Shown here piece by piece: positions 1 to 41,940 of a stretch of 41,940 nt of DNA. Location: NCBI GenBank assembly GCA_903831095.1, contig CAIKWD010000029.1, forward strand, positions 1 to 41,940. Direction: 5' to 3'. This DNA is from Candidatus Staskawiczbacteria bacterium. GTDB taxonomy: Bacteria; Patescibacteriota; Minisyncoccia; Minisyncoccales; Staskawiczbacteraceae. The notes beneath the pieces are model-generated. The model did not search any database, was not told where the DNA came from, and worked only from the letters and a program-made list of their open reading frames with translations. The position numbers were made by a program, and so were the translations under genes. The number at the start of each line of letters is the position of its first letter. Positions within the stretch are counted from its first letter, which is position 1.

Positions 1-2124
1 GCTGGAGAAATTTTTTATAAGGTTTGTAATTTTCTAATAGGCAAGGCTTTCTATTTGGTCCCATTGTTTTTGTTTGTTGCCGGATTAATTTTTTTGCGAA
101 CAAAGAAAAAAGGGAAAAATTTAGCAATGGCTATAGCTGTGGCTGTTTCTCTTATAGGATCAGCTGGAATTTTATCAACAAAGGATATGATCCAAAATAC
201 TGGGGGATTTATTGGTTACTGGCTGGCAAAATTGTTTATAGGTTTATTCGGAATTTTAGTTGCCAATATTATATTTGGTGCTATTATTTTAATTGGTTTG
301 TTTATTTTTCTGCAATTTATTTGGCAAGATTTGCAAAGGAAAGAAAAGGAAGAGAAAGAAGCCAAACCTACTTTTGCAGTAAATCGTCAGGATAATGACG
401 ACGTGAAGATCAAGGGATTAGAACATGAAAAAGAAAAGGAAAAAGCCAAACAGCCCGCTGTTGTTTCAAAACTTACTTTGTTTAAGAAAGATGAAGATGG
501 CGCTGAAAAAGCTGAAATAAAAAAACCAGTTTTAAACAAGAATAATTATGTTTTGCCTCCGCTAGATTTGTTGAATAAAAATGAGGCTGTACCAACTTCC
601 GGAAATATCAAGGAAAACTCCATGATAATCAAGAACACTCTTGAGAATTTTGGAATTCCAGTTGAAATGGCAGAAGTTAATGTTGGGCCAACAGTTACTC
701 AGTATGCTTTTAAACCAGCAGAAGGAGTTAAACTTTCTAAAATTACAACATTGTCTAATAATTTAGCTTTGGCTTTGGCTGCCCACCCAATTAGAATTGA
801 AGCTCCAATCCCAGGAAAATCTTTAGTGGGAATTGAGGTCCCAAACAAGGTAAGATCGGTTGTCACTTTGAGAAATTTGCTTTCGCAGACATCTTTTCAA
901 AGTTCTACAAATCCTTTAATGTTGGCTTTGGGAAGAAATGTTTCGGGAGCACCAGTTTATACAGATATTACCGATGGCCCTCACTTGTTGGTGGCTGGAG
1001 CTACAGGTACTGGAAAAACTATTTTCTTAAATAGCTTGATTTTGAGCTTGCTTTACAAATATACTCCCGACCAATTAAGGCTGATAATGGTAGACCCAAA
1101 AAGAGTTGAATTTCAGCACTATAACGATATTCCGCATTTGTTGTGCCCAGTTATTTATGACGCTACAAAAACAATTAACGCTTTAAAATGGTTAGCTCAC
1201 GAAATGGAAAGGCGCTTTGAAGTGTTTTCAGAAGTGCCAGCAAGAAATATTGGTTCATATAATTCAAACAAATCTGTAATTGCTTCAGGTTTGCAAATGC
1301 CATATATTGTGTTTGTGGTTGACGAATTAGCTGACTTAATGGCCGCAAAAGGTAGAGAAATTGAAGCAGGAGTTGTGAGACTAGCTCAAATGGCTAGGGC
1401 AACGGGAATTCACCTTGTGTTGGCAACTCAGAGGCCATCTGTAGAAGTTATTACAGGTTTGATTAAAGCCAACGTACCAACCAGAATTACTTTCCAAGTT
1501 TCTTCACAAATAGATTCTAGAACAGTTATAGATACTTCGGGAGCTGAAAAATTAATTGGATTGGGAGACATGCTTTTCTTGTCTTCAAAGTCTTCAAAAA
1601 TTACCAGAATTCAAGGGCCATATATATCTGAAAAAGAAGTTCAAAAAGTTGCTGACTTTATTGTTGAACAAGGAAAGAAATTTCAAGATCCGCAATCTGT
1701 ACTTACGCAGAGTCTAGAAGAAAGTTTGCAACAAAAAGATGAAGAAAAAGAAGAAGGCGGAGCTGGAGAATTTTTTGGCGGAGCAGATGAAGACCCATTA
1801 TTTGAAGAAGTTAAAAAAATTGTTATTGAGAGTAAAAAAGCGTCTGCTTCATATTTGCAGAGAAGGCTTAGAATTGGATATTCTAGAGCAGCCAGGTTAA
1901 TTGATATGCTAGAAGATAAGGGAATTGTTGGCCCGGCCGACGGCGCAAAACCAAGAGAAGTCTATGGCGACTCGGAAGGCCGTAAAACCGTTGCCGACGT
2001 AGAGCTCGTCCCAGGTGGAGGAAAAGACGAATCCGAAGAAGCCGCCGCCTCGCAAGACGAGGCGAGCCTCGCTCCTTCGGAGCGGGAAGAACAGCCCGAA
2101 TCCGATGACTGGAAAAAAGTTTAA
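1..2124 (+). CDS. ftsK: DNA translocase FtsK/SpoIIIE (5'-truncated by window edge)
   Basis: Frame open from base 1; TM N-terminus, RIEAPIPGKSLVGIEVPN, Walker A GATGTGKT, VVDELADLM, LATQRPS, gamma domain LQRRLRIGYSRAARLID. Confidence 0.97.
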   Translation, partial: AGEIFYKVCNFLIGKAFYLVPLFLFVAGLIFLRTKKKGKNLAMAIAVAVSLIGSAGILSTKDMIQNTGGFIGYWLAKLFIGLFGILVANIIFGAIILIGLFIFLQFIWQDLQRKEKEEKEAKPTFAVNRQDNDDVKIKGLEHEKEKEKAKQPAVVSKLTLFKKDEDGAEKAEIKKPVLNKNNYVLPPLDLLNKNEAVPTSGNIKENSMIIKNTLENFGIPVEMAEVNVGPTVTQYAFKPAEGVKLSKITTLSNNLALALAAHPIRIEAPIPGKSLVGIEVPNKVRSVVTLRNLLSQTSFQSSTNPLMLALGRNVSGAPVYTDITDGPHLLVAGATGTGKTIFLNSLILSLLYKYTPDQLRLIMVDPKRVEFQHYNDIPHLLCPVIYDATKTINALKWLAHEMERRFEVFSEVPARNIGSYNSNKSVIASGLQMPYIVFVVDELADLMAAKGREIEAGVVRLAQMARATGIHLVLATQRPSVEVITGLIKANVPTRITFQVSSQIDSRTVIDTSGAEKLIGLGDMLFLSSKSSKITRIQGPYISEKEVQKVADFIVEQGKKFQDPQSVLTQSLEESLQQKDEEKEEGGAGEFFGGADEDPLFEEVKKIVIESKKASASYLQRRLRIGYSRAARLIDMLEDKGIVGPADGAKPREVYGDSEGRKTVADVELVPGGGKDESEEAAASQDEASLAPSEREEQPESDDWKKV
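2046..2084. repeat. Two GC-rich hairpins inside the ftsK 3' tail
   Basis: CGCCTCG-caaga-CGAGGCG (2046-2064) and CGCTCC-ttc-GGAGCG (2070-2084). Confidence 0.7.
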
Positions 2125-2130
2125 TAAATT

Positions 2131-2265
2131 ATGGCAAAAAGAAAAGTTAAAACAAAAGAAAAAATTATCAAAATAGTGATAGAAAAGAGAGTCGAGCCGT
2201 TAAAAGTTCCGGACATAAAAGTTCGCGATTTTTCTGTGGCGGATAAAATATTTTTTTGCAATTAA
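2131..2265 (+). CDS. Small basic hypothetical protein, 44 aa (not in ORF track)
   Basis: ATG 6 nt after ftsK stop; MAKRKVKTKEKIIKIVIEKRVEPLKVPDIKVRDFSVADKIFFCN; fills the gap to the next gene. Confidence 0.5.
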   Translation: MAKRKVKTKEKIIKIVIEKRVEPLKVPDIKVRDFSVADKIFFCN

Positions 2266-2277
2266 AAATAAAAATTC

Positions 2278-2640
2278 ATGAAAATTAAAACAATTATAGG
2301 AATTATTTTAATTATTTTAGGTCTAGCGTTAACTATTTATATAATAAGTATCCCGCCGAGCCCGGATAATAAATATGGGGTTGGACAAGATTTAGGGATT
2401 TTATTCGTATGTGTTCCACTCTATATAATGGGCGTGTTGGCTTTATTCAGTTCGCTCGGAGCAAATATATCTTTCGTTGGTGGGGCCATCTTGGCTTTCT
2501 CTTTTCTGACGCAATCTATTTTTCGTGAGGCCACACCATCAGCCTTGATTATCGGAGCAGTTTTGATTTCTTATTTGTTATTTATAGTAGGTGTTATTTA
2601 TGGTTTAGGCGAATTAATAGGTAAATTAAAAAATAAATAA
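2278..2640 (+). CDS. Hypothetical membrane protein (~4 TM)
   Basis: 120-aa hydrophobic ORF, operon-like spacing before recA. Confidence 0.75.
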   Translation: MKIKTIIGIILIILGLALTIYIISIPPSPDNKYGVGQDLGILFVCVPLYIMGVLALFSSLGANISFVGGAILAFSFLTQSIFREATPSALIIGAVLISYLLFIVGVIYGLGELIGKLKNK

Positions 2641-2646
2641 AATTTT

Positions 2647-3696
2647 ATGGCAAAAGAAAAAATAGACAAAAAAGAAATTAAAGAAATAAAAAAGGAAGAG
2701 AAGAAAGAGGTTGATAATGTGGTCAATGAAATAAAGGAGAGGTTTGGGGAGGGGGCGATTATGACAATGCGCGAGATACATGCGGTTGATGTGGATGTGG
2801 TGCCAACGGGATCCATTGCCATGGATTTGGCTTTGGGAGTTGGTGGAATGCCTAGGGGAAGGATAATCGAGATATATGGAGCTGAGTCATCCGGTAAAAC
2901 TACGCTTTCGCTCCACGTTATATCTGAGGCGCAAAAAAAGGGTGGTACATGCGCATTTGTTGACGCAGAGCACGCAATGGACCCTGACTACGCAAAACGC
3001 ATTGGAGTAGACGTAGACGATTTGTTAATTTCTCAGCCAGATTCTGGCGAGCAGGCTTTGCAAATTGTAGAAACCTTGGTTAAGTCAGAAAAAATTGATG
3101 TCATTGTTATAGACTCTGTAGCAGCTTTAACTCCAAGGGTTGAAATAGAAGGTGAAATCGGCGACCAACATATGGGCCTTCAGGCTAGAATGATGTCGCA
3201 GGCATGCAGAAAATTGGGAGCAATTGCCGCCAAAACCAACACTATGATTATTTTTCTCAACCAGACTCGTATGAAAATTGGAATGGTTTTTGGAAACCCA
3301 GAAACAACTCCTGGCGGAATGGCTTTGAAGTTTTATGCTTCTGTAAGAGTTAACTTGGCAAGAACTGCGCAAATAAAAAGTGGAGACGAAATTATTGGAA
3401 ACAGAGTAAAAGCTAAAATTGTAAAAAACAAAGTGGCAGCTCCCTTTAAAACAGCTGAGTTTGATATATATTATAACGAAGGAATTTCAAAGTCGGGTGA
3501 TGCTTTGCGAGTTGCCATAGACCGCGGTTTAATAAAACAAAGTGGTAGTTATTTTACCTATAATGGAGAAAAAATGGGGCAGGGAACAGAAGGAGCTAAA
3601 ACTTATTTGAAAGAACATCCAGAGGTTATGAAAGCAATTAAGGTTGAGGTGATGAAAGGCGAACTAGCAGTAGTCAAAAAACCAAAAGAATATTAA
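2647..3696 (+). CDS. recA: Recombinase RecA
   Basis: [49 protein letters not shown]. Confidence 0.99.
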
Positions 3697-3708
3697 ATTA
3701 TAAATAAT

Positions 3709-3737
3709 AAAAAACAGCCCGAGTGAGCTGTTTTTTT
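3709..3737. terminator. Intrinsic terminator after recA (bidirectional-type)
   Basis: aaaaaaCAGCCC-gagt-GAGCTGttttttt. Confidence 0.75.
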
Positions 3738-3799
3738 ATATTTACTTTAATTACATTTTATTGTAAGATTAATTAGGTTTTAGATACGTTATAATTGAC

Positions 3800-3997
3800 T
3801 AGGGAGAGAGTATTTGGAAATGCAAAGCTAAGCGAACCACAATAGGGGAACTTTCCTCTTTTACGCGAAGAGTATCAGAGGGCTTAGAGACGAATCGTTG
3901 TTTCGGACATTGGGTCAATTATAATTCTAAAATTTTTATTGCTCTTTTATTAGTGGGTTATTAGTGAGTATTTTCTTTACTCTCTCCTACCTTTTTT
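3800..3997 (+). ncRNA. Structured ~190-nt RNA, 6S RNA-like
   Basis: TATAAT at 3790-3795; 3800-3849 pairs imperfectly with 3942-3989 (TAGGGAGAGAGTA/TACTCTCTCCTA, GGAAATGC/GTATTTTC, GCTAA/TTAGT, AACCAC/GTGGGTT, AATAGGGGA/TCTTTTATT); central bubble; apical stems; U-tract at 3992-3997; G-U pairs favour + strand. Confidence 0.6.
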
Positions 3998-4007
3998 GTT
4001 GGTTATA

Positions 4008-4030
4008 GACAGTCACCCAGACTGTTTTTT
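4008..4030 (+). terminator. Weak intrinsic terminator before the aroB promoter
   Basis: gACAGTC-accca-GACTGTttttt. Confidence 0.55.
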
Positions 4031-4033
4031 ATT

Positions 4034-4062
4034 TTGACATAAGTGGGCAAATATAATAGATT
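4034..4062 (+). promoter_or_regulatory. Sigma70-type promoter of aroB
   Basis: TTGACA-17 bp-TAGATT; SD AGGAGG just upstream of ATG 4107. Confidence 0.6.
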
Positions 4063-4106
4063 GTAGATAGAGTCTTTGAAAATAAGGTGGAAAAAAAGGA
4101 GGATTT

Positions 4107-5123
4107 ATGGATATCTATCGTTCTTGGAAGATGTTTAGCAAAATCGTGAAGGAAAGAAATGCCGACCAGATAGTACTGGTGACTTCTTTTCCTTTAAGGG
4201 AAAAACTACATGGAGAAATTGAAAAAATAAGGAAAATGGTGCCGTCGGATTTGGAAATTGTACTGATACCAGACGGGGAAAAGGCAAAAGAGTGGAAGTC
4301 TCTTGGTAGGATTTTGACTCAGTTTACGATGTTGTATCTAACCAGAAAAAGCTTGGTGATAGCTTTAGGAGGAGGCTCAGTGAGCGACGTAGTTGGACTT
4401 GCCTGTTCTATTTACAAGCGCGGGATGGCGCATATAAATGTACCAACAACATTGCTTGCTCAAGTTGACGCTTCAATAGGCGGGAAGACCGCGATTAATT
4501 TCTTGGGGCATAAAAACCAGCTGGGAACTTTCCATCAGCCAATTGCCATTTTTGCAATCGCAAAGTTTTTGCGAAAACTGAATAGGGAGCAGTTTATCGA
4601 TGGCTTGGCTGAGATAATAAAAGCCGGATTCATCAAGGATTACGAAATATTTGACATATTGGTTAAACAGAAAATATCTGAATTAAGAAAAAAACCAGTT
4701 GTTCTAGAGAGATTGATCCAAAAGGCAATTGCTGTTAAAGAACATTTTGTCAAACAAGATTTTAAAGACAACGGAATAAGGCAGGCTTTGAATTTTGGCC
4801 ACACTCTTGGCCATGCGCTTGAGCTGAAATATAGCTTAAGCCATGGCATGGCTGTATTGTACGGAATATTTCTTGAACTTCAGGTTGCTGAAAAACTTGG
4901 TTTTGTAAGTACTACCAAGATGATTATTTTAAAGGAAATGTTTGATCTTCTTGGCATTAATTTTAATTGCCATAAGTTTAAAATCGATAGAAAATCGATC
5001 TTGCATGATAAAAAGTCCTTTGGGGATAAAATATCTTTTCCAGTTATTGATATGTTAGGTGAAATAAAAATCTTAAAGATTTCTATAAAAGAACTAATAG
5101 CTGCATTGGAAAAATGCAACTAA
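4107..5123 (+). CDS. aroB: 3-dehydroquinate synthase family (sugar-phosphate cyclase)
   Basis: GGGSVSD, PTTLLAQVDASIGGKTAIN, KNQLGTFHQP, GLAEIIK, LNFGHTLGHALE, LSHGMAV. Confidence 0.9.
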   Translation: MDIYRSWKMFSKIVKERNADQIVLVTSFPLREKLHGEIEKIRKMVPSDLEIVLIPDGEKAKEWKSLGRILTQFTMLYLTRKSLVIALGGGSVSDVVGLACSIYKRGMAHINVPTTLLAQVDASIGGKTAINFLGHKNQLGTFHQPIAIFAIAKFLRKLNREQFIDGLAEIIKAGFIKDYEIFDILVKQKISELRKKPVVLERLIQKAIAVKEHFVKQDFKDNGIRQALNFGHTLGHALELKYSLSHGMAVLYGIFLELQVAEKLGFVSTTKMIILKEMFDLLGINFNCHKFKIDRKSILHDKKSFGDKISFPVIDMLGEIKILKISIKELIAALEKCN

Positions 5124-5152
5124 AAACAGCCCTTTCGAGCTGTCTTTTTTTT
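5122..5152. terminator. Bidirectional terminator between aroB and rpsR
   Basis: aaaaaCAGCCC-tttc-GAGCTGtctttttttt; on - strand the loop is GAAA. Confidence 0.8.
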
Positions 5153-5169
5153 ACTTAACAATCTGTTAT

Positions 5170-5364
5170 TTACTTTGGGGTGTAAGCTATCAAGCCCATT
5201 TGGCGGGCGCGTTTGATGGCTGTGGCAATTTTCTTCTGGTGGTATGAGCAGAGGTTTGTCTTTTTTCTTGGTTTTATTTTGTAAAATCCGGAAACAAACT
5301 TGGACAATAACTCCACATTTTTATAGTCTACGTTATCGATATTTTTTTGGCAAAAGTAACACAT
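5170..5364 (-). CDS. rpsR: 30S ribosomal protein S18 (zinc-binding C+ type)
   Basis: CYFC...VDYKNVELL.KF...KI.PRK.T.LCSYHQ...AIKRAR..GL; rpsF-ssb-rpsR order. Confidence 0.96.
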   Translation of the reverse strand: MCYFCQKNIDNVDYKNVELLSKFVSGFYKIKPRKKTNLCSYHQKKIATAIKRARQMGLIAYTPK

Positions 5365-5478
5365 GCGAATGTAATGAGCACCCCGCCCTCTAAGCTGTTG
5401 CTACGAGGTGAAGTGGTCATTTTTAAATTTTTATTTTAATAATTTATTCGCCCATATATTTAGCATAGAGGGCAGGGT
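5364..5478. repeat. Mini-hairpin plus ~100-bp element with 17-bp imperfect terminal inverted repeats
   Basis: TGCGAATGTAATGAGCA (5364-5380); ACCCCGCCCTCTAAGCT (~5380-5396) versus AGCATAGAGGGCAGGGT (5462-5478), 2 mismatches. Confidence 0.65.
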
Positions 5479-5497
5479 AAGTCTCGTTGTGACTCGC

Positions 5498-6031
5498 TTA
5501 GAAAGGAATGTCTTTGACATCAATTTCATCAGCTGCATCTCCTTCAAATGAAACTATTTTTTGGTCGTCGGCTTGGTCAACTGCTGGGGGAGTGTAGTTT
5601 TCTTCAATTACTGGAATTTCTTCTTGTCTTGAATGTTGTTCTGGTTCATGTTCCATGGCAGATTGTTTCCCATAGTTTGAAGTTCCACTTTGTGGAGCTC
5701 CTGCGCCTCTTGGACCTAATTGCAAAGTTTCGGCAATAATTTCTGTTCTATATTGCTTTACCCCTGTATTGTTTGTCCAATTTCTTGTTTTAATTCTTCC
5801 TTCAATTAAAACCAAGGAACCTTTGTTGAGATATCTGCCAGCAATGTCAGCTAATTTTCCAAAACAGACAATGTTGTGAAACTCAGCTTCTGACTTTTTT
5901 TCTCCGGAGCTTGAAGTATAAAAGCGGTTTGTTGCTATTCCGAAGCTTGTAACTTGTTGTCCGGAAGGCAAGGCTTTTACCTCTGGCTCTCTTGTGACGT
6001 TTCCTAATACGAATGCTTTATTTAGATTCAC
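5498..6031 (-). CDS. ssb: Single-stranded DNA-binding protein (GTG start created by the MITE end)
   Basis: NLNKAFVLGN, IEGRIKTR.W, acidic tail ending DIPF. Confidence 0.97.
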   Translation of the reverse strand: MNLNKAFVLGNVTREPEVKALPSGQQVTSFGIATNRFYTSSSGEKKSEAEFHNIVCFGKLADIAGRYLNKGSLVLIEGRIKTRNWTNNTGVKQYRTEIIAETLQLGPRGAGAPQSGTSNYGKQSAMEHEPEQHSRQEEIPVIEENYTPPAVDQADDQKIVSFEGDAADEIDVKDIPF

Positions 6032-6132
6032 CCCGTTAGAGGTTTGTTTTTATATAACTTTTCAAGTTAATTTCAGACAACCTCTTTTATTTTTTATGAC
6101 ATGTCCCGTTAAACGTAGAACCTCTAACGGGG
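6031..6132. mobile_element. 102-bp MITE with perfect 14-bp TIR and 4-bp TSD
   Basis: CCCCGTTAGAGGTT...AACCTCTAACGGGG flanked by TTCA at 6027-6030 and 6133-6136. Confidence 0.85.
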
Positions 6133-6151
6133 TTCATAATACTGATTGTTA

Positions 6152-6625
6152 TTAACCTAATATTTCTTCTAATTCGTGTTCAATATCTTTTAATTCTACT
6201 TTTTCTTTTTCTTTCTCTTTGGCTGCTGGTTTTTCTTCTGTTGTTTCTTCTTGTGCAGTTTCAACAACTTCTTCTTTCTTTTCTATCTCAAAAGTTGGTG
6301 TTGGTCTTACTCTGGTTCTTCTTTCTTTTTTAAGTTCGGCAGCTAGTTTAATTATAAGCATGTGCCTGACAATTTTTTTGTCTTTTTCAACAATTGCTTT
6401 TACTTCAAGTAATTTGTCTGAGTCCATGTTGAATTCTACAACACCTAAAAATCCGGAAGCTTTTTTTCCGATTGGGTATGAGAATGTCTTGGCTGTGGGA
6501 TTTGTCTGTTTTACAATTGTCCCTTCTTTGCTTTGGATAAGAGATTCTATCTCTTTTCCCTTGGCTTCTGCTTCCTCTGAAGTTATTTCAGGAGAAACAA
6601 TATATGTAAGCTCGTATGCTTTCAT
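6152..6625 (-). CDS. rpsF: 30S ribosomal protein S6 with acidic C-terminal extension
   Basis: MKAYELTYIVSP...FSYPIGK...G...IVRHMLIIK; upstream of ssb. Confidence 0.92.
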   Translation of the reverse strand: MKAYELTYIVSPEITSEEAEAKGKEIESLIQSKEGTIVKQTNPTAKTFSYPIGKKASGFLGVVEFNMDSDKLLEVKAIVEKDKKIVRHMLIIKLAAELKKERRTRVRPTPTFEIEKKEEVVETAQEETTEEKPAAKEKEKEKVELKDIEHELEEILG

Positions 6626-6639
6626 GTATATTTAAACAA

Positions 6640-6704
6640 GAATTCCCGTCCTTCGATAAACTCAGGATGGGGCTTAGAGCAATGCGCTAAGCATGGAAAT
6701 TCCT
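6640..6704 (-). promoter_or_regulatory. Structured rpsF leader (S6:S18-leader-like) containing a palindromic element
   Basis: - strand: GAAUUUCC-AU-GCUUAG..CUAAGC-CCC-[AUCCUGAG..CGAAGGAC]-GGGAAUUC; promoter TTGATT-16-TATAAT with extended TG at 6731-6758. Confidence 0.45.
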
Positions 6705-6824
6705 ATTTGATTAATTTTTTGTATATCGTGATTATATCAGATTATTGTAATAAATCAAGGCTTGTTTTGCTGGATTTTAATATGGCGGTTATGTATAATA
6801 AGTTATATATAAAATATAAATTAC

Positions 6825-8153
6825 ATGGAAACAAACGAATCAATTTTCAAATCATATGACATTAGGGGAATTTACCCCTCAGAACTCAATGATGAGACAG
6901 CTTATTTAATTGGCCGGGCTTTTGCAATAAAATCAAACGCTAAAAAAGTTACAGTAGGATATGACATGCGTTTATCTAGCCCTGCTTTGAAAAGCGCGCT
7001 TATTCGTGGAATTACCGACGAAGGCGTAGATGTAAAAGATATTGGTTTGGTGCCAATTGATGCTATATATTTTTCTGTTGGCAAACTTGGTGACGAAGCG
7101 GGAATAATGATTACAGCTTCACACAATCCTAAAGAGTATAATGGTTTTAAAATGGTTTTAAAAAACATGCAGTGGGTAAGGGGTGTTGAGCTTTTAGAAG
7201 AAGTTAAAAATTTATCAACTGAGTTGGCCTACATAAAAGGCAAAACTACAGAAGAAGATATAACTGTAAAATACATAAACCATGTTTTAAGTTTTGTGGA
7301 CGTTGAAAAAATAAAGCCTTTTAAGGTTGTAGTAGACGCGGGTAATGGAATGGCCGGACAAGTAATGCCAATTTTGACTGAAGGTTTGCCTTTAAATATT
7401 GTGCCTTTAAATTTTAAATTGGATGGAAATTTTCCAGCACATCCTTCAAATCCACTTGATCCAAAAAGCCAAGAAGAAATTTGCAAAACAGTTGTTAAAG
7501 AAAAAGCTGACTTTGGAATAATAATGGATGGCGACACCGACAGGTTATTTTTTGTAGACGAAAAAGGAATTTTTATTCCAGCTGACATGACCTTGCTTTT
7601 ACTGGCAAAATCATTTTTAGAGAAAGAACCAGGAGTGGGGATTGCGTATAATCTTTTGTGCTCAAAAATAGTGCCAGAAATGATTGAGCAGTGGGGAGGC
7701 AAGGCTTTAAGGTCTAAAGTTGGATATGTAAATGTTTCTACTGCTATGAAACAAGGAAATGGGGTTATGGGTGGAGAACTTTCAGCACATTATTCTTTCC
7801 GCGACAACGCTTATGCAGACTCGGGGTTTATTGCCTTTGTAATTTTACTTCAATTACTGTCCAATCACGACCAGCCTTTGTCGGAAATTGTAAAGCCTTT
7901 TTATAAGTATTTTAAGTCTGCAGATTTAAATTTTGAAGTAAAAGACAAAGATACAGTTTTGGAAAGCTTAAAAGAAAAATATTCAGACGGTAAACAGGAA
8001 TTTTTAGATGGCATAACTGTAGAGTATAAAGATTGGTGGTTTAATGTAAGGCCGTCGAATACAGAGCCATTATTAAGGTTGACCATTGAAGCTGATACTC
8101 AGAAAATTTTAGATCAAAAAGTTAAAGAACTAACAAAAATTATTTCTAAATAA
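6825..8153 (+). CDS. Phosphomannomutase/phosphoglucomutase
   Basis: FKSYDIRGIY, MITASHNP, DGDTDR, GELSAH, RPSNTEP. Confidence 0.96.
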   Translation: METNESIFKSYDIRGIYPSELNDETAYLIGRAFAIKSNAKKVTVGYDMRLSSPALKSALIRGITDEGVDVKDIGLVPIDAIYFSVGKLGDEAGIMITASHNPKEYNGFKMVLKNMQWVRGVELLEEVKNLSTELAYIKGKTTEEDITVKYINHVLSFVDVEKIKPFKVVVDAGNGMAGQVMPILTEGLPLNIVPLNFKLDGNFPAHPSNPLDPKSQEEICKTVVKEKADFGIIMDGDTDRLFFVDEKGIFIPADMTLLLLAKSFLEKEPGVGIAYNLLCSKIVPEMIEQWGGKALRSKVGYVNVSTAMKQGNGVMGGELSAHYSFRDNAYADSGFIAFVILLQLLSNHDQPLSEIVKPFYKYFKSADLNFEVKDKDTVLESLKEKYSDGKQEFLDGITVEYKDWWFNVRPSNTEPLLRLTIEADTQKILDQKVKELTKIISK

Positions 8154-8256
8154 AAAACCGCTTAACTCACTAAGTAAATTTTTTCTGCGGCTCGGCCCTC
8201 TCTTGCAGGGGGACCCCTCGCTTCGAAAAAATTTCTTAGCTCGTTTTGCGGTTTTT
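8152..8256. repeat. Bidirectional terminator-like stem with a nested palindromic insert
   Basis: aaaaaaCCGC...GCGGttttt enclosing ACTC-ACTAAGTAAATTTTTTC...GAAAAAATTTCTTAG-CTCGT and an inner GC-rich hairpin. Confidence 0.7.
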
Positions 8257-8264
8257 AAGTTATA

Positions 8265-9242
8265 TTAGGCTAAGCCCATTTTTTGGCGGACTTCCTGCAT
8301 TGTTGTTTCTGCTATTGTCTTTGCTCTTGAAGCTCCCTTGTCTAAAATATCTTTTACATAAACGTCGCGGGTTTGAAGTTCTTTCTGCTTTCTACGGAAA
8401 GGCTCTAAATAATCAATTACAACTTTTGCCAAAGCTTTCTTAAAATCTCCATAACCTTTACCTTTAAATTCTTTTTCTATGTCTTGAGTTGTTCTGCCGG
8501 TTAGCAAACTGTAAATAGTCAAAAGGTTTGAGATGCCTGGTTTTTTAGTAACGTTATAAATTACTTCCTTACCAGAATCTGTTTCTGCAGACATAATTTT
8601 CTTCTGAATGTCTTCTGGAGAGTCAAAAAGAGAAATACAGCTTTTTGGGTCGTCAGACTTTGACATTTTCTTCTTAGGATCGGTCAAACTCATTATTTTA
8701 GCTCCAACCTTTGGCAAAATTGATTCTGGTTCTGGAAAAACTTGTCCGAATTTTTGGTTGAATTTTTTGGCAATTGTGCGGGCCAATTCCACATGCTGTT
8801 CTTGGTCTTTTCCAACCGGCACAGCTTGGGTTTTGTATAACAAAATGTCAGCAGCCATTAAAACAGGGTAGGCGAATAAGCCAGCATTTATATAGTCTTT
8901 GTGCTGTTTGGATTTTTCCTTGTACTGCGTCATACGGCCCAGTTCACCCATTGGGGTTATGGTTTCCAAAAGCCAAGCCAGTTCGGCATGTTCTTTAACT
9001 GCAGACTGCACAAAAATTACTGACTTGTCTGGGTTTATTCCAGCTGCCAAATAAACTGCTGTAGTTTCTAAAATATTTTTTTGTAGTTCTTTTGGGTCGT
9101 ATGGTGTGGTAATGGCGTGCAAATCGACTATGCAGAAAACGCATTCGTTGCTTTCTTGCATGGCAATCCATTGCTTTATAGCTCCTAAATAATTTCCTAT
9201 ATGAAGGCCTCCTGTTGGCCTTATTCCTGAAAATATTCGCAT
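8265..9242 (-). CDS. trpS: Tryptophan--tRNA ligase
   Basis: SGIRPTG.LHIGNY, YPVLMAADIL, VPVGKDQ.QH, KMSKS. Confidence 0.99.
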   Translation of the reverse strand: MRIFSGIRPTGGLHIGNYLGAIKQWIAMQESNECVFCIVDLHAITTPYDPKELQKNILETTAVYLAAGINPDKSVIFVQSAVKEHAELAWLLETITPMGELGRMTQYKEKSKQHKDYINAGLFAYPVLMAADILLYKTQAVPVGKDQEQHVELARTIAKKFNQKFGQVFPEPESILPKVGAKIMSLTDPKKKMSKSDDPKSCISLFDSPEDIQKKIMSAETDSGKEVIYNVTKKPGISNLLTIYSLLTGRTTQDIEKEFKGKGYGDFKKALAKVVIDYLEPFRRKQKELQTRDVYVKDILDKGASRAKTIAETTMQEVRQKMGLA

Positions 9243-9250
9243 GTTTAGTC

Positions 9251-9356
9251 GCTCGATAACAAGTTTTCTGCTAACGCTCGTGTCCCCGCAATACGGGGAA
9301 ACTCGCTTCGACTGGCACTTCGTGTCCAGTAATACGCTGAAAACTTATTATCTCGC
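9251..9356. repeat. ~106-bp palindromic element (GCTCG...CTCGC family)
   Basis: GCTCGATAACAAGTTTTC...GAAAACTTATTATCTCGC with inner hairpins CCCCG-caata-CGGGG and CAC-ttc-GTG. Confidence 0.75.
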
Positions 9357-9367
9357 TATTTAAATAT

Positions 9368-11182
9368 TTAAACTTCGATTACGACTGGTAAAATCATTGG
9401 GCGTCTTGAGGTTTTGGTTGCCAAGAAGTCGCCAATTTTGTTACGTATTTCATCTTTGACATATGTCCAGTTTACTGGGCCTCCATGTCCGGCTGTTTTA
9501 TCTACAATCTCTATTACTTTCTTTCTGGTTAGTGATAACAAATCTTTAGATTCTCGTAGATAAATAAATCCGCGGGAAATAATGTCTGGAGAACCTTTCA
9601 CTTGGCCAGTTCTCTTGTCTATTACTGTGACAATAACAAACATTCCATCTTCGGCTAACATTTGTCTGTCTCGCAAAACAATTTCTCCGACGTCGCCAAC
9701 TCCTAGTCCATCAACAAAAACATAATTTGTAGGAACCTTGTTTTTCAGGATTTCAGCTCCAATATTGGTAAATTTAATTACAGATCCGTTGTCTGGAACA
9801 AATATTTTATCTTTTCTAAATCCAATTCCTTGAGCAATTTTTGCTCCTTCTTTTAAGAAGTAGTGGTTGGCATAAACTGGGATAAAATAGTCAGGCCTTA
9901 TTTCTCTTAGCATTTCCTTTATTCCTTCTATATTACTGTGTCCTGAAATGTGAACATCTATAATGTCTGAATGGTAAACGTTGTCTGATTGCCTGTAAAG
10001 ATTGTCTTTTACTCTTTGTACTGTGCGTTCGTTTCCCGGAATAACTGAGGAAGAAAATATAACCGTGTCTTCTTTTTTAATTTTTACAAACCTATGATTT
10101 CCAGCTACAATTCTTGAAAGAGCTGCCATTTCCTCGCCTTGTCCGCCAGTACAAACTATAATAACTTTGTTGTCTGGGTAAGTGTGAGCTTTGTCTGTGG
10201 TAATTATAACTCCCTTTGGAATTTTAACATAACCTAATTTAGTGGCTAACTCTATATTTAGTTTCATTGAGAAACCATCAAGTGCAACTTTTTTATTGTT
10301 TTGCGTTGCAAATTCAAGTATTTGTCTAATTCTGGTAATTTGCGAAGAAAAAGTTGTTATAATCACTCTTCCTGGAGCTTTTGTTATTAAGGTGTAAAGG
10401 TTATTTAACATTTCCTCCTCGGTAACTGGTTCTTTTGTGACTGTAGCTCCCAAAGATTCCAACATTAAAATGGTTGGCCTTTTTAAGTTTGCCAATTGGC
10501 TATAATTAATAGCTTTTCTACCAACAGGATCTTTTTCTATAGTCCAATCTCCTGGGTGAATTACTGTAGCTGAAGGAGTTTCTAAAATTACTCCCATTGC
10601 GTCCATAATTGCGTGGTCAACTTGAAAGAAAGACAAGGTAAAAGCTCCAAGACTTATTTTTTCTGCCATGTCTTTTATATAAAGAGTCTTTAACTTTTTT
10701 GAAGCTCCATGGTACAAATCTTCAACTCGGTGTTTTACCATTTCTAAAGTCAAAGGTCTGCCAATGATTTGTGGGTTGCCCAATTGATTTAAAAGTATTG
10801 GGGCAGCTCCTATATGGTCTAAGTGACCATGGGAAAATATAACTCCACGGATATTTTTTTCTTTTCCTTTTAAGTATTCTACATTTGGAATTACATAATC
10901 TATTCCTGGCATGTCTTCTTCGGGGAATTGTAATCCCATGTCTAGAATTACAATGTCTTGGCCATATTCAAAGACAGTCATGTTTCTTCCGACTTCTTCG
11001 CAACCTCCAAGAGGTATTATTTTTAATGTGTTATCCGGTCGCCAAATTGTTGGCGCAGGATTTGTTTCGTGCCAGGTTTTAATTGGCGATTGTCCTTCTT
11101 TTCTAGGCGCTCGGTTAAATTTAACCTCTGGCCTTGAGTTGAAGGGTTTCTTGGCAGTGGCCAAGTTCTTCTGTTCTATCAT
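9368..11182 (-). CDS. rnj: Ribonuclease J
   Basis: IIPLGGCEEVGRNM, HGHLDHIG, IPGNE, HISGH, VFVDGLGVGDVG, RRPMILPVVIEV. Confidence 0.97.
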   Translation of the reverse strand: MIEQKNLATAKKPFNSRPEVKFNRAPRKEGQSPIKTWHETNPAPTIWRPDNTLKIIPLGGCEEVGRNMTVFEYGQDIVILDMGLQFPEEDMPGIDYVIPNVEYLKGKEKNIRGVIFSHGHLDHIGAAPILLNQLGNPQIIGRPLTLEMVKHRVEDLYHGASKKLKTLYIKDMAEKISLGAFTLSFFQVDHAIMDAMGVILETPSATVIHPGDWTIEKDPVGRKAINYSQLANLKRPTILMLESLGATVTKEPVTEEEMLNNLYTLITKAPGRVIITTFSSQITRIRQILEFATQNNKKVALDGFSMKLNIELATKLGYVKIPKGVIITTDKAHTYPDNKVIIVCTGGQGEEMAALSRIVAGNHRFVKIKKEDTVIFSSSVIPGNERTVQRVKDNLYRQSDNVYHSDIIDVHISGHSNIEGIKEMLREIRPDYFIPVYANHYFLKEGAKIAQGIGFRKDKIFVPDNGSVIKFTNIGAEILKNKVPTNYVFVDGLGVGDVGEIVLRDRQMLAEDGMFVIVTVIDKRTGQVKGSPDIISRGFIYLRESKDLLSLTRKKVIEIVDKTAGHGGPVNWTYVKDEIRNKIGDFLATKTSRRPMILPVVIEV

Positions 11183-11240
11183 ATTTTTATTTTTGGGTCG
11201 TTTATTAAATTTGACCCGTTTATTTTTTAGTTTATTTTTG

Positions 11241-11322
11241 TGCCGCGGGAGGGAGTCGAACCCTCAACCCTTGCGGGATGCGCTTCTGAGACGCACGCGT
11301 ATTCCAGTTCCGCCACCGCGAC
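11241..11322 (-). tRNA. tRNA-Leu(CAG), CCA not encoded
   Basis: GTCGCGG acceptor stem, anticodon loop CT-CAG-AA, variable arm CCCGCAAGGG, GGTTCGACTCC T-arm. Confidence 0.97.
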
Positions 11323-11325
11323 TTA

Positions 11326-11919
11326 TTATCCTACTTTTAGAAATTCCAAATCTTGGGGAATTTCTTTTAGAGATTCTTCAAATCTTAACTCTGGAATATT
11401 TTTATAATTTTCGTTTTTAGCCCATCCTTGTTTTAAGTAGTAATAGCATCCTCCTTGTAATTTTTCATAAAGAGAGTAATCACTCTTGCAGTTATCGGAA
11501 ATCCAATTGGCCATTTTTAATTCTTCAGTTTCTGAAGGGTTTATTGTAATATGTCCATAAAATGGAGGCATTATTGCACATTCTCCTTTTTTAACCTCTA
11601 CAGCATAAACGTCTTCAATTTCACCAGCATCATTTCTTTTTTGTAATAAATAAATGGCAGTTCCTTCTAAAACCATATAAATTTCTGGATAAGCGCCAAT
11701 GTGGTAATGTCCTTTTGTTTTATTAAACTCGTTGCCAATAATTTTTGCTGGCACAACTGTCACATCATATCGCAATTCGCCTTTTTTTTCTAAAGCTCTA
11801 TACATGAAATACAAGTCCAAATCAGGAGAATCTTTTGCAAAATCTTTGTCAGCTAAAACTTCGCGCATATCATTTAAATGGCGGACATCTGGTGTAAGTT
11901 TTGTTAAATCTATTTCCAT
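11326..11919 (-). CDS. Cupin-type (archaeal-type) glucose-6-phosphate isomerase
   Basis: LRYDVTV, EFNKTKGHYH, YPEIY.VLEG, PPFYGHITIN; ATG at 11919 preferred over the overlapping upstream start. Confidence 0.88.
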   Translation of the reverse strand: MEIDLTKLTPDVRHLNDMREVLADKDFAKDSPDLDLYFMYRALEKKGELRYDVTVVPAKIIGNEFNKTKGHYHIGAYPEIYMVLEGTAIYLLQKRNDAGEIEDVYAVEVKKGECAIMPPFYGHITINPSETEELKMANWISDNCKSDYSLYEKLQGGCYYYLKQGWAKNENYKNIPELRFEESLKEIPQDLEFLKVG

Positions 11920-13919
11920 ATTCTTTTTGTATTTATATACCAATTATTTATATTCTCAAATCTTTTTGCAGGGTCGACAATTTTTGTTGTATCCATGCCC
12001 TTAACTTTTTTTGAAACCCAATACAAATAGTCTGGATTGTACAGGAATAGGGCAGGGGCGTCTGTAAGTATTGTATTCTGCAGTTTGGCGTAATCTTTGT
12101 CTTTCAAACTTTCATCCAAGGTTTCTCTTCCATCTTTAAGCAATTGGTCGGCATTTTTATCCTGGTATGCTGAAAGATTCAATCCTGGATCATTTACCTG
12201 TGTAGAGTGCCAGAAAGGATACAAGTCGGGCAAGCTTCCCAAAGCTTCTCCATAAAGCAAGGCATCATAATTCCTATTTTTAATAATATTTTTCAACTCG
12301 GAAAGTTCTACGGCTTTTACCTGTACAGTTACTCCAACTTTTTGCCAATCATCTTTCAAAATGTTTGCCGTTGCAACAAGTTGTGGCTGGTTTATTGTAG
12401 TCAAAGTAAATTGCAAGGGGATTGAATTGTTTTGAGGAGTCAAACATTGCGCGTTTAATTCTTTTCTTGTGCCAGTGCCAACTTCGCCAGTGCTTGTGGT
12501 ATCGGGTAAATATTTCTTTTGAAAAGCAGTAATTGCATCGCTTGTGCCTTTTCCGTATTTTCCACTAGTTTCTCCTTCCAAAAGGGTTTTAAAGCTTAAG
12601 TCTAATCTCGCCAAACATCCTTGAAGCTCTGTAACTTCCGTTCCTTTAGACCCAATTTTCAAATAGCTTTTAAACTGGAAAGCCGGTTTTTTGTTGTTTA
12701 CTTTTGCCCTTGTAGCTCCAGGAGTAGTATTTTTATATCCTGATTTGTCCAAAAGTTTGTTCGCTGTGTCTGTATTGAAATTATATGTAATTGCTGGCTC
12801 TGAATAGCCAAAATAATCTGGCAAAATTGGAGAATTAACAATAGAAATTTTTTCCTTGAACTGGTCTTTTATTTTTTTCATTAATTCTGGTTTATTTACA
12901 GAATAATTCAAGGCTTGGGTTATACTGATGTCAGATAAAATTTTAGAGTTTTGAGTATTGAAGAAAACTGCAAAATATCTTGGAAGAGAAAGCGAGTAAA
13001 TGCCAAACCTATCGTTTGGATTCCACCCCTGATTTATTTGTTTTTCAGCTAGAGCTTCATTTCCGTTTATATCGGAAACTGAAAACCCATCTATTGCTTT
13101 TTGGTTGGCTGCGCTTATTAGTTCCTCTTTGTTGCTGAAAAAATTGAAATCAATTTCCGAAATATATGGAAGTTTTCCATAATATTTATTATTAGTTTTT
13201 AGTATTAAATTTTTTATAAAACTATTGTTGTTTTCTTGTATTTCAGAAAGTATGTAGGGACCAGATCCAATTGGTTGTAAATTATATGAAGACAAAGCAA
13301 AATTTTCCGGCAAAACCTTTTCCCAAACATGTTGTGGAATTATTTTAATAGTGCAGTTTTCTAGAAAAGAATTATAAGAAGAATTTATTAAAAAAGAGAA
13401 TGACGTGCTAGATATTTTTTTTACGTCTACATCCAGCCAGTTTGCCCTTAAAGGGCTTTTATAATCTGAATTTTGGATTGTTTTAATTGTGTATATTACG
13501 TCGTCAGTTGTTAAAGGCTTTCCATCTTGCCAGTAAAGCTTGTCTTTTAACTGAAATGTATAAATTTTGCCGTTGTCAGAAATTTGGTAGCTTTTTACTA
13601 AGTCATTTGTTATTTTTCCATTTTTGTCATAAGTCATAAGTCCAGAATAGGTCAAATCTATCAATGTCCTATCAACATCGTTTGTTTCTCCATATATTGG
13701 ATTGATAAATCTTGGCTGTCCTATTACTCCTTCAGTATATGTCCCACTATAAGCTGGTACTATTTTAGTGTTTGTTATATAAAAATTAATCGCAAGGTAT
13801 GTTGCACAGACAAAAGTTAACAAAATTAGAACCAAGAAAATAGTTCTTTCGGTTCCTTTGAGTATCTTAAAAAGTTGTTTCCATTGAGAAAACTTGGGAA
13901 ATTTCGAATTCATGAGCAA
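11910..13919 (-). CDS. ABC transporter family-5 (OppA/DppA-like) substrate-binding protein with inserted PG-binding domain
   Basis: N-terminal TM anchor, EGVIGQPRFINP, SDNGKIYTF.L...WQDG.PLT.DDV.YT, PIGSGPY, FWHS; internal LKIGSKG.EV.ELQ..L...G.YG..T..AI.AFQ. Confidence 0.92.
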   Translation of the reverse strand: MLMNSKFPKFSQWKQLFKILKGTERTIFLVLILLTFVCATYLAINFYITNTKIVPAYSGTYTEGVIGQPRFINPIYGETNDVDRTLIDLTYSGLMTYDKNGKITNDLVKSYQISDNGKIYTFQLKDKLYWQDGKPLTTDDVIYTIKTIQNSDYKSPLRANWLDVDVKKISSTSFSFLINSSYNSFLENCTIKIIPQHVWEKVLPENFALSSYNLQPIGSGPYILSEIQENNNSFIKNLILKTNNKYYGKLPYISEIDFNFFSNKEELISAANQKAIDGFSVSDINGNEALAEKQINQGWNPNDRFGIYSLSLPRYFAVFFNTQNSKILSDISITQALNYSVNKPELMKKIKDQFKEKISIVNSPILPDYFGYSEPAITYNFNTDTANKLLDKSGYKNTTPGATRAKVNNKKPAFQFKSYLKIGSKGTEVTELQGCLARLDLSFKTLLEGETSGKYGKGTSDAITAFQKKYLPDTTSTGEVGTGTRKELNAQCLTPQNNSIPLQFTLTTINQPQLVATANILKDDWQKVGVTVQVKAVELSELKNIIKNRNYDALLYGEALGSLPDLYPFWHSTQVNDPGLNLSAYQDKNADQLLKDGRETLDESLKDKDYAKLQNTILTDAPALFLYNPDYLYWVSKKVKGMDTTKIVDPAKRFENINNWYINTKRIWK

Positions 13920-13929
13920 CGATGCAATT

Positions 13930-14151
13930 TTATTTAAGGACCAATATGTTTAATACGCCCAAAATCAGGAAAATGGTTGTTGCAACAATTGTGGCGTAAT
14001 AAATTTTCTTTTGAGCTCCTCTTTTAGTTGAGTAGATTTCTCCGCCTCCGCCAAAACCAGCTCCTAAAGCAGCTCCTCTTTGCTGTATTGAGATAAGTAT
14101 TATCATTAATACAGATACGACCAATTGCGAATAAAATAAAATTTGATTCAT
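13930..14151 (-). CDS. secG: Preprotein translocase subunit SecG
   Basis: Two TMs around IQQRGAALGAGFGG...TKRG. Confidence 0.92.
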   Translation of the reverse strand: MNQILFYSQLVVSVLMIILISIQQRGAALGAGFGGGGEIYSTKRGAQKKIYYATIVATTIFLILGVLNILVLK

Positions 14152-14161
14152 ACTAGTGTGA

Positions 14162-14554
14162 TTAATTTTTATGATTTGTTAAAAAAAAGTCTAAAATAAT
14201 GTTTAATCCCCAAATAATCAATGTTGTGTAAAGCAATGGAAGAAATAAGGGAGCATATAGTTCATCAAACATTACATCTAATAGCCAGATTAGCCCCATA
14301 TTTATGACAATAGTGAAAAGTCCAAGAGTTAGAAGTTCCAACGGCAAAGCCAAGGTTTTTAAAAGTGGTTTTAAAAAATAATTTAGCAATCCTAAGACAA
14401 TTCCTAAAACCAAAATAACCTCCCATTGAGCTGTTAGGGGAATTCCGAAAAAGTTTGAATTTGGATATGCCCGGATTATTATTCCTGGCACAAACCATGC
14501 TGCCAGCCACAAACCTAATGAGGCTGTAATAACTTGAGAGAGTAATCTCTTCAT
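14162..14554 (-). CDS. 4-TM phage-holin-like (YvlD-type) membrane protein
   Basis: LGLLNYFLKPLLK.LALPL.LLTLGLF..VIN motif; ATG at 14554. Confidence 0.85.
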   Translation of the reverse strand: MKRLLSQVITASLGLWLAAWFVPGIIIRAYPNSNFFGIPLTAQWEVILVLGIVLGLLNYFLKPLLKTLALPLELLTLGLFTIVINMGLIWLLDVMFDELYAPLFLPLLYTTLIIWGLNIILDFFLTNHKN

Positions 14555-14594
14555 CTTCAATTATATTAGCATATTTTGAGTCAAAAAGCAACAA

Positions 14595-15869
14595 CTATTT
14601 GAGTAAATCTTTCTTTCTTAACTTTTTGTGGTAGGCAATGGCAAAGCGGTGAGCTTCATCATCTAATTGTAAAATTAAGCTGTAAATTTCCCGGGGCAGA
14701 GACTTTAACGGTATAAAATTATTTCGTCCTTCTATATATAGGTCTTTATTGCGCTTAGCTAAAGAAAATATTTTTATTACTTTAGATTTTAAATTTCCAT
14801 CCTTTGTTTTTATGGCAATATTAAGTTGAGCAATGCCTCCATCTATCAGCATAATTTCTGGGTATGACCATTCTGGGTGTAACAGTCTTCTACTAATGGT
14901 TTCTTCCAACATGGCTATGTCATTTGGTTTTCCCTCTATTTTAATGTGAAATTTGCGGTACAAATTTTTGTCTGGTTTGCCATTTATAAAAACAACCATT
15001 GATCCTGTGGCTGATTTCCCTTGTATATTGGAAACATCATAACATTCAATTCGTGATATTTTTTTATCTAATCCAGCTAAACCCCGCAGTATTTTGTTGG
15101 TCTTTTCCCAGTTGTCATTATCTCCCATATTAGATGGCTCAATTACTCCTGAATGCGACATAACTTGTTGCAAGTTTGAGATTCGGTCGCGTATAATTAC
15201 CGCTTCTTCAAATTTTTTCTCTGCAGAAAGAGCTTTCATTTCTTTTCTAAGCAAATTCAACACTGCTTTGCTCTTTCCCTTAAGTATCAAAATAAGTTTC
15301 TTGATATTTTTTTTATATTCTTTCAAATCTGGGTTTGGTCCAGGGCAAAGTCCAAGGTGGCAATAAGTGCATTTGTTTTTTGAATGTTTGCGCACGCTGT
15401 AGTAGGGGAATACTCTTCTTAAATATCTGAGTGTCATTTTTAAGGCGTTTCCTTCTACAAAAGGGCCAATATATTCTGCGTTTTCCGTTTTTTGATGGGT
15501 TATATAAACAAATGGAGCTTCGCTTTTGGAAACTGCTACATAAAAATAATTTTTGTCGTCTCGCCAAACCACATTAAACCTTGGCTGGTATTTTTTTATA
15601 AGGTTTGCTTCAGTAATCAGCGCTTCTATTTCTGAGTTGGTTTCAAAATATCCAATTTCGCCAACTTTATCTATGTATAAGTAGTCGCGGTAGCTTGGCT
15701 GATTGAAGTGGTTTTTAACCCGGCTTTGGATGTTTATGGCCTTTCCTATATATATGCACTCTGAATTTTTAATTTTTAATTTTAAATTTTTAGTAAAAAA
15801 AGCATATACCCCAGCTTTTTTGGGGAGATTATTTATTTCAGATTTTGGAAGTATCTTAAACCTATCCAT
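14595..15869 (-). CDS. uvrC: Excinuclease UvrC-like, short form lacking the C-terminal HhH domain
   Basis: LPKKAGVY...IYIGKA..I.SRV..HF, EALI.EA.LIK, FEEA...RD, RIECYDVSNIQG, LIDGG..QL, DEAHRFA. Confidence 0.93.
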   Translation of the reverse strand: MDRFKILPKSEINNLPKKAGVYAFFTKNLKLKIKNSECIYIGKAINIQSRVKNHFNQPSYRDYLYIDKVGEIGYFETNSEIEALITEANLIKKYQPRFNVVWRDDKNYFYVAVSKSEAPFVYITHQKTENAEYIGPFVEGNALKMTLRYLRRVFPYYSVRKHSKNKCTYCHLGLCPGPNPDLKEYKKNIKKLILILKGKSKAVLNLLRKEMKALSAEKKFEEAVIIRDRISNLQQVMSHSGVIEPSNMGDNDNWEKTNKILRGLAGLDKKISRIECYDVSNIQGKSATGSMVVFINGKPDKNLYRKFHIKIEGKPNDIAMLEETISRRLLHPEWSYPEIMLIDGGIAQLNIAIKTKDGNLKSKVIKIFSLAKRNKDLYIEGRNNFIPLKSLPREIYSLILQLDDEAHRFAIAYHKKLRKKDLLK

Positions 15870-15905
15870 AAAAATATAGTACAACAAAACAAGTTAATTT
15901 AAAAG

Positions 15906-15914
15906 TTATCCACA
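15906..15914 (+). promoter_or_regulatory. Perfect DnaA box in divergent intergenic region
   Basis: TTATCCACA. Confidence 0.5.
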
Positions 15915-15985
15915 ATTAAGATTTAATTAACTCTTACTTTAATTTACCAAAAGAGTATAATTAAATAATTTATAATATTTAAAAA

Positions 15986-16528
15986 ATGAAAAATAAAAAA
16001 AGTGTCTCGACTTTAGTTGGCATTATTATAATAATTGCAGTTGTTTTTGTATTTTTTGGGGGTGTTTTGGCATATCAAAATTATGCAAAACAAACAATAA
16101 ACAACTTGCCACAGATTGCAAATAATAACCCTCCAAGCCAACCGCCAGTAATTGTTGGGGGAGCATGTTCTTATTATTCAATTAGTGGCAGATGCAAAAT
16201 AGTTTCAATTGCTAAAACACAAGAATCTATTCAACAAAAATCAACAACAGGATATGAAGGGTTTGATGTTAAGTTTTCTTTTATTCCAGATTCCTCAATA
16301 ATTATTCCTGAAAGTGCCAAAAAAATATTGGCATCTCAAAAATCTCCATATTCTTTGCGCCTTACAAATTCGTGGTACCCTGGCCAACTTTATTTGAATA
16401 AGTACAGCATAAAAGAAAACAGCATATTTGGTTGCCAGGAGATGGTAATTTCAAAAGGCACATGTACTCCTTTGTCTTTCAAATTCAGCAATGTAAATTT
16501 GTCAGATTATTTTGAAGTCAAAAATTAA
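15986..16528 (+). CDS. Hypothetical membrane-anchored exported protein
   Basis: Basic N-terminus, one TM, Pro/Asn linker, 4 Cys in the soluble domain. Confidence 0.8.
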   Translation: MKNKKSVSTLVGIIIIIAVVFVFFGGVLAYQNYAKQTINNLPQIANNNPPSQPPVIVGGACSYYSISGRCKIVSIAKTQESIQQKSTTGYEGFDVKFSFIPDSSIIIPESAKKILASQKSPYSLRLTNSWYPGQLYLNKYSIKENSIFGCQEMVISKGTCTPLSFKFSNVNLSDYFEVKN

Positions 16529-16548
16529 TTTATTTTTTTAAAATTACA

Positions 16549-16689
16549 ATGGTTTTACCAGCAGTTCAAGCTTCGCAGAATACAGATTTATTATCGAAAA
16601 GTTTTACGGTTGTTTTGATGGTTTCTATTATTGTATTAGTTTTGGCGATAATTTTTTTAATTAAAAATCATAAAAAATTAGACAAATGA
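16549..16689 (+). CDS. Small single-TM protein, 46 aa (not in ORF track)
   Basis: MVLPAVQASQNTDLLSKSFTVVLMVSIIVLVLAIIFLIKNHKKLDK; stop overlaps the pilin start (ATGA). Confidence 0.55.
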   Translation: MVLPAVQASQNTDLLSKSFTVVLMVSIIVLVLAIIFLIKNHKKLDK

Positions 16690-17270
16690 AAAAAACAAAA
16701 CAAAAAGGTTTTACAATTCTTGAATTGGTAGTTGCTATAGCAATCATAGGAATTCTATCAAGCATTGTCATAATTAATGTTGTCCAATATGAGCAAAAAG
16801 CCAAGGGTGCCTGGGTTATAGGGCAGATAAACCAAATACAGAAAGCCTTGGATATGTATAAAAATCAATATGGGTATTATCCACATCAAAAAGGAGTTGA
16901 TGGGGAAACCGGAATTGATGCCTGTGGTTGTACTATCGATGGGCATAGTGCATGTACAGATGGAACCTTTGTTGAGGCCTTGCAACCATTGGTAGATAAC
17001 GGATTTATCGGAAAAATAAAAGATTTTAGCGAAAGTATTGGAGAGTCATGCGGATCTACTACGTTAGATAAAACTCACTCTTCTTATGCTCCTTTTTTTG
17101 AATATCAAACAAAAGATAGTAGCGATACTTGTGGGGGAGAAATTATGGATTCTACTAACGCGCCTTACTACATACTTATTGGTTCGCCGTTTCCAATTAC
17201 TAATTTAAAAAGTGTAGGTATTGGCGATACTGTTTTGCAATATTATTATTGTGTTCCTGGGTCAAAATAA
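16686..17270 (+). CDS. Type IV pilin / GspG-like pseudopilin
   Basis: Prepilin cleavage motif KG|FTILELVVAIAIIGIL; IQKALDMY....G.YP; Cys-containing variable C-terminus. Confidence 0.92.
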   Translation: MKKTKQKGFTILELVVAIAIIGILSSIVIINVVQYEQKAKGAWVIGQINQIQKALDMYKNQYGYYPHQKGVDGETGIDACGCTIDGHSACTDGTFVEALQPLVDNGFIGKIKDFSESIGESCGSTTLDKTHSSYAPFFEYQTKDSSDTCGGEIMDSTNAPYYILIGSPFPITNLKSVGIGDTVLQYYYCVPGSK

Positions 17271-17296
17271 ATTATTAAACAAACTCAAATTTTTCT

Positions 17297-20200
17297 ATGA
17301 GTAAATCAATATTTGGGCAAACAAACAGTAAAAATAAGATAGTAATATTGTCAGTAACAATATTGTGTATTACTGTCGTTTCAGCTTTATTCATTCCCAA
17401 CAGCAAACCAGCTCTCTCTGTAGTTTTGCCAAGCGTATCAGCACCCGCACCAACTGTGTCTACAGATACTTTTGCAGATTTGTCTGCTCTTACTCCAGAT
17501 CAAATAGCTGAGCTTGCTCAGTTGAATGATAAAAAGATTACTAGGATAAAACAAAGTAAATCTGTTATTTCTTCTGGGCCAGTTGCTTCTTCTACACCTT
17601 CTGCATCTTCTTCCTCGACTTCTTCTGCACCAATTGCTTCAGATACCTCTGCTGTTTCTGCAGCTTCTGCTACACAAGATGGCATAAATTTGGACAATGC
17701 TTTGGCTAAATACAAAATACCAGCCAGTGTTCAGGCAAAGCTCGACGAAATCAACTCCAAGGATATCAAATGGAAAGCTAACTACAATAGTATTTTTGTA
17801 AAGTCAGATGAGTATAAAAAAAATATATCATCCGGATTAAAACCAAACACAAAAATTACAAATTTATTGCAAAAACAACCGCAGATAAAAGTACCGACAA
17901 AGATTCAAGCTAAAGTACAAAGTTCTAAGTCATCCAAGCTTTTAGCCGGAATTTTAGAATATTTGAGAATGCTAAACCCAGCAAAGCTTTTTGCCGGGTT
18001 ATTAGGATCTTCTCCGCTTTCAGCTGCTCCTGCAGTAGATAATTTTGGAGACACAGTTTTACCAGATTCATTTGATTGGCGAAACGTTGGAGGCAAAAAT
18101 TACATCACTTCTGTAAAAGACCAGAACCCTTGTGGAACTTGTTGGGCATTTGGAGCTATAGCAACTTTAGAAGGAAATATTAATGCATACTACAACGACA
18201 CTACAATTAATTCAGACCTATCAGAACAAGATTTAGTTAGTTGTTATTTACCTACTGCAGGTTGTCTTGGCGGGGGAACTGCGGATCAAATAGGCCAAAT
18301 TTTCAGCAATTATTCAGTAAACACCGGAGTAGTTAAAGAAACTTGCTTTCCTTATACAGAATCAACATCTAACGATACAAAATGTGTCTCAAAGTGTTCC
18401 ACATGGAATACCCAGGTTTGGAAAACAAACTCGTCATACAAAGTTGTTGTAGACCCAAATGCAACTACAAGCGATCCGATAGCAAATATTAATGCCATTA
18501 AGAATGCGATTGTAAATTACGGTCCTGTTGAAGTTGGATTTATTGTTTATTACGACTTCGATTCATACTCTAGCGGAATATATTCTCATACAACTGATGA
18601 TAGAAGAGGATATCACGCAGTTTCAATAGTGGGATACGGTGTTGAAGATGGTTTACCTTATTGGATAGTAAAAAACAGCTGGGGCTCTTCTTGGGGTGAC
18701 AATGGATATTTTAAAATAGCCATGGGTGATTCTATGATTGACCAATGGTTTGCCTTTGCTCCAGGAACTCCAAGCTATCCAACTGCTTATACAAAAAAAT
18801 GTACAGATACTGATAAGGACGGTTATTGTTATTGGGGGACGGGTTCAAAACCATCCACAGGGTGTCCTTTAACTTGTGCATCAGTTACAACTGAAGATTG
18901 TGATGATTCTATTTCTTCTATACACCAAGGATGCGGAGTTGCAGTTCAAAAAACAGGAATGCTCAATATAACTTCAACACCTTCTGGGGCTGATGTTTAT
19001 GTACAGGATGTTGTCAGTGGTAATTGGGTTTTAAGGGGTCAAACTCCGTTGCTTTTTAAAGCAAATATAGGAGTTAGAAATGTAAAAATTACTAAAGATG
19101 ATTATATAGAGAAAATTTTTAGTGCTAATGTTATTGAAGGGAATGAGTTGCCTTTTAATATTACGTTATTAGCTGGCCCTAAAATAACTAATCCCTTAAG
19201 CTTTGATATTTTAAGGGCGGGAGATGTTGTTGATATAATTGGCAATTCTGGAAGTATAGATAGTTCAACAAAATATGAAATCCAATGGTATAATATCGAA
19301 GATTATTTAAACTCGTCCAAAGGTATAACTTTATTAAATAGCGGCTTCTCTGTGATAAATAACGGAAAATTGGCAGAATGGGATACATCTTCTATAGTAG
19401 CGCCCGGGTTTTATTCATTTTATTTAAAATCTATAATTGGTGGGAAAAGTTATTTTTTCAATAGCGGAATAATATATATTGATCCTTCATTAGCAAAAGG
19501 TTGGCCACAAAGGATAGCTTATTCGGTTGATCCAGGGGGTGAATTTGGTACGAATGTAAAAAATACTATTCTAAGTAAAAACACTCCAGGTCCTTATTTT
19601 GCTGATTTAAATTTTTCTTCAACTGCTGGCAGTGGAATTATTTATAGTAAAGATACTCTAGAACCCGTTGTCTCGGATATAAATGGCGACGGTAAAAAAG
19701 AAATAGTGATTTATAAGGGTGGAATTCCGCCTGAAGTTAGTGTGTTTAATTCTGACGGACTTTTGTTGTGGAGTGCAAAAGTACCTAGTGATTATGTAAC
19801 TGTGGGAATTTCTGGAAAAAATCTTCGTATTCCACTTGTTGGAGATATCAATAATGACGGGAAAGATGAAATTGTCGTCTTTAATCCAAATTTTGATGGT
19901 TCAGGATTTATTGATCATTCAATTTTATATGCTTTGAACAGCAATGGTTCTATTCTGTGGAAAACTTATATATATAAAGATTATCATGCCTCTATTTTGA
20001 TGGCAGATTTGGATAATGACGGTAATAAAGAAATAATTGTTAAAGGAGATTATGCAGGCGGTTCTCCAGCAATGACAATAGTCAATGGTAATGGGAATAT
20101 AACATCGCAGTGGGATTTACCGACGCAAAATTGGGCGGGTGATTCTGGTTCTAGCCCTGCTGTTGGGCATTTTGACAATTCAAATAATCTGCAGATTGTA

Positions 20201-21919
20201 TATATATCTCCAAGTCCAAACAATGACGGATCGGATTCCAAAATAAATGAAACAGTAATGTACTTATTTAATAAAGATGGTTCTGTATTGCCTGGATGGC
20301 CAATTTATTTGTCAGCTGGACTTATTAGTTCTTCTCCGGTTGTCGGAGATATAAATAAGGATGGAAAAGATGAAATTGTTGTTGGTTTTACATATTTTGC
20401 TAGCGTATATCCTAATTATAATCTTGGAGGAGTCTATGTGATCGGAAGAGATGGAAAGCTTTTATCTGGATGGCCAGCTAGGCGGGGATTTAGTTACTTG
20501 TCTGCTCCTGCAATTGGAGACGTAAATGGAGATGGATATTTGGAAATTTTTGCTAGTCAAATGGATGATAAAATGTATTTACTTAAATATAATGGCACTG
20601 TAATGTCAGGTTGGCCAAAAGATACAGTTGATATCGATTTGAAAGGATCAATTATGGGAGATGTAAATGCTGATGGAAAATTAGATGTTTTGACAACTGC
20701 AGGAAATGGATTTTGGAATCCACTTGGTAATGGTGGAGTTTATGGTTGGAATATTAATGGGTCAACAATTGCTGGTTTTCCAAAAGTAACAGAATTAAAT
20801 GCTACGGCTTCAGCAACATTGAGTGACTTAGATAACGATGGAAAGACAGAGGTGATAGCAAGTTCTAATATTGATATAGATCAAGGTGGAGCATCTAAAA
20901 ATCGAGGCAGTATTTATGTTTGGAAAACTGATAAAATATACAATCAAGTAAATATGCCTTGGCCAATGTTTATGCATGATCCTCAACATACAGGGTGTTA
21001 TGATTGTAACAGAATGATAGGAATCTGCGGATCAGCCAATGGAGTAAGCGTTACCACAAAACCAGTTGCAAATTTATGTTCATTTGGTGCTGCCACAACT
21101 GTCGCAGGCACCGGACCTTGGACTTGGACTTGTACAGGATTAAACGGAGGAGTTGATGCTTCATGTTCAGCACTGAAAATGGTAAATGGCACTTGTGGTT
21201 CTGTTAACGGAACAGCCGTTACTGTCAAACCAACCACTAACCTTTGTTCAGCAGGCACTGCCACGGTTGTGGCAGGCACAGGCCCATGGACATGGAGTTG
21301 TACTGGGATAAACAGTGGTGCTACAGCCTTCTGTTCTGCCTTAAATTTGATTAATGGCGCTTGTGGTACAGCAGCAACTAGTTATGTTACAACTGCTACA
21401 GCTTATGCAGGAACAATTTGCAAATCAGGAACAGCAATTCCTACAGTTCCATATTTCCCAGGCCAAGGCGGTTCTTCAACCTGGACATGCAACGGAATCA
21501 ACGGAGGAACCAATATCAACTGTACAGCATCCAGAGCTTTCCCTGCATGCAACACAGTTACCATTAGTGGTAAAACATACAAGTTAAGCCCATGCAACCT
21601 TACTGCAACCATGGTTGATGGCCAAGGCGATAAAACCTTCACAACAACCATTGTAGCTACAGGATCATATGGATTCAGTGTTTATGGATATGGAAATGGT
21701 TTTCCAACCTACGGAATTTTAGGTGATTCTAGCGGAGGAGCTTATGGAAACCAGACTTTGAATTTTCACTTTAGTGATTCTATCCTAAATTCCGACGGAA
21801 TCTCTCCAAAAACATACAATGGGTACTTGCCAATACACATATACCAGGGAAGCGAGACTGGAACTGACAACAACTATCTGAATTTTAACATCAACCTTAC
21901 GGTCACTATGAGGCAGTAG
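17297..21919 (+). CDS. Large membrane-anchored surface protein: papain-like C1A peptidase, PEGA-like domain, FG-GAP propeller, Cys-rich repeats
   Basis: LPDSFDWR, QNPCGTCWAF, GYHAV, WIVKNSWG; ITSTPSGADVYV...G.TP; repeated DxNxDGKxEIV with GWP; three GxCG..C..WTC.G.NGG...C.A repeats. Confidence 0.92.
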   Translation: MSKSIFGQTNSKNKIVILSVTILCITVVSALFIPNSKPALSVVLPSVSAPAPTVSTDTFADLSALTPDQIAELAQLNDKKITRIKQSKSVISSGPVASSTPSASSSSTSSAPIASDTSAVSAASATQDGINLDNALAKYKIPASVQAKLDEINSKDIKWKANYNSIFVKSDEYKKNISSGLKPNTKITNLLQKQPQIKVPTKIQAKVQSSKSSKLLAGILEYLRMLNPAKLFAGLLGSSPLSAAPAVDNFGDTVLPDSFDWRNVGGKNYITSVKDQNPCGTCWAFGAIATLEGNINAYYNDTTINSDLSEQDLVSCYLPTAGCLGGGTADQIGQIFSNYSVNTGVVKETCFPYTESTSNDTKCVSKCSTWNTQVWKTNSSYKVVVDPNATTSDPIANINAIKNAIVNYGPVEVGFIVYYDFDSYSSGIYSHTTDDRRGYHAVSIVGYGVEDGLPYWIVKNSWGSSWGDNGYFKIAMGDSMIDQWFAFAPGTPSYPTAYTKKCTDTDKDGYCYWGTGSKPSTGCPLTCASVTTEDCDDSISSIHQGCGVAVQKTGMLNITSTPSGADVYVQDVVSGNWVLRGQTPLLFKANIGVRNVKITKDDYIEKIFSANVIEGNELPFNITLLAGPKITNPLSFDILRAGDVVDIIGNSGSIDSSTKYEIQWYNIEDYLNSSKGITLLNSGFSVINNGKLAEWDTSSIVAPGFYSFYLKSIIGGKSYFFNSGIIYIDPSLAKGWPQRIAYSVDPGGEFGTNVKNTILSKNTPGPYFADLNFSSTAGSGIIYSKDTLEPVVSDINGDGKKEIVIYKGGIPPEVSVFNSDGLLLWSAKVPSDYVTVGISGKNLRIPLVGDINNDGKDEIVVFNPNFDGSGFIDHSILYALNSNGSILWKTYIYKDYHASILMADLDNDGNKEIIVKGDYAGGSPAMTIVNGNGNITSQWDLPTQNWAGDSGSSPAVGHFDNSNNLQIVYISPSPNNDGSDSKINETVMYLFNKDGSVLPGWPIYLSAGLISSSPVVGDINKDGKDEIVVGFTYFASVYPNYNLGGVYVIGRDGKLLSGWPARRGFSYLSAPAIGDVNGDGYLEIFASQMDDKMYLLKYNGTVMSGWPKDTVDIDLKGSIMGDVNADGKLDVLTTAGNGFWNPLGNGGVYGWNINGSTIAGFPKVTELNATASATLSDLDNDGKTEVIASSNIDIDQGGASKNRGSIYVWKTDKIYNQVNMPWPMFMHDPQHTGCYDCNRMIGICGSANGVSVTTKPVANLCSFGAATTVAGTGPWTWTCTGLNGGVDASCSALKMVNGTCGSVNGTAVTVKPTTNLCSAGTATVVAGTGPWTWSCTGINSGATAFCSALNLINGACGTAATSYVTTATAYAGTICKSGTAIPTVPYFPGQGGSSTWTCNGINGGTNINCTASRAFPACNTVTISGKTYKLSPCNLTATMVDGQGDKTFTTTIVATGSYGFSVYGYGNGFPTYGILGDSSGGAYGNQTLNFHFSDSILNSDGISPKTYNGYLPIHIYQGSETGTDNNYLNFNINLTVTMRQ
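21020..21535 (+). repeat. Three intragenic Cys-rich repeats (~55 aa each)
   Basis: GICGSANG..NLCS.G..TVAGTGPWTWTCTG; GTCGSVNG..NLCSAG..VAGTGPWTWSCTG; a third diverged copy. Confidence 0.85.
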
Positions 21920-21942
21920 GATTTAATATGATAATAAGTAAA

Positions 21943-21978
21943 GCAAAAGCGGGCGGGGGCAACCTTGCCCGCTTTTGT
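21943..21978 (+). terminator. Strong intrinsic terminator
   Basis: GCAAAAGCGGGCGGGG-gcaa-CCTTGCCCGCTTTTGT. Confidence 0.85.
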
Positions 21979-22001
21979 TATGCCTGCCGATAGGCGGGTA
22001 C

Positions 22002-22030
22002 TTGCACATATATAAATAAAGTTGTATAAT
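22002..22030 (+). promoter_or_regulatory. Sigma70-type promoter of uvrA
   Basis: TTGCAC-17 bp-TATAAT. Confidence 0.65.
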
Positions 22031-22052
22031 GAAGCACTAAAAAGTTTGTATA

Positions 22053-22084
22053 TGTCCCCCTACGGGGGATGTCCCGTAGGGACA
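22053..22084. repeat. Tandem mini-hairpins with GTA/TAC triloops
   Basis: TCCCCC-tac-GGGGGA followed by TGTCCC-gta-GGGACA. Confidence 0.75.
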
Positions 22085-22099
22085 CAAAATGAAACTAAG

Positions 22100-24907
22100 A
22101 TGGATAATTTTATAAAAATACGAGGGGCAAGAGTTCATAATCTAAAAAACATAGATTTGGATTTGCCAAAAAACAAGCTGATTGTCATTACCGGACTTTC
22201 AGGTTCGGGAAAATCATCGCTGGCTTTTGATACACTTTATGCTGAAGGGCAACGCAGATATGTAGAATCTTTGTCAGCTTATGCTAGACAGTTTTTGGGA
22301 GTGATGGACAAACCCGATGTAGACAAAATTGAAGGAATTTCTCCGGCAATTTCCATTGACCAAAGAAAATCAACTCATAATCCAAGGTCCACAGTTGGAA
22401 CAATAACAGAAATTTATGATTATCTGCGTCTTTTGTATGCCAGAGTTGGAAAACCTCATTGCCCAAATTGTGGAAAATTAATTTCAAAACAATCAGTTGA
22501 CCAGATTGTCGACCAAGTTTTAAAAATTCCAAAGAATACTGAAATAACAATTTTAGGACCAGTTATCAGAAATAAAAAAGGCGAACATCATGGAGTATTA
22601 GAAGAAATAAACAGGGGAGGATTTGTCAGGGTAAGAATAGATGGAACAATTTTTCAGGTTGAGGAATCTTTGGACAAGCCAATGGATAAGCAAAAAAAGC
22701 ACGACATTGAAGTTGTTATAGACCGGCTAGTTTTGGACAAAGATTTAGACAGATCAAGGCTTGTAGATTCCTTGGAAACTGCTTTAAGACTTGGTAAAGG
22801 AATTGTAATTGTAAATAAAAAAACCAGTGAAAAGGTAAATGATCCAAAGGAAAACGACTTAATTTTTTCAGAGCATTTTGCTTGCGAGGAATGTGGAATT
22901 TCTTTGCCGGAGTTAGAACCGAGGTTGTTTTCATTTAACAATCCTTATGGAGCATGCCCAGAATGTACAGGACTTGGAGAAAAATTGGAAGTTGATCCAG
23001 AATTGGTTATTCCAAATAAACGCCTAACAATTGCCGAAGGAGCAATTTGGCCTTGGTCGCGAGCTTCACACAAAGTTGGTAGACAAGGGTATTATTATTC
23101 CATACTTTCTGATTTGGCATCTAAATATAAGTTTTCTTTAGATGAAGAAGTAGGAAAATTACCTCAAAAAGCTATTGATATTATTTTAAAAGGTGAAGGG
23201 CCAGGTGGATTTGAGGGCGTAATTGCAAATTTGGAAAGAAGATATCATGAAACAGATTCCGATTGGACAAGACAAGAAATAGAGCAATATATGGTAATTA
23301 AAGTTTGCCCTAAATGTCATGGTAAGAGATTAAAGGCAGAGGTTTTAGCTGTAACAGTTGGCGACTTGTCCATTGATAAGGTTGTGGACTTGTCTATTGA
23401 TAAAGTAAAAGATTTTTTTATAAAATTACCAGTAAAATTGTCCGCTGGAGAAACAAAAGTAAGTCAGCCAATTTTGAAAGAAATTGTAGAAAGAACTCAA
23501 TTTTTAAATGATGTTGGTTTAGCATATTTAACTTTGTCTAGAAAAGCCGGTACACTTGCTGGAGGAGAAGAACAAAGAATAAGATTAGCCACTCAAATTG
23601 GTTCAAAATTATCTGGAGTCTTATATATATTAGACGAACCATCAATTGGGTTACATGCTAGAGATCAGCACAAATTGATAGACACTTTGGTAAAATTAAA
23701 AGAGCTTGGGAACACAGTTGTTGTGGTAGAACACGACCCACAAACAATGCAGGCTGCAGATTGGATTGTAGATATTGGACCTGGTGCAGGAAAGCACGGA
23801 GGGAAAGTTGTTTTTCAGGGAACATACAAAGAAATATTAAAGTCTCATACTTTAACTGGTGACTATTTGTCTGGTAGAAAAAATGTTGGATTGGACAAAC
23901 CTAGAAAATTTAAAAAAGACAAAAATCAAAAGTATTTATCTATTCTAGGAGCAGAAGAACATAACTTGAAAAATGTAGATATTAAAATACCTTTGGAAAA
24001 ATTTGTTTGTGTAACTGGAGTTTCTGGGTCTGGAAAGTCTTCACTGGTAAATGATATTTTGGCAAAATCTTTGTTGAAAAAGTTTTACCGGGCAAAAGAC
24101 GAGCCGGGAAAGCACAAGGAAATTTTGGGAATTGAAAACATTAATAAGGTTGTTTTAGTAGACCAGTCGCCAATTGGCAGGACTCCAAGGTCAAACCCAG
24201 CCACATATACTGGAGCTTTTTCTCATATAAGAGATATTTTTACTAAAACAAAAGAAGCACGAGTACGTGGATATTCAGCTGGCAGATTCAGTTTCAATGT
24301 GAAAGGGGGAAGGTGTGAAGTTTGTGAGGGCCAAGGCCAGAAAAAAGTTGAAATGTATTTCCTGCCAGACATTTATGTAGAGTGCGAAGAGTGCCATGGC
24401 AAAAGATACAGCAAAGAAGTTTTGGAAATAACTTACAAAGACAAGAATATTGCCGAGGTTTTGGAAATGACAGTTGAAGATGCAATGGAATTTTTCAAAA
24501 ATATTCCCGGGCTTTATGAAAAAATGAAAACTTTAAAAGAAGTTGGGCTTTCTTATGTTGAGTTGGGTCAGGCAGCCACTTCTTTGTCTGGTGGAGAAGC
24601 GCAAAGGGTAAAACTTGCCACAGAACTTTCCAGAAAGGGCACAGGCAGGACTTTATATATTTTAGATGAACCAACAACAGGCCTTCATTTTGAAGATATT
24701 AAAAAACTGATTGCAGTTTTGGCGGGTTTGGTTGAAAAGAAAAATACTGTTTTGGTTATTGAGCACAATGTAGACTTGATAAAAAATGCCGACTGGCTGA
24801 TTGATTTAGGCCCTGAAGGCGGAGATGGTGGCGGACAGATTGTAGGAGAGGGAACTCCAGCTGACATTGCCAAAATTAAAAAATCTTACACCGGAAAGTA
24901 TTTATAA
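22100..24907 (+). CDS. uvrA: Excinuclease ABC subunit A
   Basis: [20 protein letters not shown], Zn fingers, second [25 protein letters not shown]; start 22100 preferred (in-frame ATG at 22052 also possible). Confidence 0.99.
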
Positions 24908-24941
24908 AAATATTTGGTTCTTTAACAATTAGGAGGTGTTT

Positions 24942-25175
24942 ATGAAAGTTGGTGGTCCGTATTTTAGTGGGCAAAAGCCTCATGTTTGTGGATGTTATAA
25001 CCCCGATATCACGGTTATTTTTGACGATCCTAAAACCATGAAAAGGCAACTTTTCTGCATCAATCACGGTTATGTGGAGGAAGAAACAAAAATAATTGTG
25101 GCTGTATATCCTGTTCCAAAACCTACTGATGAATGGCGTGAAAAAGAACGCAATCGCTTACGCTCTAGGGGCTAG
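24942..25175 (+). CDS. Small hypothetical protein with CGC...CxxH (possible Zn-binding)
   Basis: AGGAGG at 24931-24936 favours ATG 24942; terminator at 25184-25207. Confidence 0.7.
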   Translation: MKVGGPYFSGQKPHVCGCYNPDITVIFDDPKTMKRQLFCINHGYVEEETKIIVAVYPVPKPTDEWREKERNRLRSRG

Positions 25176-25183
25176 ACCATTAT

Positions 25184-25207
25184 GCGAGGATTTTATCCTC
25201 GTTTTTT
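25184..25207 (+). terminator. Intrinsic terminator
   Basis: GCGAGGAT-tt-t-ATCCTCGtttttt. Confidence 0.75.
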
Positions 25208-25305
25208 ATTGTGTATTATTTTGTTTGCAAAAAAAATGTTGTTGTTGTAGAATTTGTTAATTCGTAGTTTTTAAACTTTTAACGTTCGTTGAAAAAGGGG
25301 GGATT

Positions 25306-25590
25306 ATGAAAGATTTTGCTTTTACGGTCCATTATTTGGAGGTTGTTCATTTTAGGGCTCATTTCAATTCTCATGTGAGTGAGCCTCCCGCAATTATTGC
25401 AAAAATAAATGAGCTTATAAAAGCTGGAAGACATGATGAACTGTCAGAAGTTCTTATGCGGGAATTTCCGCAATATAAGAAAGTTCTTGAAGTCTTTTGT
25501 CTTTTGTTACAAAAACATAAGCCCAAAAGGGTCAGTGATTTGACTCACAAAAGTTGCATCGGCTATTATGTCGATATTGAATGCGAATAA
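25306..25590 (+). CDS. Hypothetical protein, 94 aa
   Basis: Own promoter TTGCAA-17-TAGAAT (25225-25253), G-rich SD, terminator GCTCTGC..GCAGAGC-T6 at 25599-25622. Confidence 0.7.
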   Translation: MKDFAFTVHYLEVVHFRAHFNSHVSEPPAIIAKINELIKAGRHDELSEVLMREFPQYKKVLEVFCLLLQKHKPKRVSDLTHKSCIGYYVDIECE

Positions 25591-25684
25591 ACAATTTTGC
25601 TCTGCACTTGCAGAGCTTTTTTATTATAAAAGGTAGTTAATCAATAAACTTGTATTAAGATAAATTTTTGTATATTATAGAAGT

Positions 25685-26215
25685 ATGGAATGTCCAAATG
25701 ATGGTGAACAATTAGAGAAGATTTTGTTTCATAATGTGGAAGCTGATTACTGCCACAGGTGTTTGGGTATTTGGTTTGGCAGAGATGAGCTTAGACTGGC
25801 AAAGGATAATAAAGATGAACAGTTGAACTGGGTTGATGTTGATTTGTGGAGAGACAAGGCAAAATTTCAGGTTTCAGAGGGAAATAAGAGGTGCCCGGTT
25901 TGCAGAGTTGGTTTGAGGGAAATTAAATATGACGGTTCAAAAACAAAAGTTGATTTTTGCAAAATGTGCAAAGGCATTTGGTTGGACAGGGGAGAGTTCA
26001 AGCAGATTATTAATTACTTAAAAAGCAAATCAGACTATCAACTCTTGCACGGTTATTCTAAAAATCTTTTGGTGCAGTTATGGGAAGTTTTTTCCGGGCC
26101 AGAAGGATTTCGCTCAGAACTTGCAGACTTTATAACTATTACCAAACTTTTTGCTTACAAGTTTGAGATTCAACATCCATTTTTAGAAACTTTAATTGAA
26201 AATTTACCTAAGTAG
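25685..26215 (+). CDS. Double zinc-ribbon (zf-TFIIB-like) protein
   Basis: CP.D...DYC..C.GIWF..DEL and CPVC...DFC..C.GIWLDRGE. Confidence 0.85.
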   Translation: MECPNDGEQLEKILFHNVEADYCHRCLGIWFGRDELRLAKDNKDEQLNWVDVDLWRDKAKFQVSEGNKRCPVCRVGLREIKYDGSKTKVDFCKMCKGIWLDRGEFKQIINYLKSKSDYQLLHGYSKNLLVQLWEVFSGPEGFRSELADFITITKLFAYKFEIQHPFLETLIENLPK

Positions 26216-26253
26216 TATAATAATTAATAATATTAATTTATTTAATAAATAAT

Positions 26254-26808
26254 ATGTCAATAACTTATATAATTTTAACAATAGTAGTACTTATAGCTTT
26301 GTGGGTAATAATGGCCTTCAACGGTTTGGTAATTTTAAAAAATAGGGCAAAGGAGGCTTGGGCAGATATCGATGTACAGCTCAAGAGGAGGTATGATTTA
26401 ATACCAAACCTAGTTAATACAGTAAAGGGATATGCAACGCATGAGCGCGAGTTATTTGAGAAGGTGACCCTTGCTAGAACAGCTGCTATGAGCGCTACAG
26501 GGCTCAAGGATAAGGGCGAAGCTGAAAACGCATTATCAGGCACCCTGAAAAGTTTGTTCGCTGTAGCTGAGAATTATCCTGATTTGAAGGCTTCTACAAA
26601 CTTTTTGGCTTTGCAAAACGAACTTACAGATACAGAAGATAAAATTCAGGCAGCTCGCAGATTCTACAATACCAATGTCAGAGACCTGAACATAAAAATA
26701 GAAAGTTTTCCAGCTAATATAATTGCAGGATCTTTTGGATTTAAGCAAATGGAATTATTTCAAACAGCAAACGACATAGAAAGAGAGCCAGTCGCAGTGA
26801 AATTTTAA
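26254..26808 (+). CDS. lemA: LemA family protein
   Basis: AWADIDVQLKRRYDLIPNLV.TVKGYA.HE, AENYPDLKA. Confidence 0.97.
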   Translation: MSITYIILTIVVLIALWVIMAFNGLVILKNRAKEAWADIDVQLKRRYDLIPNLVNTVKGYATHERELFEKVTLARTAAMSATGLKDKGEAENALSGTLKSLFAVAENYPDLKASTNFLALQNELTDTEDKIQAARRFYNTNVRDLNIKIESFPANIIAGSFGFKQMELFQTANDIEREPVAVKF

Positions 26809-26817
26809 ATCTAATCT

Positions 26818-27663
26818 ATGAGTGGATTAGATGATCTCCAAAAAATAGAAAGTACCGATATAATATCTGTCTGGTCAACTTTTGTTTCTTATATTAGAAG
26901 AAATTATATAATCTCTATTATTTTTCCAATTCTTTTACTTATATTGGCAGCTGAGTTGGCATATTTGACTAAAATTCCGCATTTTTTGATTTTTTGGGTG
27001 TTTATTATATTTGCTGGCTGCGCTTTTCTTTGGCAGAAATTATTGAGAGATTTTTTAAAACATTTTGCATCAGATATTAATTATAGTTATGAAGATTTTG
27101 GGGATATTTCCTCAGTTGACGGGACTATATTTGATTTTGGGCGTAATCAAAATATATCCAAAATTATATGTGGAAAATACTTTGGTAAAGATACGAGGTT
27201 GTTTATTTTTAGTACTGTCGTAGGCTCAGGAAAAAATAAGCACATTGAAAGATTTTCTATTTTGGAAATATCGTTCGATACGATGCTTCCAAACATTCTT
27301 CTAAACAACAACAAAACGTGGTTTAATTCCATGATACTGCCTATAGATAATGAGAAAAAACTCGCGCTTGAGGGTGATTTTCAGAAATATTTTGCATTAT
27401 ATGTAACAAAGGAATATGAACTTGAAGCTATGCAAATTTTTACTCCGGAAATTATGCAAATGTTTATAGATAAAGCTGACAAGATAAGCGTGGAAATGTA
27501 TAAAAGTAAGGTTTACTTGTATTACCCAAACGAAATAATAAAAAAGAGTCAATTAATATTAATTTATAGTTTGGCTAAAGAAATTATTTTAGAGTTGAGT
27601 GAAAAGTTTTTCTTGATGAAAGATGACGTTGAAGATATGATTAAATATGCTAAACTAACGTAG
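26818..27663 (+). CDS. Hypothetical 2-TM membrane protein
   Basis: 281-aa ORF between lemA and htpX; LEGDF.KYF.LY and A.QIFTP motifs. Confidence 0.8.
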   Translation: MSGLDDLQKIESTDIISVWSTFVSYIRRNYIISIIFPILLLILAAELAYLTKIPHFLIFWVFIIFAGCAFLWQKLLRDFLKHFASDINYSYEDFGDISSVDGTIFDFGRNQNISKIICGKYFGKDTRLFIFSTVVGSGKNKHIERFSILEISFDTMLPNILLNNNKTWFNSMILPIDNEKKLALEGDFQKYFALYVTKEYELEAMQIFTPEIMQMFIDKADKISVEMYKSKVYLYYPNEIIKKSQLILIYSLAKEIILELSEKFFLMKDDVEDMIKYAKLT

Positions 27664-27674
27664 TATATATTATT

Positions 27675-28571
27675 ATGCCAAGCATTTACAAACAAGCAGA
27701 TTCAAATACAAGAAAAACCTGGTTTCTATTAACTGGGTTTTTGGTATTTATAATTGCCATAGGCTGGCTGTTTAGTGTGGCCGATCGAAATCCGGCTATT
27801 TTATTTATAGCTATATTTTTGAGTGTATTTACATCTATTGGAAGTTATTGGTGGTCTGACAAGATTGTTTTGGGAATGTATCGAGCTGTTCCAATAGAAC
27901 ACAATAAAAACCCAGAGCTTTACCACGTTGTAGAAAATCTTTGTATAACAGCTGGGCTTCCTTTGCCAAGAATTTTTATTATTCCGGAAATGCAGCCAAA
28001 TGCTTTTGCAACAGGGCGAGATAAAAAACACGCAGTAATTTGTGTAACACAAGGGCTTCTCAACCGGCTGGATAAAACAGAATTGCAGGGAGTCTTGGCT
28101 CATGAATTGTCACATATTAGAAACAAAGACATGCTGTTGTCTACTGTTGTAGCAGTGTTGGCTGGAGTTGTGGCAATTATGGCTAATTTATTTATGAGGA
28201 TAAGTTTTAGGCGAAGGTCAAATGATGAAAATGGAAATCTTGGAGCAATTTTAATGGTTGTAGGAATTATTGCGGCAATTCTAGCTCCAATAGCTGCTAT
28301 AATAGTTCAGCTGGCAATTTCAAGGAAAAGGGAATTTTTAGCAGATGCTGATGGAGCACTTTTAACCAGATACCCTGAGGGGTTAGCCAGAGCGTTGGAA
28401 AAAATTTCTTCAGATCCTACACCAATGAGAATCACAAATGATGCCACAGCTTCTTTATTTATTGATTCACCTTACAAGGGAGAACAGAAAACACATTGGT
28501 TTGCCAAGTTATTTTCTACCCATCCACCAATCGAAGAACGTATAAAAATATTAAGAGATATGGAAGTTTAA
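27675..28571 (+). CDS. htpX: Zinc metalloprotease HtpX (M48)
   Basis: PNAFATG, AHELSH, SRKREFLAD, FSTHPP. Confidence 0.96.
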   Translation: MPSIYKQADSNTRKTWFLLTGFLVFIIAIGWLFSVADRNPAILFIAIFLSVFTSIGSYWWSDKIVLGMYRAVPIEHNKNPELYHVVENLCITAGLPLPRIFIIPEMQPNAFATGRDKKHAVICVTQGLLNRLDKTELQGVLAHELSHIRNKDMLLSTVVAVLAGVVAIMANLFMRISFRRRSNDENGNLGAILMVVGIIAAILAPIAAIIVQLAISRKREFLADADGALLTRYPEGLARALEKISSDPTPMRITNDATASLFIDSPYKGEQKTHWFAKLFSTHPPIEERIKILRDMEV

Positions 28572-28573
28572 AT

Positions 28574-28990
28574 ATGAAGATATATTTTGCAGGATCAATA
28601 AGAGCGGGGAGGCAAGACATTAAAAAATATGCCGAGATTATAAATTATTTGAAAGGCTACGGTCAGGTGCTTACCGAACACGTTGGAAAAGAAAATCTTG
28701 ATGAAGTTGAGAAAAATATGACAGACCAGCATATTTATGAGCAGGATATGAAATGGATGAAGGAAAGTGATGTGCTTATTGCCGATATTACCGTAGCTTC
28801 AATTGGAGTGGGATATGAAATAGCCAAGGGAGAGGATATGGGAAAGAAGATTTTGTGCATATGTAAGAAGCCGGAAGAGGGAAAACAAATATCTGCCATG
28901 ATAGCGGGAGATAAAAATATCAAAACAGAATTTTATGAAACATTTGAGGATATAAAGAATATCTTAGACAATTTCCTAAAGAAGGTATAG
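28574..28990 (+). CDS. Deoxynucleoside 5'-monophosphate N-glycosidase (DNPH1/Rcl-like, NDT family)
   Basis: MKIYFAGSIRAGR.D, VLTEHV, IYEQD..WM, S.GVGYE; ATG at 28574. Confidence 0.88.
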   Translation: MKIYFAGSIRAGRQDIKKYAEIINYLKGYGQVLTEHVGKENLDEVEKNMTDQHIYEQDMKWMKESDVLIADITVASIGVGYEIAKGEDMGKKILCICKKPEEGKQISAMIAGDKNIKTEFYETFEDIKNILDNFLKKV

Positions 28991-29003
28991 AATACAAACA
29001 CAT

Positions 29004-29087
29004 GGAGGAGTCGCATAGTGGCCATTGCAACGCCCTGGAAAGGCGTGACCTTAACGGGTCCCGTGAGTTCGAGTCTCACCTCCTCCG
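29004..29087 (+). tRNA. tRNA-Ser(GGA), CCA not encoded
   Basis: GGAGGAG/CTCCTCC acceptor, ACGCC-CT-GGA-AA-GGCGT, long variable arm, GTTCGAGTC; promoter TAGACA-17-TAGAAT at 28965-28993. Confidence 0.96.
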
Positions 29088-29106
29088 CATTAAAATTTAT
29101 TATTTT

Positions 29107-29208
29107 GCTCGGCAACAAGCTTTTTTCCGTCTGCTGGTAACCCCCTTTGTCCTTCGAATACGCTCAGGACAAGTGGACCAGGGGACTGCAAAAAGTTCAT
29201 TGCCTCGC
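29107..29208. repeat. ~102-bp palindromic element (GCTCG...CTCGC family) with nested CCTTCG..CTCAGG element
   Basis: GCTCGGCAACAAGCTTTT...AAAAGTTCATTGCCTCGC; inner TTGTCCTTCGAATACGCTCAGGACAA at 29147-29172. Confidence 0.78.
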
Positions 29209-29218
29209 TTAAAAAAAT

Positions 29219-30007
29219 ATGGAAGAACAAACAATGAAATTATTAAACAAGACGTTTATGCTTGCTGCTATTTTAGTAGTGGGCGTTTTGGTATTTTTTG
29301 TAGGACAAATGGTTTATCAGTCGCAGATATTGGATCAGCAAAATGCTAATCAAATTACAGTTACTGGCTCAGGGAAAATTTACGCTAAGCCAGATGTTGC
29401 TGTAATAAGCTTGGGAGTTACGGCAGAAGCTTCAACAGTTGCTGAAGTTACAAAAGCAAATACAGAAAAAATGAACGCTGTAATTGCTGCAGTTAAAGCA
29501 TTGAATGTAGATGAAAAAGATATTCAAACTACAAATTATAATTTGACTCCAAATTATGATATTCAGCCAATGGTTTATAGTTCTTATTATCCTGTAAAAA
29601 CCACCAATAAAATTATTGGATATACTTTACAACAAAATATTCAGGTAAAAATTAGAGAAAATAATTTTGAAAAAATTGGAGATATTTTAGCCAAAACTAC
29701 AACAGCAGGAGCTAATTTGGTAGGAGACTTGCAGTTTACAATTGATAATCCAGAAAAATTTAGGGACCAGGCAAGGGCCAAAGCAATTGCAGAAGCAAAA
29801 ACCAATGCTAGTAATTTAGCAAAGGAATCTGGGATAAAATTGGGCAAATTGATAAATGTCTACGAAGGGTATAATTCATATCCAGTTATGTACAGCTCGG
29901 CAAAAGCAATGGGAGCAGGAGCTGATTCTGCAGTACCAGTGCCAACAATTCAACCTGGTCAACAGGAAATAGATGTTTCTATTAATTTAACTTACAAGGT
30001 TAAGTAA
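29219..30007 (+). CDS. SIMPL domain (DUF541/YggE-like) protein
   Basis: ITVTGSG...AKPDVA.I.LGV, KDIQT..Y.L.P.Y, AR.KA...AK..A..LA...G.KLG, IQPG. Confidence 0.92.
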   Translation: MEEQTMKLLNKTFMLAAILVVGVLVFFVGQMVYQSQILDQQNANQITVTGSGKIYAKPDVAVISLGVTAEASTVAEVTKANTEKMNAVIAAVKALNVDEKDIQTTNYNLTPNYDIQPMVYSSYYPVKTTNKIIGYTLQQNIQVKIRENNFEKIGDILAKTTTAGANLVGDLQFTIDNPEKFRDQARAKAIAEAKTNASNLAKESGIKLGKLINVYEGYNSYPVMYSSAKAMGAGADSAVPVPTIQPGQQEIDVSINLTYKVK

Positions 30008-30010
30008 AAT

Positions 30011-30643
30011 ATGAAAAAACTTATTATTTTAATTTGTGCTTTGGTTCTCATAGCTATAATAGCAGTTGGTATTTATCTTAATATTCCAATTGAGAAAAAA
30101 GCAGGATTATTTATTAAAAATGCGGGTAATAGTTGTGTTATACTTGGGGAATTGGTAAAAACTAGTACTCAATCTGGTCCACCAATAGCAGATTTAAATT
30201 CTTGTTGCGCTGGTTTGACTCCAACTTTTCCTGTGTCTGATTTTGATGGAAATTGTACTAATACATATTTGGAAAAAGGACCTTCAGGCCCTGCCAATTA
30301 TTTGTGTCTTCAATGCGGAGATGGAAATTGTGATCCAAATTATGAGAATAGGTGTAATTGTCCTAATGATTGTGGACAACAATTAAATACTTTTTTAATC
30401 CCAAAAGATCTTAAAGATTTGAATTCATGTGTTAGTAAAAGTGATTGTGAATTTGTTGAACCAAAAACTTGCTGTAGATGTTATGAAGCAATTAATAAAA
30501 AATACGCTAAATATTGGGGTTCTTTAAGTAAACAAGATTGTAATTCTTTGGATATTGTATGCCAAATGTGTCAATATTATGCAAAAGATTTAAGTTTAGA
30601 TTGTATAAATAATGTTTGTCAGGCAAATCCGATTGTAAAATAA
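30011..30643 (+). CDS. Membrane-anchored Cys-rich exported protein
   Basis: N-terminal TM; SCCAGL, CGDGNCD..ENRCNCPNDC, C...SDC......CC.C..AINK. Confidence 0.82.
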   Translation: MKKLIILICALVLIAIIAVGIYLNIPIEKKAGLFIKNAGNSCVILGELVKTSTQSGPPIADLNSCCAGLTPTFPVSDFDGNCTNTYLEKGPSGPANYLCLQCGDGNCDPNYENRCNCPNDCGQQLNTFLIPKDLKDLNSCVSKSDCEFVEPKTCCRCYEAINKKYAKYWGSLSKQDCNSLDIVCQMCQYYAKDLSLDCINNVCQANPIVK

Positions 30644-30663
30644 TTATCTAAAGTTTTTCAATT

Positions 30664-31023
30664 ATGGACTGTATTTTTTGTAAAATTGTAAAGGGGGAAA
30701 TTCCAAGCTATAAAGTTTATGAAGATGAAAATTTTCTGGCTTTTTTGGATATAAATCCGCAATCTGTAGGGCATACTCAAATAATTCCTAAAAATCATTA
30801 TAAATTTGTTTGGGATGTGCCAAATGCTGGAGAATATTTTGAAGTTGCCAAGAAAATTGCTTTGGCTCAGCAAAAGGCTTTTGGGCAGGAAGTGATAATC
30901 AGCAGAATTATTGGCACCGAAGTACCACATGCACATATTTGGATTTTTCCAATGCCTGACGGCGCTGTTGGAGACAAAAGTGATCTTAAAAATAACGCTG
31001 AAAAAATCAAAGCAAATTTATAA
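30664..31023 (+). CDS. HIT family protein
   Basis: DCIFCKIVKGEIP, AFLDINP...GHT.IIPK.H, VPHAHIW. Confidence 0.93.
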   Translation: MDCIFCKIVKGEIPSYKVYEDENFLAFLDINPQSVGHTQIIPKNHYKFVWDVPNAGEYFEVAKKIALAQQKAFGQEVIISRIIGTEVPHAHIWIFPMPDGAVGDKSDLKNNAEKIKANL

Positions 31024-32825
31024 TGGATTCACAAATAGAGGAAATAAAAAATAAGCTTAACATAGTTGATATAGTTGGAAGCTACGTTAAGCTTACAAAA
31101 ACTGGAGCTAATTTCCGGGGGATTTGTCCATTTCATTCTGAGAAAGGGCCATCTTTTTTTGTTAGCCCAGCCAGGCAAATGTGGCATTGTTTTGGGTGTG
31201 GAGCTGGCTCTTCAATATACGACTTTGTAATGCAAATTGAGGGAGTGGAATTTGGCGACGCCTTGAAAATTTTAGCTTCCAAAGCTGGAGTTGAATTGAA
31301 AAGAGAAAACCCGCAATTGCGAACAGAAAGAATGAGACTGTATGAAATTTGTGACTTGGCCTGCTCGTTTTTTGAAAAGCAATTGGGTAACAGTGCTTAT
31401 GGAAAAGATGCCAAGGAATATTTGTTAAAGCGCGGAATTACTGAGGAGAGCATTAAAAAATGGAGATTAGGATATTCGCCAGATACTTGGCAGGGATTGT
31501 CTGACTTTTTAGTTGGCCGAGGGTACAACAGAGATGAAATTGTAAGGGCTGGTTTGGCCGTGCAATCTGATAAAGGAAACAATCCATATGACAGATTTCG
31601 TGGAAGAATTATTTTTCCAATTTTTGATTTAAATTCACAGGTAATTGGTTTTGGAGCAAGGATTTTTAAGGAAATAGACAAACAAGAAACTGCTAAGTAT
31701 ATAAATACTCCTCAGACTTTGCTGTATGACAAGAGCAATGTTTTGTACGGAATAAATTATGCCAAGCTTTCCATAAGGAAGAGCAACCAGTGTGTTTTAA
31801 CTGAAGGGTATACAGACGCAATTATGTGCCACCAAGCTGGGTTTGAAAATACAGTTGCTGTTTCTGGAACTGCTTTGACACCTTTGCATTTAAACAATTT
31901 GAAAAGATATACTGACAATTTGCTTTTGTCTTTTGATATGGATGTGGCAGGAGATAATGCAACAAAAAGGGGAATAAATTTGGCTGAGTCGCAGGGGTTT
32001 AACATTAAAGTCATAGATACTTATTCTGGAGCCAAGGATCCGGCAGAAATTATTTTGGAAAATCCGCAAAACTGGGAGGAGTCTGTTAAAAATGCTAGGT
32101 CAATTATGGATTTTTATTTTGATTCTGCTTTTGCCAAGAATGATAAAAAAACTCCGCAGGGCAAAAAGGAAATTGGAAAAATTGTTTTGCCAGCCATTAA
32201 AAGATTACAAAATAAAATAGAGCAGTCCCACTGGGTTCAAAAGCTTGCTGAAAAATTGGGAGTAAGCGCAGACGCAGTTATGGAAGAGATGAAAAGTATT
32301 AAAATAGACAACACTCATCAAAACCAGACTGTTGTGGGGAATAAGGCTATAGAAACTCCGGCGAATAACTTTACATCAGAAGGCAGGAAGAAACTTTTGG
32401 AAGAAAGGATAATTTCATTGGTTTTTAAGAATCCATCTAATATAACGTTAATAAAGGAAGAGGATTATAAATTATTTTGTGAGATTAACGGAAAATTTTT
32501 GGAAAATCTTAATAAAGTTGCTTTGCCTGTTTTAAATTCAGCAGAAGATGAAAAAGAAGAGAAACTTAAAGCTATGTTTGCTGATATTTCTCAGACAGAA
32601 GAGTATAAAAATGCTTTTGGTGTTCTTTCTTTAATGGCAGAAGCAAATGAGGAAATAGACGACCCAGAAGAGGTAAACCTTTGCCTTTTTCAGCTAAAAA
32701 GGTTAGAATTGAAAAATGAACTTGGCAGGCTGTCAGGGGAGATCAAAAACGACCCAAATCAGGCCAGCCAGGACAATCTCAAAGAGTTTGACAAGAAAGC
32801 TAAAGAATTGCATTTTAAAAATTAG
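31023..32825 (+). CDS. dnaG: DNA primase
   Basis: CPFHSEK.PSF...WHCFGC, DRFRGRIIFP, KYINTPQT, EGYTD, FDMD.AG. Confidence 0.98.
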   Translation: MDSQIEEIKNKLNIVDIVGSYVKLTKTGANFRGICPFHSEKGPSFFVSPARQMWHCFGCGAGSSIYDFVMQIEGVEFGDALKILASKAGVELKRENPQLRTERMRLYEICDLACSFFEKQLGNSAYGKDAKEYLLKRGITEESIKKWRLGYSPDTWQGLSDFLVGRGYNRDEIVRAGLAVQSDKGNNPYDRFRGRIIFPIFDLNSQVIGFGARIFKEIDKQETAKYINTPQTLLYDKSNVLYGINYAKLSIRKSNQCVLTEGYTDAIMCHQAGFENTVAVSGTALTPLHLNNLKRYTDNLLLSFDMDVAGDNATKRGINLAESQGFNIKVIDTYSGAKDPAEIILENPQNWEESVKNARSIMDFYFDSAFAKNDKKTPQGKKEIGKIVLPAIKRLQNKIEQSHWVQKLAEKLGVSADAVMEEMKSIKIDNTHQNQTVVGNKAIETPANNFTSEGRKKLLEERIISLVFKNPSNITLIKEEDYKLFCEINGKFLENLNKVALPVLNSAEDEKEEKLKAMFADISQTEEYKNAFGVLSLMAEANEEIDDPEEVNLCLFQLKRLELKNELGRLSGEIKNDPNQASQDNLKEFDKKAKELHFKN

Positions 32826-32849
32826 AAAATCTAAATTTTTTTAAACTGA

Positions 32850-34028
32850 ATGGCTAAAAAAAATAAGAAAGTAAAAGTTAAGAAGGTTGTTAGGGCAAAA
32901 AAATCTTCTAAGAAAGCTAAAAAAGGCATACAAACAAAGATTATCAGCTCATCTAGAAAATCTGCCATAGACCAGGCTCAGCTGGATGCTTTGTTAAAGA
33001 AAGGTGAAGACCGAGGGTTTGTAACAACCTCGGAGATTTTGTATGCTTTTCCAAAGATAGAAATGGACATAGAAGGTTTGGAAAAAGTTTATGATGATTT
33101 TAAAGATAGGGGAATTCAGATAAAGGAAATGCAGGAATTTTTGGAGGTAAAATCAAAAAAGGAAAAGAAAGGCAAAAAAGCTTTAGTTGGAAAGATTGAT
33201 CCTATACAAATTTACTTAAAGGAGATTGGAAAATCAAGCTTTTTGTCTGCCAAAGAAGAAAAGGAGTTGGCTAAGAAAATTGAAGCAGATGACGAGGATG
33301 CAAAAAACAGGCTGGCTTTGGCTAACCTTAGGCTTGTAGTTTCCATTGCAAAGAAATATGTTGGCAGGTCGCCAAACCTAACTTTGCTTGATTTGATTCA
33401 GGAGGGAAATCTAGGCTTGTTTAAGGCTGTAAAAAAGTTTGACTGGAGAAAAGGATATAAATTCTCAACCTACGCAACCTGGTGGATTAGGCAGTCAATT
33501 ACAAGGGCTTTAGCTGATCAGGCAAGAACCATTAGAATTCCAGTGCACATGATTGAGACAATTTCCAAATATACAAAAATCAGAAAAAATCTTTTACAGG
33601 AATTGGGCAGAGAACCTTTGGCGGAAGAAATTGCAGCTGAAATGGGTTTGGAAGTGGACAAAGTTCATCATATAAGAAAAATTGCGCAGAAAGCTGTATC
33701 TTTGGAAACTCCAGTTGGAGAAGATAAAGATAAACAGGATAGCGTTTTGGCCGAGTTTATAAAAGATGACAAAACAATTGCTCCAAATACAGAAGCTGCA
33801 AGAAAACTTTTAAAAGAAAGATTGAAAGAAATTTCCAGCGAGCTTACCCCAAGAGAATTGAAAATTTTGGGAATGAGGTTTGGTTTGGACGACGGAGTTA
33901 TGCATACTCTTGAAGAAACTGGAGAAGAATTTGGCGTAACCCGTGAAAGAATTAGGCAGATTCAAGCCAAAGCATTGGAAAAGCTAAGAAAACACAAAGA
34001 ACTCAGAAAAGTCAGAGACTACTACTAA
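32850..34028 (+). CDS. rpoD: Primary sigma factor
   Basis: [55 protein letters not shown]; follows dnaG. Confidence 0.97.
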
Positions 34029-34040
34029 AAAATATAAAAC

Positions 34041-34077
34041 AAAAAACCGTCCCGACTTAGGTCGTGGGCGGTTTTTT
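34041..34077. terminator. Bidirectional terminator
   Basis: aaaaaaCCGTCCCGAC-ttag-GTCGTGGGCGGtttttt. Confidence 0.85.
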
Positions 34078-34086
34078 AATGTTTAA

Positions 34087-34464
34087 TTAAGCAGTGAATC
34101 CAAAGTAGGTTATTATCAATCCAATTATAATTCCAAGTACTAATGCATAAGGCAAGAACTGAGATTTTTCTATGTTCTTTGTATATTTTTTAACCAATTC
34201 TGGCATAAATAACAAAGACAAACCTTTTATTAACGACAACCAACCTAAAATTGTTATAATGATCTGCCAGTTTTTAACCCAAATATTGTGGGCTAAAATC
34301 ATGGAGATACCAATTACAAAACTGGTCATGCCCCACATAAAGAAGCTTTCTTCTGTTTCTAATTGATTAAAAATCTTTTTTAAGTGTTTTTCCTTTATTA
34401 ACAAGGCAAAACAAATAACTACTAGTGAAATTCCCCAAATTTCTGCTAAATAATTTGATAGCAT
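34087..34464 (-). CDS. Hypothetical 4-TM membrane protein
   Basis: 125 aa hydrophobic; HNIW...WQIIIT.LGWL..IKG. Confidence 0.82.
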   Translation of the reverse strand: MLSNYLAEIWGISLVVICFALLIKEKHLKKIFNQLETEESFFMWGMTSFVIGISMILAHNIWVKNWQIIITILGWLSLIKGLSLLFMPELVKKYTKNIEKSQFLPYALVLGIIIGLIITYFGFTA

Positions 34465-34477
34465 ATTTTTATTTTTA

Positions 34478-34596
34478 GCTTAGCAACAAACTTTTTTACG
34501 TTCGGCAATAAACTTTTCTGCGCTATTTCGCCACTTCGTGTGCGAAGGGCTTTCGAAAAGTTCATTACCTCACTTACATTTAGTTTATTGACTCGC
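34478..34596. repeat. Nested pair of GCTCG...CTCGC family elements
   Basis: Inner GTTCGGCAATAAACTTTTC...GAAAAGTTCATTACCTCAC (34500-34573); outer GCTTAGCAACAAACT...AGTTTATTGACTCGC. Confidence 0.7.
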
Positions 34597-34620
34597 TATA
34601 GTTAATATTAAACCGACCTT

Positions 34621-35475
34621 TTAGTAAATTGCGCTTAAATCTATGTCTTTGGCATCTTTTACTTTTCCCTTGTGTTTTCCCATGCATTCGTCAGACGAGC
34701 GATGAGTGTATTCGTAGATTATTTTTTTTCTTTCTTCGGTAGACAAGTCCTGCTTGTTGATTGCCGGGCCACCTATGCATCCGCCATTGCAGTTTAGCAA
34801 GTCTAAAAACTTATATTGTCTGCTCCCGCTTTTAAAGTCTTCAAGCACTTTTTTTATATTTCCAGCTCCGTCGGTTACTAAAATTTCTCCTTCTTTGAAA
34901 AGTTTTTGTATATGCGAAGTAGCTGCCAAGCCTCCTGATATTGGATAAATTTTTGTGTATTCTCTTATTAAAGAGTCAAAGCAAATTTTATCTGAAAAAT
35001 CTTCTTCTTTTATTCCTGCTTGGTCAAAAATTTTCTTCAAATCTTTCAGCGTTATAACTGCGTCTATTTCCTTATATTTTGGTGCTTCCAAAAGTTCTTT
35101 TGCCCAACATGGAGAAATAAAAACAATTTTATAATTTGGGTTTATTTTCTTGCATATTTTTGCCATGGCTGCCATTGGGGAAACAACTGGCATTAAATAC
35201 TTTGCCAATTCTGGATATTGAGCTTTTACTAAAGCTACAACAGTAGGGCAGGGGCTAGAAATATATAATTCTTGCTTTGGGTTTTCTTTTATATAATTGG
35301 CGTAGGCCCAGTTTACCATTCTAGCTCCAAAAGTGAGCTCGGTCACTTCTTTAAAACCAAGCTTGTAAAGCATGCCAATAATATTTGGATATTTAAAATC
35401 AATTGCAAAAGTTGGAGCTAACATGGCAATAGCTTGGTTGTTTTTTATGAGGTCAATTTTTTCTTGTAGAGTCAT
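34621..35475 (-). CDS. [FeFe]-hydrogenase large-subunit C-terminal-domain protein, stand-alone
   Basis: MLAPTF, ISSPCP, VVSPM, VFISPCWAK, LLNCNGGCIGGP; ATG 35475 follows the upstream small ORF stop. Confidence 0.85.
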   Translation of the reverse strand: MTLQEKIDLIKNNQAIAMLAPTFAIDFKYPNIIGMLYKLGFKEVTELTFGARMVNWAYANYIKENPKQELYISSPCPTVVALVKAQYPELAKYLMPVVSPMAAMAKICKKINPNYKIVFISPCWAKELLEAPKYKEIDAVITLKDLKKIFDQAGIKEEDFSDKICFDSLIREYTKIYPISGGLAATSHIQKLFKEGEILVTDGAGNIKKVLEDFKSGSRQYKFLDLLNCNGGCIGGPAINKQDLSTEERKKIIYEYTHRSSDECMGKHKGKVKDAKDIDLSAIY

Positions 35476-35476
35476 G

Positions 35477-35620
35477 TTAGGCTTTATTTTTAACAATCCA
35501 CTGGTTGTAGAGGTTCCATCCTACAAAAACTAAAATAATTATAAAAAACACAACCAAGTGCCAAGTTGGCACTGTTAAAAAACTTACTACTGACAAAATT
35601 ACGCTTCCTACTGTTACCAT
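35477..35620 (-). CDS. Small membrane protein, 47 aa (not in ORF track)
   Basis: MVTVGSVILSVVSFLTVPTWHLVVFFIIILVFVGWNLYNQWIVKNKA; fills the gap, 1 nt before the next ATG. Confidence 0.6.
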   Translation of the reverse strand: MVTVGSVILSVVSFLTVPTWHLVVFFIIILVFVGWNLYNQWIVKNKA

Positions 35621-35635
35621 ATTTTTTTAAATTAT

Positions 35636-35938
35636 TTATTTTTTAGGCAAATTTCCTAAAATGCCGGTAAAAAAATCTTTTATCTTGTCTACAAAGTAAA
35701 ATAAAGGAGACAAAATCCAGTTAAAATCCGAGCCCCACTTGTTTAAATTTAAAGATATTCCAAATTTTGATAAAACTTCGTCTATATTAAACCCAAAAAA
35801 CCTCTGCAAAAGGAAAATCATTATCAAAATAGATATGATTCCAATTGCAATTTTTATTATTGGGCTGACAATGAATTTTATCAAAAAATATGCAATTACT
35901 ATTGCTACCACTATTTCCACTAATGTTGCTACATCCAT
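35636..35938 (-). CDS. Hypothetical membrane protein
   Basis: 100 aa, two N-terminal TMs. Confidence 0.75.
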   Translation of the reverse strand: MDVATLVEIVVAIVIAYFLIKFIVSPIIKIAIGIISILIMIFLLQRFFGFNIDEVLSKFGISLNLNKWGSDFNWILSPLFYFVDKIKDFFTGILGNLPKK

Positions 35939-36023
35939 GATTGTTTCTGTTTTTAAAAGTATTATATAATTTTACCATAAAACCAAAAAACATTGCAATA
36001 ATTTGCAATAAAAAAGCCCAAGA

Positions 36024-36263
36024 TTATCTTGAGCTCAGCTCTATTGCTTTGCTGGTTATTATCATAATCCAGCCCGCAAATTGTATAATATATGCAACAA
36101 TTAATTGTTTTATCGCCTTTTCATTAGCTTCAGAGTCCCATTCTGCAAGGATTGGGTTGATTCGGTCTACGCTTGATTTGAAAAAGCCAAAAATTACCAG
36201 AATTGCAGAAGCAATTATGAAGATAATTCCTCCCCGAAAAAGCATGAATAACATTATATTCAT
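36024..36263 (-). CDS. Hypothetical 2-TM protein, 79 aa
   Basis: SD AAAGGAG before ATG 36263; the longer ORF-track start overlaps the upstream gene. Confidence 0.6.
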   Translation of the reverse strand: MNIMLFMLFRGGIIFIIASAILVIFGFFKSSVDRINPILAEWDSEANEKAIKQLIVAYIIQFAGWIMIITSKAIELSSR

Positions 36264-36282
36264 TTTTTCTCCTTTCAAAAAT

Positions 36283-36570
36283 CTATAGCCTAGCCATAGT
36301 TTTTTTTGCTTTAGCCAAAGTGTCATATGACTCATTTTCCCATTGGCCATTTTTGTGATGGCTTTTGCAAACTGTTTTGCGGGAAGCTGGCATTCTGACA
36401 ACATAAAGCTGTTCTTTTTCCTGGATTTCTTTTAACACCTCAACTATGTCATAAACACAGGTGGGGCATCTGCATCCGCAGTATCCGCGCTTTTTCTGTT
36501 TGTCTCGGAAACCGTTGAGAATCCTGACGCCCAATTCTTCAATTGAAATTTTCACTTTTTTATTCGGCAT
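36283..36570 (-). CDS. Small Cys/His-rich hypothetical protein
   Basis: YCGCRCPTC...CKSHH; SD AAGGAG; promoter TTGACA-17-TAATCT at 36625-36653. Confidence 0.7.
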   Translation of the reverse strand: MPNKKVKISIEELGVRILNGFRDKQKKRGYCGCRCPTCVYDIVEVLKEIQEKEQLYVVRMPASRKTVCKSHHKNGQWENESYDTLAKAKKTMARL

Positions 36571-36667
36571 TTCTTCTCTCCTTTTTTAAATGAACTGTTA
36601 AAACACTAAATCTACGATATTTATAGATTATATAAAATTTTGTTTTGTGTCAATTAAAAAACTGCCG

Positions 36668-37639
36668 TTAGATGGCAGTTTTTTCTTTAATTAAGTCGTT
36701 GAGGATTTTTTTAATGGCTGTAATGCTGTCGGGGTCAATTATGGATATTGGGATGATTGTTTTTTTTAGTTTTTTGAATTTGGCTTTTATTTTTGTAATT
36801 TCTTTTTTTTCTATTTCATCGCTCTTGCTCAAGAAAATGTATTCTGTTTTTTCCAGTAGGGCAGGGTTGTAAGCTTCTAGTTCTGCTCTGACAGTTTTGT
36901 AGTCTTTTATTGGATCTTCAGATTCAGCAGAAACAAAGTGAAACAAAACTTTTGTGCGTTCTACGTGGCGCAAAAATTTTATGCCAAGGCCTTTGCCAGC
37001 TGAAGCTCCTTCAATAAGCCCTGGAATGTCAGCTAATATTAAGTCGTAATATGTGCCAAGGTTTGGCTCTAAAGTAGTAAAAGCGTAATTGGCAACTTTG
37101 CTGTTGGCTTTTGTAAGTTCGTTAAGCATGCTGGACTTTCCGGCGTTTGGAAGCCCGATAAATCCAACGTCAGCAATCATTTTGAGTTCTAGAAATATTT
37201 CAAAATATTCTCCTTCAAGACCTGGTTGAGCTTGTATCGGGCTAGTGTTTGTTGCAGACCTGAAAAACCAGTTTCCCTTGCCTCCTTTTCCGCCCTTGGC
37301 AATTAACTCTCTTTGGCCAACCTTAGTAATTTCAATGTCCCTTCCAAGAGAAATATTATGGCAAACAGTACCCACGGGCACGTTTAGAGTAAAATCTTCA
37401 GCATTACTGCCGTCATGAAGCCCTGACTTTCCATTTTCTCCGTCTTGGGCTTTGTAGTCTTTCTTAAAGCGAAATTTTCGCAAAGCTCCAAGGTCGCTCA
37501 CGCCCTCAATATAAACATTTCCGCCAATACCTCCATTTCCTCCGGTAGGACCCAAAGCCCATTTTACTTTACTAAAAGTCACCATGCCTTTTCCGCCATG
37601 ACCAGCTTGAACTGTTATTTTTACTTCATCTACAATCAT
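36668..37639 (-). CDS. obgE: GTPase ObgE/CgtA
   Basis: Gly-rich Obg fold, LELKMIADVG.IGLPNAGKSS, ANYAFTTLEPNLG, DIPGLIEGAS.GKGLG..FLRHVER; terminator-like hairpin 36656-36684 overlaps the stop. Confidence 0.98.
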   Translation of the reverse strand: MIVDEVKITVQAGHGGKGMVTFSKVKWALGPTGGNGGIGGNVYIEGVSDLGALRKFRFKKDYKAQDGENGKSGLHDGSNAEDFTLNVPVGTVCHNISLGRDIEITKVGQRELIAKGGKGGKGNWFFRSATNTSPIQAQPGLEGEYFEIFLELKMIADVGFIGLPNAGKSSMLNELTKANSKVANYAFTTLEPNLGTYYDLILADIPGLIEGASAGKGLGIKFLRHVERTKVLFHFVSAESEDPIKDYKTVRAELEAYNPALLEKTEYIFLSKSDEIEKKEITKIKAKFKKLKKTIIPISIIDPDSITAIKKILNDLIKEKTAI

Positions 37640-37645
37640 TTGGTT

Positions 37646-37921
37646 TTATTTTGTTACGTATAAATTACAAAAGCAGTGCCCATCTTTTTTAACTTCGTCT
37701 AAGTGCCAGAAGCATGGGCAAATTTTCTTGGCATCTTCAGCTTTGTCTCCGGAAACTCTTCTGCATGGGCAGTATTTTTCTCCATGTTTTTCCTCATTCC
37801 TGAAAAGGCCGTCGGCTATTCTGTTTACCACTTTTTCGTCAGGGTTTAGCTTAATTCCAGCGCTTTCTGCATGTGCTAAAAACTCCTTTTTTAATTCGTC
37901 TATTTTAATTTGGTCTGCCAT
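37646..37921 (-). CDS. Ferredoxin:thioredoxin reductase catalytic-subunit-like protein
   Basis: YCPCR...ICPC...GHCFCNLY (CPC/CPC/CxC). Confidence 0.9.
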   Translation of the reverse strand: MADQIKIDELKKEFLAHAESAGIKLNPDEKVVNRIADGLFRNEEKHGEKYCPCRRVSGDKAEDAKKICPCFWHLDEVKKDGHCFCNLYVTK

Positions 37922-37922
37922 A

Positions 37923-38270
37923 TTATTCTTTAATGGCGTTTTCCAGCCATTCTTTAATTGAATTTTCCGGAACCAATCCTACAAATCCGTTTATTTGTTT
38001 TCCATTTTTCAATAAGGCAATGCAGGGGATTTTATCTACATTAAATTTTTGCGAGGCAATTGGAGCTTCGTCAACATTAACTTTTGCCAAAACAACTTTG
38101 TCCTTAAACTGCTCAGTTACTTTTTCCAAAATTGGGCCCAAAGTATTGCACGGCCCGCACCATGTTGCAAAAAAATCTACCAAGACAAATTTGTCTGCCT
38201 CGCCCGTAGGGCTACGGCCGAGGGTGGCTACTTCTTTCTCAAAATTTGCGTCTGTTAGATGAAGCGTCAT
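37923..38270 (-). CDS. trxA: Thioredoxin with a 9-codon palindromic insertion
   Basis: VLVDFFATWCGPC, AKVNVDE; extra residues in ATLGRSPTGEAD. Confidence 0.95.
   Translation of the reverse strand: MTLHLTDANFEKEVATLGRSPTGEADKFVLVDFFATWCGPCNTLGPILEKVTEQFKDKVVLAKVNVDEAPIASQKFNVDKIPCIALLKNGKQINGFVGLVPENSIKEWLENAIKE
38198..38224. mobile_element. 27-bp palindromic element inserted in-frame in trxA
   Basis: CCTCGCCCGTAGGGCTACGGCCGAGGG; related copies at 39682-39733. Confidence 0.8.
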
Positions 38271-38405
38271 CTTATTATTTTTAATGTTAATTATATACTC
38301 TTTACTATCTCATTTTTTTGGCAAAAAAGCAAAGGGCAAGGGGAGTATAAGTTACAAATCAAAAGCCGGAATTTTACTTCCGACTTTTGTCCATTGTTTA
38401 AATAG

Positions 38406-38732
38406 TTATCCTTCAATTGGAGCCAAAGTATAATCTTGTCCATTTTCACTTACCTTGTAGTCAAATTTGCTTTTGTCTATTGGGGCGTTTTCAGTTATAT
38501 AATTTTCGCTTTCCAAAGTGGTTATCATGTCGGCACTGCCTTCTGCATCTGGGTATCTGCCATGATCTACATAATACAAAGTTAAAGCTGTTTTAAACTG
38601 CTGTACATTTGTTTGTGCCACAGCCATGCTTGCACTAGCCAAAAGGTCTCCGGCTTTCACGGTTATTCCATTTATGGTCAAAGTCATTGTGGCTATTAAA
38701 ACTGTTGCCGACAAAAGTTTTGTTATTATCAT
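38406..38732 (-). CDS. Exported protein with GspG-like domain, no prepilin motif
   Basis: QFKTALTLYYVDHGRYP...L....YI...P.D...Y......DYTL; promoter TTGACA-18-TATAAT at 38758-38787; terminator 38361-38388. Confidence 0.75.
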   Translation of the reverse strand: MIITKLLSATVLIATMTLTINGITVKAGDLLASASMAVAQTNVQQFKTALTLYYVDHGRYPDAEGSADMITTLESENYITENAPIDKSKFDYKVSENGQDYTLAPIEG

Positions 38733-38842
38733 ATTTTTGTTATTTTATTATATATTAATTATACCACATATTAAGCATACTTGTCAATAGATAGATACAA
38801 TCAAAAACCCAAGGGGTTAGCCTTGGGTTTCGCGTTTATTTG

Positions 38843-39109
38843 TTAGCCTTCGTAATGTGTTTCTGGGTAGTTTCTGTAAATTTCCTTTTTCTTTGATTTT
38901 CCAGCAGACTTTTTTTCGTCTTCTGCTTTTACTGCAGTAAGCCAGGAAATAAAGGGAATTCTAAGCTTGTCCAAGCACCAGTTGTCGTCTTTCATTAAGG
39001 GCTTTTTTTCTTCCTTGAACTTATTTAGCATAGTTAGAGTAGCCCTCAAATTTGAAGGTGACAGCTTATTATGCTCTTCTAAAAATTGTTCTTTAGTAAT
39101 AAATACCAT
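38843..39109 (-). CDS. Hypothetical protein, 88 aa
   Basis: Clean ATG-TAA ORF followed by terminator at 38803-38830. Confidence 0.75.
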   Translation of the reverse strand: MVFITKEQFLEEHNKLSPSNLRATLTMLNKFKEEKKPLMKDDNWCLDKLRIPFISWLTAVKAEDEKKSAGKSKKKEIYRNYPETHYEG

Positions 39110-39218
39110 AGTGATTTTTTAGATTATTTAAGTATATTTGATAATAACATACTTTCTACAAAAAAACAAGAGCTGGCCTTGCGAATTGCTAAAATAAAAA
39201 AAGCCCGTTAAATTGGGC

Positions 39219-39587
39219 TTATATTAATGGCTGTGAAGGAATTTTAATATCTTTTATGAATTCAATTACCTTGGCAGAGAAATCTTCCCTTGAAGAAATT
39301 CTTTCCTTAAAGCGAAAATGTGACGGTATATTATCCCATTTTATGGATAGCTCTATTCGCATTTTTTCTTCTTCTGGTCCGGCAAATTCAAAAGAAAGCC
39401 TTTTAAATCCGTCTCCTAAAACGCTTTCATAGCAGGTTTCCTCTAATTCACAAATACAAAGTGAATCTTCCTTTGTTATGAGGAAACAATGATCAGTTCG
39501 GTATTTTTTGTTCTTAACTTGGACAAAAAACATTCCGTCTGGCAATATGCATTGTGGTTTAATTTTTTTTCGTGACTTCCTTTTCAC
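39219..39587 (-). CDS. Hypothetical protein, 122 aa
   Basis: GTG start with SD AGGAG, promoter TTGACA-17-TAATCT at 39645-39673, terminator 39196-39220. Confidence 0.7.
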   Translation of the reverse strand: MKRKSRKKIKPQCILPDGMFFVQVKNKKYRTDHCFLITKEDSLCICELEETCYESVLGDGFKRLSFEFAGPEEEKMRIELSIKWDNIPSHFRFKERISSREDFSAKVIEFIKDIKIPSQPLI

Positions 39588-39674
39588 TGTTTATTCTCCT
39601 ATTATTATTTTAATGTGCATTATTAATGAAATTTGGGATATTGTAGATTAACAGTAATAAGGTATTTTGTCAAT

Positions 39675-39759
39675 AAAAAACCCCTTGGCCGTAGCCCTCG
39701 GTCGTAACCTACGGGTGAGACCAACGGGCGAGGCGCCTCGGTAGGGAAGCGGTTTTTTT
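39675..39759. repeat. typA terminator region with two nested copies of the 27-bp element
   Basis: aaaaaaC-CCCTTGGCCGTAG-[CCCTCGGTCGTAACCTACGGGTGAGA]-CCAACGGGCGAGG...GGttttttt. Confidence 0.75.
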
Positions 39760-39765
39760 ATTATA

Positions 39766-41595
39766 TTAGTAGTCAAATTTTATTCCTTCGGCGGCACGCT
39801 CAGCTCTTTTGGCGTCTACTTCTTTCAAGTGTACTTTTCTTATGCGTACATTTTTTGGAGTAATTTCCACAAGTTCGTCGTCGCCAATGTATTCCAAAGC
39901 ATCTTCAAGCTCCATTGTTTTTGGAACTCTAAAATAATCCAAGCTGGCGTCTCCAACAGATCTGCAGTTTGAAAGCGCTTTTTCCTTGCAGACATTTATT
40001 CTTAAGTCGCTTGATCTGGCGTTTTGCCCTACAACTTGGCCCTCGTAAACTTCTACAGCTGGTCCAAAAAACAAAGTTCCTCTGCCTTGCAAGTTAACAA
40101 GTCCGTAAAGGTTGGTTGGCCCAGTACTAATTGAAACCAAAGAACCATGATCTCTTTCTTTCCAATTTCCTGGGTCTGGCATGTACTGGAAAAACACTGT
40201 GTTCATTATGCCAAGGCCTTTTGTGTCTGTTAGAAATTCATTTCTATATCCAAATAATCCCATGGTAGGAATAATAAATTCCAAGAATGCTGTGCCGTTG
40301 TTACTTCTCATTTCTTTTATTTCTCCTTTTCTTCCGCCCATTTTTTCCATGACAACTCCCTGATATTTTTCCGGAACCTCAATGAATATTTTTTCATAAG
40401 GAACCATTCGTTTTCCATCTATTTCTCTGACAATAACCTGTGGGCGTGAAACCTGGAATTCAAAGCCTTCTCTGCGCATTCTTTCAATTAAAATTGCCAA
40501 GTGCAATTCACCTCTGCCCGAAACTGTCCAATTGTTTTTGTCGTCTTCTACAACTCGCAAAGAAACATCAGTTTCCAATTCTTTAAAAAGTCTTTGTCTT
40601 ATTTGTCTTGTTGTTGAAAATTCTCCTTCCTTTCCGGCAAATGGGGAAGTGTTAACCATGAAAGTCATTTTGACTGTTGGTTCATCTATATTTATAAGTG
40701 GCAAGGCTTCTGGGTTTTCTAGGTCGGCAATTGTTTCTCCAATTGTTACGTCTTCTATACCTGCAATTGCAACAATGTCTCCGGCGTGAGATTCTGTTGC
40801 TTCAACTTTTCCAAGTCCTGAAAAAGTCATCAAAGAAGTTATTCTGCATTTTTTCTGTACGCCTGCTCTGTTTATGTGTGTTATGTCTTGGCCATTTTTA
40901 ATAACTCCGTTGTAAATTCTGCCAATAGCAATTCTGCCTTTAAAGTCGTCTGGGGCAATTGTGGTTACCAACATTTGTAAAGGTTTTTCTGCATCAGCAA
41001 TAGGGGAGGGTATATGTTGTATAATAGCGTCAAAAACTGGGTTAATGTCTGTCATTTTTGACAAGTCTGCTTCCAATCCAGCTTTTCCTTCGCGGCCCGA
41101 AGCGTAAATAACTGGAAAATCCAAACTGTGGTCTCCAGCGCCCAATTCCAAAAACAATTCCATTGTGGCCTCTAAAGCAAATTCACATCTGGCACCTGGC
41201 TTATCTATTTTGTTTACAACCACAATAATCTTGTGGCCCATTTCCAAAGCTTTTTTCAAGACAAATCTGGTTTGTGGCATTGGCCCTTCTTTAGCGTCAA
41301 TTAAAAGCAAACATCCGTCTGCCATATTTAAAACTCTTTCAACTTCTCCGCCAAAGTCAGCATGACCTGGTGTGTCAATTATGTTTATTTTTGTCTCGCC
41401 ATACATGACCGAGGCATTTTTTGAGAAGATAGTAATGCCTCTTTCTCTTTCAAGTTCATTACTGTCCATGATCATTTCCTGGGCTGCAACTTCTTTCTTC
41501 ATTTCTGTTTTACTCTGCCTCAAAAGCGCGTCCACCAGAGTGGTTTTGCCATGGTCAACGTGAGCGATTATTGCAATATTTCTAATTTTGTTCAT
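39766..41595 (-). CDS. typA: Translational GTPase TypA/BipA
   Basis: IRNIAIIAHVDHGKTTLVD, DTPGHADFGGEVER, GRGELHL.ILIE.MRREG, DDELVEITP. Confidence 0.98.
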   Translation of the reverse strand: MNKIRNIAIIAHVDHGKTTLVDALLRQSKTEMKKEVAAQEMIMDSNELERERGITIFSKNASVMYGETKINIIDTPGHADFGGEVERVLNMADGCLLLIDAKEGPMPQTRFVLKKALEMGHKIIVVVNKIDKPGARCEFALEATMELFLELGAGDHSLDFPVIYASGREGKAGLEADLSKMTDINPVFDAIIQHIPSPIADAEKPLQMLVTTIAPDDFKGRIAIGRIYNGVIKNGQDITHINRAGVQKKCRITSLMTFSGLGKVEATESHAGDIVAIAGIEDVTIGETIADLENPEALPLINIDEPTVKMTFMVNTSPFAGKEGEFSTTRQIRQRLFKELETDVSLRVVEDDKNNWTVSGRGELHLAILIERMRREGFEFQVSRPQVIVREIDGKRMVPYEKIFIEVPEKYQGVVMEKMGGRKGEIKEMRSNNGTAFLEFIIPTMGLFGYRNEFLTDTKGLGIMNTVFFQYMPDPGNWKERDHGSLVSISTGPTNLYGLVNLQGRGTLFFGPAVEVYEGQVVGQNARSSDLRINVCKEKALSNCRSVGDASLDYFRVPKTMELEDALEYIGDDELVEITPKNVRIRKVHLKEVDAKRAERAAEGIKFDY

Positions 41596-41748
41596 ATGAT
41601 TTTATTACTAAGCTATAATTATACAGCAAAAATTTACAAAAATCAAGTGCTTTTGCTTGACGGAGCAGTATTTTGTGTGATAGTGTAATTTATTCTAAAT
41701 AGATTGTTGTTTTAAAATTTTATATAGGAACCAAAAAAGGGAGGACGT

Positions 41749-41940
41749 ATGAAGAAGAGAGATAAAGTTTTGGTTGAATTTGGATCGCAATTAAGCGAAA
41801 TTGATGAAAAGATTGTCGGCCTTATGGCAGATAGAGCACGTGTGGTCGAAAAGGTTGCGCTTCACAAATTGGAAACTGGTCAGCCGCTTCTTAGGCCAGA
41901 AATTGAAGAAAAACGCCGGCTTGCTTGGATGAATTGGTCA
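41749..41940 (+). CDS. Chorismate mutase type II (AroQ)-like protein, 3'-truncated by window edge
   Basis: MKKRDKVLVEFGSQLSEIDEKIVGLMADRARVVEKVALHKLETGQPLLRPEIEEKR; SD GGGAGG; promoter TTGACG-18-TAGTGT at 41657-41686. Confidence 0.65.
   Translation, partial: MKKRDKVLVEFGSQLSEIDEKIVGLMADRARVVEKVALHKLETGQPLLRPEIEEKRRLAWMNWS

What the first reader, a model, noticed from the sequence alone, without database searches (positions are those of the whole stretch)
2046..39733. Window-wide population of tiny palindromic elements sharing a ssDNA-hairpin grammar (tandem G.A pairs, GNA triloops)
Seen: about a dozen GC-rich elements of 17-110 bp in an AT-rich background. Several sequence families fold the same way on one strand: GC-GA-stem...stem-GA-GC (9251, 29107, 34500, 8165 on -), CCT-GA-G..C-GA-AGG (6648, 29149 on -), TGC-GA-AT-GTA-AT-GA-GCA (5364 on +), C-GAA-G or C-GTA-G triloops (2070, ~9316, ~34532, 22053). 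Known: tandem sheared G.A pairs and GNA triloops stabilise ssDNA hairpins, and HUH enzymes (IS200/IS605 TnpA, RAYT) act on such hairpins. Inference: a non-autonomous, structure-recognised mobile micro-element system that targets terminators, start codons, protein loops and its own copies. No mobilising enzyme is in this window, and I cannot tell whether the families are already described.
Basis: partly seen in the sequence, partly recalled or inferred. Interest (0 to 1): 0.8.

Follow-up and report, generated by a model that had tools for sequence, protein, structure and literature searches.

The report
Mobile GC-rich hairpin repeats, tiny bacterium
This ultra-small AT-rich bacterium is peppered with short GC-rich hairpin-forming DNA repeats that have landed between genes, in terminators and in frame inside essential genes, much like the selfish palindromes known from Rickettsia and the REP repeats of other bacteria.

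Summary
PARTLY CONFIRMED. The window is one whole contig of an 806-kb, 35% GC genome whose nearest named relatives are Candidatus Staskawiczbacteria.

- **Family A:** 8165, 9251, 29107 and 34500 belong to one dispersed family of 75-108 nt. It has conserved inverted arms and exchangeable GC-rich cores. There are 26 copies plus stray arms.
- **Family B:** 38197 and 39682 belong to a 24-53 nt family at about 15 loci.
- **22053:** a single-copy 30-nt double hairpin sits directly after the uvrA start codon, only in this genome.
- **Not mobile or undecided:** 6648 is a conserved rpsF 5' leader. 2046 and 5364 are undecided.

Insertions vary among relatives, leave no target duplication, and sit in frame in mnmA, miaB, truB, comEC, trx and other genes.

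- **G.A foot:** it is invariant in family A, but tandem G.A is not enriched outside that family, and GNA loops are ambiguous.
- **Orientation (new):** family A orientation follows the inferred replication strand in 22 of 22 decidable copies.
- **Y1/RAYT-like genes (new):** genes flanked by their own hairpins occur in 14 of 25 congeners and 103 of 200 genomes of the order. None is in this genome, and none adjoins family A.

Best reading: REP/RPE-like non-autonomous elements whose mobiliser is unidentified. This scan had already found these families on other contigs of this genome.

The parts
29106..29209 (+). Family A copy between tRNA-Ser and a SIMPL/DUF541 gene. It ends 9 nt before that gene's ATG.
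   Evidence: nhmmer E 7.5e-32. 96% copy at C13:33886-33988. Word depth 113-126 against about 6 in the flanks. Start codon 9 nt downstream.
34477..34597 (+). Composite family A element. The inner copy is 34499-34574, flanked by an extra left arm (34477-34498) and an extra right arm (34575-34597). It opposes the flanking minus-strand genes.
   Evidence: The whole composite recurs at 97% over 112 nt at C9:30329-30440, and the inner copy alone at C26:144006-144080.
9250..9357 (+). Divergent family A relative with two core hairpins, upstream of trpS and antisense to it.
   Evidence: 92.5% copy over 80 nt on C3. Same foot and arm plan. The orthologous spacer is empty in many relatives. It holds other elements in G005, G024, G015, G017, G009 and G013.
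8162..8247 (+). Family-A-like element with the same plan but different arms. It is inserted in the loop of the trpS terminator.
   Evidence: Sequence. The terminator halves lie on either side of it. The relatives printed have an uninterrupted hairpin plus T-run.
38197..38224 (.). Family B palindrome in frame in thioredoxin. It adds 8 residues (LGRSPTGE).
   Evidence: Only this genome has the 8-residue insert among the 26 aligned rows.
39682..39734 (.). Nested family B element (one copy inside another) within a terminator-like A-run/T-run context.
22055..22084 (+). A 30-nt double hairpin inserted directly after the ancestral uvrA ATG (22052-22054). It is in frame, leaves no target duplication, and is single-copy by sequence.
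   Evidence: of 26 loci only this genome has it, and the promoter and start context are conserved in the others. Related contigs in the lake runs skip it. No other copy was found.
2046..2110 (+). Two GC-rich hairpins in the acidic C-terminal tail of FtsK. Examined; membership undecided.
   Evidence: Single-copy. The tail varies in length (45-71 residues from the same anchor) and sequence in all 24 orthologues, so no empty site can be defined.
5365..5497 (-). It is a variable insertion hot spot and is not assigned to a family.
   Evidence: Only G023 shares this spacer. The triloop reads GTA here and GGA there, on the strand antisense to rpsR. Other genomes carry other inserts or none.
6634..6717 (-). 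It is not a member of the mobile population.
   Evidence: Present in 12 of 26 genus genomes behind the same promoter. 12 of 17 predicted pairs show compensatory change. No Rfam match at E<=1.

Best explanation
The window carries members of a genome-wide population of small GC-rich palindromic insertion elements. They are of the REP/RPE kind: non-autonomous selfish DNA that survives because it is short, folds back on itself and is tolerated where it lands.

FAMILY A has a fixed foot (CTCG on both sides of the + strand, CGAG on the other). It has two ~15-nt inverted arms ending in a T- or A-run, and a GC-rich core that differs between subfamilies and between genomes.

FAMILY B is a 24-28 nt near-perfect palindrome that also nests in itself.

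SHOWN.
- The elements are multi-copy, restricted to this genus, and present or absent at orthologous sites.
- They insert precisely and without target-site duplication.
- They sit mostly in the short spacer just upstream of a start codon. They also sit in terminator loops, in one another, and in frame in conserved genes.
- Family A has a fixed orientation relative to the replication-associated strand asymmetry.

INFERRED.
- They move as single-stranded hairpins at the replication fork.
- They are cut and rejoined by a strand-specific enzyme, most plausibly a Y1 (HUH) transposase of the RAYT type. Such genes, flanked by their own hairpins, are common in this lineage.
- This genome has none, and no RAYT-like gene examined adjoins family A. 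So the mobiliser of family A is unidentified. The copies here may be relics, may be moved in trans, or may spread by recombination.
For: - **Copy number and near-identical copies at unrelated loci:**
- **Lineage restriction:** family A is in 13 of 24 congeners. It was not found in 200 other genomes of the order, apart from one 24-nt match.
- **mnmA hot spot:** of 24 orthologues, 6 are empty, 1 has only a stray arm, and the rest carry different variants.
- **Other empty or filled sites:** trx 1 of 26 rows filled; uvrA 1 of 26 filled; the trpS spacer and terminator.
- **No target duplication:** seen at uvrA and trx. Also seen in a within-genome pair, where a duplicated tRNA 5' half carries a 40-nt family B insert that the intact tRNA gene 300 nt away lacks.
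- **In-frame hosts with Pfam domains:** MnmA, MiaB-like, TruB, ComEC, thioredoxin, TsaD, LigA, an HI0933-like flavoprotein and a TrwB-like ATPase.
- **Orientation:** 22 of 22 decidable copies, and 26 of 26 by sign, lie with + on the strand of positive residual GC skew. This includes 5 copies that oppose the adjacent gene.
- **Strand-asymmetric stem:** of 80 non-Watson-Crick cells in 17 arm positions, 64 are G.T on the minus strand and 9 on the plus strand. The minus strand has the lower MFE in 48/51 copies (RNA parameters) and 49/51 (DNA parameters).
- **Y1_Tnp genes:** present in 14 of 25 congeners and 103 of 200 other genomes of the order. By eye, at least 18 of 21 examined are flanked on both sides by the same 20-45 nt hairpin.
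- **No other transposase here:** no DDE_Tnp_1, rve, TnpB-type or relaxase gene, and no long repeats.
Against: - No Y1 gene is in this 97%-complete assembly, and none of its relatives' TCCGA-centred hairpins is either.
- Y1 presence does not track family A across the genus.
- Family A was not seen beside any of 21 RAYT-like genes.
- The better-folding minus strand lies on the C-rich strand, that is the leading-strand template. The abstract of PMC6006769 (listing) describes IS608-type elements as acting on the lagging-strand template.
- 37 of 58 copies lie 1-31 nt upstream of a same-strand start codon. Several orthologous sites are occupied in different species. Both facts fit a cis-acting role.
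- No excision or empty-site allele of the same strain was seen. Only contigs, not raw reads, were available.
- Copies are related, so the counts are not independent events.
- The residual-skew measure is partly confounded with the regional majority gene strand.
Confidence: 0.7

Rival explanations
1. Family A is a functional cis-acting module, either an RNA leader or an intercistronic structure. It would have been recruited in front of many housekeeping genes and kept by selection, rather than being selfish DNA.
For: - 37 of 58 copies end 1-31 nt before a same-strand start codon.
- Orthologous genes in different species carry a copy at the same place. Examples are the 133-aa gene in G000 and G019, the gene starting MIKFDVITIF in G000 and G015, and the phosphoglycerate-mutase-like gene in G000 and G006.
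- On the + (mRNA) strand, the cores of the commonest subfamily can close with C-UNCG-G loops. Taken alone, the cores fold better on + with RNA parameters in 44 of 51 copies.
Against: - The family is restricted to part of one genus, and occupancy at one site is variable.
- 10 of 58 copies sit inside reading frames. There are stray and stacked single arms, nested composites, and 5 copies antisense to the adjacent gene.
- The arms pair better on the strand antisense to the mRNA.
- Orientation follows regional strand asymmetry rather than the neighbouring gene.
- Cores differ between species at the same site.
Confidence: 0.15
2. The elements spread and homogenise without any dedicated transposase. 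The routes would be gene conversion, template switching or recombination between copies and look-alike sites. This would explain repeated re-occupation of hot spots and genome-specific 'master' sequences.
For: - Each genome has its own core variant shared by its copies.
- The same hot spots are filled by different variants.
- One-sided stacked arms occur.
- The empty mnmA allele resembles the fused element arms (by eye).
- No transposase for them is in this genome.
Against: - Insertions at sites with no resemblance to the element have clean boundaries (uvrA ATG, trx, tRNA half).
- The strict strand orientation is not predicted by double-strand recombination.
Confidence: 0.12
3. They are ordinary MITEs, meaning deletion derivatives of a DDE insertion sequence that are moved by its transposase through their terminal inverted repeats.
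For: Family A has ~15-nt inverted arms and a size of 75-108 nt.
Against: - No target-site duplication is seen.
- The invariant foot is a direct, non-palindromic tetranucleotide.
- There is no DDE_Tnp_1 or rve gene and no long repeat in the genome.
- The only transposase found is one IS110-family gene on a 1.7-kb contig.
Confidence: 0.03

Closest known systems
REP / REPIN elements with RAYT (Y1 HUH) transposases (REPtrons)
   Same: - They are short GC-rich palindromes in many copies.
- Long hairpins form from inverted halves (PMC3337134, abstract start in the listing).
- Intragenic copies are known in several species, and G.T pairing in stems has been noted (PMC3733652, passages).
- Each Y1 gene is flanked by its own repeat (PMC6006769, passages). 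This arrangement is seen in congeners.
   Different: - No RAYT is in this genome, and family A is not next to any RAYT examined.
- The foot is CTCG/CGAG on both sides, not a 5' GTAG or CGTC tag.
- Family A arms are not themselves palindromes.
- Copies lie mainly just upstream of start codons. PMC3733652 reports REPs mainly downstream of genes.
- Cores are exchangeable.
Rickettsia palindromic elements (RPE)
   Same: They are palindromic repeats of about 100-150 bp. They sit in frame inside unrelated housekeeping genes of a small AT-rich genome, and no transposase is known for them (PMC10969869, passage).
   Different: - The lineage is different, and sequence relatedness was not tested.
- Most family A copies are intergenic: 10 of 58 are in frame, against nearly half of the RPEs in three of ten families.
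- There are much shorter partners (24-40 nt family B, 30-nt double hairpins).
- An orientation bias relative to replication is shown here.
IS200/IS605-type single-strand transposition and its palindrome-associated derivatives
   Same: The shared features are no target duplication, hairpin ends, a short non-palindromic flank motif and strand-specific orientation. The abstract start of PMC6006769 (listing) says IS608 and ISDra2 target the lagging-strand template and that the transposase recognises subterminal secondary structures.
   Different: No TnpA or TnpB is present here. The better-folding strand is on the opposite template strand.
GC clusters of yeast and fungal mitochondrial DNA (recalled; no call)
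   Same: They are GC-rich palindromic mini-elements scattered in a very AT-rich small genome. Some sit inside coding sequence.
   Different: They are organellar. No relation was tested, and this comparison rests on memory alone.

Membership tests
REP/RAYT (REPtron) system | Short palindromic repeat present in many dispersed copies | tested here: met
   Family A has 26 copies and family B 15 loci in 806 kb.
REP/RAYT (REPtron) system | A cognate Y1 (RAYT) gene in the same genome, flanked by the repeat | tested here: not met
   PF01797 gave 0 matches in G000. tblastn with 15 Y1 proteins of congeners gave a best E of 0.029. In congeners the Y1 genes are flanked by other hairpins.
REP/RAYT (REPtron) system | Conserved 5' tetranucleotide tag (GTAG or CGTC) at the foot of the hairpin | tested here: not met
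   The family A foot is CTCG/CGAG on both sides, and its two unpaired positions read T.C in 51/51 and C.T in 48/51 copies. Family B holds CGTAG/CTACG inside the stem, not as a foot.
REP/RAYT (REPtron) system | Location mainly downstream of genes or between convergent genes | tested here: not met
   37 of 58 family A copies lie just upstream of a same-strand start codon.
Rickettsia palindromic elements | Palindromic repeat inserted in frame in unrelated conserved genes | tested here: met
Rickettsia palindromic elements | Sequence membership in one of the described RPE families | not tested
   No RPE sequence was at hand. The collection of phages, plasmids and E. coli genomes was not searched.
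DDE-type MITE | Target-site duplication flanking terminal inverted repeats | tested here: not met
   The junctions are clean at uvrA, trx and the tRNA half. The family A foot is constant, not site-specific.
DDE-type MITE | Parent insertion sequence with the same ends | tested here: not met
   There are no long repeats and no DDE_Tnp_1 or rve gene. Congeners were not searched for such an IS.
IS200/IS605-like single-strand elements | Orientation tied to the replication strand and no target duplication | tested here: met
   22 of 22 decidable copies. No duplication.
IS200/IS605-like single-strand elements | Active, hairpin-forming strand on the lagging-strand template | tested here: inconclusive
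   The better-folding strand is the C-rich one, which is the leading-strand template under the usual reading of GC skew. The origin is not mapped.
Rfam rpsF (S6:S18) leader, for 6648 only | Match to the curated covariance model | tested here: not met
   No Rfam match at E<=1 in 5100-6900. The structure is nevertheless conserved, with covariation, in 12 genomes.

The most novel reading that the evidence does not exclude
Family A may be a new kind of replication-strand-oriented, structure-defined single-strand element. Its invariant purine-purine (G.A) foot and G.T-tolerant arms would be the recognition module, and its GC-rich core a freely exchangeable cassette. It would be moved by an enzyme other than the known Y1 transposases, or by fork or Okazaki-fragment processing itself. 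Together with the RAYT-type systems found in half of this order, such hairpin elements would then be the main mobile DNA of these ultra-small genomes and a steady source of new peptide loops in essential proteins.
Probability: 0.2. Interest if true: 0.8.

Novelty: new variant of a known kind. Interest (0 to 1): 0.55.

Why it matters
Candidate-phyla-radiation bacteria are regarded as extremely streamlined. Yet this 0.8-Mb genome tolerates dozens of selfish hairpin repeats, some inside mnmA, miaB, truB, ligA, tsaD and thioredoxin. Half of the sampled genomes of the order also carry RAYT-like single-strand transposase genes.

I found no paper that links REP/RAYT, MITE or palindromic in-frame elements with these bacteria:
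- Searches found nothing relevant.
- One search listed 15 of 703 hits, and none of those holds RAYT or REPIN.
- One search listed 10 of 27 hits, all off-topic by title.
- The Y1 survey PMC6006769 has no occurrence of the group's names in its main text. Its supplements could not be seen.

The strict replication-strand orientation gives a concrete handle on the mechanism. The in-frame copies offer natural experiments on how proteins absorb new loops.

Tried and rejected
- **Rfam:** at gathering thresholds it found only two tRNAs. With E<=1 on 5100-6900 it found nothing.
- **Possible Y1 remnant:** a weak recurring tblastn hit at the end of contig C28 proved spurious on translation.
- **Strict tandem-GA scan:** requiring GC-rich inner stems, it found only family A copies. 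A broader scan with composition-matched controls showed no enrichment outside family A.
- **Sequencing runs:** four DNA runs of one lake-water study hold the stretch, and no RNA holder is listed. Only contigs were available, so no same-strain empty site, excision product or transcript end could be sought.
- **FtsK tail (2046):** the tail varies in all orthologues, so insertion could not be decided.
there are six. Each lies beside or close to a tRNA gene, not flanked by families A or B. One family B copy sits in a duplicated tRNA half next to one of them.
- **IS110-family transposase on C22:** not pursued as a mobiliser.
- **Family B orientation:** it is mixed within contigs (by eye). Being nearly symmetric, it gives no strand information.
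- **Two leads left open:** a 15-nt resemblance of a family A left arm next to one RAYT-like gene (G021). Also a 10-11 nt match between a RAYT-flanking hairpin stem (G013) and the family A arm (by eye).

Full report
**SETTING**

The window is the whole of contig C29 of an 806,263-bp assembly. The assembly has 31 contigs, 35.3% G+C and 97% completeness. The nearest named records by TrpS are MAGs labelled Candidatus Staskawiczbacteria, at 91% identity and below. A simple ORF map covers 92% of the genome. The only long repeats are 141-nt contig overlaps, so there is no multi-copy insertion sequence.

**WHAT THE NAMED ELEMENTS ARE**

- GC-rich islands stand out at the stated places.
- blastn-short of twelve of them against the genome splits them into two groups. 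29107, 34500, 9251, 8165, 38193 and 39733 have relatives elsewhere. 2046, 6648 and 22053 have none, and 5364 has one 22-nt match.
- Two further islands (21946, 34047) are plain terminator hairpins.

**FAMILY A**

*Plan and copy number*
- Aligned copies share a left end CGCTCGGCAAYAAACTTTTTT and a right end AAAAAGTTYATTGCCTCGCT, around a GC-rich hairpin core.
- There are at least three core types. One copy, 29106-29209, carries an extra apex hairpin.
- nhmmer finds 23 full copies. With 9251, its C3 copy and 8165 the total is 26. There are also eight stray single arms.
- Near-identical copies lie at unrelated loci: 96% for 29107 and C13, and 97% for the whole composite at 34477-34597 and C9.
- In public contigs of the same population the word depth is 113-126 inside the 29107 copy against about 6 beside it. 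Contigs also break at the elements.

*Distribution*
- By BLAST the family is in 13 of 24 congeners, with 1-11 matches each.
- It was not found in 200 other genomes of the order, apart from one 24-nt match.

**FAMILY B**

- The 28-mer at 38197-38224 and its relatives occur at 15 loci, two of them half-sites. Several are nested one inside another, as at 39682-39734.

**INSERTION, NOT CONSERVATION**

*mnmA hot spot*
- Among 24 MnmA orthologues the loop after the ATGHY motif is empty in 6 and holds a lone arm in 1. Elsewhere it is filled by different family A variants or other repeats, with extra arms stacked on one side.

*Sites filled only in this genome*
- Thioredoxin carries the 8-residue family B insert only here, in 1 of 26 aligned rows.
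- The uvrA promoter and start region are conserved in all 26 genomes. Only this genome has 30 nt (22055-22084) directly after the ancestral ATG, in frame. Contigs of related strains in the lake runs skip it.

*The trpS region*
- Upstream of trpS the spacer is short and plain in many relatives.
- It holds family-A-like elements in the same orientation in G005 and G024. It holds a different repeat with a GTG start in G015 and G017, and other palindromes in G009 and G013.
- Downstream, the relatives printed have an intact terminator, which in this genome is split by 8162-8247.

*No target duplication*
- A within-genome control shows the same clean insertion. Next to a small GIY-YIG gene on C9, a duplicated tRNA 5' half carries a 40-nt family B insert. 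The intact tRNA gene 300 nt away lacks it, and there is no duplicated target.
- No duplication is seen at uvrA or trx either.

**HOSTS**

- In-frame copies lie in proteins with clear Pfam domains.
- Family A hosts: MnmA, a MiaB-like enzyme, TruB and ComEC.
- Family B hosts: MnmA again, thioredoxin, TsaD, LigA, an HI0933-like flavoprotein and a TrwB-like ATPase.

**POSITION AND ORIENTATION**

- Of 58 family A copies (20 from this genome, 38 from 12 congeners; 6 further hits were skipped for unclear ends), the positions are as follows:

| Position | Copies |
|---|---|
| Start codon of an ORF of at least 60 aa lies 1-31 nt downstream on the same strand | 37 |
| Inside a frame, same orientation | 9 |
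| Inside a frame, opposite orientation | 1 |
| Facing a start codon only on the other side | 6 |
| Neither | 5 |

- In this genome, five copies oppose the adjacent gene.
- The gene-strand effect on GC skew is 0.166. With it removed, the residual skew of genes within 15 kb has the sign of the element's orientation in 22 of 22 copies with |z|>2. The other 4 have the same sign.
- The orientation therefore follows the regional, replication-type asymmetry better than the neighbouring gene.
- Caveats: the copies are few and clustered on contigs, the origin is unmapped, and the measure is partly confounded with the majority gene strand.

**THE 'GRAMMAR'**

*In favour*
- In 51 gap-free copies the two unpaired foot positions are T.C (51/51) and C.T (48/51) on +, that is A.G/G.A on the other strand. 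Positions 1 and 21 are also G.A there.
- In the other 17 arm positions, 787 of 867 cells are Watson-Crick. Of the 80 remaining cells, 64 are G.T on the minus strand, 9 are G.T on the plus strand and 7 are neither.
- The minus strand has the lower MFE in 48/51 copies (RNA parameters) and 49/51 (DNA parameters).
- One copy changes a foot-adjacent pair on both sides, G-C to A-T.

*Limits*
- The foot never varies, so it gives no covariation evidence. Most of the G.T excess comes from two shared polymorphic positions.
- The cores alone favour the + strand with RNA parameters (44/51) and the minus strand with DNA parameters (36/51). This is because C-GNA-G on one strand is C-UNCG-G on the other.

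*Against a general rule*
- Genome-wide, GNA/TNC triloops are 16 of 61 against 12.5% expected, with family copies counted repeatedly.
- Tandem G.A outside family A is no commoner than composition-matched controls: 5 against 7, 4 and 2.
- The special stability of sheared G.A pairs and GNA loops in DNA is recalled knowledge and comes from no call.

**6648 AND 5364**

- The stretch upstream of rpsF recurs behind the same promoter in 12 of 26 genomes.
- It has a conserved closing stem and two hairpins, and 12 of 17 predicted pairs keep pairing through changes on both sides.
- It is a leader RNA on the rpsF sense strand, probably autoregulatory, with no Rfam match.
- The ssb-rpsR spacer (5365-5497) is shared only with G023. 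There the mini-hairpin keeps its G.A positions and changes the middle loop base. Other genomes carry other inserts or none.

**ENZYMES**

*In this genome*
- No Y1_Tnp, DDE_Tnp_1, rve, TnpB-type or relaxase gene is present.
- There is one IS110-family gene on a 1.7-kb contig, one tyrosine recombinase and three large serine recombinases.
- There are also six small GIY-YIG genes, all beside or close to tRNA genes.

*In relatives*
- Y1_Tnp is in 14 of 25 congeners and in 103 of 200 other genomes of the order, with up to 20 matches per genome.
- Most of the congeners' matches lie in open frames of about 220-290 aa. Two loci are short canonical IS200-type genes.
- By eye, at least 18 of 21 of these genes are flanked on both sides by the same genome-specific 20-45 nt hairpin, often centred on TCCGA/TCGGA. 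Two genes carry an in-frame copy of their own hairpin.
- This is the REPtron arrangement described in PMC6006769 (passages).

*Against a link to family A*
- None of these flanks is family A or B.
- This genome has no TCCGA-centred palindromes.
- Y1 presence does not track family A.

**READING**

The elements behave as REP/RPE-like selfish insertions. A single-strand, fork-linked mechanism fits three findings: the absence of target duplication, the non-palindromic foot, and the strand-fixed orientation. An HUH enzyme is the obvious candidate in this lineage.

That step remains inference, and two results count against the simple form of it. No such gene is here, and the better-folding strand lies on the C-rich strand.

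The leader-RNA rival explains the position before start codons. It does not explain the in-frame, nested, truncated and antisense copies or the genus-restricted, patchy occupancy. Spread by conversion cannot be excluded.

**EARLIER NOTES OF THIS SCAN**

Notes on other contigs had already described the miaB copy of family A and several tiny double-hairpin families in frame in essential genes. The present work agrees with them. It adds the strand analyses, the RAYT context, the orientation result and the reassignment of 6648.

Noticed in passing
G000 C9:3647-4000 (L227), also C21:72946-73164, C26:167588-167785, C31:9662-9862, C12:31302-31511, C23:26323-26532: Six small free-standing GIY-YIG genes (82-109 aa) each lie beside or close to a tRNA gene. 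On C9 and C26 the gene is bracketed by a duplicated 5' part of the tRNA, as if a mobile cassette had integrated into the tRNA gene.
   Followed up: partly
window 6634-6717 (minus strand) and 11 congener loci (L125, L129, L130, L134, L139, L141-L145, L147): A conserved structured 5' leader of rpsF shows covariation and has no Rfam match. It is a candidate S6:S18 autoregulatory RNA of this lineage.
   Followed up: partly
genome-wide, e.g. C18:4166, 9122, 12166; C6:6917, 19391; C8:4492, 12147; C23:34262: A 14-17 nt motif, TTTATTGTGCGACAAAT, recurs about 25 times on both strands. It may be a promoter or operator site.
   Followed up: no
G000 C22:247-1608: A 453-aa IS110-family (DEDD) transposase is the only ORF on a 1.7-kb contig. 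It is the only classical transposase found in the assembly.
   Followed up: no
L075 (G041) and L076 (G009): RAYT-like Y1 genes of two congeners carry an in-frame copy of their own flanking hairpin inside the coding sequence.
   Followed up: no
G000 C6:20931, C12:21879, C18:29125, C26:68938, C26:76416; L100, L111, L144: A further ~42-nt repeat ends in a GTG start codon. It is placed before different genes in different species: trpS in G017 and G015, rpsR in G041.
   Followed up: partly
G000 C26:141699-142142: Tandem arrays of a 14-nt palindrome centred on CTTAAG, separated by G-runs.
   Followed up: no
window 21990-22054 and 25 congener loci: The uvrA promoter is strongly conserved (CTTGMAC, then about 17 nt, then TGTATAAT) about 25 nt before the start codon.
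   Followed up: no
order-level sample: Y1_Tnp genes occur in 103 of 200 other genomes of 0.3-1.2 Mb, with up to 20 matches in one 0.7-Mb genome. That is unexpectedly many for such reduced genomes.
   Followed up: partly

Follow-up and report, generated by a model that had tools for sequence, protein, structure and literature searches.

The window analysed here (41,940 nt, contig C29 of genome G000) comes from an assembly of 806 kb in 31 contigs that is 97% complete and has a G+C content of 35.3%. On its minus strand, positions 37923-38270 encode a thioredoxin (Trx) of 115 amino acids with an intact WCGPC motif (Pfam PF00085, E 5.3e-27, residues 2-110), and directly downstream lies a gene resembling the catalytic chain of ferredoxin-thioredoxin reductase (37646-37921, minus strand; PF02943, E 2.8e-22). 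The two are fused in four congeners (L015, L016, L017 and L019), giving proteins of 193-204 amino acids. Further along the window a minus-strand ORF of 609 amino acids (39766-41595) encodes a GTPase that, from its sequence read by eye, we take to be TypA/BipA, and the 3' flank of this ORF holds a compound copy of the palindrome described below.

Within the thioredoxin gene, window positions 38198-38224 read CCTCGCCCGTAGGGCTACGGCCGAGGG, an imperfect 27-nt palindrome, and both the sequence and the ORF confirm the first-pass annotation, which had placed a 27-bp palindrome in frame in thioredoxin at this position. None of 100 dinucleotide-preserving shuffles of the window matched it at up to 3 mismatches, and its G+C content (21 of 27 nt, 78%) is far above that of the genome. 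The predicted fold consists of two 5-bp stems separated by a 1x1 mismatch and closed by a 4-nt loop, with predicted energies of -17.3 kcal/mol for the mRNA and -12.0 kcal/mol for the coding strand as single-stranded DNA; the mismatch is C.C on the plus strand and G.G on the mRNA strand. GTAG and CTAC adjoin the loop, and the ends of the palindrome are CCCTCG...CGAGGC. In frame, the element translates as (T)LGRSPTGEA, of which LGRSPTGEA forms residues 17-25 of the protein.

The limits of the element could be read from 52 copies with distinct flanks, in which the core is preceded by CC in 52 and followed by G in 51 and then by C in 52, with conservation stopping outside these ends. The conserved unit is thus 28 nt long, and in the thioredoxin gene it occupies 38197-38224 on the minus strand, as CC + CTCGGCCGTAGCCCTACGGGCGAG + GC on the coding strand; the 27 nt first reported are all present, but the unit shared across copies extends one position beyond them. 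Where the net insertion is cleanly readable, in genes for a flavoprotein and TsaD, it amounts to 27 nt, and in a tRNA fragment the native ...CATC|TAATGG... has become ...CATC-CCTCGG...CGAGGC-TAATGG.... A 28-nt unit set against a 27-nt net gain, together with the CATC|TAATGG junction, indicates insertion next to a C, with an overlap or duplication of at most 1 nt.

Thioredoxin orthologues were found in 22 of the 24 same-genus genomes searched, and the 19 that were returned as loci were aligned. WCGPC is invariant in the alignment, and the insert is absent from 18 of the 19 sequences, which read, for example, EEEL--------GATDKF where the window reads EKEVATLGRSPTGEADKF; the remaining orthologue (L005) has a different insert of four residues at the same place, and its DNA holds an 8-bp palindrome, CCCATGGG. 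The empty site that had been predicted from the window alone was therefore found, and no same-genus orthologue retained the peptide over a decayed palindrome, the outcome that the first-pass annotation had named as counting against an insertion. The net gain over these relatives is 8 codons, not 9; the element itself spans 9 codons. A contig from another run (X3 record 7) covers the element with 0 differences, and two diverged contigs (90-95% alike) depart from the window sequence at 38197, their loose ends encoding the thioredoxin N-terminus ...ENFDKEVSST|DK... with the element absent; these other runs are not to be counted as independent, since they come from the study of the possible source.

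An AlphaFold model of the protein, built with 16 sequences (mean pLDDT 88.5, pTM 0.81), retained the thioredoxin-like order of strands and helices and placed the insert in a coil (residues 18-27) between helix 1 (residues 10-17) and strand 2 (residues 28-34), within the block of lowest confidence. In the thioredoxin fold, this loop would lie away from the CxxC site. The element most likely adds a nine-residue surface loop to thioredoxin, and the predicted coil, with the elements of the fold intact around it, agrees with the surface-loop placement that had been proposed from the sequence.

Thioredoxin is one of several hosts in this genome. Matches to the arms of the palindrome numbered 83, compared with 18-31 in 5 shuffles, and seven genes besides trx (C29, LGRSPTGEA) carry the element in frame. 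The copy in TsaD (C24, PLGRSPTGEA) is identical to the thioredoxin copy at 27 of 27 positions, and that in LigA (C30, ALGRSPMGEA) differs by one mismatch. A DHH-like protein of 264 amino acids (C26) has two copies, one of them shorter by 3 nt; a TraG-like protein of 767 amino acids (C21) has a compound copy; and the C-terminal tail of ribosomal protein S16 (C11) contains two copies with 36-nt cores. In an HI0933-like flavoprotein (C11) the element lies in the opposite orientation and reads GSPVGLRPR, and in MnmA (C9) it is translated in a third frame as LARGRSTAEG. Six of these genes, the TraG-like gene being left out, were compared with their counterparts in five congeners (G003, G002, G024, G012 and G005). 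The insert was missing in 5 of 5 congeners for TsaD, MnmA, the flavoprotein, LigA and the second DHH copy, and in all 4 congeners that could be aligned for the S16 tail. In one MnmA relative this position is taken by a different palindrome. Because identical DNA recurs in other genes whose orthologues lack the insert, the extra residues represent new protein sequence derived from a dispersed DNA element and not a conserved peptide, in keeping with the earlier proposal that a mobile palindrome had created new protein sequence here.

Non-coding copies were found at C9:3648-3686, at C7:12081-12105 and at about 39682-39734 in the window, with a half-site at C8:11170. The window copy (39682-39734, identified by its arm matches) is situated in the spacer that separates the typA stop codon from the following gene, flanked by a run of A and a run of T, and consists of outer arms with a complete inner copy in their loop, the whole folding at -33 to -35 kcal/mol. 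The first-pass annotation had noted that the same family occurs twice in non-coding DNA 1.5 kb away; the family and the non-coding setting were correct, but what had been counted as two copies is a single, nested one. It aligns with variants that have 51-nt cores in L093, L142 and L074, and a radical-SAM gene in another genome carries a nearly identical 51-nt-core variant, LGRSPSVVTLRVRPTGE, in frame. Such nesting is in itself a trace of insertion.

To follow the family beyond this genome, we used the degenerate pattern CTCGSCCRTRG-N(1-30)-CTAYGGSCGAG, which matched 5 of 26 genomes of the genus (8 forward matches in G000 and 1 in each of the other four) and 18 of 301 genomes of the order, representing 16 of 199 genera; with the pattern reversed as a control, the order genomes gave 0 matches. 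The exact-arm pattern was found in 87 stretches among 185,579 genomes (one per species), nearly all of them titled as Patescibacteria groups and a few labelled otherwise. The groups include Staskawicz-, Giovannoni-, Nomura-, Uhr-, Kaiser-, Adler-, Moran-, Nealson- and Brennerbacteria as well as Paceibacterota; the 28-nt unit of CC, 24-nt core and GC occurs in Patescibacteria of many classes. The exact 24-mer core was also present in 45 metagenome stretches, some of which are the same contigs as the species-genome stretches, and a pattern scan of a viral contig collection returned 0 stretches.

The manner in which these copies sit in genes bears on whether they are translated. The 80 loci contain 86 copies, of which 25 fall within stop-free frames 200 codons or longer, and in 23 of these 25 the core length is divisible by 3 (18 have the 24-nt core), compared with 10 of 61 elsewhere; the variants with cores of 36-38 nt that are not divisible by three lie outside genes. 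A canonical set (n = 51) was drawn from genome contigs, metagenome contigs and G000 together, with copies that share their flanks counted once. With ORFs called mechanically from stop to stop, 47 of the 51 are genic: the thioredoxin copy and 46 that fall in open frames no shorter than 140 codons. All 47 use one of four stop-free frames, LGRSPTGE in 34 (33 and thioredoxin), ASPVGLRPR in 6, PSAVALRAR in 4 and LARRATAE in 3, and the two frames of the element that contain stops never interrupt a gene. Of 26 host ORFs submitted to Pfam, 25 matched a family, including MurB, UvrA (two), UvrC, UvrD (two), LigA, IF-2, EF-Ts, GatA, KsgA, ClpB, Rpe and RuvX. Splicing or bypass would leave both length and frame free, and since both are constrained, translation is indicated; on these frame and length statistics we consider it very probable that the genic inserts are translated rather than removed. 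Known RNA families were searched for as well: at E up to 1, Rfam gave tRNA, rRNA and weak chance matches at 12 hairpin loci of the tRNA-fragment type, its gathering-threshold scan of the window found two tRNAs and nothing at the thioredoxin copy, it found nothing on C7:11400-12500, and ARAGORN called no tRNA or tmRNA at a hairpin-bearing, tRNA-Leu-like 3' fragment on C7.

The first palindrome is accompanied in G000 by other hairpin families. A second family forms a double hairpin, GTCCCGC-N4-GCGGGA-TCCCGC-N4-GCGGGAC, and its solo copies lie in frame in five ORFs, among them a second site of the HI0933-like flavoprotein, a site that is empty in 3 of 5 congeners and holds other GC-rich inserts in 2 of 5. 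A 491-codon open frame of G000, by eye presumably a gene like that of the CCA-adding enzyme, contains a third palindrome, CCTGCCTGCCGGCAGGCAGG, in frame at the very site where a metagenome orthologue has LGRSPTGEA; the third palindrome is also found in MnmA of G003, where MnmA of G000 has the first family. The occurrence of different families at the same loops implies either that these loops are hot spots or that they are the sole permissive sites. In UvrA of two genomes the first element lies at the same codon and is identical at 27 of 27 positions, although the proteins are 71% identical and the flanks 68-70% identical at the nucleotide level. A single old, neutral insertion fits this pattern less well, as it should have drifted; what remains as an explanation for the UvrA sequences is that the element was inserted anew at a favoured site, that copies were homogenised, or that selection acted at the nucleotide level.

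Copies with 36-38-nt cores are mostly flanked by ATTGCGGGGTCGTCC...GCTAATGGTAGGAC, and on contig C9 of G000 these flanks proved to repeat the initial ~26 nt of tRNA-Gln(CTG), a 37-nt-core variant occupying the D-loop position of the duplicated 5' fragment. The order on C9 is hairpin-bearing fragment, 14 nt, an ORF of 81 amino acids (C9:3700-3945) with a GIY-YIG domain (C9:3700-3912; PF01541, E 2.4e-17), and the intact tRNA-Gln gene. The locus is empty in G004, G041, G006 and G021, among others, where the upstream gene runs straight into tRNA-Gln, and filled in G012, G005 and G003; the cassette of G012 has no D-loop hairpin, and G010 keeps a remnant with the hairpin and no ORF. The arrangement recurs beyond this locus. 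GCTAA, the mark of the tRNA-fragment context, directly follows 31 of the 86 copies on the 3' side, and in 17 of these 31 a GIY-YIG-like ORF starts within 52 nt downstream, 15 being of one subfamily with the signature ...YIGCT...ERYYKTAKGK.... The second hairpin family has a copy in a corresponding place, at the D-loop position of another tRNA 5' fragment and directly upstream of an ORF of a different GIY-YIG subfamily (C26:167588). The cassette nuclease matched no NCBIfam family.

With the cassette nuclease as query, the five closest homologues in 300 order genomes (55-67% identity) all adjoin a hairpin, and the genomes that hold them make up 5 of the 17 that are hairpin-positive; in the other 12, including G153 with its UvrA copy, the best identity is at most 53%. 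The notion that the nuclease is found wherever solo copies are present was thus unsupported by this query. The cassette thus carries the hairpin, yet solo copies persist without the cassette. Both these 12 genomes and the G012 cassette with its missing D-loop hairpin count against a link between nuclease and hairpin. It can be proposed, tentatively, that the hairpin family is a cis element of small mobile cassettes made up of a tRNA 5' fragment, the hairpin and a gene for a GIY-YIG nuclease of ~80 amino acids, and with similar reserve that the nuclease may act on its cognate hairpin or make the breaks into which the hairpin is copied. About equally likely, the hairpins may be independent micro-elements moved by another enzyme. 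In that case the tRNA pseudo-fragment would be no more than a neutral place to insert that afterwards hitch-hikes with the cassette, and this would account for the spread between lineages as well. We know of no way for a nuclease alone to insert a 27-nt hairpin. A broader and more doubtful extension is that Patescibacteria harbor an undescribed mobile system of tRNA-targeting GIY-YIG cassettes, each subfamily having its own GC-rich hairpin (at least two such pairs occur here) and seeding solo copies of 27-33 nt next to C, repeatedly at the same protein loops across lineages. Were this paired arrangement real, it would keep supplying the essential proteins of minimal-genome bacteria with new surface loops.

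We interpret the 27-nt palindrome as a short, GC-rich, non-autonomous mobile element of Patescibacteria that was inserted in trx and is translated and tolerated as a loop, and we assign this reading a probability of about 0.85. The insertion is evident in the filled and empty sites, in near-identical copies dispersed through unrelated genes, in the sharp 28-nt ends, in the restriction to open frames and multiples of three, and in nesting; that the insert is translated, and that the thioredoxin loop is neutral, are what these patterns suggest. The course of events would be that the element entered trx after the lineage split from the sampled congeners and came to rest in the loop that joins helix 1 to strand 2; since it adds whole codons in a stop-free frame, its translation would yield LGRSPTGEA, which the protein would tolerate as one more surface loop. 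Under the tentative cassette reading, the nuclease, or break repair triggered by it, may seed solo hairpins next to C, and selection would keep only those copies that fall in permissive loops and open frames. This selection probably filters for surface loops and for the frame that gives a peptide rich in Gly, Pro, Ser and Thr.

The most serious competitor, which we nonetheless regard as improbable, is that the host selects the hairpin as a DNA or RNA signal and the peptide is a by-product. The signal could be a binding site, a hairpin that affects mRNA stability or pauses translation locally, or a sequence of the uptake type. A 28-mer that is invariant across very divergent classes, the 27/27 identity of the UvrA elements within flanks of 68-70%, the bias of orientation and frame (34 of 47 in one frame) and the stability of the mRNA hairpin (-17.3 kcal/mol) would all be natural for such a signal. 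Against it, the element is confined to 18 of the 301 genomes of the order and 5 of the 26 of the genus, mostly as a single copy, and its host genes and positions have no relation to each other. The closest relatives do without the element at every site compared, and the nested and tandem copies resemble insertion events.

It is far less probable again that the insert is never translated, either because it is cut out of the mRNA or because the ribosome passes over it, so that a normal thioredoxin is made. The idea draws on the translational-bypass elements of yeast mitochondria, which a 27-nt, GC-rich hairpin in an AT-rich genome resembles, and it is opposed by divisibility by three, which holds for 23 of the 25 long-ORF copies and for 10 of the other 61, by the stop-free frames of all 47 genic canonical copies, by the position outside genes of the 36-38-nt-core variants that are not divisible by three, and by the lack of any Rfam family specific to the hairpin at the tRNA-fragment loci (E up to 1) or of any match at the thioredoxin copy (gathering threshold). 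That there was never an insertion, the loop being an artefact of assembly or else ancestral or convergent protein, has next to no probability in our estimation: 18 of 19 congeners are without the insert, identical DNA occurs in unrelated genes, the element appears in assemblies from many projects, and the contig from another run spans it with 0 differences.

If the mobile-element reading is correct, several consequences follow. The hosts include highly constrained genes (IF-2, EF-Ts, UvrA, LigA, TsaD and thioredoxin), and the insertions amount to a natural map of loops that tolerate them. As its sequence has stayed constant while flanks diverged, the element could be used as a marker of recent events. 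Gene calls and alignments of Patescibacteria will contain nine-residue inserts that should be recognised as derived from it, and the link to the cassette offers a testable candidate for the movement of micro-elements. The literature we searched, with subscription journals and supplements outside its scope, described no such element in Patescibacteria or the Candidate Phyla Radiation and contained no paper with LGRSPTGE, SPVGLRPR or related strings, and a search on GIY-YIG, tRNA gene and hairpin yielded organellar and phage work only.

Several known systems share features with the one described here. Short GC-rich hairpins that invade coding regions are familiar from fungal mitochondria, in the form of GC clusters, double-hairpin elements and translational-bypass elements. 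The likeness lies in GC-rich hairpins of a few tens of nucleotides in coding regions of AT-rich, reduced genomes; bypass elements differ in that their inserts break the frame or bear stops, whereas here the host is bacterial and the frames stay open, which points to read-through. MITEs have terminal inverted repeats and a target-site duplication; the palindrome has inverted arms, and its unit of 28 nt against a net insertion of 27 nt leaves room for an overlap or duplication of one C at most. No kilobase-scale element bounded by such arms was found among the arm matches in G000, where PF01797 was the sole transposase searched for, and MITEs are derived from full-length insertion sequences that encode a transposase with the same ends; the longer relatives here are GIY-YIG cassettes.

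REP elements are described as imperfect, extragenic palindromes with a GTAG/CGTC tag that are associated with RAYT (Y1) transposases (PMC3733652). Judged against that outline, the palindrome is similar in being a GC-rich imperfect palindrome within 20-40 bp, in being dispersed, in containing GTAG and in having an asymmetric mismatch that gives the hairpin a polarity. It differs in that 47 of 51 canonical copies are genic where REPs are extragenic, and in that GTAG and CTAC stand beside the loop where the REP tag stands at one end. The Y1 transposase family (PF01797) had no match at E up to 0.1 in the 97%-complete G000, while a control search found it in 7 of 14 reference genomes, and mobilisation of the RAYT type was rejected on the strength of its absence from G000.

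Phage T4 SegB is encoded by a free-standing GIY-YIG homing endonuclease gene in a tRNA gene cluster (PMC2330249). As far as that description goes, the cassette resembles it in having a small GIY-YIG ORF beside tRNA genes, which some relatives have at a conserved site and others lack, and differs in that it duplicates ~26 nt of the tRNA-Gln 5' end together with a conserved hairpin, its nuclease being putative. We know of no link between the Seg enzymes and dispersed solo hairpins.

The closest parallel in coding sequence is provided by the Rickettsia palindromic elements (RPEs), which are reported to be ~150 bp long, to lie in frame within genes that have no relation to each other, and to be translated as part of the host protein (Ogata et al., 2000, 2002; PMC10969869). 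On the basis of those reports, both are palindromic repeats of reduced, AT-rich bacterial genomes that lie in frame in unrelated metabolic and housekeeping genes and have no transposase of their own. They part in length, since RPEs of ~150 bp give conserved peptides of tens of residues, compared with 27-28 nt and 9 residues here and a longest core of 51 nt. To our knowledge, the mode by which RPEs move has yet to be established. The comparison, which is one of descriptions and not of sequences, also sets the Patescibacteria element apart as GC-rich, found in many classes, sharply bounded by CC...GC ends and with longer relatives in tRNA-fragment/GIY-YIG cassettes. Protein-coding palindromes, described as a peculiarity of Rickettsia, would thus now be seen in a much shorter form across a radiation of minimal-genome bacteria.

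Orthologous genes were found to carry different palindrome families at the same codon position, a pattern seen in four host genes. These were the thioredoxin gene, where orthologue L005 has a different four-residue insert at the place of the 27-nt element, the genes for MnmA and a flavoprotein, and a CCA-adding-enzyme-like gene compared between the genome that holds the window (G000) and the metagenomic locus L182. A third palindrome family, CCTGCCTGCCGGCAGGCAGG and its variants, likewise lies in frame within genes, with loci on contigs C26 (132034-132051) and C2 (5157-5174) of G000, in MnmA of congener G003 (locus L051) and in the flavoprotein of congener G002 (L056). The UvrA genes of two other genomes (L095 and L124) have the element at an identical codon with 27 of 27 bases alike, and the codons that flank it share only 68-70% DNA identity; a single old neutral insertion leaves the UvrA pattern unexplained.

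In the window, the thioredoxin gene and a gene for a protein like the ferredoxin-thioredoxin-reductase catalytic chain are adjacent and unfused (37646-38270), whereas four congeners (L015, L016, L017 and L019) encode the two domains as one fusion of 193-204 amino acids. The cumulative GC skew of the window is positive until about 34 kb and negative thereafter, and the long open reading frames (ORFs) listed from about 35.5 kb onward are on the minus strand; the switch could be a replication landmark or an effect of gene strand only. Elsewhere in G000, GC-rich tandem repeats with a 24-nt unit reach the contig ends at C24:1-152 and C31:1-116, in reverse-complement orientation to each other, and the two contigs may be joined at these ends.

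Outside the window, G000 also encodes a small mobile cassette (C9:3636-4022; L161), which consists of a duplicated copy, about 26 nt long, of the tRNA-Gln(CTG) 5' end, with a hairpin of 37-nt core in the D-loop position of this fragment, followed by an 81-aa GIY-YIG ORF and the intact tRNA-Gln. Across congeners this locus was found empty, filled or as a remnant. At C7:12040-12125, a hairpin copy lies within an apparent tRNA-Leu 3' fragment (…GGGTTCTACTCC[hairpin]CGCCTCGGGCACCA), as judged by comparison with the intact tRNA-Leu of contig C26. Neither ARAGORN nor Rfam detects a gene at this place. A second GC-rich family in G000, the double hairpin GTCCCGC-N4-GCGGGA-TCCCGC-N4-GCGGGAC, occurs at C26:167541-167785, C11:58341, C11:76980, C18:31925, C26:47899 and C26:66367. 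One copy is within the 5' fragment of a tRNA, and a GIY-YIG gene of a different subfamily lies downstream of it. Each of the five solo copies is placed in frame within a long ORF (249-833 codons). A GIY-YIG domain match within the window (15579-15815, minus strand; E = 1.2e-7) falls inside a 432-codon open frame that is probably UvrC rather than a small cassette nuclease.
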